Counted from the stretch's first letter, positions 1-64,000 are shown. The stretch: DNA of 64,000 nucleotides from Myxococcota bacterium (GCA_036012755.1 DASCPX010000027.1:96001-160000), one strand, 5' to 3'. Numbers and translations are program-made. The notes: generated by a model not told the origin, from the sequence alone.

Positions 1-1
1 C

Positions 2-787
2 CTCTTCGAGCAGTGCATCGACACCAGCAAGATCGTCATGGACAAGTCGAAGATCACCTGGGACGCGGTGGACGAGATCGTTCTGGTCGGCGGCTCCACG
101 CGGATGCCGATGATCCGTGACAACCTCGTCGCGCTGTCGGGAGGGAAGCCGGTCAGCAAGGGCATCAACCCGGATGAAGGCGTCGCCCTCGGTGCGGCCC
201 TCGCGGGTGTGTTCCGCCACCAACCGAACCACACGGCGCTGAAGGCCCACCGAGCATCCATCACCCGGGCGCGTCGCGGCACCTCCAAGACGCTCCCCCC
301 GGTCCCCAAGCGGACGGCGAGGCTGAAGCCGGTCTCGGCGCCCAAACCCGCCGGACTCCAGAAGCTGACGGTCCAGGACGCGTCCAGCCACGCCATGGGC
401 ATCGTGGTGCTGGATGCGCGCCACAACGAGCGCGTCGTCAACCTGATCCCCGAGAGCTCCCCGCTGCCGGTGGAGAAGAGGGGCCGCTTCGCCTACGCCT
501 ACGACAACATGACCGCCGTCCGGGTCGAGGTCACGGAGGGCACCGGCGTGGCCAGGGGCGAGGTCACCGTGATCGGCGAGGTCATCCTCGAGAAGCTGCC
601 GCCGCGAGTGCGTGGGACGCCGATCGACGTGATCTACCGCTACACCGAGAACCAGATCCTCGAGGTCCATGTCATCGATGTGGAGACCCGCGCGCTCCGC
701 CAGGCGCGCCTGAACCTCAAGGGGAGCCTGGACTCGCAACGCCTGGAGCAGGCCCGCGACGCCTTGTCGCAGGCCATCATCAACTGA
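2..787 (+). CDS. Hsp70-family protein, C-terminal part (5' truncated by window); atypical linker insertion, no helical lid
   Basis: Frame open from base 2; IVLVGGSTRMP and NPDEGVALGAA motifs of the Hsp70 NBD, followed by an SBD-beta-like region (YDNMTAVRVEVTEG, GTPIDV). Confidence 0.85.
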   Translation, partial: LFEQCIDTSKIVMDKSKITWDAVDEIVLVGGSTRMPMIRDNLVALSGGKPVSKGINPDEGVALGAALAGVFRHQPNHTALKAHRASITRARRGTSKTLPPVPKRTARLKPVSAPKPAGLQKLTVQDASSHAMGIVVLDARHNERVVNLIPESSPLPVEKRGRFAYAYDNMTAVRVEVTEGTGVARGEVTVIGEVILEKLPPRVRGTPIDVIYRYTENQILEVHVIDVETRALRQARLNLKGSLDSQRLEQARDALSQAIIN

Positions 788-869
788 TGGGGGGTGTTCG
801 CCCTGTAGTCGCTTGATTGACCGGTTGAGGCGCTGAGGGTAGAACATTCCGGCGGAATGCCGGAGCGAA

Positions 870-2846
870 ATGGACCGCCGCGATCTGGAGCAGATCGACA
901 CCTTCCTCGGTATGGTCGGAAAGGCGTCGCTGTTCGACTACTACGGACTCTCATCGACCGCCGGTAGCTCCGAGGTGGAGACGGCTATCAAGAAGCGTCG
1001 GGGATGGGCGCAGGGCCAGCAAGCCAATCCGAAGTACCGGAACGAAGCGCTCTGGCTGATCAAGAACAACTCGCTGATCCGTCGGACCATGGTCGAGGAC
1101 AAGTCCGCCTACCTGGCCGAGATCTCGGACCGGAGCCTGTCCCGGAACCTGGAGGTCCTGAGCTTGTTCATCAAGGGGACCTTGGCGGGCGGCATGCTGA
1201 CGCCCGACGCCGAGCAGGCCATTGTCAAGCAGGGCCGCACGATGGGGCTCGCGAACGAGTCGATCCAGGAGCGAATCGAGCACCTCCTCGAAAAGACCGG
1301 TGCGCGTCGGCAGCGCACCGAGGAGGTCGCTGACGCCCCGACGAACACCTCGGCGCCGTTCCGGGACTTCTACGCTCTGTTGGACATCCCACCGACCGCC
1401 ACGATCGACGAGATCGAGGCAGCGCACCGGGCCAAGTACCGATGGGCTCGGTCACTGAAGGACAAGGCGCGCGTCACGGACCTCTACGCGGATCTGGACG
1501 AGGCCTGGCGAGTGCTCAAGGACCCTCAGCGCCGGACGGAGTACGACAAGGGACACGCCGCCCACCACGCCGGCGGACCCGTGCCCCGCGCTGGCGAAGA
1601 GGCCATCGGTTGGCTCCCCTCACCCGGTACGAACCCGCCGAGCGATCGCACGCGGCCGCCAAAGCCGCCACCACCGATAAGGCCGGTTCCGCCCACATTT
1701 CCCACGCGCAAGCCACCTACACCCACGCCCCCACCGGTCCGCACGACTGATTTGAAGATCGGGGGAGGCGCCACGCAGCCGGGCCCCCAGCGGCGTGAAC
1801 CGCCGAAGCCCCCAGAGGCGGTGAAGGGGCGAACGATTGGCCTTGGCGGTGCCCGGCACAGCCGCCGCTCAGCGCCCCGGCTGGCCATCGCGAGCCCCGA
1901 GGTGGTGGCGTTGCGCGTCGGCAGCGCGTCGGTCACCCATACGATCGTCGTGAAGAACACGGGCACTGGAAAGATGCCCGGACGGATCACCTCGGACCGT
2001 GACTGGCTCGAGATCAGCCGCTCTCGCCTGGACCCCGACGCCGCCCAGCAGGAGCTCAACATCGTCGTCCACCCGCGCCAGATGCGTCGCAACCGTGGGA
2101 CGGCCCTGGTCACGGTCGTCACCGACCACGGGGAACGCCGCGCCATCACCGTCAATGTCGAGCGCCGCTCCACCCCCGCCGGGCTCATCGTCGTCGGCGC
2201 GCTGGTAGTGCTCGGAGCCATGGCGGCAGCGGCCTGGGCGCTGGGCGTCTTCGACGGCTCGGGGGACACCGGGGACGTGCCAAGTGCCAGCGCGAGCCTG
2301 GAGATCCGTGTCGACCCGACAGCGGAGAGCGTGCTCGTCAACGGCGAGGCGATGGGCTCCGGCGAACGCATCGTGCTCACCTCCGACTTCCCGGTCGGGC
2401 GCCCGTTCCGGCTGACCACGCAGCTGGACGGCTTCACCACCGACGAGCGCAGCGTCACGGTCAAGAAGGACGCGGAGGAGGTGATCATCATCCACCTCAC
2501 GCTCGAGGACAGTCTCTCGACCGCGCCCGACCCCTCGATGACCAAGGTCAAGGTCGATCTCGAGGCCTTCCGCCATCAGCTCAAGACGCGGGAGGAGAAC
2601 ATCGAGGCCTGCTTCCTCGACGGCCTGCCGCACATGGGCGGGAAGGAAGCGGAGCTCACCGCCGACCTGACGGTGAGCGGCAAGGGAAAGCTCATGCGCT
2701 TCGACAAGACCAGCGCCAACTTCGGCTCGGAGGAGGTCGAGACCTGCGTGCGCCGGCAGCTCCGGGCCACCCAGTTCCCCCTGTTGGGCGGAGACTACGG
2801 CGTCGTGGAGGACTACACCTTCCGCGTCTACATTCCAGAGGGATGA
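870..2846 (+). CDS. Membrane protein with two degenerate J-like domains, Pro-rich linker, BACON-like domain, TM helix, PEGA-like and AgmX/PglI(TonB-C)-like C-terminal domains
   Basis: DFYALLDIPPTATIDEIEAAHR...AWRVLKDPQRRTEYD is J-domain-like but lacks HPD; TM LIVVGALVVLGAMAAAAWALG; C-terminal IEACF...VETCVRRQLRATQFP. Confidence 0.7.
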   Translation: MDRRDLEQIDTFLGMVGKASLFDYYGLSSTAGSSEVETAIKKRRGWAQGQQANPKYRNEALWLIKNNSLIRRTMVEDKSAYLAEISDRSLSRNLEVLSLFIKGTLAGGMLTPDAEQAIVKQGRTMGLANESIQERIEHLLEKTGARRQRTEEVADAPTNTSAPFRDFYALLDIPPTATIDEIEAAHRAKYRWARSLKDKARVTDLYADLDEAWRVLKDPQRRTEYDKGHAAHHAGGPVPRAGEEAIGWLPSPGTNPPSDRTRPPKPPPPIRPVPPTFPTRKPPTPTPPPVRTTDLKIGGGATQPGPQRREPPKPPEAVKGRTIGLGGARHSRRSAPRLAIASPEVVALRVGSASVTHTIVVKNTGTGKMPGRITSDRDWLEISRSRLDPDAAQQELNIVVHPRQMRRNRGTALVTVVTDHGERRAITVNVERRSTPAGLIVVGALVVLGAMAAAAWALGVFDGSGDTGDVPSASASLEIRVDPTAESVLVNGEAMGSGERIVLTSDFPVGRPFRLTTQLDGFTTDERSVTVKKDAEEVIIIHLTLEDSLSTAPDPSMTKVKVDLEAFRHQLKTREENIEACFLDGLPHMGGKEAELTADLTVSGKGKLMRFDKTSANFGSEEVETCVRRQLRATQFPLLGGDYGVVEDYTFRVYIPEG

Positions 2847-3679
2847 GCGACCTCGACGCCCTCCTCGACCAGGCGGAGCTGGCGCTGGCAGAGGGAAGGT
2901 ACTCCGACGCCGAGGACGCCCTTCGGGGGGCCCTGGCAGTCGCCCCGCGCGACCTCGAGGCACACTTCCTGCTCGGCGAGACGATGCGCGACCTCGGACG
3001 CCTCGATGAGGCCGGAGGCGCCTACCGCTTCGTCGTCTTGAACACGGAGGAGGAAGCCGAGCCCCGGATCAAGGCGCTCAGCGCTGAGGCATGGGCCGCC
3101 CTCGCTGCGGTCCTGCTCGACCAGCTCCGATGGGACGAGGCCAAGAAGGCTGCGAACCGTGCCCTGAGGGAGAACCCGAACAGCGCCGAGGGCGCCTGGG
3201 TTCGTGCGGTCCTGCGAGAGCGACGGGCCGACTACTCCGGCGCGACCCGCGACTACCTCCGGGCCTGGCGCTCCGACCCCGGCGGCTTCCCCCTGCCGGT
3301 TCCGCTGGACGACGAGACCGTCGACGACATCGTGGTCGAGTGCCTCGAGCTGTTTCACCCGTCCCTGCGGGAGTTCCTCGCCAACGTAGCGATCATCCTC
3401 GAGGAAGTGCCGAGCGAGGAGCTCCTGGAGCAGTACGACCCGCCAGCTCCACCGACGCACATCCTCGGGTACTTCTCCGGGACCTCGCTCCAGGAGCGTT
3501 CGTTGGAGAACCCCTGGTCGAACCTCCCAGGCGCCATCGTGCTGTTCCGCCGGAACCTCTCTCGCTACGCCCGCGACCGCGAGGAGCTCGTAGAGGAGCT
3601 CCGCGTCACCATCTTCCACGAGGTCGGCCACTTCCTCGGGCTCGACGAGGACGACCTCGAGAAGCGGGGACTGGACTGA
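2843..3679 (+). CDS. TPR-containing zinicin-like (minimal) metallopeptidase
   Basis: N-terminal TPR-like helices; C-terminal IVLFRRNL...TIFHEVGHFLGLDEDDL (HExxH); ATGA overlap with the upstream gene. Confidence 0.85.
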   Translation: MSDLDALLDQAELALAEGRYSDAEDALRGALAVAPRDLEAHFLLGETMRDLGRLDEAGGAYRFVVLNTEEEAEPRIKALSAEAWAALAAVLLDQLRWDEAKKAANRALRENPNSAEGAWVRAVLRERRADYSGATRDYLRAWRSDPGGFPLPVPLDDETVDDIVVECLELFHPSLREFLANVAIILEEVPSEELLEQYDPPAPPTHILGYFSGTSLQERSLENPWSNLPGAIVLFRRNLSRYARDREELVEELRVTIFHEVGHFLGLDEDDLEKRGLD

Positions 3680-3682
3680 CGA

Positions 3683-3711
3683 TTGACTCGCTCGGAGGCT
3701 GGGGTTAGCTG
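3683..3711 (+). promoter_or_regulatory. Putative sigma70-type promoter of tRNA-Ala
   Basis: TTGACT at 3683, followed 16-17 nt later by TTAGCT/TAGCTG, just upstream of the tRNA. Confidence 0.4.
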
Positions 3712-3721
3712 AGTGCCGCCC

Positions 3722-3797
3722 GGGGGAGTAGCTCAGCCGGGAGAGCACAGCGTTCGCAACGCTGGGGTCGGGGGTTCGAGTCCCCTCTCCTCCACCA
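3722..3797 (+). tRNA. tRNA-Ala(CGC)
   Basis: Acceptor GGGGGAG/CTCCTCC with G3:U70, anticodon arm CAGCG-TTCGCAA-CGCTG, GGTTCGAGTCC T-arm, encoded CCA. Confidence 0.97.
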
Positions 3798-3856
3798 TCG
3801 ACACCCCCGCCCAGTCACCTCAGCGTGGCTGGCGCGGCGGGTTCGCTCTGTGCGGG

Positions 3857-5356
3857 TCAACCGCCGACGAGCTCTACGCGGTAGAAGACCCAGCCGTAGC
3901 CTGGCTCCTCGCGCAGCGGGACGAGGATCACGTCTCCCAGATGATGTGCGGTCGCCTGTTCCAACCAGGGGGCAATGGCTGGTGCCTGGGTCCAGTCCTC
4001 CTGGAACCAGAGCACGTAGCCGATGTGCTCGGCCTCGATCCACTCCCCGAAGGCCACCCGGTTGTCGTGCTCGACCGGCACGTCGAACCAGGTGTGCAGT
4101 GTCCGCCCGTGCTCCCTGCGATCGATCCAGCACCCGGGGATGTTGTCGACCAACAGCGGCGTCGCCTCTGGGACCTCGGACTCGATCCACTGCGCCAGCT
4201 CCAGCTGGGGCTTGTACAGCTCGGCCGAGACGTCGAGCTGCCGCTTGGTCTCCAAGGCGAACGCGCGGGCTGTCTGGGCAACCGCCGCGACTGCCAGCAG
4301 GTAGACCGGAACGCGCCCGACCAGCGCGGAGAGCTGCTCGGCGACGCGCCACACACCGATCGTGGCGAGCACGATGAGTGGCGGGAGCACCCCGTGCAGC
4401 CACTTCCAGTAGAGGTTGTGACCGGGCTCGTGCTGGGCCACGAAGCCGATGGCCAGCCAGAAACCCAGCAGGCACAGCGCGGTGATCCCGACAGTCCTGC
4501 GCGGATCGTGGCGGTGCCATGGAATGCCGACGATCCCGACGACCGCCCCGACGGAGAGCGCCCACCCGATGCGCCCGGGGAGGACATCAGTGAGCAGCGC
4601 CCAGCTGACCGCCAGCCCATCCATCGCCCAGCCCTCCTGGTCAGGCGCGAGCTCGGTACCTCCGGTCTCGATGTTCACCGCGACCGAGTGACCCCAGAAC
4701 TCCCAGGTCCCATGTACCACCGAGCAATAGGCCGCCCAGGCGAAGACCAGAAGGGCGAGAGGGCCAAGCGCAGCGCCGACACGGGCGAGGCGGTGCGGCC
4801 GCCCGAGCGCATGGATGAGCAAAGCAGGCCCCAGCGTGAGCAAGCCGTCCATGCGTGTGAGGAAAGCGACGCCGGCGAGCACCGAAGCCCACGCGAGCCG
4901 CTCACGCGTGAGCGCGACGAGACAGCCGATGACAGCGGCGGCGTAGACGGGCTCTCGGAGCGAGGAGGCGGCGTAGAGCGCGAGCTCCGGCTGCACGATG
5001 GCGATCGCGCCGGCCGTCCAGGCTACGCCGCGCCCCGCAAGCCGGTCTCCGAGGACGACGGTCAAGGCCACCGTCAACATCCCGGCGAGCATGGAGACGG
5101 CCAGGGTTGCCTGGACCGCATCGCCGACCACCGCCATCACCAGGGCCGACAGCCCGTAGTACATGGGCAGGTGGTTCATGTCGAAGTGCGTGAAGCCCGA
5201 CTCGAGGACTCCGCGCACCATCGCCAGGTTGCCGTAGTCGCTCTCCTCCCAACCGAAGTAGCGAGTGCTCAGCAGTGCTCGCCAGGCACCGGCGGCAACC
5301 AGGAGTCCCGCGACCAGCAGCGTGCGGCGCCTCAGCACCGCCAGAACATACTCCAT
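3857..5356 (-). CDS. GT-C (GT39/ArnT-like) integral membrane glycosyltransferase
   Basis: Many TM helices; acidic first loop (WEESDY); LAGVAFLTR motif; soluble C-terminal domain. Confidence 0.7.
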   Translation of the reverse strand: MEYVLAVLRRRTLLVAGLLVAAGAWRALLSTRYFGWEESDYGNLAMVRGVLESGFTHFDMNHLPMYYGLSALVMAVVGDAVQATLAVSMLAGMLTVALTVVLGDRLAGRGVAWTAGAIAIVQPELALYAASSLREPVYAAAVIGCLVALTRERLAWASVLAGVAFLTRMDGLLTLGPALLIHALGRPHRLARVGAALGPLALLVFAWAAYCSVVHGTWEFWGHSVAVNIETGGTELAPDQEGWAMDGLAVSWALLTDVLPGRIGWALSVGAVVGIVGIPWHRHDPRRTVGITALCLLGFWLAIGFVAQHEPGHNLYWKWLHGVLPPLIVLATIGVWRVAEQLSALVGRVPVYLLAVAAVAQTARAFALETKRQLDVSAELYKPQLELAQWIESEVPEATPLLVDNIPGCWIDRREHGRTLHTWFDVPVEHDNRVAFGEWIEAEHIGYVLWFQEDWTQAPAIAPWLEQATAHHLGDVILVPLREEPGYGWVFYRVELVGG

Positions 5357-5407
5357 CGCCGCTGTGGCGATGACCCGCCCGTGCTCAGGCGCGGGTCCTC
5401 ACCCGGT

Positions 5408-5857
5408 CTAGACGTCGTAGAACAGCGGGGCCTTGCCGACGGCCTTCATCGCGTCGGTGATGAGTGCCTCCTGTTCCGGGCTCAGGGGGAAGAACTTCAC
5501 GCCGCAGCCGGTCGGAGCGCCGTGCTCGTCGGTGCGGTGCCAGCGAACCTCGCCCTTCACCAGGAGAGCCTGGTCGAAGCTCACGGCGACCGACAGGTCG
5601 ATGACCTCTCCGACCACTGGCGGGCACATCGTCGCGATGAAGACGCCACCTTCCGAGATGTTCTCCGAGAAGCCCATGAAGAAGTTGTTCTCGCAGACTC
5701 CGCTGACGCGCACCTGGAGCGTGCAGCGCTTGGTTGCACGCGCTTCGGCCCAGCGCCGGTCCTGTTCTTCCTTCTCAGCCTCGACGGCGTGCTGCATCTC
5801 GCGCGCTTCGGAGGCGTTGGCGGGTGTGAAGTGGTGCTTGTGGGCGACAGCGGCCAT
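5408..5857 (-). CDS. PilZ-domain protein (TIGR02266-like)
   Basis: RATKR plus NFFMGFSENISEGGVFIAT...GEVRW...GCGVKF; AGAGGA SD. Confidence 0.85.
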   Translation of the reverse strand: MAAVAHKHHFTPANASEAREMQHAVEAEKEEQDRRWAEARATKRCTLQVRVSGVCENNFFMGFSENISEGGVFIATMCPPVVGEVIDLSVAVSFDQALLVKGEVRWHRTDEHGAPTGCGVKFFPLSPEQEALITDAMKAVGKAPLFYDV

Positions 5858-5942
5858 GTCTTCCTCTCGGTTGTCTCGATGTCACACATGGAGATCGGAG
5901 AGACACGACGATCACGTTAGAGTCGGCGGCTCGGAGGATCGC

Positions 5943-6845
5943 GTGTCGGCTGAGCCCCCCATCCGCACCGGCTTCGTTCGGACCGAGGGTGGGCTGCGTC
6001 TCTACTGGCGTGCGACCGGCAGCGGACCGACGATGATCTGCTGCAATGGCGTGGGTGTCTCGACCTTTTTCTGGAAGTACGTCGTGGAGCACTTCGCGGA
6101 TCGCTTCCAGGTCGTGGTGTGGGACTACCGGGGCCACGGACGGTCTGACTCTCCCTTGCACCCGGACGCCGCCGACCTGTCCATCGTCGCCTGCGCCAGG
6201 GATCTCGGCCGCGTCCAAGACGCCGTCGGCAGCGAGGCCGCGGTCCTGCTCGGGCACTCCATGGGCTGCCAGGTCATCCTGGAGAGGGCGATCCAGGCTC
6301 CGGACCGGGTGGTCGGTCTCGTGCCGATGCTGGGGAGCGCCGGACGGGTGTTGGAGACCTTCTACGACAATCCCCGCAGCGTCGTCGTCTTCAAGCTCAT
6401 GTACGCGACCTCGGAGTTCATCGGCGACCGGGTCAACGCGCTCGTGCGTCCACTGATGAAGACACCGCTGGCCTGGGAGATCGCCCGTCGCGCGAAGCTC
6501 GTCGACCCCTACTACATGACCCGCGATGACTTCTCGCCCTACCTCGACCACCTGGCGGACATCGACGCGCGGCTCTTCCTCCGCATGGTGGCGGGCGCCC
6601 AGGAGCACGACGCCTTCCCCGCGCTGGCTCACATCGAGGCCCCGGCGCTGATCGTGGCCGCAGAGAACGACGGCTTCACGCCGCTGTGGTTGTCAGAGAA
6701 GATGGTCCGAGATCTGCCTGACGCCGAGCTGCTGGTCCTCGCGGATGGCTCTCACGCGGCGCTGATGGAGCAGCCTCAGACCATCAACCACCGGGTCGAG
6801 CGCTTCCTCAGCCAGAAGGTGCGCTGGACTCGGCCCGCTGCTTGA
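5943..6845 (+). CDS. Alpha/beta-fold hydrolase
   Basis: WDYRGHGRS, GHSMG nucleophile elbow, C-terminal D and H (GSHA); GGAGGA SD before GTG at 5943. Confidence 0.88.
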   Translation: MSAEPPIRTGFVRTEGGLRLYWRATGSGPTMICCNGVGVSTFFWKYVVEHFADRFQVVVWDYRGHGRSDSPLHPDAADLSIVACARDLGRVQDAVGSEAAVLLGHSMGCQVILERAIQAPDRVVGLVPMLGSAGRVLETFYDNPRSVVVFKLMYATSEFIGDRVNALVRPLMKTPLAWEIARRAKLVDPYYMTRDDFSPYLDHLADIDARLFLRMVAGAQEHDAFPALAHIEAPALIVAAENDGFTPLWLSEKMVRDLPDAELLVLADGSHAALMEQPQTINHRVERFLSQKVRWTRPAA

Positions 6846-7248
6846 AGGCCTCCAGCGTTGTCGGCAGACCGCTACGCGAGAGGGTGTTCTGGATGCTCCG
6901 CGGGACGAACATGCCGAGGACGATCGCGATGTCGTAGGTCGCTCTCGTGCCCTCGGCGCAGGCCTCCAGCGTCCAGCTGCCTTCGTTGCTACGGAAGACC
7001 CCCTGCACCAGGCTCCAGTCGAGCCTCAAGCGCCCGTCGGGCATCGTGCTCCGTCTCAAGCGGAGGGTGTAGTCGAGGCGCCGGACGATCTCGAGCGTGA
7101 AGGCGACCTCCCAGGCGTCCTTGGACTCGGCGAGGACCCGCGCGCTCTTCATGTGCGGCAGGAACTCGGGGTAGTCCGAAAAAGCCGTGATGACCGCCAT
7201 GAGCTCCTCTGGCTCGACCCCTACGACCACATCGCGCGTGGCCCTCAC
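6808..7248 (-). CDS. SRPBCC/START (RatA/Coq10-like) protein
   Basis: YPEFLP, FRSNEGSWTL, AFKQRAE motifs; GTGA coupling with the recG-like gene. Confidence 0.8.
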   Translation of the reverse strand: MRATRDVVVGVEPEELMAVITAFSDYPEFLPHMKSARVLAESKDAWEVAFTLEIVRRLDYTLRLRRSTMPDGRLRLDWSLVQGVFRSNEGSWTLEACAEGTRATYDIAIVLGMFVPRSIQNTLSRSGLPTTLEAFKQRAESSAPSG

Positions 7249-9815
7249 GGGCGCTTCCGGCGGCGGCGGCGGCGGCGCCCCTTCTTCTCCTTCTCTTCCA
7301 CGGGCGCGGGGCCGAGGAGGTCCGGGTGGAGCTCCCGAAGGCGACGCGCCAGCGAGCGGTGGACCCGCTGGCGGAGCTCCGGATCCTGGACGAGGACCGA
7401 CAGCGCCGCGCGACGGGCCCGCAGCAGCAGCACGCGGTCCCGGGCGGTCTCGGCGATCTGGAAGCTCGGGAGGTCTGCCTTGCGATGCCCGAGCAAGGCG
7501 TCGTCCCCACGGGCAAGCCGGTCCTGCTCGGCGACCGCAAAGCCGTCCTGCTCTCGAGCCAGGAGCTCGACCAGGCGGCGTCCTTCTTCCGTGGGCTTCG
7601 AGCTGAACACGAAGTTGCAGATCCCTGGCTCGCGCCCGCGGGCGACGTGCCCACGCAGACGGTGCAGGCGGACGAGATCGTAGCGGTCGGCGTTCTCGAC
7701 GTGCATGCCGGTGGCGTTGGCGACCTCGGGGGCGTCCTCGATGGTTGTCGTCGCGACGAGGACGTCCAGGCGCCGGTGTCGGAAGTCCTCGAAGACGCGG
7801 TGGCGCTCCTCCCTGGTCATGCCCCCGTGGTAGAGCGCCAGACGGTACCCGGGGAAGGCCTCCGCCGAGAGCGCTCCGACGAGCTGGCTCGCACGATCCA
7901 GCGGGAGCAGATCGCGGCCAGCCAACAGAGGAAAGCAGACATAGGCCTGCCTTCCGGCGGCCAGTCGCTCACGGATCTCGGCGTAGGCCTCTTCGCGGTC
8001 GTCCGGAGTCCGCACGCGAGCCTGCACGATCTGACGGTCGGAGTCGTGCAGCACGCTGATGTCGTGGTCGCTGAAGATCGTGAACGCCAGGCTCGCGGGT
8101 ATCGGCACTGACGTGACGACCAGTAGATCAGGGTGGATGCCCTTCTGGGCGAGGTCCTTTCGGTCGAGCACGCCGAAGTGGCTGCGCTCCTCGACGATGA
8201 CCAGGCCGAGCTTCTTGAACTCTGGGAGCCCACCCTTGGCGAGGTCGTGGGTCGCGAAGACACAGCTGGCCTCGCCCCGACGGATGGCGTCGAGCTGGGC
8301 CGCGGTCGGCTCGCCGGAGACCAGCTGCGGCACCACTCCCAGACCGCGGAGTGTCGACTCCGCGAAGAGGTAGCGGTGGGCCGCGGAGACCTCATCGGGA
8401 GCCAGGAAGCACACCTGGGACTTGCCCTCGGCGACGAGGACACCGCTCAGCAGAGCGACGATGGCCTTGCCAGAGCCGACGTCCCCCTGCAGCAGGCGCG
8501 TCATCGCCGTAGGCTTGCGCAGGTCCCGCCGGATCTCGTCGAAGACCAGCTCCTGGCTGTCGTTCTGGATGAGGCCCTGTTCCTGCTGCAGCCGCGCGAC
8601 GAGACCGTGGCTGACCTTGTGGCCCATGCCCCGGTGGCGGACCTGCTGGCGGCTGGCGACGGCGAGCTGGTAGAACAGGAGCTCTTCGAAGGCCCAGCGC
8701 TCGCGGCCCCGGGACAGGCCAGTGCTCGGCACGTGGAGCTCCCAGAGCGCCTCGGTGATGCCGAGGACTCGGGCGTCCTTCGTCAGCGGGCGTGGCAGCG
8801 GGTCCTGGATCCGTCGTGCGTGCTCGGACAGGGCCTCGCGCAGCAGGCGCTGCAGATCTGCGTCGGCGATGCCTTCGAGGGCGTAGACGGGACGGCGAAT
8901 GGCTCCCCGGCTTCCCATCCACCACCGCTGTGGTTCATAGAGCACGGGCTCCTCGCCGATGCGCTCCAGTCGGCCGACGAAGGTGACCTCGCCCTCCGGC
9001 AGCTCCTCGGGGGGCATGACCCAGCGACAGCGCAGGGTGCGCTCGCCGACGACGAGATCGGCCTCGGCGACGCGGCCAGCGGGACCGAAGCGGAGCCAGC
9101 GGGCCGCCACCGTTCCGGTGACTGCCACTTCCTGGTCGTCCTCGGGCAGGTCCGCCGCGGGGTCGAGAGGCTCGAGGAGTTCGTGGCTGCGTGGGACGAG
9201 CATCAGCAGGTCGACGAGGGTGACTATCCCAGCCGCGGCCAGGCTCTCCACCAGCGCCGGGGTCGCACTCGGCAGCGAGCTGACCGGCTGACCGGTCCCC
9301 TTGGGAGCCCCGAGCGGGAGGCGTGGTGGTGGCGGCGGCGGGGGCTCGGCCTTCGCCTTGGCCCCCGTGTCCGAGCCGCGTCCGCGGCCGCGTCGGGATG
9401 GCCTGGTTGCCCGTTCGGTGACCTCCGGGGTCTCGGGGAGCTGCAGGAGGACGCCGACCGGATCGAGCGGGTCCCCCTCCTCGCTCGGCTCCATTGCGCC
9501 GTCGAGCGCGGAGAGAGCACGCTGGACGGGCTCGAGCCGATCGGTCCAGGGGGTCGAGTCGACGCCGACGAGGGCCTCGGCGGCCTCGAGGAGCCCGGGG
9601 CTTCCCGAGACATCGTGTGCTCGCAGCAGGATCGGCCGGCAGCAGCGCTCGAGCCACCGCAGATCCCACAGTCGCGCGCCGTCGTCAGCGACGGCGTACA
9701 GGAGGGTTCGCTTCACCTGGTGCAGGCCTCGGAGGCGCCCGGTCTGCTCGACCTCGGGGACCGAGGGAACCGCGGCGCCGTCCGACCCGCCCAGATCGAT
9801 CTGGGGATCGGACAT
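7245..9815 (-). CDS. recG: RecG-like protein with degenerate helicase motifs (probable pseudo-helicase)
   Basis: RecG architecture (wedge region, RLLQGDVGSGK, YHGGM, DGFAVAEQD), but GKA, EERS, TSV and RLRGHVAR replace the catalytic motifs. Confidence 0.8.
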   Translation of the reverse strand: MSDPQIDLGGSDGAAVPSVPEVEQTGRLRGLHQVKRTLLYAVADDGARLWDLRWLERCCRPILLRAHDVSGSPGLLEAAEALVGVDSTPWTDRLEPVQRALSALDGAMEPSEEGDPLDPVGVLLQLPETPEVTERATRPSRRGRGRGSDTGAKAKAEPPPPPPPRLPLGAPKGTGQPVSSLPSATPALVESLAAAGIVTLVDLLMLVPRSHELLEPLDPAADLPEDDQEVAVTGTVAARWLRFGPAGRVAEADLVVGERTLRCRWVMPPEELPEGEVTFVGRLERIGEEPVLYEPQRWWMGSRGAIRRPVYALEGIADADLQRLLREALSEHARRIQDPLPRPLTKDARVLGITEALWELHVPSTGLSRGRERWAFEELLFYQLAVASRQQVRHRGMGHKVSHGLVARLQQEQGLIQNDSQELVFDEIRRDLRKPTAMTRLLQGDVGSGKAIVALLSGVLVAEGKSQVCFLAPDEVSAAHRYLFAESTLRGLGVVPQLVSGEPTAAQLDAIRRGEASCVFATHDLAKGGLPEFKKLGLVIVEERSHFGVLDRKDLAQKGIHPDLLVVTSVPIPASLAFTIFSDHDISVLHDSDRQIVQARVRTPDDREEAYAEIRERLAAGRQAYVCFPLLAGRDLLPLDRASQLVGALSAEAFPGYRLALYHGGMTREERHRVFEDFRHRRLDVLVATTTIEDAPEVANATGMHVENADRYDLVRLHRLRGHVARGREPGICNFVFSSKPTEEGRRLVELLAREQDGFAVAEQDRLARGDDALLGHRKADLPSFQIAETARDRVLLLRARRAALSVLVQDPELRQRVHRSLARRLRELHPDLLGPAPVEEKEKKGRRRRRRRKRP

Positions 9816-9820
9816 GTGAC

Positions 9821-10297
9821 CTACCCGGAGATGACGTCCAGGATCTCGAAGGCCCGGCTGCCTTTCGGCGTCTTGACCTTCACCTCGTCACCGGCTTCCT
9901 TGCCGATGAGCGAGCGCCCGATGGGCGACCCATAGAAGATGAGCCCACTCTTGACATCGGCCTCGTAGTCGCTGACCAGCCGGTACTCGACCTCGTTCTC
10001 GGTGTCGAGATCCAGGAGCTGGACCTTCGCGCCGAAGATGACCTTGTCCGTGGGTGGGAGCTTGGAGATGTCGATGACCTCTGCGGTCGCCACGCGATTC
10101 TCCAAGTCGTTGATGCGAGCCTCGAGCAGGCCTTGCCGGTCCTTTGCGGTGTCGTACTCGGCGTTCTCTGACAAATCGCCGTGCGCTCGGGCCTCTTCGA
10201 TGTCCTTGACCACCTGCGGACGAAGCACCGACTTGCAGTGTCGAAGCTCCTCCGTCAGCCGCCGATGGCCCTCGGGCGTGATGGGGTTGCGCTGCAT
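9821..10297 (-). CDS. greA: Transcription elongation factor GreA
   Basis: MQRNPITPEG...ARAHGDLSENAEY...SPIGRSLIGK. Confidence 0.96.
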   Translation of the reverse strand: MQRNPITPEGHRRLTEELRHCKSVLRPQVVKDIEEARAHGDLSENAEYDTAKDRQGLLEARINDLENRVATAEVIDISKLPPTDKVIFGAKVQLLDLDTENEVEYRLVSDYEADVKSGLIFYGSPIGRSLIGKEAGDEVKVKTPKGSRAFEILDVISG

Positions 10298-10391
10298 GAG
10301 ATCCCTGGGGTGTCTCGTGGCCTGCGGGCGGTCGCCAGCGGGGCGGGCCGGCCTGGCCGCGTGGTCGATCAGCGTATCACGCAGCCGCGTC

Positions 10392-11654
10392 TCAGCCAGC
10401 CCAGACAGTGACGCCCGCCCGCAGCGTGCGGCGGACGACCACTGGAAGCTCCCGCCCGCCCAGCGGCGTGTTGCGCGAACGGCTCGCAGAGGCCTCTGGA
10501 TCCACCGTCCAGGTGGCGCTGGCGTCGAGCACCACGAGGTCTGCTGGAGCCCCCGCGGCGACTCTCCGGTCGAGGCCGAGGATCGACGCCGGTCCAGCGC
10601 TGAGGGCGCGGAGCGCCACCTCGAGCGAGCCAGTCCCGGCGACGACGCATGACAGGGCGGTCTCCAGCGTCGAGGCTCCCGGCTCGGCCAGCGCGAACTC
10701 GAGCTCCTTGTCCACACGCGTCCGAGGTCGGTGGGCCGAAGCCGCACCGGTCAGGAGTCCGGCGTCGAGGGCGTCGATGATCGCGTTTCGGTCGTCCTCG
10801 GTGCGCAGCGGAGGCAGCAGCCGAGTGCTGCTGTCGTAGCTGCTCTGGAGGACGGCATCATCGGTCAAGAGCGTGCTCAGCGCCGTCGTGGAGGCGGTGA
10901 TGGCGACGTCGTCGTCCTTGGCGATGGCGAGGATCTCCAGCGCCAGCCGCGTCGAGACGCCCGTGATGTGCACGTGAGCGCCGGTGTAGCGCGCGAGCGC
11001 CGCCAGTCGAGCGACGGCCATCTCCTCCGCCGCCGCAGGGAGTCCGCGCAATCCCGCGAGGTTGGAGCTGTAGCCCTCGTGCATCACCCCACCCGACTCC
11101 AGGGTCCCTTCGCCAGCCCGCAACAGGACCGGGAGCCCGAAAGGACGGGCATACAAGAGGGCATTGCGCAGCACGAGGGTGTTGGGGACCAGATGCGTGC
11201 CGTTGCTGAACGCGACGGCGCCAGCTTCGGCCATCAGACCGAGCTCAGCCAGGTGCTCTCCCGCCAAGCCTCGGGTCAGCGCGCCGGCCGCCAGCACCTC
11301 GACAGAGGACTCGTCTCGAGCCCTGGTCAGGAGCTCGCGAATCACCGCGGCGTCGTCGGCGACCGGGTTCGTCGCGGGTGACGCCAGCACGGCCGTGAAG
11401 CCGCCGCGGGCCGCCGCCGCAGAGGCCGTCACGAGGTCCTCTCGCCAGGTCAGGCCCGGGTCGCAGAGCTCCGCGTCGAGATCTACCAGGGCTGGCGCGA
11501 CGACGAGGCCGCTGCAGTCGACGAGTTCGGCATCGTCGGCAGAGGCGCCGAGCTCGACCCGGACGATGAAGCCGTCTTCGATGAGCACGTCGGCGTGTTC
11601 CTCCAGTCCGGTGACCGGGCAGAGGACGCGGCCGCCACGGAGGAGGGTCCTCAA
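10392..11654 (-). CDS. pyrC: Dihydroorotase-like protein, probably catalytically inactive PyrC'
   Basis: DHOase pattern (AAARGGFT, PPLRTEDDR, SRNTP), but HxH is DAE and the D-H-A-P motif is A-H-R-P; follows pyrB. Confidence 0.85.
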   Translation of the reverse strand: MRTLLRGGRVLCPVTGLEEHADVLIEDGFIVRVELGASADDAELVDCSGLVVAPALVDLDAELCDPGLTWREDLVTASAAAARGGFTAVLASPATNPVADDAAVIRELLTRARDESSVEVLAAGALTRGLAGEHLAELGLMAEAGAVAFSNGTHLVPNTLVLRNALLYARPFGLPVLLRAGEGTLESGGVMHEGYSSNLAGLRGLPAAAEEMAVARLAALARYTGAHVHITGVSTRLALEILAIAKDDDVAITASTTALSTLLTDDAVLQSSYDSSTRLLPPLRTEDDRNAIIDALDAGLLTGAASAHRPRTRVDKELEFALAEPGASTLETALSCVVAGTGSLEVALRALSAGPASILGLDRRVAAGAPADLVVLDASATWTVDPEASASRSRNTPLGGRELPVVVRRTLRAGVTVWAG

Positions 11655-12571
11655 GACTCGTCCCCCCCGAGCAGGAGGAACAGGAGCGCCATCCGGACCG
11701 CGACGCCGTTGGCGACCTGTTCCATGATGACGCTGTTGGCTCCGTCCGCGACCTCCGGGCTCATCTCGACACCACGGTTGATGGGACCGGGGTGCATCAC
11801 CAGGACCCTGTCGGAGGCGCGCGCCAGCTTCTGCGCGTCCAGACCGTAGAGGTGGGCGTATTCACGACTCGAGGCGACCATCGCCTCCGGCAAGCGCTCG
11901 CGCTGGATGCGGAGCATCATGAGCACGTCCGCCTCCTCGAGCACGTCATCGATCCGGTGGCGGACTTCGACGCCGTCGCGGCTCATCTCCTGGCGACACA
12001 TGGTCCCCGGACCCGCCAGCAGCACCCGGGCGCCCATCGTCCGGAGGCCATAGATATTCGAGCGAGCGACCCGTGAGTGGTAGACGTCGCCGACGATCGC
12101 CACCGTCTTGCCCTCGAGCGTGCCGAGATGATCCCGGATCGTCAGGAGGTCGAGCAGACCCTGGGTCGGGTGCTCGTTGATGCCGTCTCCGGCATTGATG
12201 ACCGAGAACTCGAAGGCCCGGGCGAGCATGTGCGGTGCGCCGCCGCAGCTGTGGCGCATCACGACGAGGTCCGGGGCCATCGCGTCGATGTTGCGGGCGG
12301 TGTCCATCAGGGTCTCGCCCTTCCTTGCAGAGGAGGTCGACGCAGAGATGTTGACCCCGTCCGCCGACAGGCGCTTGGCGGCGAGGTCGAAGCTGACGCG
12401 GGTCCTGGTGCTGTTCTCGAAGAAGAGCGAGACGACAGTGCGTCCACGCAGGGTCGGCACTTTCTTGATCCGGCGCTTGCTTACCTCTCGGAAACGGGCC
12501 GCCGTATCGAGGATCTCCGTGATCTCCTCGGCCCTGACATCTCGAAGCCCCAGGAGGTCCTTTCGGTGCAT
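11651..12571 (-). CDS. pyrB: Aspartate carbamoyltransferase catalytic subunit
   Basis: FFENSTRT, HPTQGLLD, MHPGPINRG. Confidence 0.97.
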   Translation of the reverse strand: MHRKDLLGLRDVRAEEITEILDTAARFREVSKRRIKKVPTLRGRTVVSLFFENSTRTRVSFDLAAKRLSADGVNISASTSSARKGETLMDTARNIDAMAPDLVVMRHSCGGAPHMLARAFEFSVINAGDGINEHPTQGLLDLLTIRDHLGTLEGKTVAIVGDVYHSRVARSNIYGLRTMGARVLLAGPGTMCRQEMSRDGVEVRHRIDDVLEEADVLMMLRIQRERLPEAMVASSREYAHLYGLDAQKLARASDRVLVMHPGPINRGVEMSPEVADGANSVIMEQVANGVAVRMALLFLLLGGDES

Positions 12572-13095
12572 CAGCCGACGAATATTCCGTCGGCTTCGCT
12601 GCCGTCTTCGACGAAAGAAACCGTCACACGATCGCCCTTGTCCGTCTCAATCCGCCTGCCGACGAAGTCTGCATGAATCGGCAGCTCCCGCCCGCCGCGA
12701 TCGACCAGCACCGCCAGCTTGATCCAATCGGGCCGCCCGTAGTCCATCAGCAGTCCTAGGGCAGCGCGGACGGTGCGGCCGGTGAACAACACGTCATCGA
12801 CGAGGACCACCCGCGCGCCGTCGACGGCGAAGGGGATGCGCGTGTCCCCCAGCGTGGGTTTCTCCAGGCCCGTGTAGAGGTCGTCCCGATACAGGGTGAT
12901 GTCCATCTCGCCGAGGACGGGGCAGGCTCCTTCGAGCTCTCCGATGGTCCGGCTCAGGCGCTGCGCGAGGTAGACGCCTCCAGTGCGGATGCCGACGAGC
13001 CGAAGGTCCTCGAGGCCCTGGGTGGACTCGAGGATCTCGGTCGCGAGCCGGCGAATCGAGCGGGACAGATCGACGCTCGAGAGGACCTGGCGCAT
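12571..13095 (-). CDS. pyrR: Pyrimidine regulatory protein / uracil phosphoribosyltransferase PyrR
   Basis: DITLYRDD, LVDDVLFTGRT, DRGGRELPI. Confidence 0.95.
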   Translation of the reverse strand: MRQVLSSVDLSRSIRRLATEILESTQGLEDLRLVGIRTGGVYLAQRLSRTIGELEGACPVLGEMDITLYRDDLYTGLEKPTLGDTRIPFAVDGARVVLVDDVLFTGRTVRAALGLLMDYGRPDWIKLAVLVDRGGRELPIHADFVGRRIETDKGDRVTVSFVEDGSEADGIFVG

Positions 13096-13485
13096 CTACC
13101 AGTCGTAGAGGTCGCCGCTCGCGTCGAGGTACTTGTGGACCTCGAACTCGAGCGTCGTGCGCGTGTCGACCAGCGGGTACTTCACGTCGACTGCCCAATA
13201 GCAGCTGACGTGCTTCTCCTTGCCTTCCTCCCAGAACTCGCAGTCCTCCGGAATGATGTACATGGGGATCTCGCGCTTATCCAGCTCATGGGCGAGCATG
13301 CTCTCGCCCTTGACCTGGTTGCGGTCGCGCCACTCGAGGATGGACACCGTGACGACCTCGTCCATCTTGCGCGACGTCCAATAGGGCGGAACGAAGGCCC
13401 AGATCGAGTACGCCCCGGCGATGAAGGCCAGGAACATCAGCATCTTCACGATGTCGATGCGTCCCTGGCGTCTCCAGGAGTTCAT
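13096..13485 (-). CDS. Small single-TM protein (DUF4845-like shape and position after lepB)
   Basis: RRQG followed by a hydrophobic helix and VPPY; directly downstream of lepB; GAGG SD. Confidence 0.6.
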   Translation of the reverse strand: MNSWRRQGRIDIVKMLMFLAFIAGAYSIWAFVPPYWTSRKMDEVVTVSILEWRDRNQVKGESMLAHELDKREIPMYIIPEDCEFWEEGKEKHVSCYWAVDVKYPLVDTRTTLEFEVHKYLDASGDLYDW

Positions 13486-13487
13486 GC

Positions 13488-14057
13488 TCACCTCTTGCCT
13501 GGACTCTCACACGACGGCCCTGGCCACGCAACGCCCGAGACGACGCCTACGATGGTGTCCTCTTCGATCGCTCCCCACTGTCGACTGTCGTGGGAACGCG
13601 GTCGGGAGTCGCCGAGGACCCAGAGCTCGCCGGGTCCGAGCTCCGTGCGCTCGTGGTCTCCGCCACGCACCACCGCGTAGCCAGCCTCGATGGTCCCGGC
13701 CTCCGCGCGCTCGCGGCACTGGCCGTCCACCCAGAGCAGCGGCGCCTCGTCGACGAAGGCAGCCTCCCCGTCGACGTAGAGCCGCCCGTCCGCGAGCTCC
13801 ACCTCTCCGGGGCCGCGCGCCACGAGCCGCTTCACGTGGAGGAGGCCGTCGCCGAGGTCCAGGACCACGACGTCGCCGACCTCTGCAGTGGCGAGCCTCG
13901 CGCTGAGGACGATCGCTCCCTCCCGGATGTTGGGCTCCATGGACCCGGTGCGGACTCGGACGACGTCGAAGACCAGCTGGCGGAGCAGGACCGCGACGAC
14001 GAGGAGGACGACCGCCCCGACGAGACCTCTGCGCCCCAGCCCGCGTCGCTCAGTCAT
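13488..14057 (-). CDS. lepB: Signal peptidase I
   Basis: TM, then GSMEP (catalytic Ser), VKR (catalytic Lys), [15 protein letters not shown]; follows lepA. Confidence 0.9.
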
Positions 14058-15858
14058 CCCCAATCGAGAGCACGCTGAGGAAGGCCTCCTGTGGGACCTC
14101 GACGGAGCCCACCGCCTTCATGCGCTTCTTGCCCTTCTTCTGCTTCTCCAGGAGCTTGCGCTTGCGGCTGATGTCGCCGCCGTAGCACTTCGCGGTCACG
14201 TCCTTCCGGAGCGCCTTCACGGTGGTGCGAGCGATGACCTTCGTCCCGATCGCCGCCTGGATGGCGACCTCGTACATCTGCCGCGGGATGAACTCCTTGA
14301 GCTTCCGCGCGAGCAACTGCCCGTTGCGGAAGGACCTGCTGCGGTGGCAGATGGTCGAGAGCGCGTCGACGACCTCGCCGTTGAGGAGGATGTCGAGCTT
14401 GACGAGATCCGCGGTCTCCCAGCGGTCGATCTCGTAGTCCATGGACGCGTAGCCCCTCGTCACCGACTTCAACTTGTCGAAGAAATCGTAGACGACCTCC
14501 GCGTAGGGAATCTCGTAGACGATGACGTTGCGGCCGGCGGTCGGGACCTCGAAGCTGCACTGTGCCCCTCGCCTGTCCTGGCAGAGCTTGAACACGGCGC
14601 CGACGTGGCCGTCGGGCACGTGGATCGTCACCTTGGCGATGGGCTCGTGGATGGCGACCAGCCGGCTCAGCGGAGGCAGGCGCGAGGGAGAGTGGATCTC
14701 CACGTCCTCGCCGTCCTTGATCGAGACCCTGTAGACGACGCTGGGGGCGGTCGTGATCAGGGCCAGGTCGTACTCCCGCTCCAGCCGCTCCTGGATGATC
14801 TCCATGTGGAGCAGCCCGAGGAAGCCGACGCGGAAGCCGAAGCCGAGCGCATCCGACGTCTCGGGCTCCCAGGTGAACGAACAGTCGTTGAGCGAGAGCT
14901 TCTCGAGGGCGTCGCGGAGGTCGGAGTAGTCGCCGGACTCCACGGGGTAGATCCCGGCGAAGACCATCGGCTTGGACTCCGCGAAGCCCGGGAGGGGCTC
15001 CTCGGCGCCACCCTTCGCGTGGGTGATGGTGTCGCCGACCCGACAGTCCTCGAGCTTCTTGATGCTCGCGATGACAAAGCCGACCTCTCCCGCCGAGAGC
15101 TCGTCGCGTTGGACCGCCTCTGGTGCGAAGGCCCCGAGCTGGGTGACCTCGTGGGTGGCGCCTGTCGCCATGAGCTTGATCTTCTCTCGCGTCCGTAGCC
15201 TCCCGGCCTTGACGCGGACGAGCGCGACCACGCCGACGTAGGTGTCGAACCAGGAGTCCACGACGAGACACTGGAGCGGAGCCTCCCGGTCCTCGACGGG
15301 CGCTGGCACGAGCTTCACGACCGCCTCGAGGACGTCGACCACGCCGAGCCCGGTCTTCGCCGAGCAGAGGACCGCGTCGTCGATGTCCAGACCTACGCCG
15401 TCGTGGAGCTGCTCGAGCACGGCGTCGGGGTCGGCGCCGGGCAGGTCGATCTTGTTGATGACGGGGATGATCGCGAGGTCGTGGTCGATGGCGAGGTAGA
15501 CGTTCGCGAGGGTCTGTGCCTCGACGCCCTGGGCTGCATCGACGACCAGCAGCACCCCCTCGCAGGCGGCGAGGGAGCGGCTCACCTCGTAGCCGAAGTC
15601 TACGTGGCCAGGCGTGTCGATCAGGTTCAGCGAGTAGTCGTGACCATCCGCCCCGGTGTACGCGAGCACGCAGGTCTGAGCCTTGATCGTGATCCCGCGC
15701 TCTCGCTCCAGCTCCATCTTGTCGAGGTACTGGTCCTTCATCTCGCGCTCGGACAACAGCCCGGTGTGCTCGATGAGGCGATCTGCCAGGGTCGATTTGC
15801 CGTGGTCGATGTGCGCGATGATCGCGAAGTTGCGAATGCGCTCGATGACCGTTGGCAG
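14050..15858 (-). CDS. lepA: Elongation factor 4 (LepA); start probably non-canonical CTG
   Basis: [19 protein letters not shown] lies in frame upstream of the first ATG (15756); [30 protein letters not shown]. Confidence 0.95.
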
Positions 15859-15860
15859 GT

Positions 15861-16130
15861 CTAGGTCGCCTTGATCTTGTTCACGGCTGCGTAGAGGCGC
15901 GCGACGCGGCGGGAGGCGTTCCGCTTGTGGATGATGTTCTTGCTCGCCAGGCGCTGGATGATGCCGACGGCAGTGGGAAGAGCAGCCTCGGCAGCGGCAT
16001 GGTCGCCGGCGTCGACGGCGGCGCGAACGCGCTTGATCTCGGTCCGCATCGTGGCGCGATAGTGACGGTTACGCGTACGGCGCTTGGCGTTCTGGCGGAT
16101 GCGCTTGAGTGCGTCGGCGTGGTGAGCCAC
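15861..16130 (-). CDS. rpsT: 30S ribosomal protein S20
   Basis: [16 protein letters not shown]...[14 protein letters not shown]. Confidence 0.95.
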
Positions 16131-16164
16131 TTCGGCTTCCTCGGAGGTTCTGTGAAGGCCCCGG

Positions 16165-16192
16165 CAATTAGCATGGTGCGCTTCGATGTCAA
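16165..16192 (-). promoter_or_regulatory. Putative promoter of the rpsT-lepA operon
   Basis: Minus strand TTGACA-16 nt-TAATTG, with TG of an extended -10. Confidence 0.45.
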
Positions 16193-16279
16193 GGCTCGGT
16201 GGTCTCGTGCAACCACGGTGACGTTGCCGCCCACTGTGGCCACGGGTAGTGTCCCTGCCCCCGACTCATAGGAGCTCAC

Positions 16280-17581
16280 ATGAAGATCTGCGTTGTGGGC
16301 ACAGGCTACGTCGGCCTCGTCGCCGGCACTTGCCTGGCCGACATGGGCCACAGCGTCATCTGCGTCGACAAGGACGTCGACAAGGTGGCGACCCTGAACT
16401 CCGGCGGCGTCCCCATCTACGAGCCGGGTCTCGACCAGCTCATCGCCCGCAACACCCGAGAAGGGCGGCTGTCCTTCACGACGGACGGCCCTGGCACGAT
16501 CGGTGCCGCGAAGGTGGCCTACATCGCCGTCGGGACGCCCTCGGCAGCGGACGGCAGCGCAGACCTCAGCGGCGTCTTCGCCGTCGCCGAGCTCATCGGT
16601 CGGAGCGCGACGGGGCCCATCACCGCCATCGTCAAGTCGACCGTGCCCGTCGGGACCGCGGACCGGGTCCGCGAGATCATGGGCCAGTACTGTGACCACT
16701 CCTTCGACGTCGTGAGCAACCCGGAGTTCCTCAAGGAGGGCGCCGCTATCGGCGACTTCATGAAGCCGGACCGCATCGTGGTCGGCTGCCGCGACGACAA
16801 GACGCGAGCAGTCGTCGAGGAGATCTACAAGCCGCTGTTGCGAACGGGGAAGCCCATTCTGTTCATGGACAACCGCTCAGCAGAGCTCTCGAAGTACGCC
16901 TCGAACGCCTTCCTGGCGACGAAGATCAGCTTCATCAACGAGCTCTCCCGCCTCTGCGAGACCGTCGGCGCGGATGTCGACGCCGTCCGGCGCGGCGCAG
17001 GCACCGACTCCCGCATCGGCCTGCGCTTCTTCTTCCCGGGGGTCGGCTACGGCGGCTCCTGCTTCCCGAAGGACGTGAAGGCGCTGATGCACATGGGCGC
17101 CGGAGTCGGCTCGCCGCTGACCATCCTCGAGGCCGTCGAGGACGTCAACCACCGACAGAAGCGCTGGATGGCGGAGAAGATCCTGGCCCGACACGACGGA
17201 GATCTGAGCGGAAAGCGCGTCGCCGTCTGGGGTCTGTCCTTCAAGCCCAACACCGACGACATGCGAGAGGCACCGAGCCTCGTGATCATCGACCTGTTGC
17301 TGGCCGCTGGCGCCAAGGTGGTCGCATATGACCCGGAGGCGATGTCCGAGGCGCACCACGACCTCGGCGACCGCATCGAGTACGCGGACTCGGCGAAGGA
17401 GTGTGCCCAGAACGCCGACGCGCTCGTGCTGGTGACCGAGTGGAACGAGTTCCGGAACCCGAACTGGGGCGAACTCGCGAAGCTCATGCGCGGCCGGGAG
17501 ATCTACGACGGCCGGAACCTCTACGAGCCAGACGACGTACGCGCAGCCGGCTTCAGCTACTCCGGAGTCGGTCGCAAGTAG
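16280..17581 (+). CDS. ugd: UDP-glucose/GDP-mannose 6-dehydrogenase
   Basis: GTGYVG, NPEFLKEG, GYGGSCFPKD, FKPNTDDMRE; AGGAG SD. Confidence 0.95.
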   Translation: MKICVVGTGYVGLVAGTCLADMGHSVICVDKDVDKVATLNSGGVPIYEPGLDQLIARNTREGRLSFTTDGPGTIGAAKVAYIAVGTPSAADGSADLSGVFAVAELIGRSATGPITAIVKSTVPVGTADRVREIMGQYCDHSFDVVSNPEFLKEGAAIGDFMKPDRIVVGCRDDKTRAVVEEIYKPLLRTGKPILFMDNRSAELSKYASNAFLATKISFINELSRLCETVGADVDAVRRGAGTDSRIGLRFFFPGVGYGGSCFPKDVKALMHMGAGVGSPLTILEAVEDVNHRQKRWMAEKILARHDGDLSGKRVAVWGLSFKPNTDDMREAPSLVIIDLLLAAGAKVVAYDPEAMSEAHHDLGDRIEYADSAKECAQNADALVLVTEWNEFRNPNWGELAKLMRGREIYDGRNLYEPDDVRAAGFSYSGVGRK

Positions 17582-17584
17582 GCC

Positions 17585-18577
17585 TCACCGCGCCACGAGG
17601 TCGAGCAGGAGCCCCTCGAAGATCCGCCTGTCACCGGCGCGGTGGGAGTTCATGTCCTGGTTCGCTCGAGCGACACGGGACAGGACCATGCTCTCGTCCA
17701 GGGGGTTGGCCCGCAGGGCGGCCTCGATCTTCTTGCGCTTCCAGCCGGGCAGCTTGTAGGCCACGTCACCACCGTGCTCCATGGCGTCCTGTAGCTGGAG
17801 CAGGCGCCGCAGCTGCCAGCTGACCATCGCGATGAGACGATGCGCTTGTTTGCGCGCGCCGTGGTCCAGGAGCCGGTGCGCGGTCGCCAGCGCCCTGTCG
17901 GGGTCGGCGCTGGCGATGGCATCCGTGAGATCCCAGATCACGGCCTCGGCCAGCAGCGAGCAGACCTCGTCGATCACCTCGCTCGAGATGGGCCCGGAGC
18001 CGCCGACGTAGAGCGCGGCCTTGCCGACCTCCATGCGGACGCGCCCCAGGTCCGCGCCGACGCTCTCGATCAGCTGTTTGGCCTCGCGGGATCCCAGCGA
18101 GCAGCCCGCCTCCTTCGCGGCGTGCATCGCGAACCGGACGGGGTCCTGGTCTCTGGACTTGAAGCGGACGACGGCGCCGATCTTCTTGGCCCTCGCCTCT
18201 ATCTTCCTGCCGGGCCCCGCCTTGGGCCAGGCTCGCCCGGAGACGATGACGACCGCGCCCCGGCCCGGGTCCAGCGCAAAGGCGTGGAGCGCTTCCAGCA
18301 CCTCTGCCGAAGCCTCGGCGATGTCCCGCAGCTCCAGGACCCGGTGGGGGGAGAGCATCGGCATGGTCCGCGTCATGCCGAACAGATCAAGCGCTCGCTC
18401 CTCGCCAGCGCGGAAGACCGTGTAGTCGAAGGCACGCTGGACGCCGGACAGCGCGAACTCCGAGAGCCGGGCTGCACCCTCCTCCACCAGGAGCGCCTCG
18501 TCGCCGAGCACGACATAGAGCGGCAGGGGCTTCCCCGTCAGCAGGCCATCGATGCTCACGCTCACTCCGGTTGACAC
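17585..18577 (-). CDS. holA: DNA polymerase III delta subunit
   Basis: PLYVVLGDE, TMPMLSPHRV, VGADLGRVRMEVGK, IWDLTDAI; next to rpsT, as is common. Confidence 0.85.
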   Translation of the reverse strand: MSTGVSVSIDGLLTGKPLPLYVVLGDEALLVEEGAARLSEFALSGVQRAFDYTVFRAGEERALDLFGMTRTMPMLSPHRVLELRDIAEASAEVLEALHAFALDPGRGAVVIVSGRAWPKAGPGRKIEARAKKIGAVVRFKSRDQDPVRFAMHAAKEAGCSLGSREAKQLIESVGADLGRVRMEVGKAALYVGGSGPISSEVIDEVCSLLAEAVIWDLTDAIASADPDRALATAHRLLDHGARKQAHRLIAMVSWQLRRLLQLQDAMEHGGDVAYKLPGWKRKKIEAALRANPLDESMVLSRVARANQDMNSHRAGDRRIFEGLLLDLVAR

Positions 18578-18625
18578 TCAATAGGGTGCCGCGCAAGATC
18601 CTGCACCAGCCCGCGGAGATTAGAA

Positions 18626-19378
18626 ATGCTGCTCATCTGGTCCACCCTCGCGTCCGCGTCGGACTTCTCTGCGGCCGAGACGCTGCCTCACTACCTGCTC
18701 GTCCAGGACGTGGACGAGGCGCCACCCGCGGGAGACCCGAGCGCGGGGCAGCCCGAACGCGCCCGGGACTACCTCATGGAGGTCAACCTGCGCGGGCGGT
18801 ACATGGTCGTCCCCGACTCCATCCTGGACATCTGGTACTTCAACGGCTCGGACGACAACGGCGCCCACCTGGAGCGCCCCTCGATCCGTGCCTACGCGAC
18901 AGGGCTCGAGTTCTGCGTCCGGAACGACACGCAGATGGGTGCGTTCTACTTCGACTACTGGGGGAACCTCATCGAAGGAGGCTACTGGGACGACGTCGAG
19001 GATCCCGAGGACTACCTGGATGGCGACTGGATGGAGCCGTCGGAGAACTTCGGCGTCGTGAACTTCGGCATCAACTACTACTACGACATGCGCCTCGCGA
19101 AGTGGTTCTCGATCGTGGTCGGGGCCGGTCTCGGTGGTGCCTACGTCATCGGTGACCTGGAGCAGTGGGACTCAAAGGGCGGCGAGGCGGCCTACAAGGT
19201 CCACCAGGACGACCCAGACGCCCCTCCGGACGACGTCTACCGCATCCCCAGCGTGGTCCCGGTCGTGGACATCAACGCCGGCGTCAAGTTCCACATCAAC
19301 GACCGCGCGAGCATCCGGCTCGAGGGTGGACTGCACAACCTGCTCTACGGCGGCGGAGCGCTCGGCATCGTGTTCTGA
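18626..19378 (+). CDS. Putative outer-membrane beta-barrel protein
   Basis: Short signal peptide, amphipathic strands (VVDINAGVKFHI, IRLEGG), C-terminal Phe. Confidence 0.6.
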   Translation: MLLIWSTLASASDFSAAETLPHYLLVQDVDEAPPAGDPSAGQPERARDYLMEVNLRGRYMVVPDSILDIWYFNGSDDNGAHLERPSIRAYATGLEFCVRNDTQMGAFYFDYWGNLIEGGYWDDVEDPEDYLDGDWMEPSENFGVVNFGINYYYDMRLAKWFSIVVGAGLGGAYVIGDLEQWDSKGGEAAYKVHQDDPDAPPDDVYRIPSVVPVVDINAGVKFHINDRASIRLEGGLHNLLYGGGALGIVF

Positions 19379-19447
19379 GGGCTTGCGGTCCCCAGGAGGC
19401 TGCATTAAGCGCGGGTGGTCTGAACCCCTACTGTCGGAGCCAGCGCG

Positions 19448-19654
19448 TTGGTCAGCGTCACCGTCCGTGAAAACGAGCCCTTCGAGAAGGCCCTACGCCG
19501 CTTCCGCCGAAAGGTCGAGCGCGAGGGCATCCGCAAGGACATCAAGAAGAACAAGGTCTACCTCAAGCCTGGGGAGCGCCGGCGGCTCAAGCAGCGGCTG
19601 GCGGAGAAGCGTCGCCGCAAGGCCGCTCGCCGCGCCCAGAAGCGTCGCAGGTAG
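19448..19654 (+). CDS. rpsU: 30S ribosomal protein S21
   Basis: VRENEPFEKALRRFRRKVE...YLKP; TTG start with GGAG SD. Confidence 0.95.
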   Translation: MVSVTVRENEPFEKALRRFRRKVEREGIRKDIKKNKVYLKPGERRRLKQRLAEKRRRKAARRAQKRRR

Positions 19655-19657
19655 CGC

Positions 19658-20470
19658 CTACCACCGAGCAGCCCAGACGCTGCTCGTGTCTTCATAGAGC
19701 TTGGCCGCCCTCTCACGGGCGGCTTTGTTCTCCAGCGCCCAGGGCCCGTCCGCCCCCGCTGGGTAGCTCTCGTCGAAGTTCCGAAGCTCGCGCTCGAAGA
19801 CGGAGCGCTCCCCCTCGAGCACGAGCTGGTGCCGGGCGAAGTCCAGGTGCGCCACCGCAAGCCGCGGCTCGGACTCGACGGCGTTCTGGAACAGGGCTCG
19901 GGAGCGGGGCAGCTCGCGATCGAGGGGCCCCTCGACCAGCACCATCGACATCGCCTCGCCCCATGGACCCACCCATCCCTCGCTCAAGAGTCGGGACTGG
20001 CGCGCCATCAAGCGGATCACCTCCAGGTCGATCGCAGCCGCCGGACCACGCAGCTCGACCCAACGGATCCAGGCGACGAGGGTGGCGTCGAGGCACCCAT
20101 GATCCTCTTCCGTGAGCTGGCGGATCGCGCCCCCCGTGACGCGGCCGCTCCCAAACTCCACGCGGCTCTGGAAGCCCGGGTTGAGCTCGAGGCACTGGAG
20201 GCCATAGGCCCGTGCGCGCTCGTATTCGGCCGCCCGCTGGTCCGTGACATGCCCCCATGCACGCGCCGCCCAGGCCTCGGCGAGGGCCTCGAGGATGCGC
20301 GGTTCACCGGGATGCTCAGCGAGGAGACCGCGGTACATCTCGATGGCCAGATCGAGTCTCGCCAGGTCCTCGCGTTCGGCGTAGACCGCGTCCGCGCGCC
20401 CCAGTCCGGTCTCGACAGGGTCGCGAACCTCGCCTCCGCGAAGCCAGCAGGAAAGCAGGAGGACGAACAC
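19658..20470 (-). CDS. TPR-like lipoprotein (TatT-like)
   Basis: MFVLLLSC; helical repeats; YERARAYGLQCL and ENKAARERAAKL resemble TatT-family proteins. Confidence 0.55.
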   Translation of the reverse strand: MFVLLLSCWLRGGEVRDPVETGLGRADAVYAEREDLARLDLAIEMYRGLLAEHPGEPRILEALAEAWAARAWGHVTDQRAAEYERARAYGLQCLELNPGFQSRVEFGSGRVTGGAIRQLTEEDHGCLDATLVAWIRWVELRGPAAAIDLEVIRLMARQSRLLSEGWVGPWGEAMSMVLVEGPLDRELPRSRALFQNAVESEPRLAVAHLDFARHQLVLEGERSVFERELRNFDESYPAGADGPWALENKAARERAAKLYEDTSSVWAARW

Positions 20471-20524
20471 ATGGTGAGTCTAGCGCGCCTTCCCTGCCGG
20501 CGCCTTGTGTCAGGCTCGGGGTCC

Positions 20525-20609
20525 GCCCGGGTGGTGGAACCGGTAGACACCGGGGCCTTAAAAGCCCCTGCCGCACTGCGGCGTGCGGGTTCGAGTCCCG
20601 CCCCGGGCA
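20525..20609 (+). tRNA. tRNA-Leu(TAA)
   Basis: Acceptor GCCCGGG/CCCGGGC-A, anticodon arm GGGGC-CTTAAAA-GCCCC, long variable arm, GGTTCGAGTCC; CCA not encoded. Confidence 0.95.
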
Positions 20610-20620
20610 CCCCCACCGCG

Positions 20621-20650
20621 TTGACACCCAGTACACCCCAGACCTACCAT
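20621..20650 (+). promoter_or_regulatory. Putative sigma70-type promoter of dnaK
   Basis: TTGACA-18 nt-TACCAT, about 65 nt upstream of the ATG. Confidence 0.55.
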
Positions 20651-20714
20651 CCACCGGCAAGACGAACTCCCGGGGGCCGGAGTGCCCAGTTGCAGTGAAG
20701 CGTTGAGAGGCTGA

Positions 20715-22529
20715 ATGGGCAAGGTCATCGGCATCGACCTCGGCACGACCAACTCGGTCTGCGCCTACATGGACCGCCGGGATCCAGTTGTGATCATCAA
20801 CGCCGAGGGTGGCCGCATCACGCCATCGGTCGTCGGCATCTCGAAGAACGGCGAGCGCTTCGTCGGCGACGTCGCCAAGCGCCAGCTGCTCATCAATCCG
20901 GAAGCGACGATCCACTCCATCAAGTGCTTCCTGGGCCGCCGCTACAAGGAGGCCCTGAAGGATGTCGACCTCGTCCAGTACAAGGTCGTCGAGACGAAGA
21001 ACGGCGACTGCGCGGTCGAGATCGGCGATCGCCGCTACCTGCCCCAGGAGATCGCGGCGATGATCCTGCAGAAGCTCCGAAAGTCCGCAGAGGACTTCCT
21101 GGGTGAGCAGGTCACGGAAGCGGTCATCACCGTCCCCGCCTACTTCACGGATCGCCAGCGGCAGGCCACGAAGGACGCCGGCACCATCGCCGGCCTCGAT
21201 GTGCTCCGCATCATCAACGAGCCAACCTCCGCCGCGCTTGCCTACGTGCACAACCGCCGGAAGTCCTCGACGATCGCGGTCTACGACTTTGGCGGCGGCA
21301 CCTTCGACATCTCCATTCTCGAGGTCGACCGTGACCTTGCAGAGGTCCGGAGTACACGCGGCCACAGCCAGCTGGGCGGCGCCGACATCGACCGCAAGGT
21401 AGTCGACTGGCTGCTCGAGCAGTTCCACAAGGAACATGGCATCGACGTGAGCGACGACAAGGTCGTCCTGCAGCGCCTGCGCGACGCCGCCGAGCGCGCC
21501 AAGTTCGAGCTGTCCTCGGCGATGGACACGGACATCCACCTGCCCTTCTTGCTGGCCGACGCGTCTGGTCCGAAGCACCTCCAGTGCAGCCTCTCGCGGT
21601 ACACCTTCGAGTCCCTCGCACAGGCACTGTTCGACGAGACCATCGAGGAGTGCCAGCGCGCCCTCGACGACTGCCGGCTGACGCCCGACGACATCGACGA
21701 GGTGATCCTCGTCGGCGGCTCGTCGCGCATCCCGAAGGTCCAGGAGCTCGTGAAGGGGCTGTTCGAGCGGCCGCTGAACAAGACCTTCAACCCGGACGAG
21801 GTCGTCGCCATCGGTGCCGCGATCCAGGCGGGCATCCTCGAGGGTGACGTCAAGGCGGTCACGCTGCTCGACGTGACGAACTACTCCCTCGGCATCGAAG
21901 TCGAGGGTCGTCGCGCCGCGAAGCTCATCCCGAAGAACACGACGATTCCCGCCCAGAAGACCCAGCTCGTCTCCACGGTCGTGGACAACCAGCGCACGGT
22001 GAAGGTCCACGTCCTGCAGGGGGAGAGCCCGCTTGCCCGCGAGAACGTCTCGCTGGGCGAGTTCGAACTCCACGGTGTCGAGCCCGCCCCGCGCGGCGTT
22101 CCGCGCATCCAGGTGAAGTTCGCCATCGACGCAAACGGGATCGTGCAGGTGTCGGCCAAGGACGGACGGTCCGGCATCAGCAACGCTGTGACCATCGACG
22201 CCCCGACGGGCCTGACCCAGATGGAGATCGACGACCTGCGCCAGGAGCACGCCGCCTACGAGTCACGCGGCGAGGAGACAGAGGACATCAAGCTCCTCCG
22301 CCACCAGATCGAGAAGCAGCTCGTCTCCCTGGAGGGATTCCTCCGGGACAACCGTGGCTTCTTGCAGAAGAAGGACGTCTTCGAGATCGAGCAGGCCCTC
22401 AAGCGGGGGCGGATGGCGCTCTTGAAGTCCTCTGACAAGTCGAACCTGGATGAGCTGTCGATGTACCTCGCCCGCTTCTTCGCGCACCTCGCGGACAAGA
22501 CGGGGGCTGGCGACACTCCAGTCCACTGA
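20715..22529 (+). CDS. dnaK: Hsp70/DnaK-family chaperone (paralog)
   Basis: GIDLGTTNS, TVPAYF, RIINEPT, YDFGGGTFD, VTLLDVT linker, PAPRGVP. Confidence 0.93.
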   Translation: MGKVIGIDLGTTNSVCAYMDRRDPVVIINAEGGRITPSVVGISKNGERFVGDVAKRQLLINPEATIHSIKCFLGRRYKEALKDVDLVQYKVVETKNGDCAVEIGDRRYLPQEIAAMILQKLRKSAEDFLGEQVTEAVITVPAYFTDRQRQATKDAGTIAGLDVLRIINEPTSAALAYVHNRRKSSTIAVYDFGGGTFDISILEVDRDLAEVRSTRGHSQLGGADIDRKVVDWLLEQFHKEHGIDVSDDKVVLQRLRDAAERAKFELSSAMDTDIHLPFLLADASGPKHLQCSLSRYTFESLAQALFDETIEECQRALDDCRLTPDDIDEVILVGGSSRIPKVQELVKGLFERPLNKTFNPDEVVAIGAAIQAGILEGDVKAVTLLDVTNYSLGIEVEGRRAAKLIPKNTTIPAQKTQLVSTVVDNQRTVKVHVLQGESPLARENVSLGEFELHGVEPAPRGVPRIQVKFAIDANGIVQVSAKDGRSGISNAVTIDAPTGLTQMEIDDLRQEHAAYESRGEETEDIKLLRHQIEKQLVSLEGFLRDNRGFLQKKDVFEIEQALKRGRMALLKSSDKSNLDELSMYLARFFAHLADKTGAGDTPVH

Positions 22530-22537
22530 CATCTCTA

Positions 22538-22810
22538 TAGGGGGACCCCTGCAGGTCCCCCTACGCCACCCTTCGGGCGGCTTACCCCCCCCCGGCGGCT
22601 CTGCGCCTCGCTGGCGCTTCGTTGCCAGTCTTGCAGGTCCCCCTACGCCACCCTGCGGGCGGCATACCCCTCCGGCAGCTTCGCGCCTCGCTGGCGCTTC
22701 GTTGCCAGTCTTGCAGGTCCCCCTACGCCACCCTGCGGGCGGCATACCCCTCCGGCAGCTCCGCGCCTCGCTGGCGCTTCGTTGCCCAGTGACCCCTGCA
22801 GGTCCCCCTA
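22538..22810. repeat. Tandem ~80-bp structured repeat (3 full copies plus a partial fourth)
   Basis: TGCAGGTCCCCCTA begins at 22550, 22632, 22712 and 22797; copies 2 and 3 are nearly identical; internal hairpins. Confidence 0.92.
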
Positions 22811-23123
22811 AGCCAGCAGCTCCGTGGCTCCGAGTCAACCGCTGAGTCGGCACCGTCCTTCGGAGCGGCGCGGCGCTGTCGCGGCGACAAGGGAGGGCGG
22901 CGGCTCAGGGCGGGGCGGCGCTGCACTGATTCAGTGAGTCACCGGATGTAGACCCTCGGAGCAGTCCGTGCCCGTCACGGGACGGCGACCTGTCCGCCGC
23001 GACGAGTCGCGAGATCGAAGCCCGATCATCGACATCGACATCGAGACTCGGTCATCGGGTGTCGTTGTCCGCCTCGAGGTCCAGCCTCGACGCGCCACGA
23101 TCAACGTGCACCGGCCTCCTGGC

Positions 23124-26093
23124 CTAGCCTTCCTCTTCGTCCTTGGCCTTCTTCTTGGCCTCCTTCGCTTCCTTCTTCTTCTTCTTTGCGTAGGCCTTCG
23201 GGTCGTTCTGCTGGAACATGCGGTCGGCTTCGGCCTCCCAGTCGAAGACCTCGTAGGAGATGCCTGCCTCGTCGAGCTGCGGGGTGATGACCTCGAGCGG
23301 GCCGACGAGGGTGACGACCTCCTTGCCGTGACAGCGCTCCATCTGGTCCTGCAGATCCTGCACCCCGACCGCTGCGAGGCGCTCGGCGTGACCGTCGATG
23401 AGGTCCCAGCCGTAGCCAGTGGTGAACGGCTGCTTGATGCGGCTGAGCATCTGGCCGGTTGTCTGCTGCCCGAGCACGTACTTGCGAGAGGCGCTGAGCT
23501 TCATGAGCGTCAGCAGATCCTCGTCGAAGCGGCCCTCCTTGGCTTCGTCGCTCAGGCGGAACATCGTCTCGACCGCCAGGGCCGCAGCGTCGTTCTGGAC
23601 CAGGGCCGTGACCCCCATGAGCGCGGTGCCGTTGGACAGCGACATGTCGTAGGAGCCCGCGCCGTAGGTGACGCCGGACTGCTCACGCAGCGCGTCCCAG
23701 GCCATCTCGTCGAGCACGGCGGCCAGCATCTCGCGAGACTCGTAGTTCTCCAGGGTGGCCGGTCCGATCTGGCAGACCATCACCGCCTGGGTCTGCGAGA
23801 CGCGCGCCTTGTCGAACACCAGCACCGCGCGCTCGGCCGCTGCGACAGGCACCGTCGGGAGCTCGCTCATCTGCACCGGGTCCGACTTCACGGTCCAGCC
23901 GTTGAAGTAGGTGCGCACAGCGTCCTCGACCGCGTCGGGGTCGTCCATGCGGCCGATGACGAAGAGCGTGCCGTTCTCAGGACGGTAGACCGTGTCCATC
24001 CAGTCGCCCATCTGGCCCGAAGGGTACTTGAGGGTCTCGTAGTAGAGCTCGTCCGCGCGCCACGCCGCCGGGTGGTCCGGCACGACCCGCGAGGCTGAGA
24101 GGTAGCTTGCCCACCACTCGGGGAAACCCCGCTCGTAGCGCGCAGACTTCTTGGCGGCCTCCATCCAGGTCCGGCGGTCGTCCACGTTGATGAAGATCGA
24201 GTCGAGCTCGCGACGGGTCATGTAGATCATCGCGTCGACGTTGCCGGAGGAGCCGGTGATGCCCAGCGTCGAGTACGTATCAGCGGGGCCACGGACCCAG
24301 GAACCAGCGAGCCGCAACGGATCCTCGTTGTAGTCGGACTGCATCCACTCCCAGGTGTACTCGTCGAGGCCGAAGGCCGGCTCGCGGTAGGAGCCGCCCT
24401 CGAAGATGATGCTCACCTGGGCCAGGGGCGCGGTGCCATAGGGCAGAAGCACGACGTGCATGCCGTTGTCGAGGTCGAACTCGCGGATGGCAGACAGATC
24501 CGGAAGTGACATCACCCCTCGGAGGTACTCGGCGTCGACCTCGGACAGGTCGATCATCGAGGCGGTCTCCGCCTGGCGGACAGCGCCCTTGTAGATGGCG
24601 TCCGAGGAGTCGAGGCTGATGTCGCCCTCGTCGTAGGGCTCGATGACCACGGCCACCGCCCGGTCGCGGTTGAGGTACTTCTCGGCGAACTTGGCGGCGT
24701 CGTGGGCCGTGACCGTGCTGAGCCACTCGAACTGGCGCGAGTAGTAGAGGGGATCACCGGTGAAGTGGGTGAAGTTCGCCGTGTCGGCGGCGCGTCCGCC
24801 CCCGATGCTGGAGACGGACTCGACCGAGCGGAAGATGTAGGCCATCTGGGAGGACTTGCCGTAGTCGTAGAGGTAGTCCATGACCGGGCGATTGTTCAGG
24901 TCCCACATGTGGTAGAGGCCATCGAGGGCCTTCTCCCGGATCTCCTCCGGGTCGTCGTCTTCGTCCATCTCGATGAAGCACATCGCCGCCGAGTTGATCT
25001 CCTCGTCCCAGACGAAGCAGCCCATGGAGTCGAGGTCCTCGATCTCGTCCGTGAGGATGTCGAAGTCCTCGACGAGGTAGGTCTGGATGGCGGCCGTCAT
25101 CCAGCTCCCGCCGGTCATGCGCATCATCGGGTCGTGGGCGCGATAGGCGCCGGGCAGGGACCAGGCCAGCACCATCGTCGGCTTCTCGACGCCGCCCTTG
25201 TGGTAGCTGATGGTCGTGTCCGCGGGCTCCGGCGGCTCGTCCCATGTCGGGGTGACGCGGACCGGCGGCTCCTTGAGGTCGAAGGCCCCCTCCGGGTCCT
25301 CCGGATCGACCAGGAGCTCGATCGGGAAGGCGTCCTGGATGTACTGCCAGGAGTGGTTGACCTCTTCGCCCGTGTCCGGATCGGTGGAGGAGATCTTGAA
25401 GTCGCCGACGACCACGAGGGTGGTGTTCTCCGGCGTGTAGTTCTTGTCGACGAAGTCCTGGATGTCCTGCAGGCTGATGTTGTTCAGGGACTCGTGGGTA
25501 CCGATGCCCAGGCGATGGTAGGGGTGGCCTTCCGGGTAGAGCTTGGGCCGCAGGTACCACAGCGCCGAGCCGTCGGTGTTCTCGTAGCGCATGCGCAGCT
25601 CGTTGCGCACGATCTCGCGCTCGGTGTTGACGTCCTCTTCCGTGACGCCGCGCATCGCGTTCTCGATGCGGAGGGCCTCCAGGCGCAACAGCGGGACCAG
25701 CTGCTCCTTCGGGGCGATGGTCATGTAGTTGGTCCAGTCCGACGCGGTCGAAGCGTTCAGGCCAGCGCCCATCTCCTTGAGGACCTCCCACACCTTCGGG
25801 AGGTCACCGTGGAGGCTGCGGAACCAGAGGTGCTCGACGAGGTGGGCGATGCCCTCCTGACCGATGGGATCGTGGGAGGCGCCGCGGTCCACCACCGCCG
25901 TGATGCTCACGATCGGCTGGATGTGGTCCTCCTGGAAGATGATCCGGAGGCCGCTGGGCAGCACGTAGTCCATCATCGGGATGTCGAACTCGTCCACGGC
26001 GAGGTTCAGGTTCGGGCGGGGAAGGCTCTCCGCGACCGCGACGGTGGACAGGCCCGCGAGGGCGACGAGTGCGAAGGTGCGAGGCAGCTTCAT
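23124..26093 (-). CDS. Secreted M16 (insulinase/pitrilysin-like) zinc peptidase
   Basis: Normal signal peptide, GIAHLVEHLWF (HxxEH), LNAST, EREIVRNE, two M16 halves (LREQSGVTYG). Confidence 0.92.
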   Translation of the reverse strand: MKLPRTFALVALAGLSTVAVAESLPRPNLNLAVDEFDIPMMDYVLPSGLRIIFQEDHIQPIVSITAVVDRGASHDPIGQEGIAHLVEHLWFRSLHGDLPKVWEVLKEMGAGLNASTASDWTNYMTIAPKEQLVPLLRLEALRIENAMRGVTEEDVNTEREIVRNELRMRYENTDGSALWYLRPKLYPEGHPYHRLGIGTHESLNNISLQDIQDFVDKNYTPENTTLVVVGDFKISSTDPDTGEEVNHSWQYIQDAFPIELLVDPEDPEGAFDLKEPPVRVTPTWDEPPEPADTTISYHKGGVEKPTMVLAWSLPGAYRAHDPMMRMTGGSWMTAAIQTYLVEDFDILTDEIEDLDSMGCFVWDEEINSAAMCFIEMDEDDDPEEIREKALDGLYHMWDLNNRPVMDYLYDYGKSSQMAYIFRSVESVSSIGGGRAADTANFTHFTGDPLYYSRQFEWLSTVTAHDAAKFAEKYLNRDRAVAVVIEPYDEGDISLDSSDAIYKGAVRQAETASMIDLSEVDAEYLRGVMSLPDLSAIREFDLDNGMHVVLLPYGTAPLAQVSIIFEGGSYREPAFGLDEYTWEWMQSDYNEDPLRLAGSWVRGPADTYSTLGITGSSGNVDAMIYMTRRELDSIFINVDDRRTWMEAAKKSARYERGFPEWWASYLSASRVVPDHPAAWRADELYYETLKYPSGQMGDWMDTVYRPENGTLFVIGRMDDPDAVEDAVRTYFNGWTVKSDPVQMSELPTVPVAAAERAVLVFDKARVSQTQAVMVCQIGPATLENYESREMLAAVLDEMAWDALREQSGVTYGAGSYDMSLSNGTALMGVTALVQNDAAALAVETMFRLSDEAKEGRFDEDLLTLMKLSASRKYVLGQQTTGQMLSRIKQPFTTGYGWDLIDGHAERLAAVGVQDLQDQMERCHGKEVVTLVGPLEVITPQLDEAGISYEVFDWEAEADRMFQQNDPKAYAKKKKKEAKEAKKKAKDEEEG

Positions 26094-26228
26094 GTGGACT
26101 CCAGGTGTGCTCATCCGAGACAGGCCGGAAACCTTATCCGGGTAGGCCTGTTCCGTCCGGCCTGCGGAGTCAAGGCCCAGGCATTCGACAACGCAGTGCG
26201 CCAGAGGTGCGGACCTGCAAAGGGAAGC

Positions 26229-27722
26229 TCAGGCGGCTTGGGCTTCTTCCTGGGCTTGCGGGCTCTTGGGCTTTGGCTTGGCGTTCCAGACCCGCAGCGC
26301 GAGCAGGCAGCCGACGATGGCGACCGGGATCATCGAGATCGGCCACCAGACCCAGTTGTCCGGGTTCGCCGCTTCGTCTGGGACAGCGTCGTCGGGCAGG
26401 ATCCATCCGTAGAGGATGCTCATGAAGGCCGTGCCGGCGTAGACGAAACCGTCGATGATGCCGACGGCGGTGCCGACGTTCTTCTTGCCGCCGAAGTCCA
26501 TGCTGGCGGTGCCAGAGAGCATTCCGTGCACGCCGATGACGCATATGCTCATCAAGATGACCAGCCAGGGCAGGAAGGCGGTCTGGTAGGTGAACGCCAT
26601 CGTGATGGCGCCAACGATCATGCCCATGTAGAGGATGCCGGCGACCGGGCCCCTGCGGGACTGGAAGACCTTGTCCGAGATGATCCCCGCGAAGACCCCG
26701 CCCATGATGCCGGCGCAGCAGAGCATCATGCCCCAGTGGTCGAAGACGAAGGTCTCGAAGCCCCTCTCCTCGACACCGATGGCGGCCATCCCCAGCGCCT
26801 CGTCAGTCTGCTTCGCGAAGGTGCGGAACCACTGCATGATGGCCTGCCGCAGGAAGCCCGAGCAGAACTCGATGCAGGCGATGGTCACGATGACGGGGTT
26901 CTTCAACATCAGCGCGAAGACCTTGGCAGGACCGAGGCTCTCGCCGTCCTCTCCGATCTGCGCGTCGCCGAGATGGAAGTCGTCGAAGCCCGCCTCTCCG
27001 GGCGTGTTCTTCACCAGGACGAGGACCAGGACCCACATGATGGTGAGCAGGACCGACGGCACCCAGAAGACCATCTGGAGGTCCAGGTTCTTGACGATGA
27101 TGTAGCCGATGTCGAAGGCGAAGTAGATGCCGAGGCTGATGAGGATGCCGAAGATGGCGCCGAAGACTCCCCGCTCGCGGACGTGGAACCAGGGTGCGTT
27201 GGCCTTCACGATGGCGACGGCGCCGAAGCTCTGGAAGTACATGTTGACCGCGTAGAGCGCGCTGAGCACGACCGTGAGGTTGTCCGTGAGGAAGCCGGCC
27301 GAGGGACCGTCGTTCAGGATGGCCCAGGTCACCGCCCCCATGAGGCCGTTCATGATGAGGGCGCCCATCGAGCCGATGAGGATGGCGCTCTTGCCGCCGA
27401 TGCGGTCTGTCAGCGGGCCGTTCACGATGAACGAACACCCGTAGGTCAGCGTGCCCCAGAAGAAGATGGTGGCGAAGTCGCTGTTCGTCATCAGCGGCAC
27501 GCCGTCGTGGATGATGTCTCCGAAGGCGTGCTGGCTGACCTTGATGTTGTAGCGCCCCATGTAGAGGAAGGCGTAGGTGAGCCCCAGCGGCAACCAGTTC
27601 CCCACCCGGCGCAGGCGGTAGGCGCGGCTGTGCTCGATGCCGTCGACCTTGGGCAGACGCGCGATGACGACGGTCACCACGAGCAGGAGCAGGCCGATGG
27701 CCAGGAGTTCGTCGAGCTTCAT
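26229..27722 (-). CDS. MFS transporter (GlpT/UhpC organophosphate-type)
   Basis: YAFLYMGRYN, GPLTDRIGGK, WFHVRERG, GTAVGIIDGFVYAG. Confidence 0.85.
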   Translation of the reverse strand: MKLDELLAIGLLLLVVTVVIARLPKVDGIEHSRAYRLRRVGNWLPLGLTYAFLYMGRYNIKVSQHAFGDIIHDGVPLMTNSDFATIFFWGTLTYGCSFIVNGPLTDRIGGKSAILIGSMGALIMNGLMGAVTWAILNDGPSAGFLTDNLTVVLSALYAVNMYFQSFGAVAIVKANAPWFHVRERGVFGAIFGILISLGIYFAFDIGYIIVKNLDLQMVFWVPSVLLTIMWVLVLVLVKNTPGEAGFDDFHLGDAQIGEDGESLGPAKVFALMLKNPVIVTIACIEFCSGFLRQAIMQWFRTFAKQTDEALGMAAIGVEERGFETFVFDHWGMMLCCAGIMGGVFAGIISDKVFQSRRGPVAGILYMGMIVGAITMAFTYQTAFLPWLVILMSICVIGVHGMLSGTASMDFGGKKNVGTAVGIIDGFVYAGTAFMSILYGWILPDDAVPDEAANPDNWVWWPISMIPVAIVGCLLALRVWNAKPKPKSPQAQEEAQAA

Positions 27723-28723
27723 CAGTCCACCTCACGCAGAGGCCCATCGGGCAAGCTGTCGTAGCTGACCTCGCCGGGACGGTACACGGTCGCCTGGAAC
27801 TGCCGGTGGATGACTCGCTCGTTGCGGTCCTCCGGTGTCAGCCCGAGCTTGTCCTCGGCGAGTCGTGCCGCGAGCGCGGTGTCGAAGTCGGTCAGCGGGA
27901 TCCCGAGCTCTGCGCTCAGCGCGCTGCCGTCGACCGCGAGGTCCTCGCCTTGGAGCAGCTGCTGGCGCCTGATCCAGTTCTCCCAGCGGCGGCCGGCGAC
28001 TCGGGCGAGCTTGGCGACGACGCCCGCCGGACCGGAGAGCCAGGTGACCTCGTCGGGATCTGCCCCGGCGGCGAGGCAGGCCCGCTCCACGGCCGTCTCG
28101 AGCGACATCGTCTCCGGTCCACCCAGCTCGAGGGTGCGCCCGGGCTCATCGTCGAGCACCGCCATGGCGTAGATCGCGACGTCCTTGCGCGCGAGAGGGG
28201 AGACGCGGCTCCCCTTGCCGCCCCAGACCCGCCAGGGATCGCCGCTTGCGAGACGCTCGGCTGCGTCGGCGAGGTCCTCTGAGAACAGCGAGCAGCGCAA
28301 GATGGTCCAGTCCAGGCCGCCCTGGGCGAGGTGTTCCTCGGCCTGGCGCAGGCAGTCGAACCACGGATTGGGGAAGCCCCGGTCCACCCCCACGGCCGAG
28401 ACCATCACGAAGCGCTCCACTCCGCGGGCTTCGGCGGCCTCGATGAGGTCCTGGGTCCCCTTGAGCGTGACGACGCTGTGGTGGTTGTCGCTGGTCTCGA
28501 TTCGGATCCCCGCCGCGTGGATCACGTAGCGGCACCCCTTGAGCGCGCGACGCAGGCTCTTCGGGTCGCGCAAGTCACCGAAGAAGTAGCTGCAACCGGA
28601 GTCGTTGAGCCAGTAGTACTCCGAGCCAGGACGCACCAGCGCCCGAACGTCCTGCTTGGCCCGGCGGAGCAGGCGGACGACGTGGCTGCCGAGGAGCCCG
28701 GTGGCGCCGGTGACGAGGAACAT
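27722..28723 (-). CDS. NAD(P)-dependent epimerase/dehydratase (atypical SDR)
   Basis: MFLVTGATGLLG Rossmann motif; GDLRD; VIHAAG. Confidence 0.85.
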   Translation of the reverse strand: MFLVTGATGLLGSHVVRLLRRAKQDVRALVRPGSEYYWLNDSGCSYFFGDLRDPKSLRRALKGCRYVIHAAGIRIETSDNHHSVVTLKGTQDLIEAAEARGVERFVMVSAVGVDRGFPNPWFDCLRQAEEHLAQGGLDWTILRCSLFSEDLADAAERLASGDPWRVWGGKGSRVSPLARKDVAIYAMAVLDDEPGRTLELGGPETMSLETAVERACLAAGADPDEVTWLSGPAGVVAKLARVAGRRWENWIRRQQLLQGEDLAVDGSALSAELGIPLTDFDTALAARLAEDKLGLTPEDRNERVIHRQFQATVYRPGEVSYDSLPDGPLREVD

Positions 28724-28771
28724 GGCCGGTGCCAATAACGCTTGATAGGTCCCCTCGTACAGGACTGGCCG

Positions 28772-29104
28772 ATGTCGGACGAACGCAGCGAAGACAGCGC
28801 ACCACAGGAGCCCGCGGGCTCCGGAGATCTCTCGCCCCCGCTGGGCGAGGTCGCCGGCGCCCTGTGGTCGGCTTTTCGCTCGGGCAGCAGGACCATCGCC
28901 CAGAGCGGTCGAGACCGCCTCGAGGCGTACCAGGCCCGAAAGGACCTGCAGAAGCTCTACGAGAAGCTCGGCCGTGAGACCGTTCGCCTCGTCGAGGCCG
29001 GCGAGATCACGCACCCCGGGCTGTTGGTGGGTGCCGAGCGCATCCATCGGCAGGCCGACGCCGTGGCCGCGGCGGATGCTGCGGAGAGCGAAGGCGAGGA
29101 GTAG
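28772..29104 (+). CDS. Small hypothetical helical protein
   Basis: Fills the gap before the tRNA; coding-like composition (DLQKLYEKLGRE). Confidence 0.65.
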   Translation: MSDERSEDSAPQEPAGSGDLSPPLGEVAGALWSAFRSGSRTIAQSGRDRLEAYQARKDLQKLYEKLGRETVRLVEAGEITHPGLLVGAERIHRQADAVAAADAAESEGEE

Positions 29105-29181
29105 GAGCCAGCGAAAACCGGTGACTCTGACGCCGTCAGGTTGCCGCGACAGGGACCGGGAGCTAATAGCGGGGCGCTCCC

Positions 29182-29254
29182 GGGGCTATAGCTCAGCTGG
29201 GAGAGCACTAGAATGGCATTCTAGGGGTCAGGGGTTCGAGTCCCCTTAGCTCCA
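29182..29254 (+). tRNA. tRNA-Ala(GGC)
   Basis: GGGGCTA/TAGCTCC-A acceptor with G3:U70, CTAGA-ATGGCAT-TCTAG anticodon arm, T-arm; CCA not encoded. Confidence 0.97.
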
Positions 29255-29259
29255 CCTCG

Positions 29260-29283
29260 ACAGGCGCTCCTCGGAGCGCCTGT
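29260..29283. terminator. Hairpin between the tRNA and the convergent nucleotidase gene
   Basis: ACAGGCGCTC-CTCG-GAGCGCCTGT, a perfect 10-bp stem. Confidence 0.6.
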
Positions 29284-29288
29284 TCTCG

Positions 29289-30665
29289 TCAGGGTCTCGG
29301 CTCCCTCCGGACAGGCGCCGCGCGGACAGCGGCCTCCATGACCTCGCGGACATTCTGCGGCTGGACCTCGGGCTCCAGCGGGGTGGTGCCGGGCACGTAC
29401 TCGGCCCACTTCTCGAACATGAAGCTGTTGGTCGCCACGGTGTAGGTCCTGGTCTCGAGCGGGGCGCCCCCGACCGACAGCGGCGAGAGCGTCATGCCGG
29501 CGTACTGGACATCATCTCCGGCGAGGGAGGCCAAGGTCTCGATGTCCTCTGCCGACAGCCCGAAGGTCACGACCGTGTTGTCGAAGGGGAAGACCGAGAA
29601 CACGTCGCGGCGCGTGAGCTCGCCAGCGAAGAAGGGGGCCCGAAGGCCGCCGGAGTTGTAGACGGCGATGTCGACCTCCGCGGCCTCGCGGAGGCGAGCG
29701 CATGCCCACAGTCCCACGTCGGAGAGCACGTCCCGCCCCTCTTGCAGATCCTCTTCAGCCACGCCGATCACGACCCCCCACTCGGCGGCCACCTCGGCGA
29801 GCAGCTCCGCGTGCAGGGCGTCCACCTTCGCCGGCACCTCGGTGGGCTCCTCTACCAGATCGACGAGCTCGTAGTCGAAGTCTGTGATCCGGTCGTCGGC
29901 CACGTGAAGCCGAACCGTGCCGAGCGAGCGGGCGTAGCTCCCTGCCTGGACAATGCGGGTGTCACCGACCTCCAGCGCTTCCCGCAGCGCAGTGTGCGAG
30001 TGCCCGCCGACGATGAGGTCGATGCCGTCGACGGCAGCCGCGAGCTCCTTGTCCGGCTCGACGCCGATGTGGCTGATGACGATGATCAGGTCGGTGTCCG
30101 GGTCCAAGCGCTCGACCTCGGGCCGGACCGCTGCCGCGATGTCCCCTCCCCGGCTCTCGCCGAGCTGTGTGGGCGCGACGACGCTGTCGAGGCGGTCCGT
30201 GACGACTCCGATGAGCCCGATGCGGAGCGCACCCCTGGTCACGACGAGGGACGGCAGGGCGCCCTGGAGCCTGGGCTCGGCGTTGGCGTTGAGGGCAGCA
30301 ACGGCGCTGTGGGCGATGAGGGCCTCTGTGTTGGCCACGCCGTGATCGAACTCGTGGTTCCCGACCGCCCAGGCGTCGTAGCCCACAGCCTCTAGCACCT
30401 CGACCATTGCCCCACCGATAGCCCCACCTCGCTTCGTCTGTGCGTAGGGGGTACCGGAGAGCAGATCGCCGGCGTCCAGGACGAGCACGTCCCCTTCGCG
30501 TCGGTGCCGGGCCACTCGCGCGCCGATGGCACGCATGCCTCCGATCGCCGGGTCCCCTTCGAGCCAGGTCGCCTTCTCGGGCTCGATGTGGCCGTGCATG
30601 TCGTTGGTGTGGAGGACAACGAGCTCGCCGCTGGGCGGCGGGGTGCACGCGACCAGCGCGATCAC
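29289..30665 (-). CDS. Bifunctional metallophosphatase/5'-nucleotidase lipoprotein
   Basis: HTNDMHG, LDAGD, GNHEFD, GGHSH, NSGGLR, FPFDN. Confidence 0.92.
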   Translation of the reverse strand: MIALVACTPPPSGELVVLHTNDMHGHIEPEKATWLEGDPAIGGMRAIGARVARHRREGDVLVLDAGDLLSGTPYAQTKRGGAIGGAMVEVLEAVGYDAWAVGNHEFDHGVANTEALIAHSAVAALNANAEPRLQGALPSLVVTRGALRIGLIGVVTDRLDSVVAPTQLGESRGGDIAAAVRPEVERLDPDTDLIIVISHIGVEPDKELAAAVDGIDLIVGGHSHTALREALEVGDTRIVQAGSYARSLGTVRLHVADDRITDFDYELVDLVEEPTEVPAKVDALHAELLAEVAAEWGVVIGVAEEDLQEGRDVLSDVGLWACARLREAAEVDIAVYNSGGLRAPFFAGELTRRDVFSVFPFDNTVVTFGLSAEDIETLASLAGDDVQYAGMTLSPLSVGGAPLETRTYTVATNSFMFEKWAEYVPGTTPLEPEVQPQNVREVMEAAVRAAPVRREPRP

Positions 30666-30805
30666 GAGACCTCGGGCTCCTTGGTCTCGGGTTCCAGCTT
30701 GGGTTGGTGTGCCCGCTCGCCCGGCTTCTCGAAGAGCTCGTTCCTGGCAACGCGCTCGGCGATGCGCTTGAGTACGGAGCGGACGGTCGAGCGGATCAGA
30801 CCCAT
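30662..30805 (-). CDS. Small hypothetical protein (47 aa)
   Basis: MGLIRSTVRSVLKRIAERVAR...; GTGA coupling to the nucleotidase; TAGGCT 7 nt upstream. Confidence 0.5.
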   Translation of the reverse strand: MGLIRSTVRSVLKRIAERVARNELFEKPGERAHQPKLEPETKEPEVS

Positions 30806-30818
30806 GGGCGGGAGCCTA

Positions 30819-31394
30819 TCACTGCGGCTTCGCCTGGCCCCAGACCCTCCAGCCCTCCGCGTCGTACCGGAGGACGAGGGGGCTGACCGGGTGGTCGAGC
30901 TGCTCGAACATCTTGCGCGCACCGACAGCAACCACCTTGTCGACCTCGCTGTCTCCGGGCGTCCAGGCCACGAGCGCTCCACGGGCGGGGACCGCCACGA
31001 GCACCTCCTCGCCGAGCTGGCCGAGCCACTCCGGATGGAGCAACACGGTGCCCTCGCGACCTGGCTCGGCGGTGGACTGCCAGTAGTGCCCGCCTCCGGG
31101 GATCTCGACCCTGGTCAGCGGGCTCTCTTCGAGCGCCCCGGCAGCGTGACGCCTGAGACCGGCGCGCGTGACCCCCCAGGCTTCCAGATCGGCCTCTGTG
31201 ACGTAGCGCCGGGTCTGGTCGCTCTCGACCCGGAAGCAGAGCAGGACCGCCTCGACGAGGGCGTCGCAGACCAACTCCTTTTCCTTGCCGTCGCCGCTTG
31301 CCTGCTCCCGAAAGAGCGCCGGCGCGTCAGCCCCTTCCGGGCTCGCGAGGATCACACCTGGCGGTTCCGCCAGGGCCAGTGAGATCCACCACAT
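30819..31394 (-). CDS. DUF1444-like exported protein
   Basis: YVTEADLEAWGVT, VLVAVPARGAL, HPVSP pattern. Confidence 0.6.
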   Translation of the reverse strand: MWWISLALAEPPGVILASPEGADAPALFREQASGDGKEKELVCDALVEAVLLCFRVESDQTRRYVTEADLEAWGVTRAGLRRHAAGALEESPLTRVEIPGGGHYWQSTAEPGREGTVLLHPEWLGQLGEEVLVAVPARGALVAWTPGDSEVDKVVAVGARKMFEQLDHPVSPLVLRYDAEGWRVWGQAKPQ

Positions 31395-31407
31395 CAGCGA
31401 GGAGACA

Positions 31408-31950
31408 CTACTCGTGAACGCTGTGTTCCTCGACCACCGGACGCAGCTCGTCGCGCATCTGCTCCGCGGAGCGGTCCTCGACGAGGATGTTGCTGAGCTG
31501 CGACGTCATGCCTCTCTGGCGCTCGCAGAGCACCTTCGCCATCTCGCGAACGAGCTTGAAGGCGGCGAGGTTCTCGTCAGCGAGCAGCTGGTCGAAGCCA
31601 CCCTTTGGGAAGCGGAAGAGCACACAGTCGCCTCGCGCCGCCACGGTGGCCGAGCGCGGCGAGCCATCGATGAGCGCCATCTCTCCGAAGCAGGACTTGG
31701 GGCCGAGGCGCGCCAGCTCACGGTCGGGACCGAGCATCTGGCTCTTGCTCACGACGACCGCGCCCTCGTGCACCACATACCAGGCATCCCCGGCGTCGCC
31801 CTCGCCGAAGAGCGCCTGTCCGTCTCGGACGCGCTGGAGCTGCATGATGTGCACGATCTCGGCGAGCTCCGAGGGCTCGAGGTCCCCGAACATCGGAGTG
31901 TCGAGCAGGAACGTGATGATGCTCTCCAGAGTCAGGTTCGACATGGGCAT
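31408..31950 (-). CDS. Cyclic nucleotide-binding domain protein
   Basis: EGDAGD...FGEMALIDGSPRSATV; no HTH. Confidence 0.9.
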   Translation of the reverse strand: MPMSNLTLESIITFLLDTPMFGDLEPSELAEIVHIMQLQRVRDGQALFGEGDAGDAWYVVHEGAVVVSKSQMLGPDRELARLGPKSCFGEMALIDGSPRSATVAARGDCVLFRFPKGGFDQLLADENLAAFKLVREMAKVLCERQRGMTSQLSNILVEDRSAEQMRDELRPVVEEHSVHE

Positions 31951-32033
31951 CTCCTGATGTGGCGGCGAGGGTACACCGAGTGGGTGTGCCCCGCAGCCCG
32001 GGCATTGATAGCCTTACTCGTCGAGGTGAGTGC

Positions 32034-32228
32034 ATGGGTCTCCGAGATCGGCTGAAGAACAAGGTGCGAGGCGTCGTCGAGAAGTTCAGCGGCGAGTACA
32101 GCGAGCCGGCGCCCCGAGCCGAGGACATCAAGCCCTTCGATCGCAACCTCCCACCGGACCCCGAAGCGGAGGTCGTCCGGGCCAGGCTGGAGCGGCCGCG
32201 CGACAAGTTCCAGAAGAAGAAGGGCTGA
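32034..32228 (+). CDS. Small hypothetical protein (64 aa)
   Basis: GAGGTG SD; MGLRDRLKNKV; high-GC3 codons. Confidence 0.6.
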   Translation: MGLRDRLKNKVRGVVEKFSGEYSEPAPRAEDIKPFDRNLPPDPEAEVVRARLERPRDKFQKKKG

Positions 32229-32603
32229 TCAGCCCCGGATCCTGAGCTCACCCTCGAGCTTGCGGATCCGACGGTCCAGGCGATCCCGGATCGACTTCAG
32301 CCCGGTCACCTCCCCTCGAAGCTCGACGATCTTCTTCTCCAGGCGCGCGCGCTGCTTCTCGAGACGCCAGTTCGTGTCCATCGCGAGGCGCTGCCGCTCG
32401 GCGAGGTCGGCTTCGCGGCCGGTCGCGTCCTTGAGCTCCTCGCGAAGTCCTGTCAGCTCCGTCCGCAGCCGCTTGTTCCTCTCCAGCGCCGCGTTGGCGC
32501 GGTTTCGCTCGAAGGCTGCTTCCTCGAGCGCTGCGTCGCGCTCGGCCACGAGGACCTCTTCGAGCTTGGACCTGCCGCCGCTCAAAGCGTCGCCACCACC
32601 CAC
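32229..32603 (-). CDS. Coiled-coil hypothetical protein
   Basis: Heptad-rich E/R/L/K sequence. Confidence 0.6.
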   Translation of the reverse strand: MGGGDALSGGRSKLEEVLVAERDAALEEAAFERNRANAALERNKRLRTELTGLREELKDATGREADLAERQRLAMDTNWRLEKQRARLEKKIVELRGEVTGLKSIRDRLDRRIRKLEGELRIRG

Positions 32604-33370
32604 ATGAAGGCCGAGCTGTGCGCGTCGAGTCGGAGCGCTGCTGCTGGGACCTGCCAGCCGTCGGAGCCAAAGACCTCGACGCGCGTGAAGCCTGCTGCGT
32701 TGGTCAGGGTGATGATCTCGGGGGCGGTCCAGGCCCGCAGGCTCTGGGTCGGGAACTCCCGCCGTCGTCCCGCCTCGAATACGAGAGTGCGGTCCTCGAC
32801 GCGCCCTCTCAAGGCATCGAAGCGGTAGGTCCTGACGAGGTCAGCGCTCGCAGCGAGCGAGCCAGGGGGGAAGTGCCGGGTGACGTTGCGGTGGGCCCAG
32901 TAGTAGGGATTGAAGAGCTCGAGCACGAGACGCCCCCCCCCCCGCAGTCGGTCCGCGATGTTGGAGAGCGTGCGGAGATGGTCGGCGTCGTCGTCGAAGA
33001 CGCCAAGGGTCCTATCCAGGAGGATCGCTGCGGCGAAGGGCCCCTGTGGGCTCAGGTCCCGCATGTCGCACTGCACCCACTGGGGACCGTCGTGGCCGGG
33101 GTGCCGAGCGGCCCAGCGGCGCTGGGCGAGCTCGAGGAGCTCTGGGGCGAGGTCGACGCCTGTCACGGCCAGGCCCCGCTCCTGCAGGAGGATCGAGTGC
33201 CGCCCTCCCCCGCAGCCGACGTCGAGGAGCGGGTCTCCGGGCCGAAGCTCCAGGAGCCGCTCGAGGAGATCGACCTGGGCCTCGGCCTGCCGGTCGAGCG
33301 CACCCGCCAGGTCGGGGTCGATCGCGGCCAGCGCGGCGAATCTGCTCGCCCACCAGGGGGAGTCGCTCAT
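32582..33370 (-). CDS. Class I SAM-dependent methyltransferase
   Basis: LLDVGCGGGRH, TGVDL, CDMR, GGRLVL. Confidence 0.9.
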   Translation of the reverse strand: MSDSPWWASRFAALAAIDPDLAGALDRQAEAQVDLLERLLELRPGDPLLDVGCGGGRHSILLQERGLAVTGVDLAPELLELAQRRWAARHPGHDGPQWVQCDMRDLSPQGPFAAAILLDRTLGVFDDDADHLRTLSNIADRLRGGGRLVLELFNPYYWAHRNVTRHFPPGSLAASADLVRTYRFDALRGRVEDRTLVFEAGRRREFPTQSLRAWTAPEIITLTNAAGFTRVEVFGSDGWQVPAAALRLDAHSSAFMWVVATL

Positions 33371-33927
33371 GACGTCGAGTCTACATCGAGGGCCGCCTCG
33401 ACCCTCCGCGTGAGGGCGTCGAGGTCGCCGCCGTCCGGGTCGACGACGGCGTACCGCAGCTCGACGCGGGAGAACGGAAGCGGGACCATGAAGCGGTCCC
33501 AGCTCCTCGCGCGCCAGGCGCTGTCGCAGCGGGCGCGCACGCAGACCATCGGCCAGCCACGCTGGGCAGCGAGCCAGGCGGCGCCGGGCTTGGCGACCCC
33601 GACCGGCCCGCGCGGGCCGTCAACCGCCAGCGCGACGCTGCGGTCGACCCGCGTCCCCTCGAGCAACGCGCCGACACCCCCTCGAGAGGAGCTCCCCCGG
33701 ACAACGAGGTAGCCCAGCCGCTCCAGCACGCCGGCGAGGCGCTCGCCGTCGCGGCTCCTGCTCACCATGCCGACGATGCCCCGGTCGACGTGGGCCATGG
33801 TCAGCGGGAGGAGCTCGCCGTGGAGGAAGGCGTACACCACCTCTGAGTCGACCTCGTCGCCGCTGCGCTCGAAGCGCCAGGTCCAGGCGAGGGCGCGCAA
33901 CAGCGCGGCGAGGAGGGCGGCGATCAC
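33367..33927 (-). CDS. DUF374 / lysophospholipid acyltransferase-family protein
   Basis: SRSRDGE, VRGSSSRGG, VDGPRGP, SWDRFMVPLPFS. Confidence 0.9.
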   Translation of the reverse strand: MIAALLAALLRALAWTWRFERSGDEVDSEVVYAFLHGELLPLTMAHVDRGIVGMVSRSRDGERLAGVLERLGYLVVRGSSSRGGVGALLEGTRVDRSVALAVDGPRGPVGVAKPGAAWLAAQRGWPMVCVRARCDSAWRARSWDRFMVPLPFSRVELRYAVVDPDGGDLDALTRRVEAALDVDSTS

Positions 33928-33948
33928 GGTCCGGCATAGTATTCGGGC

Positions 33949-34608
33949 ATGCTCGCTCTCGGCCTCCTGTCATGCGCGGTGAATCACGGCGTTCGACCCA
34001 TCGGAAAGGGCAACGTCGCGGCGACGGGCAGCCTGGGCGGCCCCGTCATCGAGGCCTTCGGCGCTCCCATGCCGCTGCCCCTGACCACCCTCGGTGTGCG
34101 CTACGGCATCAGCGACAACAGCGACCTGCACGCGAGCGTGCATCCCTCTCTCGCTGGCATGTTCGGGCTCATCGGCGTCGACGCCGGCGCGAGCTACCTC
34201 GTCGCACCTCAGCTGGGTCCTCGCCCTGCCGTCCTGGTCGACGGAACCCTGCTGGTCGTCGGTGGCGACACGGTCGAGGGTGAGCCCGATGGCGGCGTCC
34301 GCGCCTACGTCTCCGCAGCGACCCTGGCGAGCTGGACCTGGGGGAAGCGGGACAACCTGGTCTACGGCGGCGGCGAGCTCTTCCTCCAGCCTCGGCCGTG
34401 GCAGCTCTATGCCGCGCCGGTGGTCGGCAACCGCTTCCAGCTCACCCGCCGCCTCGGCCTCGCCCTGGAGCTCCGCTGGGTCGACCCCTGGGTCCAGACC
34501 GACGACCTCACGGTGCACTTCTACTCCCCGCGTCGCTATGGCGCCGTGAGCGTCCACGCCGGCTTCCACGTCGCCTTCGGGCCGGACTTCGCGAAGGAGC
34601 CAGGATGA
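33949..34608 (+). CDS. Hypothetical lipoprotein (beta-rich)
   Basis: MLALGLLSC lipobox-like start; beta-strand pattern. Confidence 0.65.
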   Translation: MLALGLLSCAVNHGVRPIGKGNVAATGSLGGPVIEAFGAPMPLPLTTLGVRYGISDNSDLHASVHPSLAGMFGLIGVDAGASYLVAPQLGPRPAVLVDGTLLVVGGDTVEGEPDGGVRAYVSAATLASWTWGKRDNLVYGGGELFLQPRPWQLYAAPVVGNRFQLTRRLGLALELRWVDPWVQTDDLTVHFYSPRRYGAVSVHAGFHVAFGPDFAKEPG

Positions 34609-35417
34609 TCCTGCTCGTCACCGGCTGCATGACGCTCGACCCCTTCTTCTTCAACGGCGAGGTCCTCACCCAGTACGGCTTCCCGACAGAGGTCATCCCA
34701 GAGGACCGCGTCGAGGAGGTGGTGTTCGACAGCGGCGAGGAGACGCTCTACGGCATGTGGGCCTGGCAGTACCAGCCCCGCAAGCACCCCACGCTGGTGT
34801 ACTTCCACGGCAACGCCTCCCACATGGACGAGTACATGCCGCGGGTCGAGGTGCTCTGGAACTTCGGCTACAACGTCTTTCAGTTCGACTATCGGGGCTA
34901 TGGACGCTCGACTGGCTCCTCCAGCCACGACTCGGCCATCGAGGACGGCCACGCCGCGGTCGACCAGGCACTGCTCGACGCCCCGTGGCTTCGAGAGGGC
35001 AGCAACCAGCTGGCCTATGTGGGGCTGTCGCTGGGCGGTTTCGTCAGCCTCCACACCGCGCTGGACACCCCGCCCTACGCGCTGGTCACCCAGGACATGT
35101 TCGCGAGCGCAAGCGACCTCGTCGAGCTGAACTTCGGCCTGGACAGCCCGGATGGCTGGCTCTTCGAAGGCGCCTTCGACAACGCCGGAGCCGCCTCGCA
35201 GCTGGAGGTGCCCTACCTCGTCCTGCATGGGGCGGACGACTCCTACATCAAGCCCGACAACGCCGAGCGGGTCTACGCAGCCGCGAACGAGCCCAAGCGC
35301 CTCTTCCTGGTTCCCGGGGCCGACCACGCCGAGATGGCCACGGAGCAGACGGCCGTCTACGAGCAGGAGCTCGTCGGGTGGCTCGAGACCTGGGCGCCGG
35401 TGGACCCGGAGGAGTAG
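34605..35417 (+). CDS. Alpha/beta hydrolase lipoprotein (ABHD13/BEM46-like)
   Basis: YFHGNA, DYRGYGRS, GLSLGG, LHGADD, GADH; ATGA coupling. Confidence 0.88.
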   Translation: MILLVTGCMTLDPFFFNGEVLTQYGFPTEVIPEDRVEEVVFDSGEETLYGMWAWQYQPRKHPTLVYFHGNASHMDEYMPRVEVLWNFGYNVFQFDYRGYGRSTGSSSHDSAIEDGHAAVDQALLDAPWLREGSNQLAYVGLSLGGFVSLHTALDTPPYALVTQDMFASASDLVELNFGLDSPDGWLFEGAFDNAGAASQLEVPYLVLHGADDSYIKPDNAERVYAAANEPKRLFLVPGADHAEMATEQTAVYEQELVGWLETWAPVDPEE

Positions 35418-35419
35418 GC

Positions 35420-36040
35420 GTGAAGAGGGGGCGGGCCCGCCGGGAGGCCATCCTCGAGCTCGCCCGGCCCTTCGTGCGCGGGCTGGTGGTCGATGTCGGT
35501 TGCGACCACGGTCACACCACCGCGGCGCTCCAGGACCTCGGCACAGCCTCGCTGGTCGTCGGCACCGAGCGCCTGTCGAGTCGCCTCCCGCGCCGCGGCG
35601 ATCTGCATCTGCTCGTCACGGACGGGCTCGCCGGCTTCGAGGTCGTCCAGCTGGCGGTGATCACCGGGATGGGTCCCCACGCCATCCTCGGAGTGCTCGA
35701 GCGGGGGCCACGACCGGCCGCGGCGGTCCTCCACTCCCCCGACCGGACCGACACCCTGCGGAGGGGGCTGAAGGCACAGGGCTGGCGCGTCGACGCGGAG
35801 AAGCTGGCGCCAGAGGGCCGGGGCTTCGCGGAGGTGATCCGCGTCCTCCCCGGCGAGGAGACCGCAGAGGGCCTCGCGCTCGACTTCGGACCCGGCCTGC
35901 TCGGGGATGCGCTCCTACAGCAGCACGTCGAGCACTTGCTCCGACACTGGACACGCATCGCCGAGGTTGCCCCGCTCGGGAGCCGCGGCCGAGCACGCGC
36001 GGAGGCCTGGATTCCCTTCCTGCGAGCCCTGCAGGGGTAG
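35420..36040 (+). CDS. trmK: TrmK-like tRNA (adenine-22-N1)-methyltransferase
   Basis: VDVGCDHG, TDGLA, ITGMGPHAI, LRRGL...GW, EVI pattern. Confidence 0.7.
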   Translation: MKRGRARREAILELARPFVRGLVVDVGCDHGHTTAALQDLGTASLVVGTERLSSRLPRRGDLHLLVTDGLAGFEVVQLAVITGMGPHAILGVLERGPRPAAAVLHSPDRTDTLRRGLKAQGWRVDAEKLAPEGRGFAEVIRVLPGEETAEGLALDFGPGLLGDALLQQHVEHLLRHWTRIAEVAPLGSRGRARAEAWIPFLRALQG

Positions 36041-36054
36041 GATTCTGGGCGTTC

Positions 36055-37794
36055 ATGCACATCCTCGGACTCTCTTGCTTCTACCACGACGCCGCAGCCT
36101 GCCTGCTCCGCGAGGGCGTCCCCGTCGCGGCCACCGACGAGCAGGCATTCACTCGCAAGAAGCACGACTCGGACTTCCCGAAACAGTCGATTCGCTTCTG
36201 CCTGGACCAGGCCGGAATCACGGCCGACAAGATCGACGCCGTAGCCTTCTACGACAAGCCGTTGATGAAGTTCGATCGCCTGCTGCGCTACCAGGTCCAT
36301 CACTTCCCATCGACCTTCCGCACCTTCGTCGATGCCATGCCGCGGTGGATCGCCACCCGCCTTCGACTCCCGAAGCTCCTGAAGGAGGAGTTCGGCTACA
36401 CGGGCCCCATCCTTTACAGCGAGCACCACCTCAGCCACGCAGCCAGCGCCTACTACACCTCGGGCTTCGACGAGGCCGCGGTGCTGACGGTCGACGGCGT
36501 CGGAGAGTGGGCGACGGCGTCCTGGGGACGCGGCGAGGGCCCGAACCTCGAGCTGCTCGGCCAGATCCGGTTCCCCCACAGCCTGGGTCTCCTGTACTCG
36601 GCCTTCACCTACTACTGCGGGTTCAAGGTCAACTCCGCCGAGTACAAGCTGATGGGCCTGGCGCCCTACGGCCAGCCGACCATGATCGACAAGGTCCGGG
36701 AGTTCATCGACGTCAAGGACGACGGCACCTTCAGGCTGAACATGAAGTACTTCGCCTACGAGCAGGGCGAGGGCATGTTCAACTCCAGCTTCGAGGACGT
36801 GATGGGGAGGCCCCGGCGACCGCTGGAGGCCAAGGACATGGACGCCTTCTACATGGACGCGGCCCGGTCGATCCAGGAGGTCACGAACGAGGTCATGATC
36901 AAGCTGGCCCGCTCGACCATGGAGCGGGCTGGAAGCAAGAACCTGTGCATGGCTGGCGGTGTCTCGCTCAACTGCGTCGCCAACGGTCACATCCTCCGGC
37001 AGACCGGCGTCGAGGACCTCTACGTCCAGCCCTCCGCTGGGGACGCCGGTGGCGCCATGGGGGCGGCCTACGTCGTATGGAACCAGCTGCTGCAGAACCC
37101 GGTCGGACCGCGGCTGCCGACGCCGTATCTCGGCCCGGGCTACGACGAAGAGCAGATCCGCGAGACCCTCGACCGCTACGGCGCGGTCTACAAGCGCCTC
37201 GAGCGGCAGGAGCTCGTCGAGACCGTCGCCGAGCTCATCGACACCGCCCACGTCGTCGGCTGGTACCAGGACCGCCGCGAGTGGGGGCCGCGGGCTCTGG
37301 GACACAGGACCATCCTGGGCGACGCCCGCCACCCGGAGATGCGCACCATCATCAACATGCGGATCAAGTTCCGGGAGGGATTCCGGCCCTTTGCGCCTAC
37401 ATGTCTCGAGGAGTACGTCGAGGACTACTTCGAGATCGATCGGCCCTCGCCGTACATGCTCCTGGTGGCCCCCGTCAAAGAGGAGCACCGCGACGGCCTC
37501 AAGGCCATCACGCACGTCGACGGCTCTGCCCGCATCCAGACCGTGAACCGTGAGCAGGAGCCTCTCTACTACGACCTCATCAAGGCCTTCTACGATCGGA
37601 CTGGCTGCCCCATCGTCATCAACACCTCCCTGAACGTCCGCGGCGAGCCCATCGTGACCACGCCAGAGGACAGCTACCTCTGCTTCATGCGGACGGACAT
37701 GGACGCCATGGCCCTGGGCCCCTTCCTGTGCATGAAAGAGGACCAGCCAGAGCTCGTGCTCCTCTCGGCGAAGGAGGAGTTCGGTCTCGACTGA
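36055..37794 (+). CDS. Carbamoyltransferase (NodU/CmcH family)
   Basis: YHDAAA, EHHLSHAASAY, TVDGVGE, YKLMGLAPYG, GPRALG, FRPFAP, HVDGSAR, NTSLN. Confidence 0.95.
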   Translation: MHILGLSCFYHDAAACLLREGVPVAATDEQAFTRKKHDSDFPKQSIRFCLDQAGITADKIDAVAFYDKPLMKFDRLLRYQVHHFPSTFRTFVDAMPRWIATRLRLPKLLKEEFGYTGPILYSEHHLSHAASAYYTSGFDEAAVLTVDGVGEWATASWGRGEGPNLELLGQIRFPHSLGLLYSAFTYYCGFKVNSAEYKLMGLAPYGQPTMIDKVREFIDVKDDGTFRLNMKYFAYEQGEGMFNSSFEDVMGRPRRPLEAKDMDAFYMDAARSIQEVTNEVMIKLARSTMERAGSKNLCMAGGVSLNCVANGHILRQTGVEDLYVQPSAGDAGGAMGAAYVVWNQLLQNPVGPRLPTPYLGPGYDEEQIRETLDRYGAVYKRLERQELVETVAELIDTAHVVGWYQDRREWGPRALGHRTILGDARHPEMRTIINMRIKFREGFRPFAPTCLEEYVEDYFEIDRPSPYMLLVAPVKEEHRDGLKAITHVDGSARIQTVNREQEPLYYDLIKAFYDRTGCPIVINTSLNVRGEPIVTTPEDSYLCFMRTDMDAMALGPFLCMKEDQPELVLLSAKEEFGLD

Positions 37795-37797
37795 GAC

Positions 37798-38346
37798 CTA
37801 CCAGGGCGGCCAGCCCCGCGCCTCGCCGCCGGTGAAGGCGATGCCGTCGAGGTCGGTCTCGCCCTCGATGTTGGCGAAGAGGTTGGTGTGGCCGTCCGAG
37901 AAGCCCAGGACCGTCACGGTGACGTCCGGGTCGTTCTCGCTGCTGTAGATGACCGGCGTGCCCTGGGTGGGAGTCAGCGAGTAGCTCATAGAGCTCACCG
38001 GGTAGGTCCCTGCGTAGCGCAGGTCCCCGTCGACGATGATCGTGATGACCTCGGCCTGGCTGTTGTCCGGGATGTTCGCGCTCAGCGAGGTCTTGGTCCA
38101 GAAGCCCTCGTCGGTGGACCACGCGGAGCCGTCCAGCGTCGCCACGAAGCTCGGGGGTTCCGGGTCGAACTCGTCTCCGTAGCTGGTGTCCTCTGTGTCG
38201 CCCTCGGAGTCGTCAGTGCCCTCGGAGTCGTCGGTGACGGGGCTGTCGTCTTCCGCCGAGTCCGCGGTCTGCTCCTTGTTCCCGCTGCAGGCGAGTGACA
38301 GCGCCAGGACGGTCCCACCACAGACGCTCAGTCGAATCGCACGCAT
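37798..38346 (-). CDS. Hypothetical lipoprotein
   Basis: MRAIRL...LSLAC signal, acidic linker, beta-rich domain. Confidence 0.7.
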   Translation of the reverse strand: MRAIRLSVCGGTVLALSLACSGNKEQTADSAEDDSPVTDDSEGTDDSEGDTEDTSYGDEFDPEPPSFVATLDGSAWSTDEGFWTKTSLSANIPDNSQAEVITIIVDGDLRYAGTYPVSSMSYSLTPTQGTPVIYSSENDPDVTVTVLGFSDGHTNLFANIEGETDLDGIAFTGGEARGWPPW

Positions 38347-38364
38347 GGCCACGTCCTCCAGGGT

Positions 38365-38401
38365 GTCAGCATAGCGAAAGGTCAGCATAGCGAAAGGTCA
38401 G
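38365..38401. repeat. 16-bp direct repeat (x2.3) in a divergent intergenic region
   Basis: GTCAGCATAGCGAAAG GTCAGCATAGCGAAAG GTCAG. Confidence 0.9.
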
Positions 38402-38460
38402 TTGTTCGGCGCCCATCGGTCAGCTAAAGTGACGCCCGCTCCCCGCACCGAGGAGAGCAC

Positions 38461-40116
38461 GTGCTCCTGCTCTGCGCATTGTCCACGAGCGCCCAGGCCG
38501 ACTCCTGGGCCCCGGACGCCACAATCCAAGACGCCGCCCAGCTCCAGGTGACGGAGGAAGGGCTCGACGCGATCACGGACCTCCTCCCTGCCCTGATTCC
38601 CGAGAAGATCGAGATCGGCACGGCCATCGACGAGAGCGGCGGAACGTGGTGCTTCAACTACGAGTTCTACATGGGCAACCTGTGGGTGGGCATCGAGGTG
38701 GTCGACGCCACGCTCACCCCCGGCAACGGCGTGCTCGACCTCCACGCCGACCTGCTTGTCTGGATCAACGACAGCTCCGACAAGTTCGGCCTCCAGACCG
38801 AGGTCGCCTGCATCGAGACGGACTGCCCGGGCTACGTCGAGCCCTTCCCCGTGACCATCGACACGGAGATCGCGCTCGAGATCGTCACCGACGAGTTCGG
38901 CGACCCCGCCCTGGATGCGACGGTAGGCGACATCGAGGTCATCGGGACCGACATCACCGACTACCTGATCCTCGACTGCTGGATCGGGGATCTCGAGGAG
39001 ATCCTGAACTGGGTCGGGCTGTCGCTCTACGACCTCATCTGGATGGCCGTGGAGCCAGTGCTCGCGAGCATGATCAGCGACCTCGGCCCAGAGATCGAGA
39101 CCATGATCGAGGACGCCTTCAGCCAGGCGACCATCAACGAGGAGATCGCTGTCGGTGACGCCACGCTGACGATCGAGCTCTTCCCCAGGGACGTCATCAT
39201 CACGCCGGAGGGCGTGGCGATCGCGATGTCCGGCTCGGCCACCGCTGACGCCGCCGAGTGCATCTTCGCCTACGACCCCGGCGGCTCGACGCGAACGGAC
39301 ACGCCCCTGCCGACCATGGCGGACATCCCGACCGGCACCCACATGTCGATCGAGCTCTCGGACGACTTCACGAACCAGCTGCTCTACGGGGCGTGGCGTG
39401 GCGGCGTGCTCTGCTACACCCTGCAGGGCGAGGACCCGCTGCCGATCAACACCTCGCTCCTGGGCATCATCGCCGGAGACACCTTCGACGAGCTCTTCGC
39501 CGGCGAGACCAAGCCGATGGTCATCCAGACCCGGCCGAAGGTCCCGCCCGAGGCGGTCTTCGACGGCGGCCACGATATCGACGCCCACATCGAGGATCTC
39601 GGACTCAACTTCTTCGGAGAGGTGGACGACCGCATGGCCAAGGTCGTCGGCCTCGACCTCGACATCGACGCCGGGGTCGACCTGGTCTTCGACGGCAACA
39701 CGGGGGAGCTCGCGATCGAGATCGCGCTCTCGGGTGACGACGTCGACGCGGATGTCGTCCACAACGAGCTCGTCACGGGAACCGACGAGGTCATCGAGGG
39801 CAACTTCGCCGGAGCCTTCGACACGATCCTCGAGACGGTCCTCGGCGGTCTGCTCGGAGATCTCGCCTTCGCCCTGCCCTCGATGGAAGGAGTCGGTCTC
39901 ACCGAGCTCCGCGTCGACGCGGTCGGCGCACAGGCGGACTGGCTCGGCGTCTGGGCCAACGTCGGCGTCACCCCCTACGAGGGCGGCGACTGCGGGGGCT
40001 GCGGCGGCGACAGCAGCGGATGCTCCGGTGGCTGCACCAGCGGCAGCATGCGGACCCTGACCCTCTACCTGGCCCTCCCGGCCGTCCTGGTCCTGCTCCG
40101 GCGCCGCGAGGACTGA
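38461..40116 (+). CDS. Secreted acidic protein, BPI/LBP-like, with MYXO-CTERM-like tail (paralog 1)
   Basis: QVTEEGLD; LSDDFTNQLLYGAWRGGVL; C-terminal GCSGGC-TM-RRR; GAGGAG SD. Confidence 0.75.
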   Translation: MLLLCALSTSAQADSWAPDATIQDAAQLQVTEEGLDAITDLLPALIPEKIEIGTAIDESGGTWCFNYEFYMGNLWVGIEVVDATLTPGNGVLDLHADLLVWINDSSDKFGLQTEVACIETDCPGYVEPFPVTIDTEIALEIVTDEFGDPALDATVGDIEVIGTDITDYLILDCWIGDLEEILNWVGLSLYDLIWMAVEPVLASMISDLGPEIETMIEDAFSQATINEEIAVGDATLTIELFPRDVIITPEGVAIAMSGSATADAAECIFAYDPGGSTRTDTPLPTMADIPTGTHMSIELSDDFTNQLLYGAWRGGVLCYTLQGEDPLPINTSLLGIIAGDTFDELFAGETKPMVIQTRPKVPPEAVFDGGHDIDAHIEDLGLNFFGEVDDRMAKVVGLDLDIDAGVDLVFDGNTGELAIEIALSGDDVDADVVHNELVTGTDEVIEGNFAGAFDTILETVLGGLLGDLAFALPSMEGVGLTELRVDAVGAQADWLGVWANVGVTPYEGGDCGGCGGDSSGCSGGCTSGSMRTLTLYLALPAVLVLLRRRED

Positions 40117-41714
40117 TGCTGGTCCTCGTGGGGGCCGCGCTCGCCCAGGACCATCCCGCGGGCGAGCGCATCGACGAGGCCATCGCGGCGGTGGCAGGTG
40201 AGCAGGCCTTCGACCAGCTGGGCGGGCTCGTCAGCACCCTCGCTCCAGAGGCCATGGAGCTCGATCCCACCGGCGACGAGCAGGGCAGCGGCTGCTTCAA
40301 CTACGCGTACCTGATCGAGAACATGAAGGTCTACGTCGAGATCCTCGACACCCGGATCACGCCCGGAAGCGGCGTCCTGGATGTCGAGGTGGACGCAGAG
40401 ATCGCGGTGAACGACGCCTCTGATCCCTTCGACCTCACCATCGAGCTGTTCTGCAACGAGACCTACTGCCCCACCTACATCGACCCCTTCGAGGCGACGC
40501 TGATCACCGACATCGCGCTGACGCTGGTCGAGGACGCCGACGGCAACAAGGTGATGGACGCCACGGTCTCGCCCTTCACGCTCGACAACAAGCTCGCCAG
40601 CGAGGACATCCACCTCGACTGCAGCATCGCCACCGTCGAGACGGTGCTGAACATCTTCGGGCTGTCGCTCTACGAGCTCATCATCGGGATGCTGGAGTCC
40701 CAGCTCTCCGACCAGCTCGAGGACACGCGGGCCGACATGGAGCTGCAGATCGAGGAGGCCTTCGCGGACCTTCGGATCGAGGAGACCGTCGCCCTCGGTG
40801 ATGCCGAGCTCCTGATCCTGCTCGAGCCAGAGGACGTCCGCATCACCGAGACCGAGCTCACCCTGGTGCTGGCTGGCTCCGCAGAGGCCACCAGCGTCGC
40901 CGAGTGCATAGAAGACGACGACCCCGGCGCCAGCGTCGGCACCGTGGGCTCCGTGCCTGGCTCCGAGTCCCTGGACGGGCGCCACGCCGCCATCCTCGTG
41001 AGCGACGACTTCGGCAACCAGGCGGCCTACGCTGCCTGGCGCGGGGGCATGCTCTGCCAGAGCGTCTCCGATGGCGCCGGGCTGACCCTGGACACGTCGA
41101 TCCTCGCCGCGCTGACCGGTGGTGTCTACGAGCCGCTCTTCGACGAGCCCAAGCCGATGGTCCTGGCGATCCGGCCCCACGTGCCGCCCACGCTGGCCAC
41201 CACCGAGCCCAGCCCGGCCGTGGACCTCGAGCGCTTCGGCATGGACATGGTCGCGGAGGTAGACGACCGGATGGCCCGGGTGGTTGCGGTCGAGCTCGAC
41301 GCCCTGGTCGAGATCCCGATGAGCTTCGACGAGAACACCGGAGAGCTCGCCATCGACGTCGGAATCGACGAGGAGACCCTCGAGGTCGCCGTCGTCCACA
41401 ACGAGCTCGTCACGGGCACGGATGACGAGGTCGCCCTAGCCTTCGTCGATGGCATCGGGCCTTTCCTGGACCTCGCCATCGGCGCGCTCGCGGGCTCCCT
41501 GTCCTTCGACATGCCTGCCTTCGAGGGCATCGGCGTCACGGCCTTGGAGGCCGGCTTCTTCGACGACTGGCTCGTGATCGGCGTGGACCTGGGCGAGCCG
41601 CTGTATGAGCCCGCCTCTTGCGAGGACGGCTGCTCCGGCGGCTGTGGCGTGGGCGGAGGCCTCTCAGGGCTCCTGGCGATGTTGGCCGTCGGCCTCGTGC
41701 GCCGGCGCGAGTGA
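40116..41714 (+). CDS. Secreted acidic protein, BPI/LBP-like, with MYXO-CTERM-like tail (paralog 2)
   Basis: Collinear similarity to paralog 1 (CFNY, GLSLY, AWRGG, VVHNELVTGTD); TGATG coupling. Confidence 0.75.
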   Translation: MLVLVGAALAQDHPAGERIDEAIAAVAGEQAFDQLGGLVSTLAPEAMELDPTGDEQGSGCFNYAYLIENMKVYVEILDTRITPGSGVLDVEVDAEIAVNDASDPFDLTIELFCNETYCPTYIDPFEATLITDIALTLVEDADGNKVMDATVSPFTLDNKLASEDIHLDCSIATVETVLNIFGLSLYELIIGMLESQLSDQLEDTRADMELQIEEAFADLRIEETVALGDAELLILLEPEDVRITETELTLVLAGSAEATSVAECIEDDDPGASVGTVGSVPGSESLDGRHAAILVSDDFGNQAAYAAWRGGMLCQSVSDGAGLTLDTSILAALTGGVYEPLFDEPKPMVLAIRPHVPPTLATTEPSPAVDLERFGMDMVAEVDDRMARVVAVELDALVEIPMSFDENTGELAIDVGIDEETLEVAVVHNELVTGTDDEVALAFVDGIGPFLDLAIGALAGSLSFDMPAFEGIGVTALEAGFFDDWLVIGVDLGEPLYEPASCEDGCSGGCGVGGGLSGLLAMLAVGLVRRRE

Positions 41715-42305
41715 ATCCGCGAGTGACTCCACAAAGGCGCGACCTTCCTCGGTCGTGGAGAGGCTCCGCCAGACCGCCAGCTTCTCCTCTTCGTTCATGG
41801 TGTCCCAGGTCTCCGCCGCGAGGGCCATGAGCTCGCCACGGAGTTGCTCCAGCACCGCCTCGCGCCCCCCCTCCCCCCAGGGCAGACCATGGGCTTCGAG
41901 GCCCCGCACGTCCGCCTGCGGGTATTGGACGTCCAGGATCACGAGCCCCGAGAGCTTGCAGTGGTTGCGGCCCGACAGCTCGATCAGCCAGTGGCCCTCT
42001 CGGCCCTCCAGGCGGAGCTTGCGGAAGCCGCCGACATCTCCGGCTGGGGGAAGCGACAGCGGGTCTCCGATGCAGGCGCCGAGAGGCTTGGCGAGGGCCC
42101 ATCTCTTCTTGACCGCGATGGGGGGGTCCAGCAGGAGCTCCCGACCCACCGGATCGTAGAGGACCTGGTCGCCGTCCTCGGCCTGGAAGACCTCCACGGG
42201 ATCACCGCCGATGTGGCGATAGACCCGCGCCACTGGCTCCTCATCTCGGGCCTGCTGGGCGGCCTCCTCGACGGGCGCCGCGCACGCCAACAGGAGCAGA
42301 CTCAC
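41664..42305 (-). CDS. Hypothetical lipoprotein
   Basis: MSLLLLAC start; coding-like composition. Confidence 0.55.
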   Translation of the reverse strand: MSLLLLACAAPVEEAAQQARDEEPVARVYRHIGGDPVEVFQAEDGDQVLYDPVGRELLLDPPIAVKKRWALAKPLGACIGDPLSLPPAGDVGGFRKLRLEGREGHWLIELSGRNHCKLSGLVILDVQYPQADVRGLEAHGLPWGEGGREAVLEQLRGELMALAAETWDTMNEEEKLAVWRSLSTTEEGRAFVESLADSLAPAHEADGQHRQEP

Positions 42306-42322
42306 AGCGCCGATCAGCGCTG

Positions 42323-42805
42323 TCAGTTGCGGACCAGGTTGTTGCAGTAGTCGGCGGAGAAGTACTCCGTGCTGTAGCTGCCGACGTCGTCACCGAAGGT
42401 GATGTCGAAGGAGCCCTCCATCAGGCCGTTGTCCTCCATGCTCTGGACCTGGAGGTTGCCGTCCCGACCGCGGTTCTCGACGAACGCGCCGCCCTTGACG
42501 GCCAGGGCCTTCGCGGCGACGGCGGCGTCACCGGCCACGTTGAAGTTGCCCTTCTGCGTCGCGTCCTCGTCGAAGCCGAACTGCAGCGCGACGAAGTCGA
42601 AGTCCGCGGGGGCCTCTGCCGCGTCGTAGGTGCGCCGCACGAAGCTCATGTCGTAGCAGGTGAGCTCCACATCCACGAAGATGACGAAGGGCCCCCCCCA
42701 GAGAGCGGTGAGCGGGTCGGAGACGGCGTACCCGTCGACCGTGCCGTCGATGACCGTAGCGTCAGGGCCGCAGCCGAGCATGGTGAGCGCGCTGAGCAGG
42801 AACAT
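42323..42805 (-). CDS. Hypothetical lipoprotein
   Basis: MFLLSALTMLGC after an AGGAGA SD; beta-rich. Confidence 0.65.
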   Translation of the reverse strand: MFLLSALTMLGCGPDATVIDGTVDGYAVSDPLTALWGGPFVIFVDVELTCYDMSFVRRTYDAAEAPADFDFVALQFGFDEDATQKGNFNVAGDAAVAAKALAVKGGAFVENRGRDGNLQVQSMEDNGLMEGSFDITFGDDVGSYSTEYFSADYCNNLVRN

Positions 42806-42847
42806 GCTGAAATCTCCTCTCATGGCCAGCCTAACCGGAGATTGTGG

Positions 42848-43585
42848 ATGCGGGAGAAGCTGAGGCAGCTGGGGGGCGGTGGAAAGGTCCGCCTCGACTG
42901 GACCGGACCGATCGCCTCTGTCGTGCTGGACAATCCGAAGGCCCGCAACGCGCTGACGCCGACGATGTTCGCCGAGCTTGGCGACGCCGTGGACGAGCTC
43001 GAGGACAGCGAAGGCGTCGGACTCGTCCTTCGAGGCGCCGGAGACCTCGCCTTCTGCGCCGGGGCGGACCTGGCCTTCGTGCAGGCGGCTCGGGCGAACC
43101 CGGAGACCGCCGCCGCGATGTGCGGCTACATGCATGACCTGACGCGTCGGCTGCGCGCCCTCCCCCTCGTCTCCGTAGCGGCGATCGAGGGAGGAGCCTG
43201 GGGAGGCGGAGCCGAGCTCGCTACCGCGACCGACCTCCGGGTGATGTCACGGACGGCCCGCGTCCACTTCGTGCACGCGAGGCTGGGCCTCGCTCCAGGC
43301 TGGGGAGGTGGCGTGCGGCTACCGCAGTTCGTCGGACGCGCAGGCGCGATCTCGCTGTTGTGTGCCTCCGAGCCGGCGGACGGGCAGCGTGCCCTGGAGA
43401 TGGGCCTCGTGGACCGCCTGGCCCCTCCCGGGGGCACCGTCGGCGCCGCGGAGAGCATCCTCGCGCCGATGACAGCCTGGTCAAAAGACAGCGTGCGTGC
43501 CTGCAAGCGCATGGTCGCCGCCTCCGACCAGGAGCTGGACGCAGCCTACGCAGCGGCCGCGCAGGCCTTCTGCGACCTGTGGTAG
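42848..43585 (+). CDS. Crotonase-family protein (ethylmalonyl-CoA decarboxylase ECHDC1-like)
   Basis: ARNAL, FCAGADL, GGGAEL, FVHARLGLAPGWGGG. Confidence 0.85.
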   Translation: MREKLRQLGGGGKVRLDWTGPIASVVLDNPKARNALTPTMFAELGDAVDELEDSEGVGLVLRGAGDLAFCAGADLAFVQAARANPETAAAMCGYMHDLTRRLRALPLVSVAAIEGGAWGGGAELATATDLRVMSRTARVHFVHARLGLAPGWGGGVRLPQFVGRAGAISLLCASEPADGQRALEMGLVDRLAPPGGTVGAAESILAPMTAWSKDSVRACKRMVAASDQELDAAYAAAAQAFCDLW

Positions 43586-43586
43586 C

Positions 43587-44411
43587 TCAGTCGGCGAGCT
43601 GGTCGTCGAGGTCGGCGCCGAGCTCCCTGGTGCGCTGGTAGGCCGCGTCGATCGACTCGGTGACGACAGCCCCCATCCGGCCCTGCTTGAGGACCTGGAG
43701 GGCCCTGGAGGTGGTCCCCCCCGGAGACGTGACCGCGTCGATGAGCTCCGCGACGTGGAGCTCATCGTCACGCTCGAGCATCTCGGCCGTGCCGAGGAGG
43801 GTCGCCAGGACCGCCTCACGGCCCAGCTCGCGCGGCATTCCGATGTAGTTCGCGGCCTCCAGCAGGGACTTCACGAACTCGGCCACGATGGCGGGTCCGG
43901 TGCCGCTCACCGCGGTCGCCCGGTCCACGTGGCGCTCGTTGTCGACCACCATCTCCCGGCCCATTGTCGTGAGCACCTGACGGATCCGCTCGCCGTGCTC
44001 TCCCTCGGCTGCGGTCCAGACGGTCATGCCGCTGTGGATCCGGCATGGCAGGTTGGGCATCGCGCGGGCGATGCGCTCGTGGCGGAGCCCCGCTGCCAGC
44101 GTCGCCAGCGATGCTCCGGCGACGATCGAGAGGACCTGGGTGTCTGCGGGCAGGTGGCCACCGATGTCCGCGAAGACCTTCGCCAGGGTCTGGGGTTTCA
44201 CGGCCAGCACCAGCAGGTCGGAGCAGGCGACCACCTCGAGGTTGACCGAGGTGACCGCGATGCCGTGAGCGGACTCCAGGTGGTCGCGGCGGCTGCCGTG
44301 GGGATCGCTCGCCATCACCCTGTCCTGGCTCAGCCCGCCGTTGGAGAGGACTCCCGCGATCATGGTCTCGGCCATGACCCCAGCGCCGATGAAACCGAGA
44401 CGCCAGCTCAT
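43587..44411 (-). CDS. proC: Pyrroline-5-carboxylate reductase
   Basis: GFIGAG, LAVKPQ, RAMPN, TAVSGTGPA, VTSPGGTT. Confidence 0.95.
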   Translation of the reverse strand: MSWRLGFIGAGVMAETMIAGVLSNGGLSQDRVMASDPHGSRRDHLESAHGIAVTSVNLEVVACSDLLVLAVKPQTLAKVFADIGGHLPADTQVLSIVAGASLATLAAGLRHERIARAMPNLPCRIHSGMTVWTAAEGEHGERIRQVLTTMGREMVVDNERHVDRATAVSGTGPAIVAEFVKSLLEAANYIGMPRELGREAVLATLLGTAEMLERDDELHVAELIDAVTSPGGTTSRALQVLKQGRMGAVVTESIDAAYQRTRELGADLDDQLAD

Positions 44412-45718
44412 CGCTCGACGAACCGGGTGATTGAGACATCGAGATCATCCAGCTTCACGGGGGGATCCAGGAGCAGGCGACTGAGCTCGTGCCAGTCTGG
44501 GGTGTCGTCGGCCAAAAGCCCCTCGTAGTAGAGCAGCTCCGCGCCGGCAGAGACGCGGCGGTGGAGTCCGCCGCGCCCGGCGAGGTGTATTCCCATGCGC
44601 TCGACGGCGGTGGCGACACGGACCCACGCCGGGTGCCAGGGCCCCCTCCAGGCAGGGTCGTGATCCGCCAGTCGAAGGACCCGCCCTCCAGCAGCGGTGC
44701 CAGCTGGAAACCCGATCGAGGACATCGCAGAGACGACGGCGTCGGTGACGCGAGCGTCGCTGGCCGACCACAGGGGATCGCCGTCATCGAGGGCGATGTG
44801 GGCGATCGCATGACCGGCCAGGGCGTCGCCCCCCGGCAGGAGCTCCGGAAGGGAGAGACGGAAGAAGGGCGCGTCGTCGACGACGTGGATCTCTGCGGGC
44901 AGGTCTCTGCGCGACGCGATCGGAACGATGACCTGCATGCGGTGCCGGGTCTCGATGCGCGCGACGTCCATGCGGAGCCCGAGGGCGAGCTCGTCGCCGA
45001 GGTACTCGGCCAGCTCGTGCAGCGGCGCGGCAGACCAGATCTCGTCCACCTCGATCGCGCCGGAGTCGGCGAGCACGCGAGAGACCCTCCCGTCGGTGAC
45101 CTCGATGCCCTCGATGCCACAGTCGGTCTGCACCTCCAGCCCGGACGTGAGCGCGCCCCAGCCCTCCTGCGGCGAGGCGCCGACTCCAACCAGCGCCGCG
45201 TCGCGCACGAGCCCGTGGTGCTGTCGAGCGAGGTTCACGGAGGCTCCCTCGGGATCTCCAAAGCGCTTGTGGCCGTAGGGCCCGTACAAGAGCTGGTAGG
45301 CGCTGCGCCCGTAGCGCTGGACCACCCAGTCACGGTAGCTGCGCTCCTCGAACCCACCGCCCAGCAGCGTGTCCCGAGCCATGAGCCCGGCGCGGGTCCT
45401 GGTCCACTCGAGCAGCGCGCGGCTGGCCTCTCCGCCGGGGAGCATCTCGCGCAGCTGCCGGCGCGAAAACGGCAGCTCCCAGAGCCGGCCGCCACACCAC
45501 AGACCCTTGGCGTACCCGGACGCCACCGGGGCTGCTCCGGCGTGGGCGGCGATGGCGGCGGCAGCGCCCGCGACGTCCTCGCTGACACCGCGGCCGATCG
45601 GCACCTCGGGCCAGGGCAGGCCGCCCGCGTGGGCTTCGGGCTCCAGCAGCGTGGCGCCCTTCAGGCAGGAAGCGGCGAGCACACCCGAGGGTCCGCCGCC
45701 GATCACCACCTTCGCCAT
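44408..45718 (-). CDS. FAD-dependent oxidoreductase (protoporphyrinogen oxidase/amine oxidase-like)
   Basis: VVIGGGPSG dinucleotide motif; C-terminal LAGRGG. Confidence 0.7.
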   Translation of the reverse strand: MAKVVIGGGPSGVLAASCLKGATLLEPEAHAGGLPWPEVPIGRGVSEDVAGAAAAIAAHAGAAPVASGYAKGLWCGGRLWELPFSRRQLREMLPGGEASRALLEWTRTRAGLMARDTLLGGGFEERSYRDWVVQRYGRSAYQLLYGPYGHKRFGDPEGASVNLARQHHGLVRDAALVGVGASPQEGWGALTSGLEVQTDCGIEGIEVTDGRVSRVLADSGAIEVDEIWSAAPLHELAEYLGDELALGLRMDVARIETRHRMQVIVPIASRRDLPAEIHVVDDAPFFRLSLPELLPGGDALAGHAIAHIALDDGDPLWSASDARVTDAVVSAMSSIGFPAGTAAGGRVLRLADHDPAWRGPWHPAWVRVATAVERMGIHLAGRGGLHRRVSAGAELLYYEGLLADDTPDWHELSRLLLDPPVKLDDLDVSITRFVER

Positions 45719-45775
45719 CCTCACACCTCGCGCGTCTGTCCCCGTTTCGGGCGCACAGGCTAACCCGCCCGCCCA

Positions 45776-46300
45776 TCAGGCAGAACGCGGCTGGTAGATC
45801 GACAGGCCGGTCCGGCCGTAGACGCGGCGCTCGAGCAGCTCGAGTCCACCGGCACCGGGGCTCTCTTCGTCCCGACGATGCTCCAGGACGAGGCGCCAGC
45901 GAACGCGGCCCTCGAGGCTGGCGAGCACCGCGGCGACCGACTCCCCGTAGGGCGGGTCCAGCAACACGAGATCCCAGGAACCCTCTCCGATCGCCACTGG
46001 TGCGGCTCCCACACGGATCTCCAAGCGGTCCGCGAGGCCGAGCGAGCGCGCCGCCCTGCGGACGAAGGCCGCCGTCTTGGCGTTCTTCTCGACCAGGGTG
46101 GCCCGCTCGGCCCCGCGAGACAGCGCCTCGAAAGACATCAGGCCCGACCCGCCGAAGACGTCGAGCACCGAGAACCCTGTCAGGTCCTGCCCGAGCATGT
46201 TGAACAAGGCCTCGCGCACCTTCGACGACGTCGGTCGAACTCCTGGGGGGATCCGCCCCGGAACCACGCGACTTCGCAGGTCTCCACCGGTGATGCGCAC
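45776..46300 (-). CDS. rsmD: 16S rRNA m2G966 methyltransferase
   Basis: RITGG, RPTSSKVREALFN, FGGSG, EALSRGA, DPPY; AAGGAGG SD. Confidence 0.93.
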   Translation of the reverse strand: MRITGGDLRSRVVPGRIPPGVRPTSSKVREALFNMLGQDLTGFSVLDVFGGSGLMSFEALSRGAERATLVEKNAKTAAFVRRAARSLGLADRLEIRVGAAPVAIGEGSWDLVLLDPPYGESVAAVLASLEGRVRWRLVLEHRRDEESPGAGGLELLERRVYGRTGLSIYQPRSA

Positions 46301-46347
46301 GGCGGCCTCCTTCACACAGGTCGACTCCCGGCTTATCGTTCGCCGCG

Positions 46348-47358
46348 ATGGCCGAGAAGGACAGCTTCGACCGCTTCGTAGCCGACGAAGCAGAGAACAC
46401 CCAGTACGAGTCCCACTACCTCAAGGCGAACTCGCCCGATGGCGAGCGGGCGTTCTGGGTGAAGCACACCCTCGTCTGCGCGGGCCCGACATGGGCCGAG
46501 CGGATCTGGGAGGTCTGGTTCCTCGCCTTCGAGCGCGGTGGACGGACCTGGGTGAACAAGGCCGAGCTCCGCTGGGGACAGATGGAGGCCATCCTCGACG
46601 GCCCCTGTCTCGTCGGACCCGGCGTCCGCTTCGACCCGACCCGCTCGGTCGGCAAGCTCGGCAGCATCGAGTGGGAGCTCATCCTCGGCGGCGGTGTCGG
46701 CCCGATCCGTCACCTGCCCATCGAGGCGCTCTACCGCGGCAGGAACACCAAGGTCCTCACCCCTGCGAGCTGCCTGCGCTTCGCCGGTGAGGTCCGGCTC
46801 GGTGACGAGACCTGGCCGATCGACTCCTGGGTCGGATGCCGGGGCCACAACTGGGGCGAGGACTACGGACAGCGCTACGGTTGGGTCGCGACGCACGTCT
46901 GGGACGACGGCGCCCAGCGCTCGGTAGAGGGCTTCACGGGCCTCGCCAGCGCCCCGCTGGTCGGGCAGACCCTGGTGTCCCGCGTCATCGCGAAGGGCGC
47001 CGATACGGCCTCGTGGACTCGTCCGGGTACGTGGCCAGCGGCTCCAGGCGCCCACGCCGTCCGTTTCCAGAGCTCCGGCGGCGGCTCGCTGTCGGCAGAA
47101 GCCGCGGCGGGTGAGTTCGTCCACCTGCGCTATCGGAGCCCCAGCGGGGCCGACGTGCTGTGTCGCTGCACGAAGTTCGCGAGCGTGCGCTTCGAGGGCC
47201 CCTCGGGGGTGTCTACCTCTCGCTGCGGCGAGCTGGAGTTCGTCGATCGCGCTCTCGCCGTCCCCGAGGATGCACTGCCGCCCGCCGACTGGAAGATGTC
47301 GGAGGACGGCGTCTTCGAGAGGGTCTTCTATGGATCGACCGCCAGGTCGGCCTCGTAG
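46348..47358 (+). CDS. Hypothetical protein (tocopherol cyclase/AttH-like beta fold)
   Basis: YESHYLKAN, AFWVK, GHNWG motifs. Confidence 0.6.
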   Translation: MAEKDSFDRFVADEAENTQYESHYLKANSPDGERAFWVKHTLVCAGPTWAERIWEVWFLAFERGGRTWVNKAELRWGQMEAILDGPCLVGPGVRFDPTRSVGKLGSIEWELILGGGVGPIRHLPIEALYRGRNTKVLTPASCLRFAGEVRLGDETWPIDSWVGCRGHNWGEDYGQRYGWVATHVWDDGAQRSVEGFTGLASAPLVGQTLVSRVIAKGADTASWTRPGTWPAAPGAHAVRFQSSGGGSLSAEAAAGEFVHLRYRSPSGADVLCRCTKFASVRFEGPSGVSTSRCGELEFVDRALAVPEDALPPADWKMSEDGVFERVFYGSTARSAS

Positions 47359-48764
47359 GAGATCACGCCGACGTCGCCTGCCAGGTCGTGGGCTCCGGTG
47401 AGGTAGGCATCGACGCTGCCGTCGCCCTTGACCGTGCCCTCGAAGGCGTCGCTGTAGGCGTCGACGACGACCTTGCCGATGACGTTGGTGCCGCTCTCCT
47501 CGGCGGACCAGGTGATCTGGAAGTCTCCGCTGCGGCCCTCGTGCTCGAGGTGGCAGACCGCCGTGAGGTAGAGGTGTCCCTTGTTCGCGACACCGTTGAC
47601 CGGTCCCGAGCAGGTCTTGGTCACGCCGTAGCGGTCAGAGGTGACGTCCGCCTCGAACCAACCGCTCTTGTCGCCATCCGCGATGGCGCCGATCGGGATC
47701 GAGCCGCCCCCGCCGCTTCCGTTGACGAGGTCGATGTAGCGATCCCAATCCCAGCCCGATCCGGGGTCCGTGTGGCAGCTCGTGCCACCACCGCCGGGGT
47801 TCGAGCAGCCCGGCACCTCGTAGTGGCCGATGATGTGGCTGCGGTCGATCGGGATTCCGTAGCGGTCGCAGATGTCGCGGGTCAGCCGCGCCGAGGCCGA
47901 GTAGAGCGCCTCCGTGTACCACTTGTCGGGCTCCGCGACGTAGCCCTCGTGCTCGATCCCGATCGAGGACTGGTTCGTGTCCCAGTGGCCGGCGTGCCAG
48001 GCGATGTCCTCTTCGTCGACCGTCTGCGTGATCTCGCCGTCAGATGACCTGACGACGTAGTGGGCGCTGGCCGAGGCCGAGGAGTTCTGGAACCAGCTGA
48101 TCGCCCCGGAGTAGCTCCCCTGGACGGTGTGGATGACGACCATGTCGACGCTGGTGCGGCTGCCGTTGGTGTAGTTCGACGAGGACGCTGGAACGAACTG
48201 AGCGATCAGCGATGAACCCGCCATCTCCTGGCGGCTGGACAAGAACGGGAAGGAGCGAGCGGCCACGGTGATGACCTCGTCGCCCTCCTCGATGACGAGC
48301 CCCCAGCTCAGGAACATGTAGACCTGAGCCGCGAAGCCCTCGGCCAGCAGCGGGTCCCGCTCACCGGAGAAGGCCGCGACGATCGGGTACCAGTCTTCGT
48401 GGGTGACGACCTCTGCCCCCCAAGCATCCTCGCGGCTGTCGGCCATCGAGGCCATCAGGGCCGCGGCGCCGCGGATGTTCTCGCAGGTGTCGAGCTCGAG
48501 CTCCTCGCTGGACACCTGGATCAGCGCGGCGGCCTTGTGGATCGACGGCGTGCTCCCGTCGACGCGGAGGTCCATGACGCCGACGCCGCCCTCTGTGCTG
48601 ATCTCCCCCGACCTGGAATCGACGCGGGTCAGGGCGTAGGAGGTGGCGATGAGGAGGTCTCGAGGGACGTCGAACTCAGCGGAGGCGTCGTCGAAGGCGA
48701 CATTCAGCGAGTGGGTGTCTGCAGACTCGGGGGTCGCGCAGGCGACCAGTGCAGCCAGGATCAT
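47328..48764 (-). CDS. N-acetylmuramoyl-L-alanine amidase (Amidase_2) lipoprotein
   Basis: VVIHT, SAHY, AWHAG, SIGIEHEG, IIGH, HTDPG; GAGGAG SD. Confidence 0.93.
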   Translation of the reverse strand: MILAALVACATPESADTHSLNVAFDDASAEFDVPRDLLIATSYALTRVDSRSGEISTEGGVGVMDLRVDGSTPSIHKAAALIQVSSEELELDTCENIRGAAALMASMADSREDAWGAEVVTHEDWYPIVAAFSGERDPLLAEGFAAQVYMFLSWGLVIEEGDEVITVAARSFPFLSSRQEMAGSSLIAQFVPASSSNYTNGSRTSVDMVVIHTVQGSYSGAISWFQNSSASASAHYVVRSSDGEITQTVDEEDIAWHAGHWDTNQSSIGIEHEGYVAEPDKWYTEALYSASARLTRDICDRYGIPIDRSHIIGHYEVPGCSNPGGGGTSCHTDPGSGWDWDRYIDLVNGSGGGGSIPIGAIADGDKSGWFEADVTSDRYGVTKTCSGPVNGVANKGHLYLTAVCHLEHEGRSGDFQITWSAEESGTNVIGKVVVDAYSDAFEGTVKGDGSVDAYLTGAHDLAGDVGVISYEADLAVDP

Positions 48765-48785
48765 CCGGGCTCCTCGGTGCTGGCA

Positions 48786-50537
48786 TCACTTGAAGCAACA
48801 GTCGTGCCAGCCCCAAGAGGTCGCAAACGCTGCGTTTTTGCGGGGCTCGGCTGTGTCCGGTGGGTCGCAATGCGACCTCGTTGTCGCAGGTTCCGCGACA
48901 TTCCAGAGCTCCACCTGGACCCCAGCGCGGAGCAGGCGGTCGTGCCATACCCGCTGTTCGTCACGCATCGAGTCGGTGGGGCCTTTCACCTCGACCAGCA
49001 TCAGCCCACCGGGAATCGTCGCCGGTATCGCGTCGATCTTGCAGGAGGGACCTGGCAGGACGCAGAGGTCCGGGAGGCCGCGCGCGGAGGCCCAGCCCTC
49101 CTCCAGGAGGCGCTCGCAGATGGTCGCCGCCGCGGGCCCGATGCCCTCGACGACGGCCTCGAGGTCCAGCTGCGACCACGCCTTCCAGGCGAGCCCGGTC
49201 ACGCTCTGCCCCGAGCGAGCCTCCCAGTTGCGGGCGAGCACCTCCCTGGCACGGCCTGCACGGATCGACTCCAGCCGGCCTTCGATCTCGGGACGGCGCC
49301 CTCGGAACTCGGAGGTGCCCAGATCCAGCGGGCCGCAGAGGAAGGGAGCCGGCAGCATGCCCTCCACCGGCAGGAAGTAGAGGTCGACGAACAGCAAGCC
49401 GAAGATCGTCGTCCAGAGCAGGTTCTCGGCGGGAAGCGCCCGCCGGGGGGCGAGGGCATCGACGCAGGCCTGCTCGACGGTGACGCCGCGACCCCACCCG
49501 GGGCGGTTTCCCAGGGTCCCGGCGCGCTCGAGCCGGACTCGACGCTTCGGAGCGCGCTTCTGCGGTCTGGCAGGTACCCACGTGACCCGTGCCTTGCGAG
49601 CCAGCCGGCGGCCGGTGCGCTCGAGTCGGAGCGCTTCAGGAGGAGGAGCCCGCTGCCGCCAGTGCGCGCAGAGCTCAGCGCCCTGTCGTTGTCGCCCACT
49701 CCGCCCGAGGATCTGTGCCAGGCGCCAGGCTGCGAACTCCGGCTGCGCGGGGAGCGCGAGCGCGCGCCGGTACAGCTCCTCCGCTCGGTGATCCTCCCCT
49801 GCCCGCTCGAGCTCGCGGGCCCTCTCCAGCGCCCGAGCCGCGAGGACCCGTCGGGTGTCGAGGCGCCTCAGATGAGCGGGCCTCGGGGCCCAGGACGCGG
49901 CGCGCTGAAGGCCCTCCTCGGGCTCCAGCACCGCTCGATGGGCCTCCTCGAAGGCCAGCAACTCGGCGCGGGTGGCGAAGGCTCGACCGCCCGTCCCCGC
50001 TTCGTACTTCGCCGGGCTGAAGTGCCCGAGGCGCTCGAGGATCAGCAGGCTTCGGTCTCGCCTCGGGCTCCGGAACCAGAGCAGCTCCAGGCGACGGATC
50101 AGCGGCTTGTTCGCCACGCGGATCACGCGAGCTGGATGCCCTACGACCTCGCCGCAAAGGCGCCGCTCCAGGTCCTGACGCCTGCCTCCGACAGCCAGTC
50201 CCCGGGCGCGGCAGAGCTCCTGGAGCTCCGTCACCGTGAAGCAGCAGATGCGCTGTGACCAGGGCAGGCCAGCGTGGACGAGGCCTTCCCGCTCGAGCAT
50301 CTCGACGCCGGCCCCGGCGTCCTCGTAGCGGAGCGCATCGACCCGGAAGAGCTCGCCGCTGCGGCTGGCCAGGCGAGCGTAGACACGCCCGGCGGCGCCG
50401 TCGAGCGCAAGGAGCAGGGAGCAGACCGTCCGCTCGCCGGCGGTCAGGAGCGCGCCGTTGGTGGCGATGGCGCCCTCGACGACACGCTTCAGGTCCGCGA
50501 GCGCGTACTCGCCACCGCGCCGATCGGGAGTCGTCAT
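48786..50537 (-). CDS. FAN1-like VRR-NUC nuclease
   Basis: SAP-like TVTELQELCRARGLAVGG, TPR-like region, GLPDL...VEVKGPTD...EQRVW. Confidence 0.85.
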   Translation of the reverse strand: MTTPDRRGGEYALADLKRVVEGAIATNGALLTAGERTVCSLLLALDGAAGRVYARLASRSGELFRVDALRYEDAGAGVEMLEREGLVHAGLPWSQRICCFTVTELQELCRARGLAVGGRRQDLERRLCGEVVGHPARVIRVANKPLIRRLELLWFRSPRRDRSLLILERLGHFSPAKYEAGTGGRAFATRAELLAFEEAHRAVLEPEEGLQRAASWAPRPAHLRRLDTRRVLAARALERARELERAGEDHRAEELYRRALALPAQPEFAAWRLAQILGRSGRQRQGAELCAHWRQRAPPPEALRLERTGRRLARKARVTWVPARPQKRAPKRRVRLERAGTLGNRPGWGRGVTVEQACVDALAPRRALPAENLLWTTIFGLLFVDLYFLPVEGMLPAPFLCGPLDLGTSEFRGRRPEIEGRLESIRAGRAREVLARNWEARSGQSVTGLAWKAWSQLDLEAVVEGIGPAAATICERLLEEGWASARGLPDLCVLPGPSCKIDAIPATIPGGLMLVEVKGPTDSMRDEQRVWHDRLLRAGVQVELWNVAEPATTRSHCDPPDTAEPRKNAAFATSWGWHDCCFK

Positions 50538-50591
50538 GCGTGAACAGTTAGCCCTCCATGGGACCAGTTTCTGTCCGGTCCCGGGAGCGTC

Positions 50592-52016
50592 ATGTCACCT
50601 CGCAAGACGAAGATCGTCGCCACACTGGGCCCGGCATCGCGTCCTGCGGAGATCCTCGAGGAGCTCGTCCAGTACGTGGACGTCTTCCGGATCAACTGCT
50701 CCCACGGCAGCTCGGAGTCGATCCGCCGCGACATCGCCCACGTGCGGCGCGCCTGCATGAACAGTCGCCGCTACGCCGGCATCCTGCTCGATCTGCAGGG
50801 TCCGAAGATCCGCACCGGCGCGATGAAGGAACCGTTGAAGCTCGCGGCCGGGGACGTCCTCGAGGTGGTCATGGACGAGGATCTGTTGGGCGAGGGCCGG
50901 CGCTGTGGCACCACCTACTCCGCGATGGCAGACGACGTGGTCATCGACGATGTCGTGATGTTCGCCGACGGCGCGCTCTCCGGTCGGGTCGAGGCGGTGG
51001 TCCGCGAAGGAGGCCTCGCAGAGGTCCACATCCGCATGGCCGAGGGCGGCGAGCTCGGCTCGCACAAGGGCATCAACCTGCCCGGGGTGGAGATCTCCGC
51101 GCCGTCGCTGACGGACAAGGACATCGCGGACCTGGCGGTCGGGGTGAAGGCCGGCGTCGACTACGTGGCCCTGTCCTTCGTGCGCCAGGCGGAGGACGTG
51201 CGACGCCTCAGGGCCGAGATGGAGCGCTTCGGTCAGGCCAGCGTGCCGATCATCGCGAAGATCGAGAAGCCAGAGGCGCTCGACAACATCCAGGCGATCC
51301 TCGCGGTCGTCGACGGCATCATGGTCGCGCGAGGAGACCTCGGCGTGGAGGTCCCGCTCGAGACGGTCCCGATCCACCAGAAACGTCTCATCCTCGCGGC
51401 CAATCGAGCGGGGGCGCTGGTCATCACCGCGACACAGATGCTCGACTCGATGGAGCGAAACCCACGGCCGACGCGGGCCGAGGCCGCCGATGTCGCCAAC
51501 GCGATCCTCGACGGCACCGACGCGATCATGCTGAGCGGGGAGACCGCCGCGGGGCGCTACCCGGTGCGGTCGGTGAAGGTCATGGACAGCCTCGCGCGGG
51601 AGGTGGAGCGCTCGCCCTTCCTCCCCGAGCCGCGGGCTGATCTCGGCCTCGCCGCCGGTCCCGCCACCCTCGTCGCCCGCGCCGCCTGCATGGCCGCGAG
51701 CGAGGCCGGCCGCCCCCTCATCGTCTTCACGTGGTCCGGAGCCAGCGCGATCACGGCCTCGAAGTTCCGTCCCCGCGGTCCCATCTTCGCCCTCACGCCT
51801 GCCCACGCCGTGTGCGACCGCCTCGCCTTGGCCTGGGGCGTGACGCCGCTGCGCGTCCCAGTGGTCCAGAGCACCGACGAGCTCATCCAGATCGGCGAGC
51901 GGGTGCTCCTCGATGCAGGCCTCATCGAGCCGGGACAGGAGATCGTCGTGCTCGCCGGGACCTCGCCCATGAAGGGCACTACGAACACGATGCGGATCAC
52001 GGTGGCCGGCACATAG
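50592..52016 (+). CDS. pyk: Pyruvate kinase
   Basis: TKIVATLGPAS, DLQGPKIR, AKIEKPEA, MVARGDLGVE, ATQMLDSM, MLSGETA. Confidence 0.97.
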   Translation: MSPRKTKIVATLGPASRPAEILEELVQYVDVFRINCSHGSSESIRRDIAHVRRACMNSRRYAGILLDLQGPKIRTGAMKEPLKLAAGDVLEVVMDEDLLGEGRRCGTTYSAMADDVVIDDVVMFADGALSGRVEAVVREGGLAEVHIRMAEGGELGSHKGINLPGVEISAPSLTDKDIADLAVGVKAGVDYVALSFVRQAEDVRRLRAEMERFGQASVPIIAKIEKPEALDNIQAILAVVDGIMVARGDLGVEVPLETVPIHQKRLILAANRAGALVITATQMLDSMERNPRPTRAEAADVANAILDGTDAIMLSGETAAGRYPVRSVKVMDSLAREVERSPFLPEPRADLGLAAGPATLVARAACMAASEAGRPLIVFTWSGASAITASKFRPRGPIFALTPAHAVCDRLALAWGVTPLRVPVVQSTDELIQIGERVLLDAGLIEPGQEIVVLAGTSPMKGTTNTMRITVAGT

Positions 52017-52019
52017 GAT

Positions 52020-53417
52020 TCAGAGGCTGTAGAGGACCCACTCCTCGCCGACGGCGACGGGGGCGCCGACCGTCGCAGCGAGCCAGCCCTCGATGGCTGC
52101 CGCGTTGCGTAGTTCTGGCCGGTGGAGGAGGAGCCACGAGGTCCCCTGGTCCTCGAGGCGCTCGTCTCGGGCGAGCCAGAGGGTCTCGGCGGCCCGGGTG
52201 TCGACGGTCTGGCCGTCCATCGCCGAGAGGTAGCGGATCCACGCCGGGTTCGGGCTGTGTTGGCCGACGATGAAGTCGATCTCCGCCGGCGCGGTGGAGC
52301 CCTGGAACCACGGGGCGCCGGGGGTGGGCCACACGAGGACCTCGCCAACGGACTCGGGCAGCGCCGCGATGGCCGGATCGGGCGGCAGGACTGTGATGGG
52401 AGCCCGGAGCGACCCTCCGAGGAGGGCCTCCGCGAGCACCGCCAGCCCAGCCGCGGCGAGGAGTACCCGGTGCTTCGCCGCGACCGCGAGCACGCCGAGG
52501 AGCCCCGCGAGGCAGATCGCCGCGGCCCACCCGCTCCCACCCCGACCGAAGCCAGGCGGGGCCAGCGCGAACCACCAGTCGGCAGGTCTGGGCGGTGGTA
52601 GCCCCGACGCTGGGAGCCAGCCCGTGCCGAGCACCACGACGACGGCCAGGATCAGGCCGACGACTCCCGCGGCGCGAGGTCCGAGGGTGACGCAGGCCAG
52701 CAGACCGACGAGGGCGAGCCAGCCCCCGTGGGGTCGCGGCGTCGGGTCCGTCGGAGGTGCCAGCATCGCTGGCATCGGAATCACCGAGCCCTCGGGCGTG
52801 ACGTAGGCCGGCACGGTGCGCCGCTCCGGCTCGGCCTGTCGGAGGGTGTGGGCATCCGGCGACGAGCCCACCGCCAGCTGGGCGAACAAGACGGGCACGA
52901 CCGCCAGCCAGGTCCAGCGGCACCGCCAGCGCCCCGCCAGGACCACCAGCCCGAGCGGCCAGCAGAAGGCCGCGGCGAGCCCGGCGAACAGGGGTGCCGC
53001 GACGACGCCGGCAAGCGCCAACGCCGCAGGCCCCAGGCCCCAGGTTGCGACCTCGCCCGCCCACTGAGCGCGGAGCAGGGCGGGACACAGCTGGAGGCCG
53101 AGCATCCCGAGCGCGCCGATGGCGACACCGTGCTTTCGGCCCAAGAGGTAGCCCCCGAATCCCGCGCACCACACGCCGATGAGCGCCAACGACCCCATCG
53201 CCGTCAGGTCGTCGACCACCAGCCCGAGGAGCCACTGGAGGCCAGCGGCTGCGGGACTGACCGCGTCGAGCGGGTCTCGCGGCCCCAACAGGGAAGCGAA
53301 GAGGATCTCCCCCCGCAGTCCGGGCACCTTGAAGCCCCCGAGGGCGGGCCCGAGGGAGACAGCAGGCAGCACCGCGGCAGCCAGCGCGGCGAGTGCGGTC
53401 TTGGCGCGTTCGTTCAC
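52020..53417 (-). CDS. Polytopic membrane hypothetical protein
   Basis: Multiple hydrophobic segments; GTGA coupling with the upstream gene. Confidence 0.55.
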   Translation of the reverse strand: MNERAKTALAALAAAVLPAVSLGPALGGFKVPGLRGEILFASLLGPRDPLDAVSPAAAGLQWLLGLVVDDLTAMGSLALIGVWCAGFGGYLLGRKHGVAIGALGMLGLQLCPALLRAQWAGEVATWGLGPAALALAGVVAAPLFAGLAAAFCWPLGLVVLAGRWRCRWTWLAVVPVLFAQLAVGSSPDAHTLRQAEPERRTVPAYVTPEGSVIPMPAMLAPPTDPTPRPHGGWLALVGLLACVTLGPRAAGVVGLILAVVVVLGTGWLPASGLPPPRPADWWFALAPPGFGRGGSGWAAAICLAGLLGVLAVAAKHRVLLAAAGLAVLAEALLGGSLRAPITVLPPDPAIAALPESVGEVLVWPTPGAPWFQGSTAPAEIDFIVGQHSPNPAWIRYLSAMDGQTVDTRAAETLWLARDERLEDQGTSWLLLHRPELRNAAAIEGWLAATVGAPVAVGEEWVLYSL

Positions 53418-55186
53418 TCCACCGGATTATCGGCCGCGCAGACCTCCGAGCCGCAGAAGTGCTCGACGACGCCCGGGTCCTCTGGGTCGAGGAAGCGCAG
53501 CATCTGCAGCTTCGCCGACTCCCACTTCCGGACCTCGCGGTGGGCGCCGGTGCGGTCGCTGGGCTGGTTGCCGTTGGTGGGATCAGCCAGCTGAGGATCG
53601 AACTGCACGAGCACCGGCCCGGCTTGCGGCTCCGCGCCCTCGAGCCCCTCTGGCAGGAGCGCATAGGGCTCGAGCAGGGGCCACCCGGCGGAGCGCGCCA
53701 GCATCTCGGTGCCGAGATTGCTGACCTCGTCGTCGCCTACTGCCTCCTGCAACAGGAGCGATCGTCCGGAGAGCTCCTCGCTCCAGCTGAGCGGATCGAC
53801 CGGGTCCCAGTACATCTGGGTCATCGCGTAGCTCAGCTGCCGGTCGGTGCTGTCCTCGACGCCGATGGAGACGAGATCCTCGAAGTCCGACCAGTTCGTG
53901 GAGCGCGGGAAGGTCATCGACCAGTTCGCGCCGCCGACGTGCAGCAGCCCGTGTTCCAGCTCCGGGATCGTAGCGAGGGCGACGCCCCCCATGATCGCCC
54001 CGGCGGAGACCCCCAGGTAGTAGAGCTCTGTTGGGTCCGCGAGCCCGAGGAGCTCCGGGTCGTCCATCAGACCCCCGTTCTGGACGAGATCGACCAGGGC
54101 CTTGTGGTTGACGACGCCCTGGTGGAGACGCTCGCTGATCTCGGGGAAGGTGCCGAGATCGTTCGCCGCGCCGACGACGTCGGGGAGATCGCTGCGGGTC
54201 AGCCCACGCCACGTCGTCGCGACCACGATCATCTCGAGGCGGTCCGACCACTCGAGGAAGTGGTCCGGGTCGTCCGGGTCCGCGAAGATGTTCTTGCAGT
54301 TGTTGAAGAGCCCGTGGCCCCAGATCACGACCGGCACGCTGCCCGGCTCTGCCTCGCTGACAGAGTCGGGGATGTGGATGTACAGGTCGGCCTCGGTGGT
54401 CCCGGTCCTCTGGGGGATTCCGTCCGCGTCGAGATCCAGGAGCGAGTCGTCGACGAGGAAGTCGTCAACCGTGAAGGTCCCCTGCAGGCGCTTGTAGAGG
54501 GGGTCCGCGAGCTCCTCGTCGTCCTGGATCTTGAGCCAGGTCCACTCGGTCGTCGTTCCGAGCTGCTCGAGCATCGCCGTCAGCGGCTCCTTGGCGTGGT
54601 CGACCGGGAAGTCCCAGGCCACCGCGACATCGGACCGCGGGACGCCGAGGGCGTCGAGCTCGTCCATCAAATCTCTCGTGCGCGGGCCGATCTCCGGGCA
54701 GCCGATGGGGTCGGCGCCATCCAGCACGGCCTGGAAGACCTCTGGCCGCGGCGCCACTTCGGTCGTCACCACGACGGCGATCCGGTGGCCGTCCTCCATC
54801 AGCTCCAGCGGACGCACCATGAGCAGGCGCCCGTCGCTGCCGCCACCGTCGTCGACCTCTGCAAAGCTGAGGACGCGTCGGCCGGTCTCGAGGTCGATCA
54901 TCTGGACGTTGCCGCTGCGCTGAGGGGCAGAGGGCGTAGGCAGCGCGGACTCGTCGATCCGATCGAGCCGGACCAGCGCGGTCTGGAGGGGAGAGAAACC
55001 CGTTCGGTGGTCGAGGCGCTCGACGGGCGTCGGCGTCGTGACCATCGGAAGGAGGCCCTCTGGGATGCGGACCCTCCCCTCCTCCATCACCTGCGCCGAC
55101 GGATAGGGCCAGAGCGCGCCGTGGCCCAACAGTCCGCCGTCTCCGGTAGGGAGCGGGTCCGTGCAGGCCAGCGCTAGAAGCCACAT
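53414..55186 (-). CDS. Lipoprotein alpha/beta hydrolase (lipase-like)
   Basis: MWLLALAC, TGFSP, VIWGHGL, YLGVSAG elbow, GDDEV, H. Confidence 0.75.
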   Translation of the reverse strand: MWLLALACTDPLPTGDGGLLGHGALWPYPSAQVMEEGRVRIPEGLLPMVTTPTPVERLDHRTGFSPLQTALVRLDRIDESALPTPSAPQRSGNVQMIDLETGRRVLSFAEVDDGGGSDGRLLMVRPLELMEDGHRIAVVVTTEVAPRPEVFQAVLDGADPIGCPEIGPRTRDLMDELDALGVPRSDVAVAWDFPVDHAKEPLTAMLEQLGTTTEWTWLKIQDDEELADPLYKRLQGTFTVDDFLVDDSLLDLDADGIPQRTGTTEADLYIHIPDSVSEAEPGSVPVVIWGHGLFNNCKNIFADPDDPDHFLEWSDRLEMIVVATTWRGLTRSDLPDVVGAANDLGTFPEISERLHQGVVNHKALVDLVQNGGLMDDPELLGLADPTELYYLGVSAGAIMGGVALATIPELEHGLLHVGGANWSMTFPRSTNWSDFEDLVSIGVEDSTDRQLSYAMTQMYWDPVDPLSWSEELSGRSLLLQEAVGDDEVSNLGTEMLARSAGWPLLEPYALLPEGLEGAEPQAGPVLVQFDPQLADPTNGNQPSDRTGAHREVRKWESAKLQMLRFLDPEDPGVVEHFCGSEVCAADNPVE

Positions 55187-55190
55187 CCGC

Positions 55191-55742
55191 TCACTCCGTG
55201 GCGGCCATGCGCCTCTCGAACTCGGCAACAAGGATAGCCCCGCCTCCCCAGCGCTGCAGCCCGCTGGCAACCCCGCCGACGAAGCCGCCCCCGAAGTCAT
55301 CACCCGGACCCCGCGGCTCTCCCCGGGCGAAGCGTTCGATCGGGGGACTCCTCTTCAGGATCTCGTCCATTGCCGCCCGGACCTCTGCGGACCGGTCGGG
55401 CAGCCAGCCTCGCTCCAGCGCGACGCGGAACATCGTCGCGCGCAGCAGCGCTTCGACCGTCTCGTCCAGGACGTCCTTGACGGTCAGGAAGTAGAAGATC
55501 GTGCGGAAGATCTTCCGGACCACCCAGAAGATCACCCCTCCGGCGACCCGACCGAGGAGCCCACCACGCAGCCGCGTGAGCAGGACGAGCGTGTCGCGGT
55601 CGATCGAGACTCCGGCATCCCTGGCGATCTGCCGGTACATCTGGCGACGCAGGCGTGACCCGATCCAGCGGTCCACGAGCGGAACTGGCACCAGCGGCGT
55701 CAGGCCCGCCAGCAGTCCCCAGTGCACGACAGGGAGTCTCAT
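55191..55742 (-). CDS. Hypothetical protein
   Basis: LTPLVPVPLVD motif; fills the gap between neighbours. Confidence 0.6.
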   Translation of the reverse strand: MRLPVVHWGLLAGLTPLVPVPLVDRWIGSRLRRQMYRQIARDAGVSIDRDTLVLLTRLRGGLLGRVAGGVIFWVVRKIFRTIFYFLTVKDVLDETVEALLRATMFRVALERGWLPDRSAEVRAAMDEILKRSPPIERFARGEPRGPGDDFGGGFVGGVASGLQRWGGGAILVAEFERRMAATE

Positions 55743-55781
55743 CTGGCCTCTGTGGGGTTCGTCGTGTAACTACGGCGAACG

Positions 55782-56519
55782 ATGCTGCCCGCTTTCATCG
55801 CCGAGGCTGCCGAGATCATCGAGGGGCCCGCGCCTCTGCTCTTCACGTGCGAGCACGCCAGCCCTCGCGTGCCCTCTCCGCTGGAGCCCTCTGCTGACGA
55901 CAGTGCAATCCTCGAGACCCACTGGGGCTGGGACATCGGCGCCAGCGCGCTGACCCGCGCCCTGGTCGGGCGGCTCGGTGCCAGCGCGGTGCTCTCTCGC
56001 TTCTCGCGGCTGGTCTGCGACGCCAACCGAGCCCTCGACGACCCCACCTGGATCATGGGTCAGGTCGAGGGCCACCGGATTGCATTCAACCGGCGGGTGG
56101 ACCCCGCCGAGCGCCTCAGGCGGCTCCAGACCTACCACGCGCCCTACCACTCCGCTGTCGACGCCGCCCTTGGTGTCATGGGGCCTCAGACCGTCCTGAT
56201 CGCCATCCACAGCTTCACTCCGGTCTACATCCAGGAGGTGCGGGAGATGAAGGTCGGCGTGCTCTACGACGACTGCGAGGACGCGGCGTTCGCAGTCCGA
56301 GACGCCATCGCATCAGAGATCCCGGAGACCACGCTCAACGCGCCCTACTCAGGGCTCGACGGTGCGATGTACAGCGCCACGCGTCACGGCCGGGGTCACG
56401 ACCTGACCTACCTCGAGCTGGAGCTCCGGCAGGACCTGCTCGCGACGCCGGATGGAATCCAGCTCACTGCGGATCGGCTGGCCTCGGCTCTTCGTCAGGC
56501 GGGGTTGGCGCGCCCGTGA
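55782..56519 (+). CDS. N-formylglutamate amidohydrolase
   Basis: TCEHAS, HWGWDIGA, SRLVCDANR, PYH, IHSFTP, NAPY, ELRQDL. Confidence 0.9.
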   Translation: MLPAFIAEAAEIIEGPAPLLFTCEHASPRVPSPLEPSADDSAILETHWGWDIGASALTRALVGRLGASAVLSRFSRLVCDANRALDDPTWIMGQVEGHRIAFNRRVDPAERLRRLQTYHAPYHSAVDAALGVMGPQTVLIAIHSFTPVYIQEVREMKVGVLYDDCEDAAFAVRDAIASEIPETTLNAPYSGLDGAMYSATRHGRGHDLTYLELELRQDLLATPDGIQLTADRLASALRQAGLARP

Positions 56520-56889
56520 AGGGCCACACTGGGACCTCTGTACCGTCCGGGTGCAGGGACCACTGACAGACGCCGTCGACACATCCGCAGCTCTTCAGCG
56601 CGTGGAAGCAGAGGCGGATCTCGCAGGTGGTCATCACCTCTGCGATCGTCGCGGCCGGTGCGCAGACCTCTCGGCTGCAGCCGCCGCGGAGGCAGTCACT
56701 GTCGACGGCGCACTCGCCGGCAGTCTCCATCCACTCCACGCGCTCGCGGCAGTCCTGGTAGAGCTCGTAGCCGTCTTCGATGATCAGCTCGGTCATCGGC
56801 TGGAGGCCCTCCTCGCCGAAGGGGGAGGCTTTCTCCAGGGGGACGACAGGAGGCTCGGGGGCCTCGCACCAGCAGGCGAACAACATCAT
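56464..56889 (-). CDS. Eight-cysteine-cluster domain protein
   Basis: CAVDSDCLRGGCSREVC...TTCEIRLC...CGCVDGVCQW. Confidence 0.7.
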   Translation of the reverse strand: MMLFACWCEAPEPPVVPLEKASPFGEEGLQPMTELIIEDGYELYQDCRERVEWMETAGECAVDSDCLRGGCSREVCAPAATIAEVMTTCEIRLCFHALKSCGCVDGVCQWSLHPDGTEVPVWPFTGAPTPPDEEPRPADPQ

Positions 56890-57032
56890 GAACACGCGCT
56901 TGACCTCGGCAAAGACACCCACCAATCGAGGAAACCGGAAAGGCCTCGAAACGACCCATGGACGACCTGATGTCCGCAGGCTATCAGGCCGGCCTCTGAC
57001 GCCCTTTTTGGGCGAGACAGCTGGGAGGAGAG

Positions 57033-57743
57033 ATGTCGCGGACGCGCACTGCCCAGATCCTGGCGTGCTTGCTTGCCGCACTCGGCATGGGGTTCCTCGG
57101 GTGTGAGAACGTCGACGTCGAGTCGGACACCCACGAGTTCCCCAAGGTCCCGCACCCGCTCATGCCAACAGAGTATGGCTGGGGCGAGCAGGCGGACTCC
57201 GATGTCGAGTTGCGGAACTCGGTCGGGCGAACGGCACAGCCCGTCGACGACCAGCCGATCGCTTTCGATCACAGCGTCCATGCCGGCACCGTCGAGGACG
57301 GTGGCATGGGCATGGACTGCCAGTACTGCCACGCCAACGCTCGCAAGAGCAGGCACGCGGGTGTCCCTGGGGTCGAGACCTGCGAAGGCTGCCACCACCG
57401 CGGAAACGTCTCCACCGAGGGACGACCGGAGCTGGAGAAGCTGAAGGCCTACTTCCCCGGAGGCGACAAGGAGGGCCAGCCCATCCCCTGGGTCAAGGTC
57501 CACGACATCCCCGACTTCGTGCACTTCGACCACAGCCGCCACATCCAGGGCGGGCTGGAGTGTTCGGAGTGCCACGCCGACATGTCCAAGGAGACGGTCG
57601 CGGTGCGAGCCCAGTCGATGACCCTGGAGATGGGGTGGTGCCTCGAGTGCCACAACGAGCATCCAGCCGTCGAAGATAACTACGGCACCAAGGCCGAGCT
57701 GCGCCGCGCGGAGCTCAAGGACTGCTACACCTGCCACCAGTAG
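57033..57743 (+). CDS. actA: Alternative complex III pentaheme cytochrome c ActA
   Basis: Five CxxCH motifs; QPIAFDHSVH, PDFVHFDHSRH, MGWCLECH. Confidence 0.93.
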   Translation: MSRTRTAQILACLLAALGMGFLGCENVDVESDTHEFPKVPHPLMPTEYGWGEQADSDVELRNSVGRTAQPVDDQPIAFDHSVHAGTVEDGGMGMDCQYCHANARKSRHAGVPGVETCEGCHHRGNVSTEGRPELEKLKAYFPGGDKEGQPIPWVKVHDIPDFVHFDHSRHIQGGLECSECHADMSKETVAVRAQSMTLEMGWCLECHNEHPAVEDNYGTKAELRRAELKDCYTCHQ

Positions 57744-57765
57744 GCGCCACAGAGAGAGACCCCAC

Positions 57766-60700
57766 ATGGCTTCCATGAAACGCCGGGACTTCTTCAAGAT
57801 GGTCGGTGTCACCGGCGCCGCCGGACTGACGGCCTGCGATGTCCGCACGCCTGTCGAGAACGTGCTGCCCTACGTCGTCACGCCCGACCAGATCACTCCT
57901 GGCATCCCCACCTTCTTCTCCTCGGTCTGCGACGGCTGCGCCGCCGGATGCGGGTCCATCCTGCGCCACCGCGAAGGCCGCATCGTGTTCGCCGCTGGAA
58001 ACCCGGACTCCCCGATCGGTCAGGGCGGACTCTGTTCGCTCGGCATCTCCGAGACCCAGGCGACCTATGACTGCGACCAGGTCACGGGTCCGATGGTCCA
58101 GGGCGCCGCGAGCGACTGGGACACGGCCCTCGCCAAGGTGTCAGAGGGCCAAAGCGGCGGTGACGTGGCCTGGATCGGTCGCTACCGGACCGGCGCCGTC
58201 GCCCGGCTGATCGCTGACTTCATGGGCGCCACCGGCGGGACGGAGCTCCACTGGGAGCCCCTCGGCTACGAGAGCCTCGCCAAGGCCGTGCAGCTCGCGT
58301 ACGGCCTCGAGGACACCCTCCCCCGGTATGTCCTCGACGACGCCGAGACCATCGTGAGCTTCGGCGCCGACTGGCTCCACACCTGGCTCGCGAACGTCGA
58401 CCACGGTGCTGGCTGGGCGAAGGCCCGCGACCTGGAGTCCGGTCACGTCGCGGCCTACTACGCCATCGAGTCGAGGCTCTCGCACAGCGGCACCCGCTGC
58501 GACACGTGGTGGGCGCCCAAGCCCGGCACAGAGGCCGGCGTGGCCCTGGCCCTGGCCAAGCTGGTCGCCGACGAGAAGGGCAGCGCGAACGGGGCCGTCC
58601 TGGGCGGCGTCGACGCTGGCGCGCTCGCAGGCGCGGCCGGCATCGACCTGCAGAAGCTCGAGACCCTGGCGAAGCGGCTGGCCTCCGGGCCCTCCGTGAT
58701 CTTCCCCGGTGGGGTCCAGAACCAGGGTGTCAACGGCACGAACCTCGCCCTCGCAACGCTCGTCCTCAACCACGTCTGCGGCAACGTCGGCAACACGGTC
58801 GACTTCGTTCGCGCCCGCAGTGTCGGCCCGATCAGCTCCTTCGCCGATGTCGAGGCCCTGCTGGCTGCCTGCGCCGCCGGCAGCGTCAAGACCCTCTTCA
58901 TCGACGGGCTCGACCTCGTCTTCAACCTGCCGAGCGACGTCGGGGTCGCGGCGGCGCTGGCCAAGGTCGACAACCTCGTCATCTTCGGGAACGGCCTCGG
59001 CGACACGCCGACGGAGGGGGCCATCCTCCTCCCGACGGGTTCCTGGCTGGAGAACTGGGGCGACGCAGAGGTCGTGAGCGGATGGCACGGCCTTCGCCAG
59101 CCCGGCATGAAGCGCATCCACGACACGCGCGGCATCGGTGACGTCCTGCTGAGCCTCGCCAAGGCCGCCGGCATGGGCCGGACGGAGGGCGACACCGGAG
59201 AGACCGCCTCGGAAGACGACGAGGTCGCCCTCGCGCTTCCCATGGTGACCGGCGCCGAGGCTCGAGCCGACTTCGAGGCCGTCGACTTCTACCGCTACGT
59301 CGCGGGCCACTGGCACGAGACGGTCTGGAGCGGCTCCGGGAGCTTCCAGGACTTCTGGGTGGACTCCCTGCGGGCCGGCTTTGCAGAGGCCACGGTCGAC
59401 GAGGTCCAGGTCGGGCTCCGCGGCGACGTTCCGACAATCCAGCCCGGCGAGGCTGTCGCCGGAGACGCGCTCCACCTCTTCCCCCACAGCAACCTCCGCG
59501 ACGGTCGAGGCGCCTCCCGCGCCTGGCTGCAGGAGATCCCCCACCCGGTCAGCGGCCTCACCTGGGCCACCTGGGCCGAGGTCAGCCCCAAGACCGCCGA
59601 GGCGCTGCACATCGAGACCTCGGAGGGCTTCACCGGCCACGTGAGGGTGAAGAGCGCGGGTGGCGAGGTCCTCGCCAACCTCCGCGTCGATAAGGGCATC
59701 GCCGATGGCCACGTCGCCGTGGTGCTCGGCAACGGCCACGAGGCCGGCGGCCGCTACGAGAAGGGCTGGGGCGCCAACGCCTTCCGCTTGCTCCAGACCG
59801 CGAAGGACCCCCTCAGCGGGGCTCTCTGCTACCTCGGCCAGACCGCGTCGATCAGCGCCGCAGCAGATGGGCCGCCTCGCAAGTCGATGAAGGGCAACGA
59901 GACGATGGACAACCGTCCGGTCGCCCTCGTCGCCAACGTCGAGCAGGTGCTCCATGGAGAGGAGCTCGACCTTCGGCAGGGAATGGGAGCGCACGTCGTC
60001 GAGGACCAGCGCCTCGTCGACGCCGGCATCCACGACTTCTACCCGGAGCCGGAGCACCCGACCTACCGCTTCGCGATGAGCTTCGACCTCGACCGTTGCA
60101 CCGGCTGCGGCGCCTGCGAGGCAGCCTGCATCGCCGAGAACAACATCGGCATCACCGGGCCCGAGCAGCACAAGCGCTACCGGTACATGGGCTGGATCCG
60201 ACTGGACCGTTTCTGGGAGGGAGAGGGCGAGCACCCCGACGTGCGCTACCTCCCAGCTGTCTGCCAGCAGTGCGCCCACGCTCCTTGCGAGGGTGTCTGC
60301 CCGGTCGTCGCGACCTACCACAACATCGATGGCCTCAACGCCATGATCTACAACCGCTGCGTCGGCACGCGGTACTGCGCGAACAACTGTCCCTACAGCT
60401 CGCGTCGCTTCAACTGGCACACCTACCTGTGGCCCGAGTCCTTCGAGCTGATGCTGAACCCCGACGTGGCCTCTCGCGAGATGGGCGTCATGGAGAAGTG
60501 CACCTTCTGCGTGCAGCGCCTCCGCGTCGCCAAGGCGGACGCCAGCCCAGGGGTTGCTGGCGACGACGTGCTGTCACACATCACGGCCTGCGCCGAGGTC
60601 TGTCCGAGCGATGCCATCGTCCTCGGCAACCGGAAGGACCCGGAGAGCGCGGTGTCGAAGCTGCACGAGGACCCGCGCAGCTACCAGCTCTTCGAGGAGC

Positions 60701-60816
60701 TCAACACCAAGAATGGCGTGCAGTACCTGGCCCGCCTGACCTTCCAGGACGCCAGCCACGGTGGCGGCCACGGTGGCGAAGAGGCCAGCGCCGGCGACCA
60801 CGATGGGGAGCACTGA
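57766..60816 (+). CDS. actB: Alternative complex III ActB (molybdopterin-oxidoreductase-like plus Fe-S domains)
   Basis: Tat signal KRRDFFK, LTAC, WLQEIPHP, CTGCGAC, CQQCAHAPC, NRCVGTRYC, GVMEKCTFC. Confidence 0.93.
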   Translation: MASMKRRDFFKMVGVTGAAGLTACDVRTPVENVLPYVVTPDQITPGIPTFFSSVCDGCAAGCGSILRHREGRIVFAAGNPDSPIGQGGLCSLGISETQATYDCDQVTGPMVQGAASDWDTALAKVSEGQSGGDVAWIGRYRTGAVARLIADFMGATGGTELHWEPLGYESLAKAVQLAYGLEDTLPRYVLDDAETIVSFGADWLHTWLANVDHGAGWAKARDLESGHVAAYYAIESRLSHSGTRCDTWWAPKPGTEAGVALALAKLVADEKGSANGAVLGGVDAGALAGAAGIDLQKLETLAKRLASGPSVIFPGGVQNQGVNGTNLALATLVLNHVCGNVGNTVDFVRARSVGPISSFADVEALLAACAAGSVKTLFIDGLDLVFNLPSDVGVAAALAKVDNLVIFGNGLGDTPTEGAILLPTGSWLENWGDAEVVSGWHGLRQPGMKRIHDTRGIGDVLLSLAKAAGMGRTEGDTGETASEDDEVALALPMVTGAEARADFEAVDFYRYVAGHWHETVWSGSGSFQDFWVDSLRAGFAEATVDEVQVGLRGDVPTIQPGEAVAGDALHLFPHSNLRDGRGASRAWLQEIPHPVSGLTWATWAEVSPKTAEALHIETSEGFTGHVRVKSAGGEVLANLRVDKGIADGHVAVVLGNGHEAGGRYEKGWGANAFRLLQTAKDPLSGALCYLGQTASISAAADGPPRKSMKGNETMDNRPVALVANVEQVLHGEELDLRQGMGAHVVEDQRLVDAGIHDFYPEPEHPTYRFAMSFDLDRCTGCGACEAACIAENNIGITGPEQHKRYRYMGWIRLDRFWEGEGEHPDVRYLPAVCQQCAHAPCEGVCPVVATYHNIDGLNAMIYNRCVGTRYCANNCPYSSRRFNWHTYLWPESFELMLNPDVASREMGVMEKCTFCVQRLRVAKADASPGVAGDDVLSHITACAEVCPSDAIVLGNRKDPESAVSKLHEDPRSYQLFEELNTKNGVQYLARLTFQDASHGGGHGGEEASAGDHDGEH

Positions 60817-60817
60817 T

Positions 60818-62148
<1,331 letters not shown>

Positions 62149-62152
<4 letters not shown>

Positions 62153-62679
62153 GCACGAGCCCGAACAACGTGAAGGCCGTCTTCCCCTACCTGGACGACC
62201 TCCTCACGGCGATCGACCGCGTGAAGAAGGCTGGCTACAGCGACTTCACGGTCATGTCTCCGCTCCCGAGGCACGAGATCGAAGAGGCCATCTACGAAGG
62301 CAAGCCCTCCCCGGTGCGCTGGTGGACGATGCTCGGCGCGCTCGCAGGCGGGACCGGAGGCTTCGTCCTGTCCTGCCTGACCTCGGCGGTCTGGCCGATG
62401 GCGCTGCCGGGTGGAAAGCCCGTCGTCTCGATCCCGCCCTTCGTCATCATCACCTTCGAGAGCACGGTGCTCATCTCCGGCCTCATCACGCTGGCGGCCA
62501 TCATCTACCACTGCCGCTTGCCCGCCTTCGACCTCGACGTCGAGTGCTGCGACCCGCGCTACACCGTCGACCACTTCGGTCTCGTCGTCCACGGCCTCGA
62601 CTGGGACGACAAGGCGAACGTCGCCAAGCTCCTCAACGACGCCGGAGCGACCGAAGTCGCCGGCTCCACGGAGGCCTGA
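62149..62679 (+). CDS. actD: Alternative complex III ActD (DUF3341)
   Basis: SPLP, two TMs, GGKP, ITFESTVL, DPRY; GTGA coupling. Confidence 0.9.
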
Positions 62680-62680
62680 C

Positions 62681-63316
62681 GTGGCTGTCTCACCCCACAC
62701 CAAGCACACCATCGTCTTCGTCGCAGCCTTCTGCGCGTTGGCCGGGTACGGGACCTGGTCCATCACGACCTACGAGATCTTCCCGTCCTTCATGCAGGGA
62801 CGGCAGCTCTACTTCACGGACATGATGGACGTCCAGACGGTCAAGGCCTACGAACGCGAGATGGTTGGGCTCCCCGAGGGCACCGTGTCGAGAGACCGGT
62901 ACTTCCCCAACCACGACCGCGCGACGGACGAGGGCAAGGCGCTCACCCACGACTACGTCGCCGATCTGGACTTCCTGACCCAGGGCGAGGAGATGTTCTC
63001 GACCTACTGCGTGCCCTGCCACGGAGACGGGGGCGCGGGCATGGGGCCCGTGACCAACCCCGCCAACCCGGGCCGCTTCATGCCGCCCGCACCGGCGCTC
63101 TCCGGCAGCTACGCCCTCACCAAGAACTACACCGACGGCTACCTCTACCTCACCATCCGCAACGGCTCGTTCATCATGCCCGGCTACAGCTGGGCGATGT
63201 CCGACGAGGAGATGTGGGCCACCGTCGAATACCTCCGGACTCTGGAGGGCGCTGACTACGCACCCCCCGAGACCGCGGAAGCCGAGGACGGCGCGTCCTC
63301 GAGCGAGGAGGGCTGA
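62681..63316 (+). CDS. actE: Alternative complex III monoheme cytochrome c ActE
   Basis: DMM, PEGTVSR, CVPCHG, MPGY, WATVEY. Confidence 0.9.
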   Translation: MAVSPHTKHTIVFVAAFCALAGYGTWSITTYEIFPSFMQGRQLYFTDMMDVQTVKAYEREMVGLPEGTVSRDRYFPNHDRATDEGKALTHDYVADLDFLTQGEEMFSTYCVPCHGDGGAGMGPVTNPANPGRFMPPAPALSGSYALTKNYTDGYLYLTIRNGSFIMPGYSWAMSDEEMWATVEYLRTLEGADYAPPETAEAEDGASSSEEG

Positions 63317-63319
63317 ACC

Positions 63320-64000
63320 ATGGTCGGCATTCCCCACTTCGACCCCAGACCTCATCTCGGGCCTCCCGCGATCCCCACCACGGTCAAGATCGTCGGCTTC
63401 GCGATGCTCGCGGTTGGCCTGGCTGCTCTCGCTGGCATGCTCCAGGGGGGCGAAGAGTCCGCCCTGCGAGCCCGGATCGCCTTCCTCGTCTCCATGAACT
63501 ACTTCGTCGGCATCAGCTTCGGCGGCATCGCCTTCCTGGCCGCGATGACCATCACAGAGGCCCGCTGGAGCAGGCCGCTCAAGCGCATCGCGGAGGGTTT
63601 CGCGGCCTTCACGCCGGTGATCTGGATCCTCTTCCTGCTGTTCTACGCGACCGGCGGACTCGACCTCTACGAGTGGCACAACCACCCCGAGCAGTTCCAC
63701 GGCCACAAGCACGCCTGGCTGCAGGACGGCTTCTTCCTGGGCCGCAACCTCTTCGCGATGGGCCTGCTCTCGCTGCTGGGTCTCTTGTACATCCGCGCCT
63801 CGCTGAAGCCCGACCTGCTCGCCGCCAAGGCCGAGCTCGGCTCGGTGGCACCGGCGTGGTGGGATCGCGTCATCGGCGGCGCCACGAACGTCAACGCCGA
63901 GATCGAGAGCGCCAACAAGCACATGACCGTGCTCTCCCCCATCCTCGCCATCCTCTACGCCGTCACGCTGACCCTCTATGCCTTCGACGCCATCATGAGC
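63320..64000 (+). CDS. actF: Alternative complex III ActF (3' truncated by window)
   Basis: TM helices, ARWSRPLKRIAE, LYEW, KHAWL, FFLGR; position after actE. Confidence 0.88.
   Translation, partial: MVGIPHFDPRPHLGPPAIPTTVKIVGFAMLAVGLAALAGMLQGGEESALRARIAFLVSMNYFVGISFGGIAFLAAMTITEARWSRPLKRIAEGFAAFTPVIWILFLLFYATGGLDLYEWHNHPEQFHGHKHAWLQDGFFLGRNLFAMGLLSLLGLLYIRASLKPDLLAAKAELGSVAPAWWDRVIGGATNVNAEIESANKHMTVLSPILAILYAVTLTLYAFDAIMS

Follow-up and report, generated by a model that had tools for sequence, protein, structure and literature searches.

The window, which is the whole stretch of 64,000 nucleotides analysed from an uncultured marine Myxococcota bacterium (GCA_036012755.1, DASCPX010000027.1:96001-160000), contains thirteen genes whose products begin with very short hydrophobic leaders (Table 1). 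In this bacterium and its closest relatives, such leaders are uncharged and consist of the initiator Met followed by five to ten hydrophobic residues. At roughly half the length that textbooks give for bacterial export signals, they precede hundreds of proteins expected to be exported. The thirteen N-terminal peptides listed in a preliminary description of this region all read as written, at their coordinates and on their strands. The ordinary signals reported beside them, at 26093, 38346 and 57033, are likewise as described, and both signal forms coexist in the genome.

Table 1. Genes with short leaders in the window, followed by three comparison genes with ordinary signals
Coordinates	Strand	Length	Leader	Product	Start
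18626..19378	+	250 aa	MLLIWSTLASA, SPase I-like, no K/R		first start after in-frame stop
19658..20470	-	270 aa	MFVLLLSC, Cys 8	TAtT-like TPR protein (Pfam TAtT)	GTG, first start
29289..30665	-	458 aa	MIALVAC, Cys 7	5'-nucleotidase/metallophosphatase (Pfam 5_nucleotid_C, Metallophos)	first start
30819..31394	-	191 aa	MWWISLALA, SPase I-like		first start; TAG 6 codons upstream
33949..34608	+	219 aa	MLALGLLSC, Cys 9		first start
34605..35417	+	270 aa	MILLVTGC, Cys 8	alpha/beta hydrolase (Pfam Hydrolase_4)	
38461..40116	+	551 aa	MLLLCALSTSAQA, SPase I-like		GTG, first start; GAGGAG upstream
40116..41714	+	532 aa	MLVLVGAALA	paralogue of the 38461 gene	overlaps upstream stop (TGATG)
41664..42305	-	213 aa	MSLLLLAC, Cys 8		GTG, first canonical start
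42323..42805	-	160 aa	MFLLSALTMLGC, Cys 12		GAGGAG before ATG
47328..48764	-	478 aa	MILAALVAC, Cys 9	N-acetylmuramoyl-L-alanine amidase domain (Pfam Amidase_2)	first start
53414..55186	-	590 aa	MWLLALAC, Cys 8		GGAG upstream
56464..56889	-	141 aa	MMLFAC, Cys 6	eight-cysteine domain	ambiguous
23124..26093	-		ordinary signal (MKLPRTF...)	M16 peptidase	
37798..38346	-		ordinary lipoprotein signal (MRAIRLSV...LAC)		
57033..57743	+		ordinary lipoprotein signal (MSRTRTAQ...LGC)	multihaem cytochrome	

The starts of these genes are accompanied by several local features. It had been stated that no earlier in-frame start exists at 18626, 20470, 30665, 31394, 33949, 38461, 42305 and 48764, and the ORF listing (ATG, GTG and TTG) agrees in all eight cases. 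Within this group, GGAG lies 11 nt upstream of 18626, GAGGAG lies upstream of 48764, and the stop codon of the upstream gene is found about 20 nt upstream of 42305. At 20470 and 33949, a TAG four codons upstream falls inside a hexamer at −12 (TAGACT, a leaderless-type −10 box, and TAGTAT, respectively). The remaining starts were said to be backed by stop-start overlaps or SD motifs, which holds for 34605 (ATGA overlapping the upstream stop, with AAGGAG upstream and an earlier in-frame GTG at 34398), 40116 (earlier in-frame ATG at 40020), 55186 (earlier in-frame GTG at 55303) and 42805, where an ATG six codons upstream would add MRGDFS. The start at 56889 did not stand in the same way and is ambiguous: SD spacing favours an in-frame GTG located two codons upstream, the leader is uncharged either way, and the protein has public versions of 141, 143, 152 and 153 aa. 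Public annotations share the called starts: exact sequences are available for 10 of the 10 ATG-start window proteins queried (nine short-leader candidates plus one of the ordinary-signal comparison genes), with exact proteins found for 18626, 31394, 33949, 34605, 40116, 42805 (160 aa), 48764 and 55186.

The proposal that short uncharged lipobox starts are pervasive is upheld by a genome-wide count of Cys positions. In an ORF set from a purpose-written, unvalidated simple gene finder, 388 of 4,357 ORFs open with Met and uncharged residues that lead to a lipobox Cys at residue 7–12, where about 12 are expected. By position, the Cys falls at residue 7, 8, 9, 10 and 11 in 68, 135, 77, 59 and 32 of 4,393 ORFs (371 in total), compared with 2.6, 2.9, 2.6, 1.5 and 2.0 in an internal-start-codon control (sum about 12), and this excess excludes chance. 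The commonest position, residue 8, corresponds to five core residues plus Ala, and the 203 genes with Cys at residue 7–8 have no space left for an n-region. Lys or Arg occurs in 8 of the 388 leaders, a count that is informative only for the 186 leaders with Cys at 9–12 (8/186), since the lipobox pattern itself imposes six uncharged residues before the Cys. Among the 135 Cys-8 genes, position −1 is Ala in 112, Ser in 13 and Gly in 10 (the pattern required one of these three), and position −2 is Leu in 93, where the pattern allowed ten uncharged residues.

A hydrophobic window starting at residue 2 is present in 586 of the 4,357 ORFs compared with 119 expected, and 278 of these ORFs lack a lipobox. 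An A-x-A motif with the −1 Ala at residue 9–20 is found in 121 of the 278 (43.5%) versus 9.2% of 7,744 control windows. Leu predominates in the leaders, Trp is frequent at residue 3, and the mean Kyte-Doolittle value is 2.7. Short leaders have no Arg and no twin-arginine motif as found in Tat signals; the Tat-type leaders of the same genome remain long, as in the gene at window position 57766, which begins MASMKRRDFF. The first 20 mature residues are strongly acidic (net charge −3.1 versus −1.1 for background). This acidic flank follows the Cys throughout the phylum (−1.5 to −4.4 in 11 sampled genomes), indicating that it is not a specific compensation for short leaders.

The short leaders are genuine N-termini, in agreement with the view that they are true starts on exported-type proteins encoded alongside normal signals. 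ATG accounts for 236 of the 388 start codons (61%), with 140 GTG and 12 TTG. An SD core is located at −15 to −7 in 165 of the 388 short-leader ORFs and in 1,133 of 3,753 other ORFs, and the cores are concentrated at −12 to −9 relative to the called start. At precisely −12, the hexamer TANNNT is present in 61 of the 388 (neighbouring offsets give 0–16), in 25 of the 278 lipobox-free ORFs and in 203 of the 3,753 others. This arrangement would correspond to the layout of leaderless mRNAs, in which a −10 hexamer ends about 6–7 nt before the start codon.

These data bear directly on the reading in which the starts are miscalled and translation from upstream non-canonical codons (CTG, ATT, ATA and others) restores ordinary n-regions. 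An in-frame ATA upstream of 18626 would add an Arg-rich stretch, canonical starts lie upstream of 42805 and 56889, and 186 of the 388 ORFs have no in-frame stop in the 12 upstream codons. However, the upstream codons of these stop-free 186 look non-coding, with GC3 of 0.57 upstream versus 0.88 downstream and codon log-odds of −0.49 versus +0.30. An in-frame stop lies within three codons upstream in 115 of the 388, and the SD peak, the TANNNT peak and the predominance of ATG all fit the called start. Consequently, this reading is largely refuted and strikes us as extremely improbable. An artefact of assembly, binning or sequencing might be suspected in a genome assembled from a metagenome in 250 contigs. 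It is nevertheless refuted for practical purposes: independently assembled contigs of runs X4 and X5, from two separate studies, agree letter for letter with the window over five starts, including 30665 and 33949, at least eight further genomes of the clade show the trait, and the window contains no Ns.

The cargo of the short leaders was described as exported in type. This was borne out by Pfam for the 5'-nucleotidase at 30665 and the amidase at 48764, while the labels "beta-barrel" and "CTERM" found no family match among the window proteins in Pfam or NCBIfam. The 38461 product, which has no match in either collection, has a C-terminal tail, rich in Cys and Gly, that includes a hydrophobic helix and RRRED. 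Elsewhere in the genome there are 32 MYXO-CTERM matches, of which 11 lack an n-region, 3 have a short uncharged n-region, 3 lack an n-region when read from an internal start, 5 contain Lys or Arg and 10 are unclear. Ten Plug-domain matches were also found, and the six with a readable N-terminus comprise four without an n-region and two ordinary signals. The short form occurs on outer-membrane receptors and on MYXO-CTERM proteins, both of which have to traverse the inner membrane.

The short leaders sit on proteins whose orthologues have ordinary signals. In a sister genus, the mature proteins are the same but follow longer signals that contain Arg. In pairs with genome G004, the alignment covers the Cys or cleavage site as well as the mature part; for example, a leader of 7 residues here corresponds to one of 18 there, and one of 8 to one of 20 with RR. 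For 30665, the G004 leader has 18 residues, and both the Cys and the mature sequence align. The G004 orthologue of 18626 is likewise uncharged in its leader, that of 31394 is longer and also uncharged, and that of 38461 is short and uncharged too. Orthologues in genomes G005 and G002 also have short leaders. The short form is conserved over two genera of one clade at about 30–50% protein divergence (roughly 30–70% identity for the proteins compared).

The distribution of the trait was assessed by counting a pattern (M or V, five NTN codons, A or S, then C) per genome, with related genomes representing non-independent data points. Sequence samples taken from relatives in this analysis were 92–400 kb long. 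The genome studied here has 83 matches, two genomes of the same genus have 64 and 91, and three of genus g4 have 113, 73 and 55. Counts fall to 2–34 in other genera of the family and 14–48 in family f7, and the genomes outside the order have 0–9 (301 genomes searched); a reversed-pattern control gives 0–3 per strand. In a SecY tree, the six high-count genomes form one clade (support 100/99). The trait is strongest in one two-genus clade, is reduced in the remainder of the order and does not rise above background in other parts of the phylum. The description of short leaders as a property of the lineage accordingly stands, with 55–113 matches in the clade versus 0–9 outside the order.

An adapted SecA, SRP, Lgt, LspA and LepB machinery had been implied as the counterpart of signals that may be too short to span the membrane, and this part of the preliminary description was not supported as put forward. 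All of these components are encoded in ordinary form, and the changes found were clade-specific substitutions. The genome encodes one SecA, one SecY, Ffh, FtsY and SRP RNA, along with five matches to Lgt, two to LspA and three to LepB, and long-signal relatives possess the same kinds of genes in similar match numbers. Two lspA genes and two lgt-like matches occur in a row at C59:100000-102585, one lgt-like match scoring above and one below the family cut-off; further Lgt matches lie outside this region. Of the six pore-ring positions in SecY, five are retained, as is the plug Phe. The exception is the position equivalent to I187 in the E. coli isoleucine ring (PMC2171872), which is Ala or Ser in 28 of 28 SecYs of the order but Ile or Met in 9 of 9 other Myxococcota. 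At the equivalent of S282, given as a prlA site in the same paper (PMC2171872), genera g1–g4 have Ala. Furthermore, residue 364 of Ffh is Asp, Asn or Glu in five high-count genomes, Asp in family f7 and Ser or Gly in 18 low-count genomes. As the high-count genomes form one clade, clade-specific substitutions are expected by descent alone.

Taken together, these results suggest that the short leaders are probably real and functional Sec-type export signals in a minimal form: an initiator Met, four to nine strongly hydrophobic residues, mostly Leu, and then either a lipobox A/S/G-Cys or Ala-x-Ala, with no Lys/Arg n-region. The precursors would enter SecYEG, and LspA or LepB would cleave them at the conserved sites. 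The N-terminus, free or formylated, may substitute for the n-region, and the acidic first 20 mature residues could give the charge asymmetry that orients the signal. Such leaders may have arisen as start codons shifted into the old h-region, in a phylum in which short signals, often with one Arg, are already a tendency.

A competing reading is that the leaders are decayed or re-purposed signals, with the proteins cytoplasmic or anchored in the inner membrane through a hydrophobic N-terminus that stays uncleaved, and neither lipidated nor released. The leaders are under the length generally thought necessary, and a leader of 7–8 residues is below the length of any signal that, to our knowledge, works. 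In addition, the short type II signals of beta-lactamases from Myxococcaceae are reported not to undergo lipoprotein processing in E. coli (PMC13616975). Decay is, however, difficult to reconcile with lipobox and A-x-A sites kept at the right distance, with ordinary-signal orthologues that align from the cleavage site on, with the presence of the leaders on outer-membrane receptors and MYXO-CTERM proteins and with retention of the short state over two genera, making this reading very unlikely. Alternatively, the leaders may work via changed targeting, either through obligatory co-translational SRP or through looser, natural prl-like gating of SecY. The hydrophobicity of the leaders is suggestive, as SRP favours very hydrophobic N-termini; the SRP is complete, Ffh 364 and the SecY equivalents of I187 and S282 differ as described above, and prl mutations are reported to reduce the signal requirement (PMC2585858). 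Still, Ala or Ser at 187 is found in all trait genomes and also in the order's long-signal genomes, three Alphaproteobacteria with Ala or Ser at this position have 0–2 pattern matches, and Thr in 19 of 80 outgroup SecYs indicates that the position is variable. Together with the expectation from descent, this leaves changed targeting a doubtful explanation compared with a minimal but working Sec signal. From the alignments, the order-wide Ile-to-Ala/Ser change in the pore ring is a lead, yet it appears not to be sufficient for short signals, and that it relaxed the channel's demand on signals is a tentative and rather unlikely suggestion.

Lipoprotein signals are recognized with a PROSITE PS51257-style rule, and the usual signal has a hydrophobic core of about 7 or more residues and a total length of about 15 or more. 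The short leaders resemble Sec/SPase II signals of the E. coli Lpp type in being N-terminal and in having a hydrophobic core that leads into L-[A/S]-[G/A]-C; their Cys aligns with that of ordinary lipoprotein orthologues, and Lgt and LspA genes are present. In contrast to these signals, they lack a basic n-region, have 6–11 residues before the Cys rather than about 15–25 and possess a core of 4–8 residues. Similarly, the leaders without a lipobox share with Sec/SPase I signals a hydrophobic core that precedes small −3 and −1 residues, the genome encodes LepB, and ordinary-signal orthologues align from the cleavage site, but the basic n-region is missing, the core starts at residue 2 and cleavage is predicted after residue 9–13. 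Charge-less signals from the Inouye and Mizushima laboratories reportedly showed that the basic n-region is dispensable with a very hydrophobic core. Those constructs are said to have been individual engineered precursors whose cores were of full or increased length, whereas the core is shortened here. The canonical description, as given in a review, calls for a basic n-region (PMC9360617). As in the E. coli prlA (secY) suppressors (PMC2171872, PMC2585858), an isoleucine-ring position of the channel is made smaller, here order-wide. Unlike prlA alleles, this change is natural and fixed, has no demonstrated suppressor phenotype and alone is not tied to short signals. A literature search found no paper describing proteome-wide short uncharged leaders. 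A parallel lies in the same phylum, where a 2026 study describes the type II signals of Myxococcaceae metallo-beta-lactamases as "considerably shorter" than the NDM-1 signal, with a discussion of a membrane-buried cleavage site (PMC13616975). That case concerns one enzyme family in cultured Myxococcaceae, whereas the leaders described here are charge-free and proteome-wide, and the short uncharged state is the norm for most of the exported proteome.

The pattern of ultra-short, uncharged leaders described for the window is real, highly non-random and lineage-restricted. All 13 N-termini cited in the preliminary description were recovered as written upon translation of the window, and the ORF list confirms that the cited codon is the first ATG, GTG or TTG past an in-frame stop for eight of these (18626, 20470, 30665, 31394, 33949, 38461, 42305 and 48764). 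Earlier in-frame starts exist for the remaining five; the overlap or Shine-Dalgarno (SD) support claimed for these stands for 34605, 40116, 42805 and 55186 and is equivocal for 56889, where the start is ambiguous, as a GTG two codons upstream is the better motif fit and the leader is uncharged either way. Ordinary signals do occur alongside the short ones, as stated. The claim of exported-type cargo holds for the 5'-nucleotidase and the amidase, and finds no family support in the two 'CTERM' paralogues, which lack a significant match. The C-termini of these tandem paralogues (551 and 532 amino acids) run from a Cys/Gly-rich segment through a hydrophobic helix into an Arg-rich tail, resembling a C-terminal sorting tag; neither paralogue is among the matches to the MYXO-CTERM model. 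The long Tat-type leader with a lipobox (MASMKRRDFF...) that directly adjoins short-leader genes indicates that twin-arginine leaders have evidently escaped shortening in this genome.

Features of the window and of the rest of the genome (bare positions are window coordinates; G000 is the genome containing the window, which itself is G000:C27:96001-160000, C numbers are its contigs and L numbers are loci cut from genomes)
Position	Feature	Pfam/NCBIfam	Start or sequence context
13521-14012, minus strand (G000:C27:109521-110012)	second, shorter signal peptidase I homologue	88.5 bits	
18626	candidate	no significant match	
20470	candidate	TAtT-like protein	in-frame stop 4-6 codons upstream; TAGACT
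26093	ordinary signal		
30665	candidate	5'-nucleotidase/metallophosphatase	
31394	candidate	no significant match	in-frame stop 4-6 codons upstream
33949	candidate	no significant match	in-frame stop 4-6 codons upstream; TAGTAT
34605	candidate	alpha/beta hydrolase	overlaps stop of upstream gene; well-spaced GGAG-type motif
38346	ordinary signal		
38461-40116	candidate, tandem paralogue	no significant match	
40116-41714	candidate, tandem paralogue	no significant match	overlaps stop of upstream gene
42305	candidate	no significant match	
42805	candidate	no significant match	well-spaced GGAG-type motif
48764	candidate	amidase domain	
55186	candidate	no significant match (one, far under cut-off)	well-spaced GGAG-type motif
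56889	candidate	eight-cysteine domain	ambiguous start
57033	ordinary signal		
57766-60816	long Tat-type leader with lipobox		
G000:C27:286755-288056	Ffh		
G000:C59:100000-102585	row of two lspA and two lgt-like matches	lgt-like: one above, one below family cut-off	outside window
G000:C80:13379-14725 (L057:1288-2634)	SecY		
G000:C149:39926-40537 and L239-L268	BamD		
e.g. C63:61252; C137:54206; C70:201045; C53:46043	large lipoprotein-type ORFs		R-N/S/D-K-D/E straight after lipobox Cys

The scale of the pattern was probed across the genome assembly (6.73 Mb, 250 contigs, 68% GC) using a crude gene finder, based on simple codon-usage statistics learned from the long ORFs, that missed a few window genes and called 4,459 ORFs, which together span 79% of the assembly. 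Each ORF was taken from its first canonical start, and hence with its longest possible N-terminus, and screened for a lipobox preceded by three uncharged residues. Among 4,393 ORFs, the lipobox Cys falls at residues 7, 8, 9, 10 and 11 in 68, 135, 77, 59 and 32, respectively, versus 2.6, 2.9, 2.6, 1.5 and 2.0 predicted from the frequency of this pattern after 58,628 internal start codons; residues 15-25 account for just 8-18 ORFs per position. Results from a pattern-free measure (a 6-residue window with mean hydropathy of at least 2.4) are similar, as the hydrophobic window begins at residue 2 in 586 of 4,357 ORFs (119 expected) and at residues 3-5 in 344 (129 expected), with a small excess at residues 6-13 (450 vs 320). 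The 586 ORFs divide into 308 with an early lipobox and 278 without, and 121 of these 278 (43.5%) have an A-x-A motif with the -1 Ala at residue 9-20, compared to 9.2% of 7,744 control windows. A Cys at residue 15-40 from the first start is present in 216 ORFs; 132 have an internal start that would give a short uncharged leader, and the other 84 cannot be short, some of these being false positives of the pattern. Taken together, the Cys-position, hydropathy, A-x-A and internal-start counts indicate that this genome uses the short form for the majority of its lipoprotein-type leaders and for many of the SPase I type, roughly 500-700 genes. A foreign origin of the genes keeping long signals is not supported, as their codon usage barely differs from that of the short set, the 388 ORFs with an uncharged leader and a lipobox Cys at residue 7-12 (per-codon score 0.42 vs 0.40, Mann-Whitney p = 0.07; GC3 p = 0.04). 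The large ORFs sharing R-N/S/D-K-D/E after the Cys are probably one paralogous family.

The preliminary description allowed that the true starts might lie at upstream non-canonical codons restoring normal n-regions. This alternative is largely ruled out by GC3, codon log-odds and nearby upstream stops. The ten codons upstream of the short-set starts have GC1/2/3 values of 0.69/0.65/0.61 vs 0.72/0.49/0.88 downstream, and 115 of the 388 ORFs have an in-frame stop no more than 3 codons upstream. Even in the 186 ORFs with no stop in 12 upstream codons, upstream GC3 is 0.57 and the codon log-odds are -0.49 upstream vs +0.30 downstream. The starts used are ATG (236), GTG (140) and TTG (12), and an SD core is found at -15 to -7 in 165 of the 388 (peak -12 to -9) vs 1,133 of 3,753 other ORFs. 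Additionally, the motif TANNNT begins exactly at -12 in 61/388 short-set ORFs, 25/278 ORFs that are hydrophobic from residue 2 with no lipobox, and 203/3,753 others, 289 ORFs with almost none at neighbouring offsets (0-16 in the short set). Leaderless transcripts, in which there is no translatable sequence upstream of the start, have this layout, and the count points to leaderless mRNAs for about 7% of genes or more. Apart from the SD and TANNNT signals no shared 5' leader or cassette was found, with every 8-mer confined to fewer than 12 of the 388 upstream regions. Contigs from the runs of two studies are free of differences from the window across the starts at 30665, 31394, 33949, 34605 and 38461. 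Furthermore, ten ATG-start window proteins (nine candidates and one ordinary-signal comparison) all match public protein collections letter for letter, indicating that the same starts were picked by other gene callers.

The short leaders share a simple anatomy. In the Cys-8 class (135 genes), 111 leaders have L, I or F at residue 2, L predominates at residues 3-6, residue 7 is A (112), S (13) or G (10), and the Cys is followed mainly by Pro, Asp, Glu, Ser or Thr. The mean hydropathy of short-set leaders is 2.7, and Trp occupies residue 3 in 36 of 388 vs 1.8% proteome-wide. The 20 residues past the Cys carry a net charge of -3.1 vs -1.1 in background windows. An acidic early mature region as compensation specific to short leaders was rejected, as this region is also acidic (-1.5 to -4.4) in the 11 genomes sampled from the phylum, and the acidic flank thus predates the short-leader trait.

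Evidence for export-signal function comes from orthologues, which were paired by BLASTP in 378 kb of the sister-genus genome G004, 400 kb of a further genome, G005, and 100 kb of the same-genus genome G002. The G004 orthologues have longer leaders, often with Arg, and the pairs can be aligned at the Cys or cleavage site and over the mature sequence. The nucleotidase at 30665 has a 7-residue leader here vs 18 residues in G004, another pair has 8 residues vs 20 with RR, and an M16 peptidase has a 13-residue SPase I-type leader vs 22 residues starting MK. The orthologues are also short in G005 and in the 100 kb of G002, at 32-72% and median 69% identity. Two test sets, picked without regard to the N-terminus, point the same way. 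Matches to the Plug domain of TonB-dependent receptors number 10, of which 6 have an interpretable N-terminus (4 with no n-region and 2 ordinary). ORFs ending in MYXO-CTERM number 32, vs 0 in 14 control genomes, in keeping with Myxococcota, and comprise 11 with no n-region, 3 with a short uncharged n-region, 3 with no n-region from an internal start, 5 with K/R and 10 that are unclear. BamD was dropped as a universal lipoprotein marker and illustrates SPase I-type leaders alone: its lipobox Cys is absent in most genomes of the order, and its SPase I-type leader has no n-region in some genomes and contains Arg in others. The best reading is that the leaders are quite probably working minimal Sec-type signals.

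The distribution of the trait was examined in 301 genomes, 257 of them outside the order, with a codon-degenerate pattern (M/V, five NTN codons, A/S, C) that counts the 8-residue class alone. There are 83 matches in this genome, 64 and 91 in its genus, 113, 73 and 55 in genus g4, 34 in g2, 30 in g6 and 2-17 in the other genera of the family; elsewhere in the order, counts are 14-48 in family f7 and 18 and 22 in family f4. The 257 outside genomes have 0-9 matches, and a reversed-pattern control gives 0-3 per strand. In samples of 92-400 kb, ORFs with the lipobox Cys at 7-12 vs 17-30 number 34 vs 12 in G005, 3 vs 15 in G004, 5 vs 2 in G030, 0 vs 4 in G026 and 0 vs 5 in G160. The six high genomes, from two genera, form one clade in a SecY tree (support 100/99), beside the genus of G004 and G003, with f7 elsewhere. 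The extreme state therefore has at least one origin. Several lines show milder forms, against a background of leaders that are already short and often contain a single Arg.

The preliminary description also proposed adapted SecA/SRP/Lgt/LspA/LepB machinery. The components are indeed present and ordinary (one SecY, one SecA, Ffh, FtsY and SRP RNA, two lspA, five Lgt matches, two of them lgt-like in a row with lspA, and three LepB matches), and adaptation was not borne out, as long-signal relatives have the same kinds of machinery genes in similar match numbers. No extra machinery gene copies were seen in the high clade, and the presence of Ffh, FtsY and SRP RNA rules out loss of SRP in this genome. 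Clusters similar to its lspA-lgt row occur in G005, G004 and G026. Substitutions specific to the high clade are found in 11 SecY and 8 Ffh columns; the clade-specific SecY residues include, in own numbering, A93, G119, W153, F156, V216, G/A220, A280 and A370. Family f7 shares the substitution in two of the SecY columns and in a single Ffh column (Asp, own residue 364); as there is just one high clade, the clade-specific substitutions may reflect simple descent. In the M domain of Ffh, the residue after LPFF is Asp, Asn or Glu in five high genomes, Asp in f7 and Ser or Gly in 18 low genomes.

The SecY pore was considered separately by aligning the protein to E. coli SecY. Ring positions 82, 86, 191, 278 and 408, plug residue F67 and F286 keep the E. 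coli residue in this genome, as they do in almost every one of the order's 28 SecYs, the exceptions being G030 at 82 and G024 and G022 at 286. Positions 191, 278, 408 and I187 belong to the isoleucine ring according to PMC2171872. Opposite I187, 28/28 SecYs of the order have Ala or Ser and 9/9 Myxococcota outside it have Ile or Met, the latter read as 151-nt pieces around that one position. In 80 SecYs from other phyla this position holds Ile (54), Thr (19), Val (2), Ser (2), Ala (2, one being a same-genus relative) or Gln (1). Most of the order has Thr in place of the adjacent Phe (LIIFAG). Alleles of prl type at pore positions reduce the need for a signal (PMC2171872 and PMC2585858), and the ring Ala/Ser is a tempting candidate for a permissive change. 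It is not sufficient, as long-signal members of the order also carry Ala or Ser, and three Alphaproteobacteria with these residues have 0-2 pattern matches. It is unlikely that the order carries a naturally relaxed translocon that made the n-region and most of the h-region selectively needless, so that nearly all of the exported proteome collapsed, in several lineages, to signals of 7-12 uncharged residues. The minimal signals proposed here may be accepted through ordinary machinery that tolerates them or through a relaxed SecY or SRP step.

If the leaders work, the accepted minimum for a signal peptide would be wrong by about half and a basic n-region would be no universal requirement. Were the relaxed-translocon reading true, this order would represent in nature, and proteome-wide, the suppressor state known from laboratory prl alleles, and would redefine the lower limit at which a Sec, lipoprotein or SPase I signal works. 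Rules and predictors that look for a basic n-region and place the Cys no earlier than residue 15 would probably overlook the greater part of the envelope proteome of these marine bacteria, roughly 500-700 proteins here, and secretome and lipoprotein counts of such genomes would consequently be far too low. The leaders also form a naturally occurring collection on which very short export tags can be tested. The literature searched contained no description of charge-free leaders of 7-12 residues used proteome-wide. The nearest printed statement found is in PMC13616975, which describes the type II signals of Myxococcaceae beta-lactamases as 'considerably shorter' than the NDM-1 signal and as not being treated as lipoproteins by E. 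coli. In PMC9360617, the defining parts of Sec and lipoprotein signals are the basic n-region, the hydrophobic core and either a lipobox or a -3/-1 site; in comparison, the leaders described here retain the core and the lipobox or -3/-1 site and dispense with the basic n-region.
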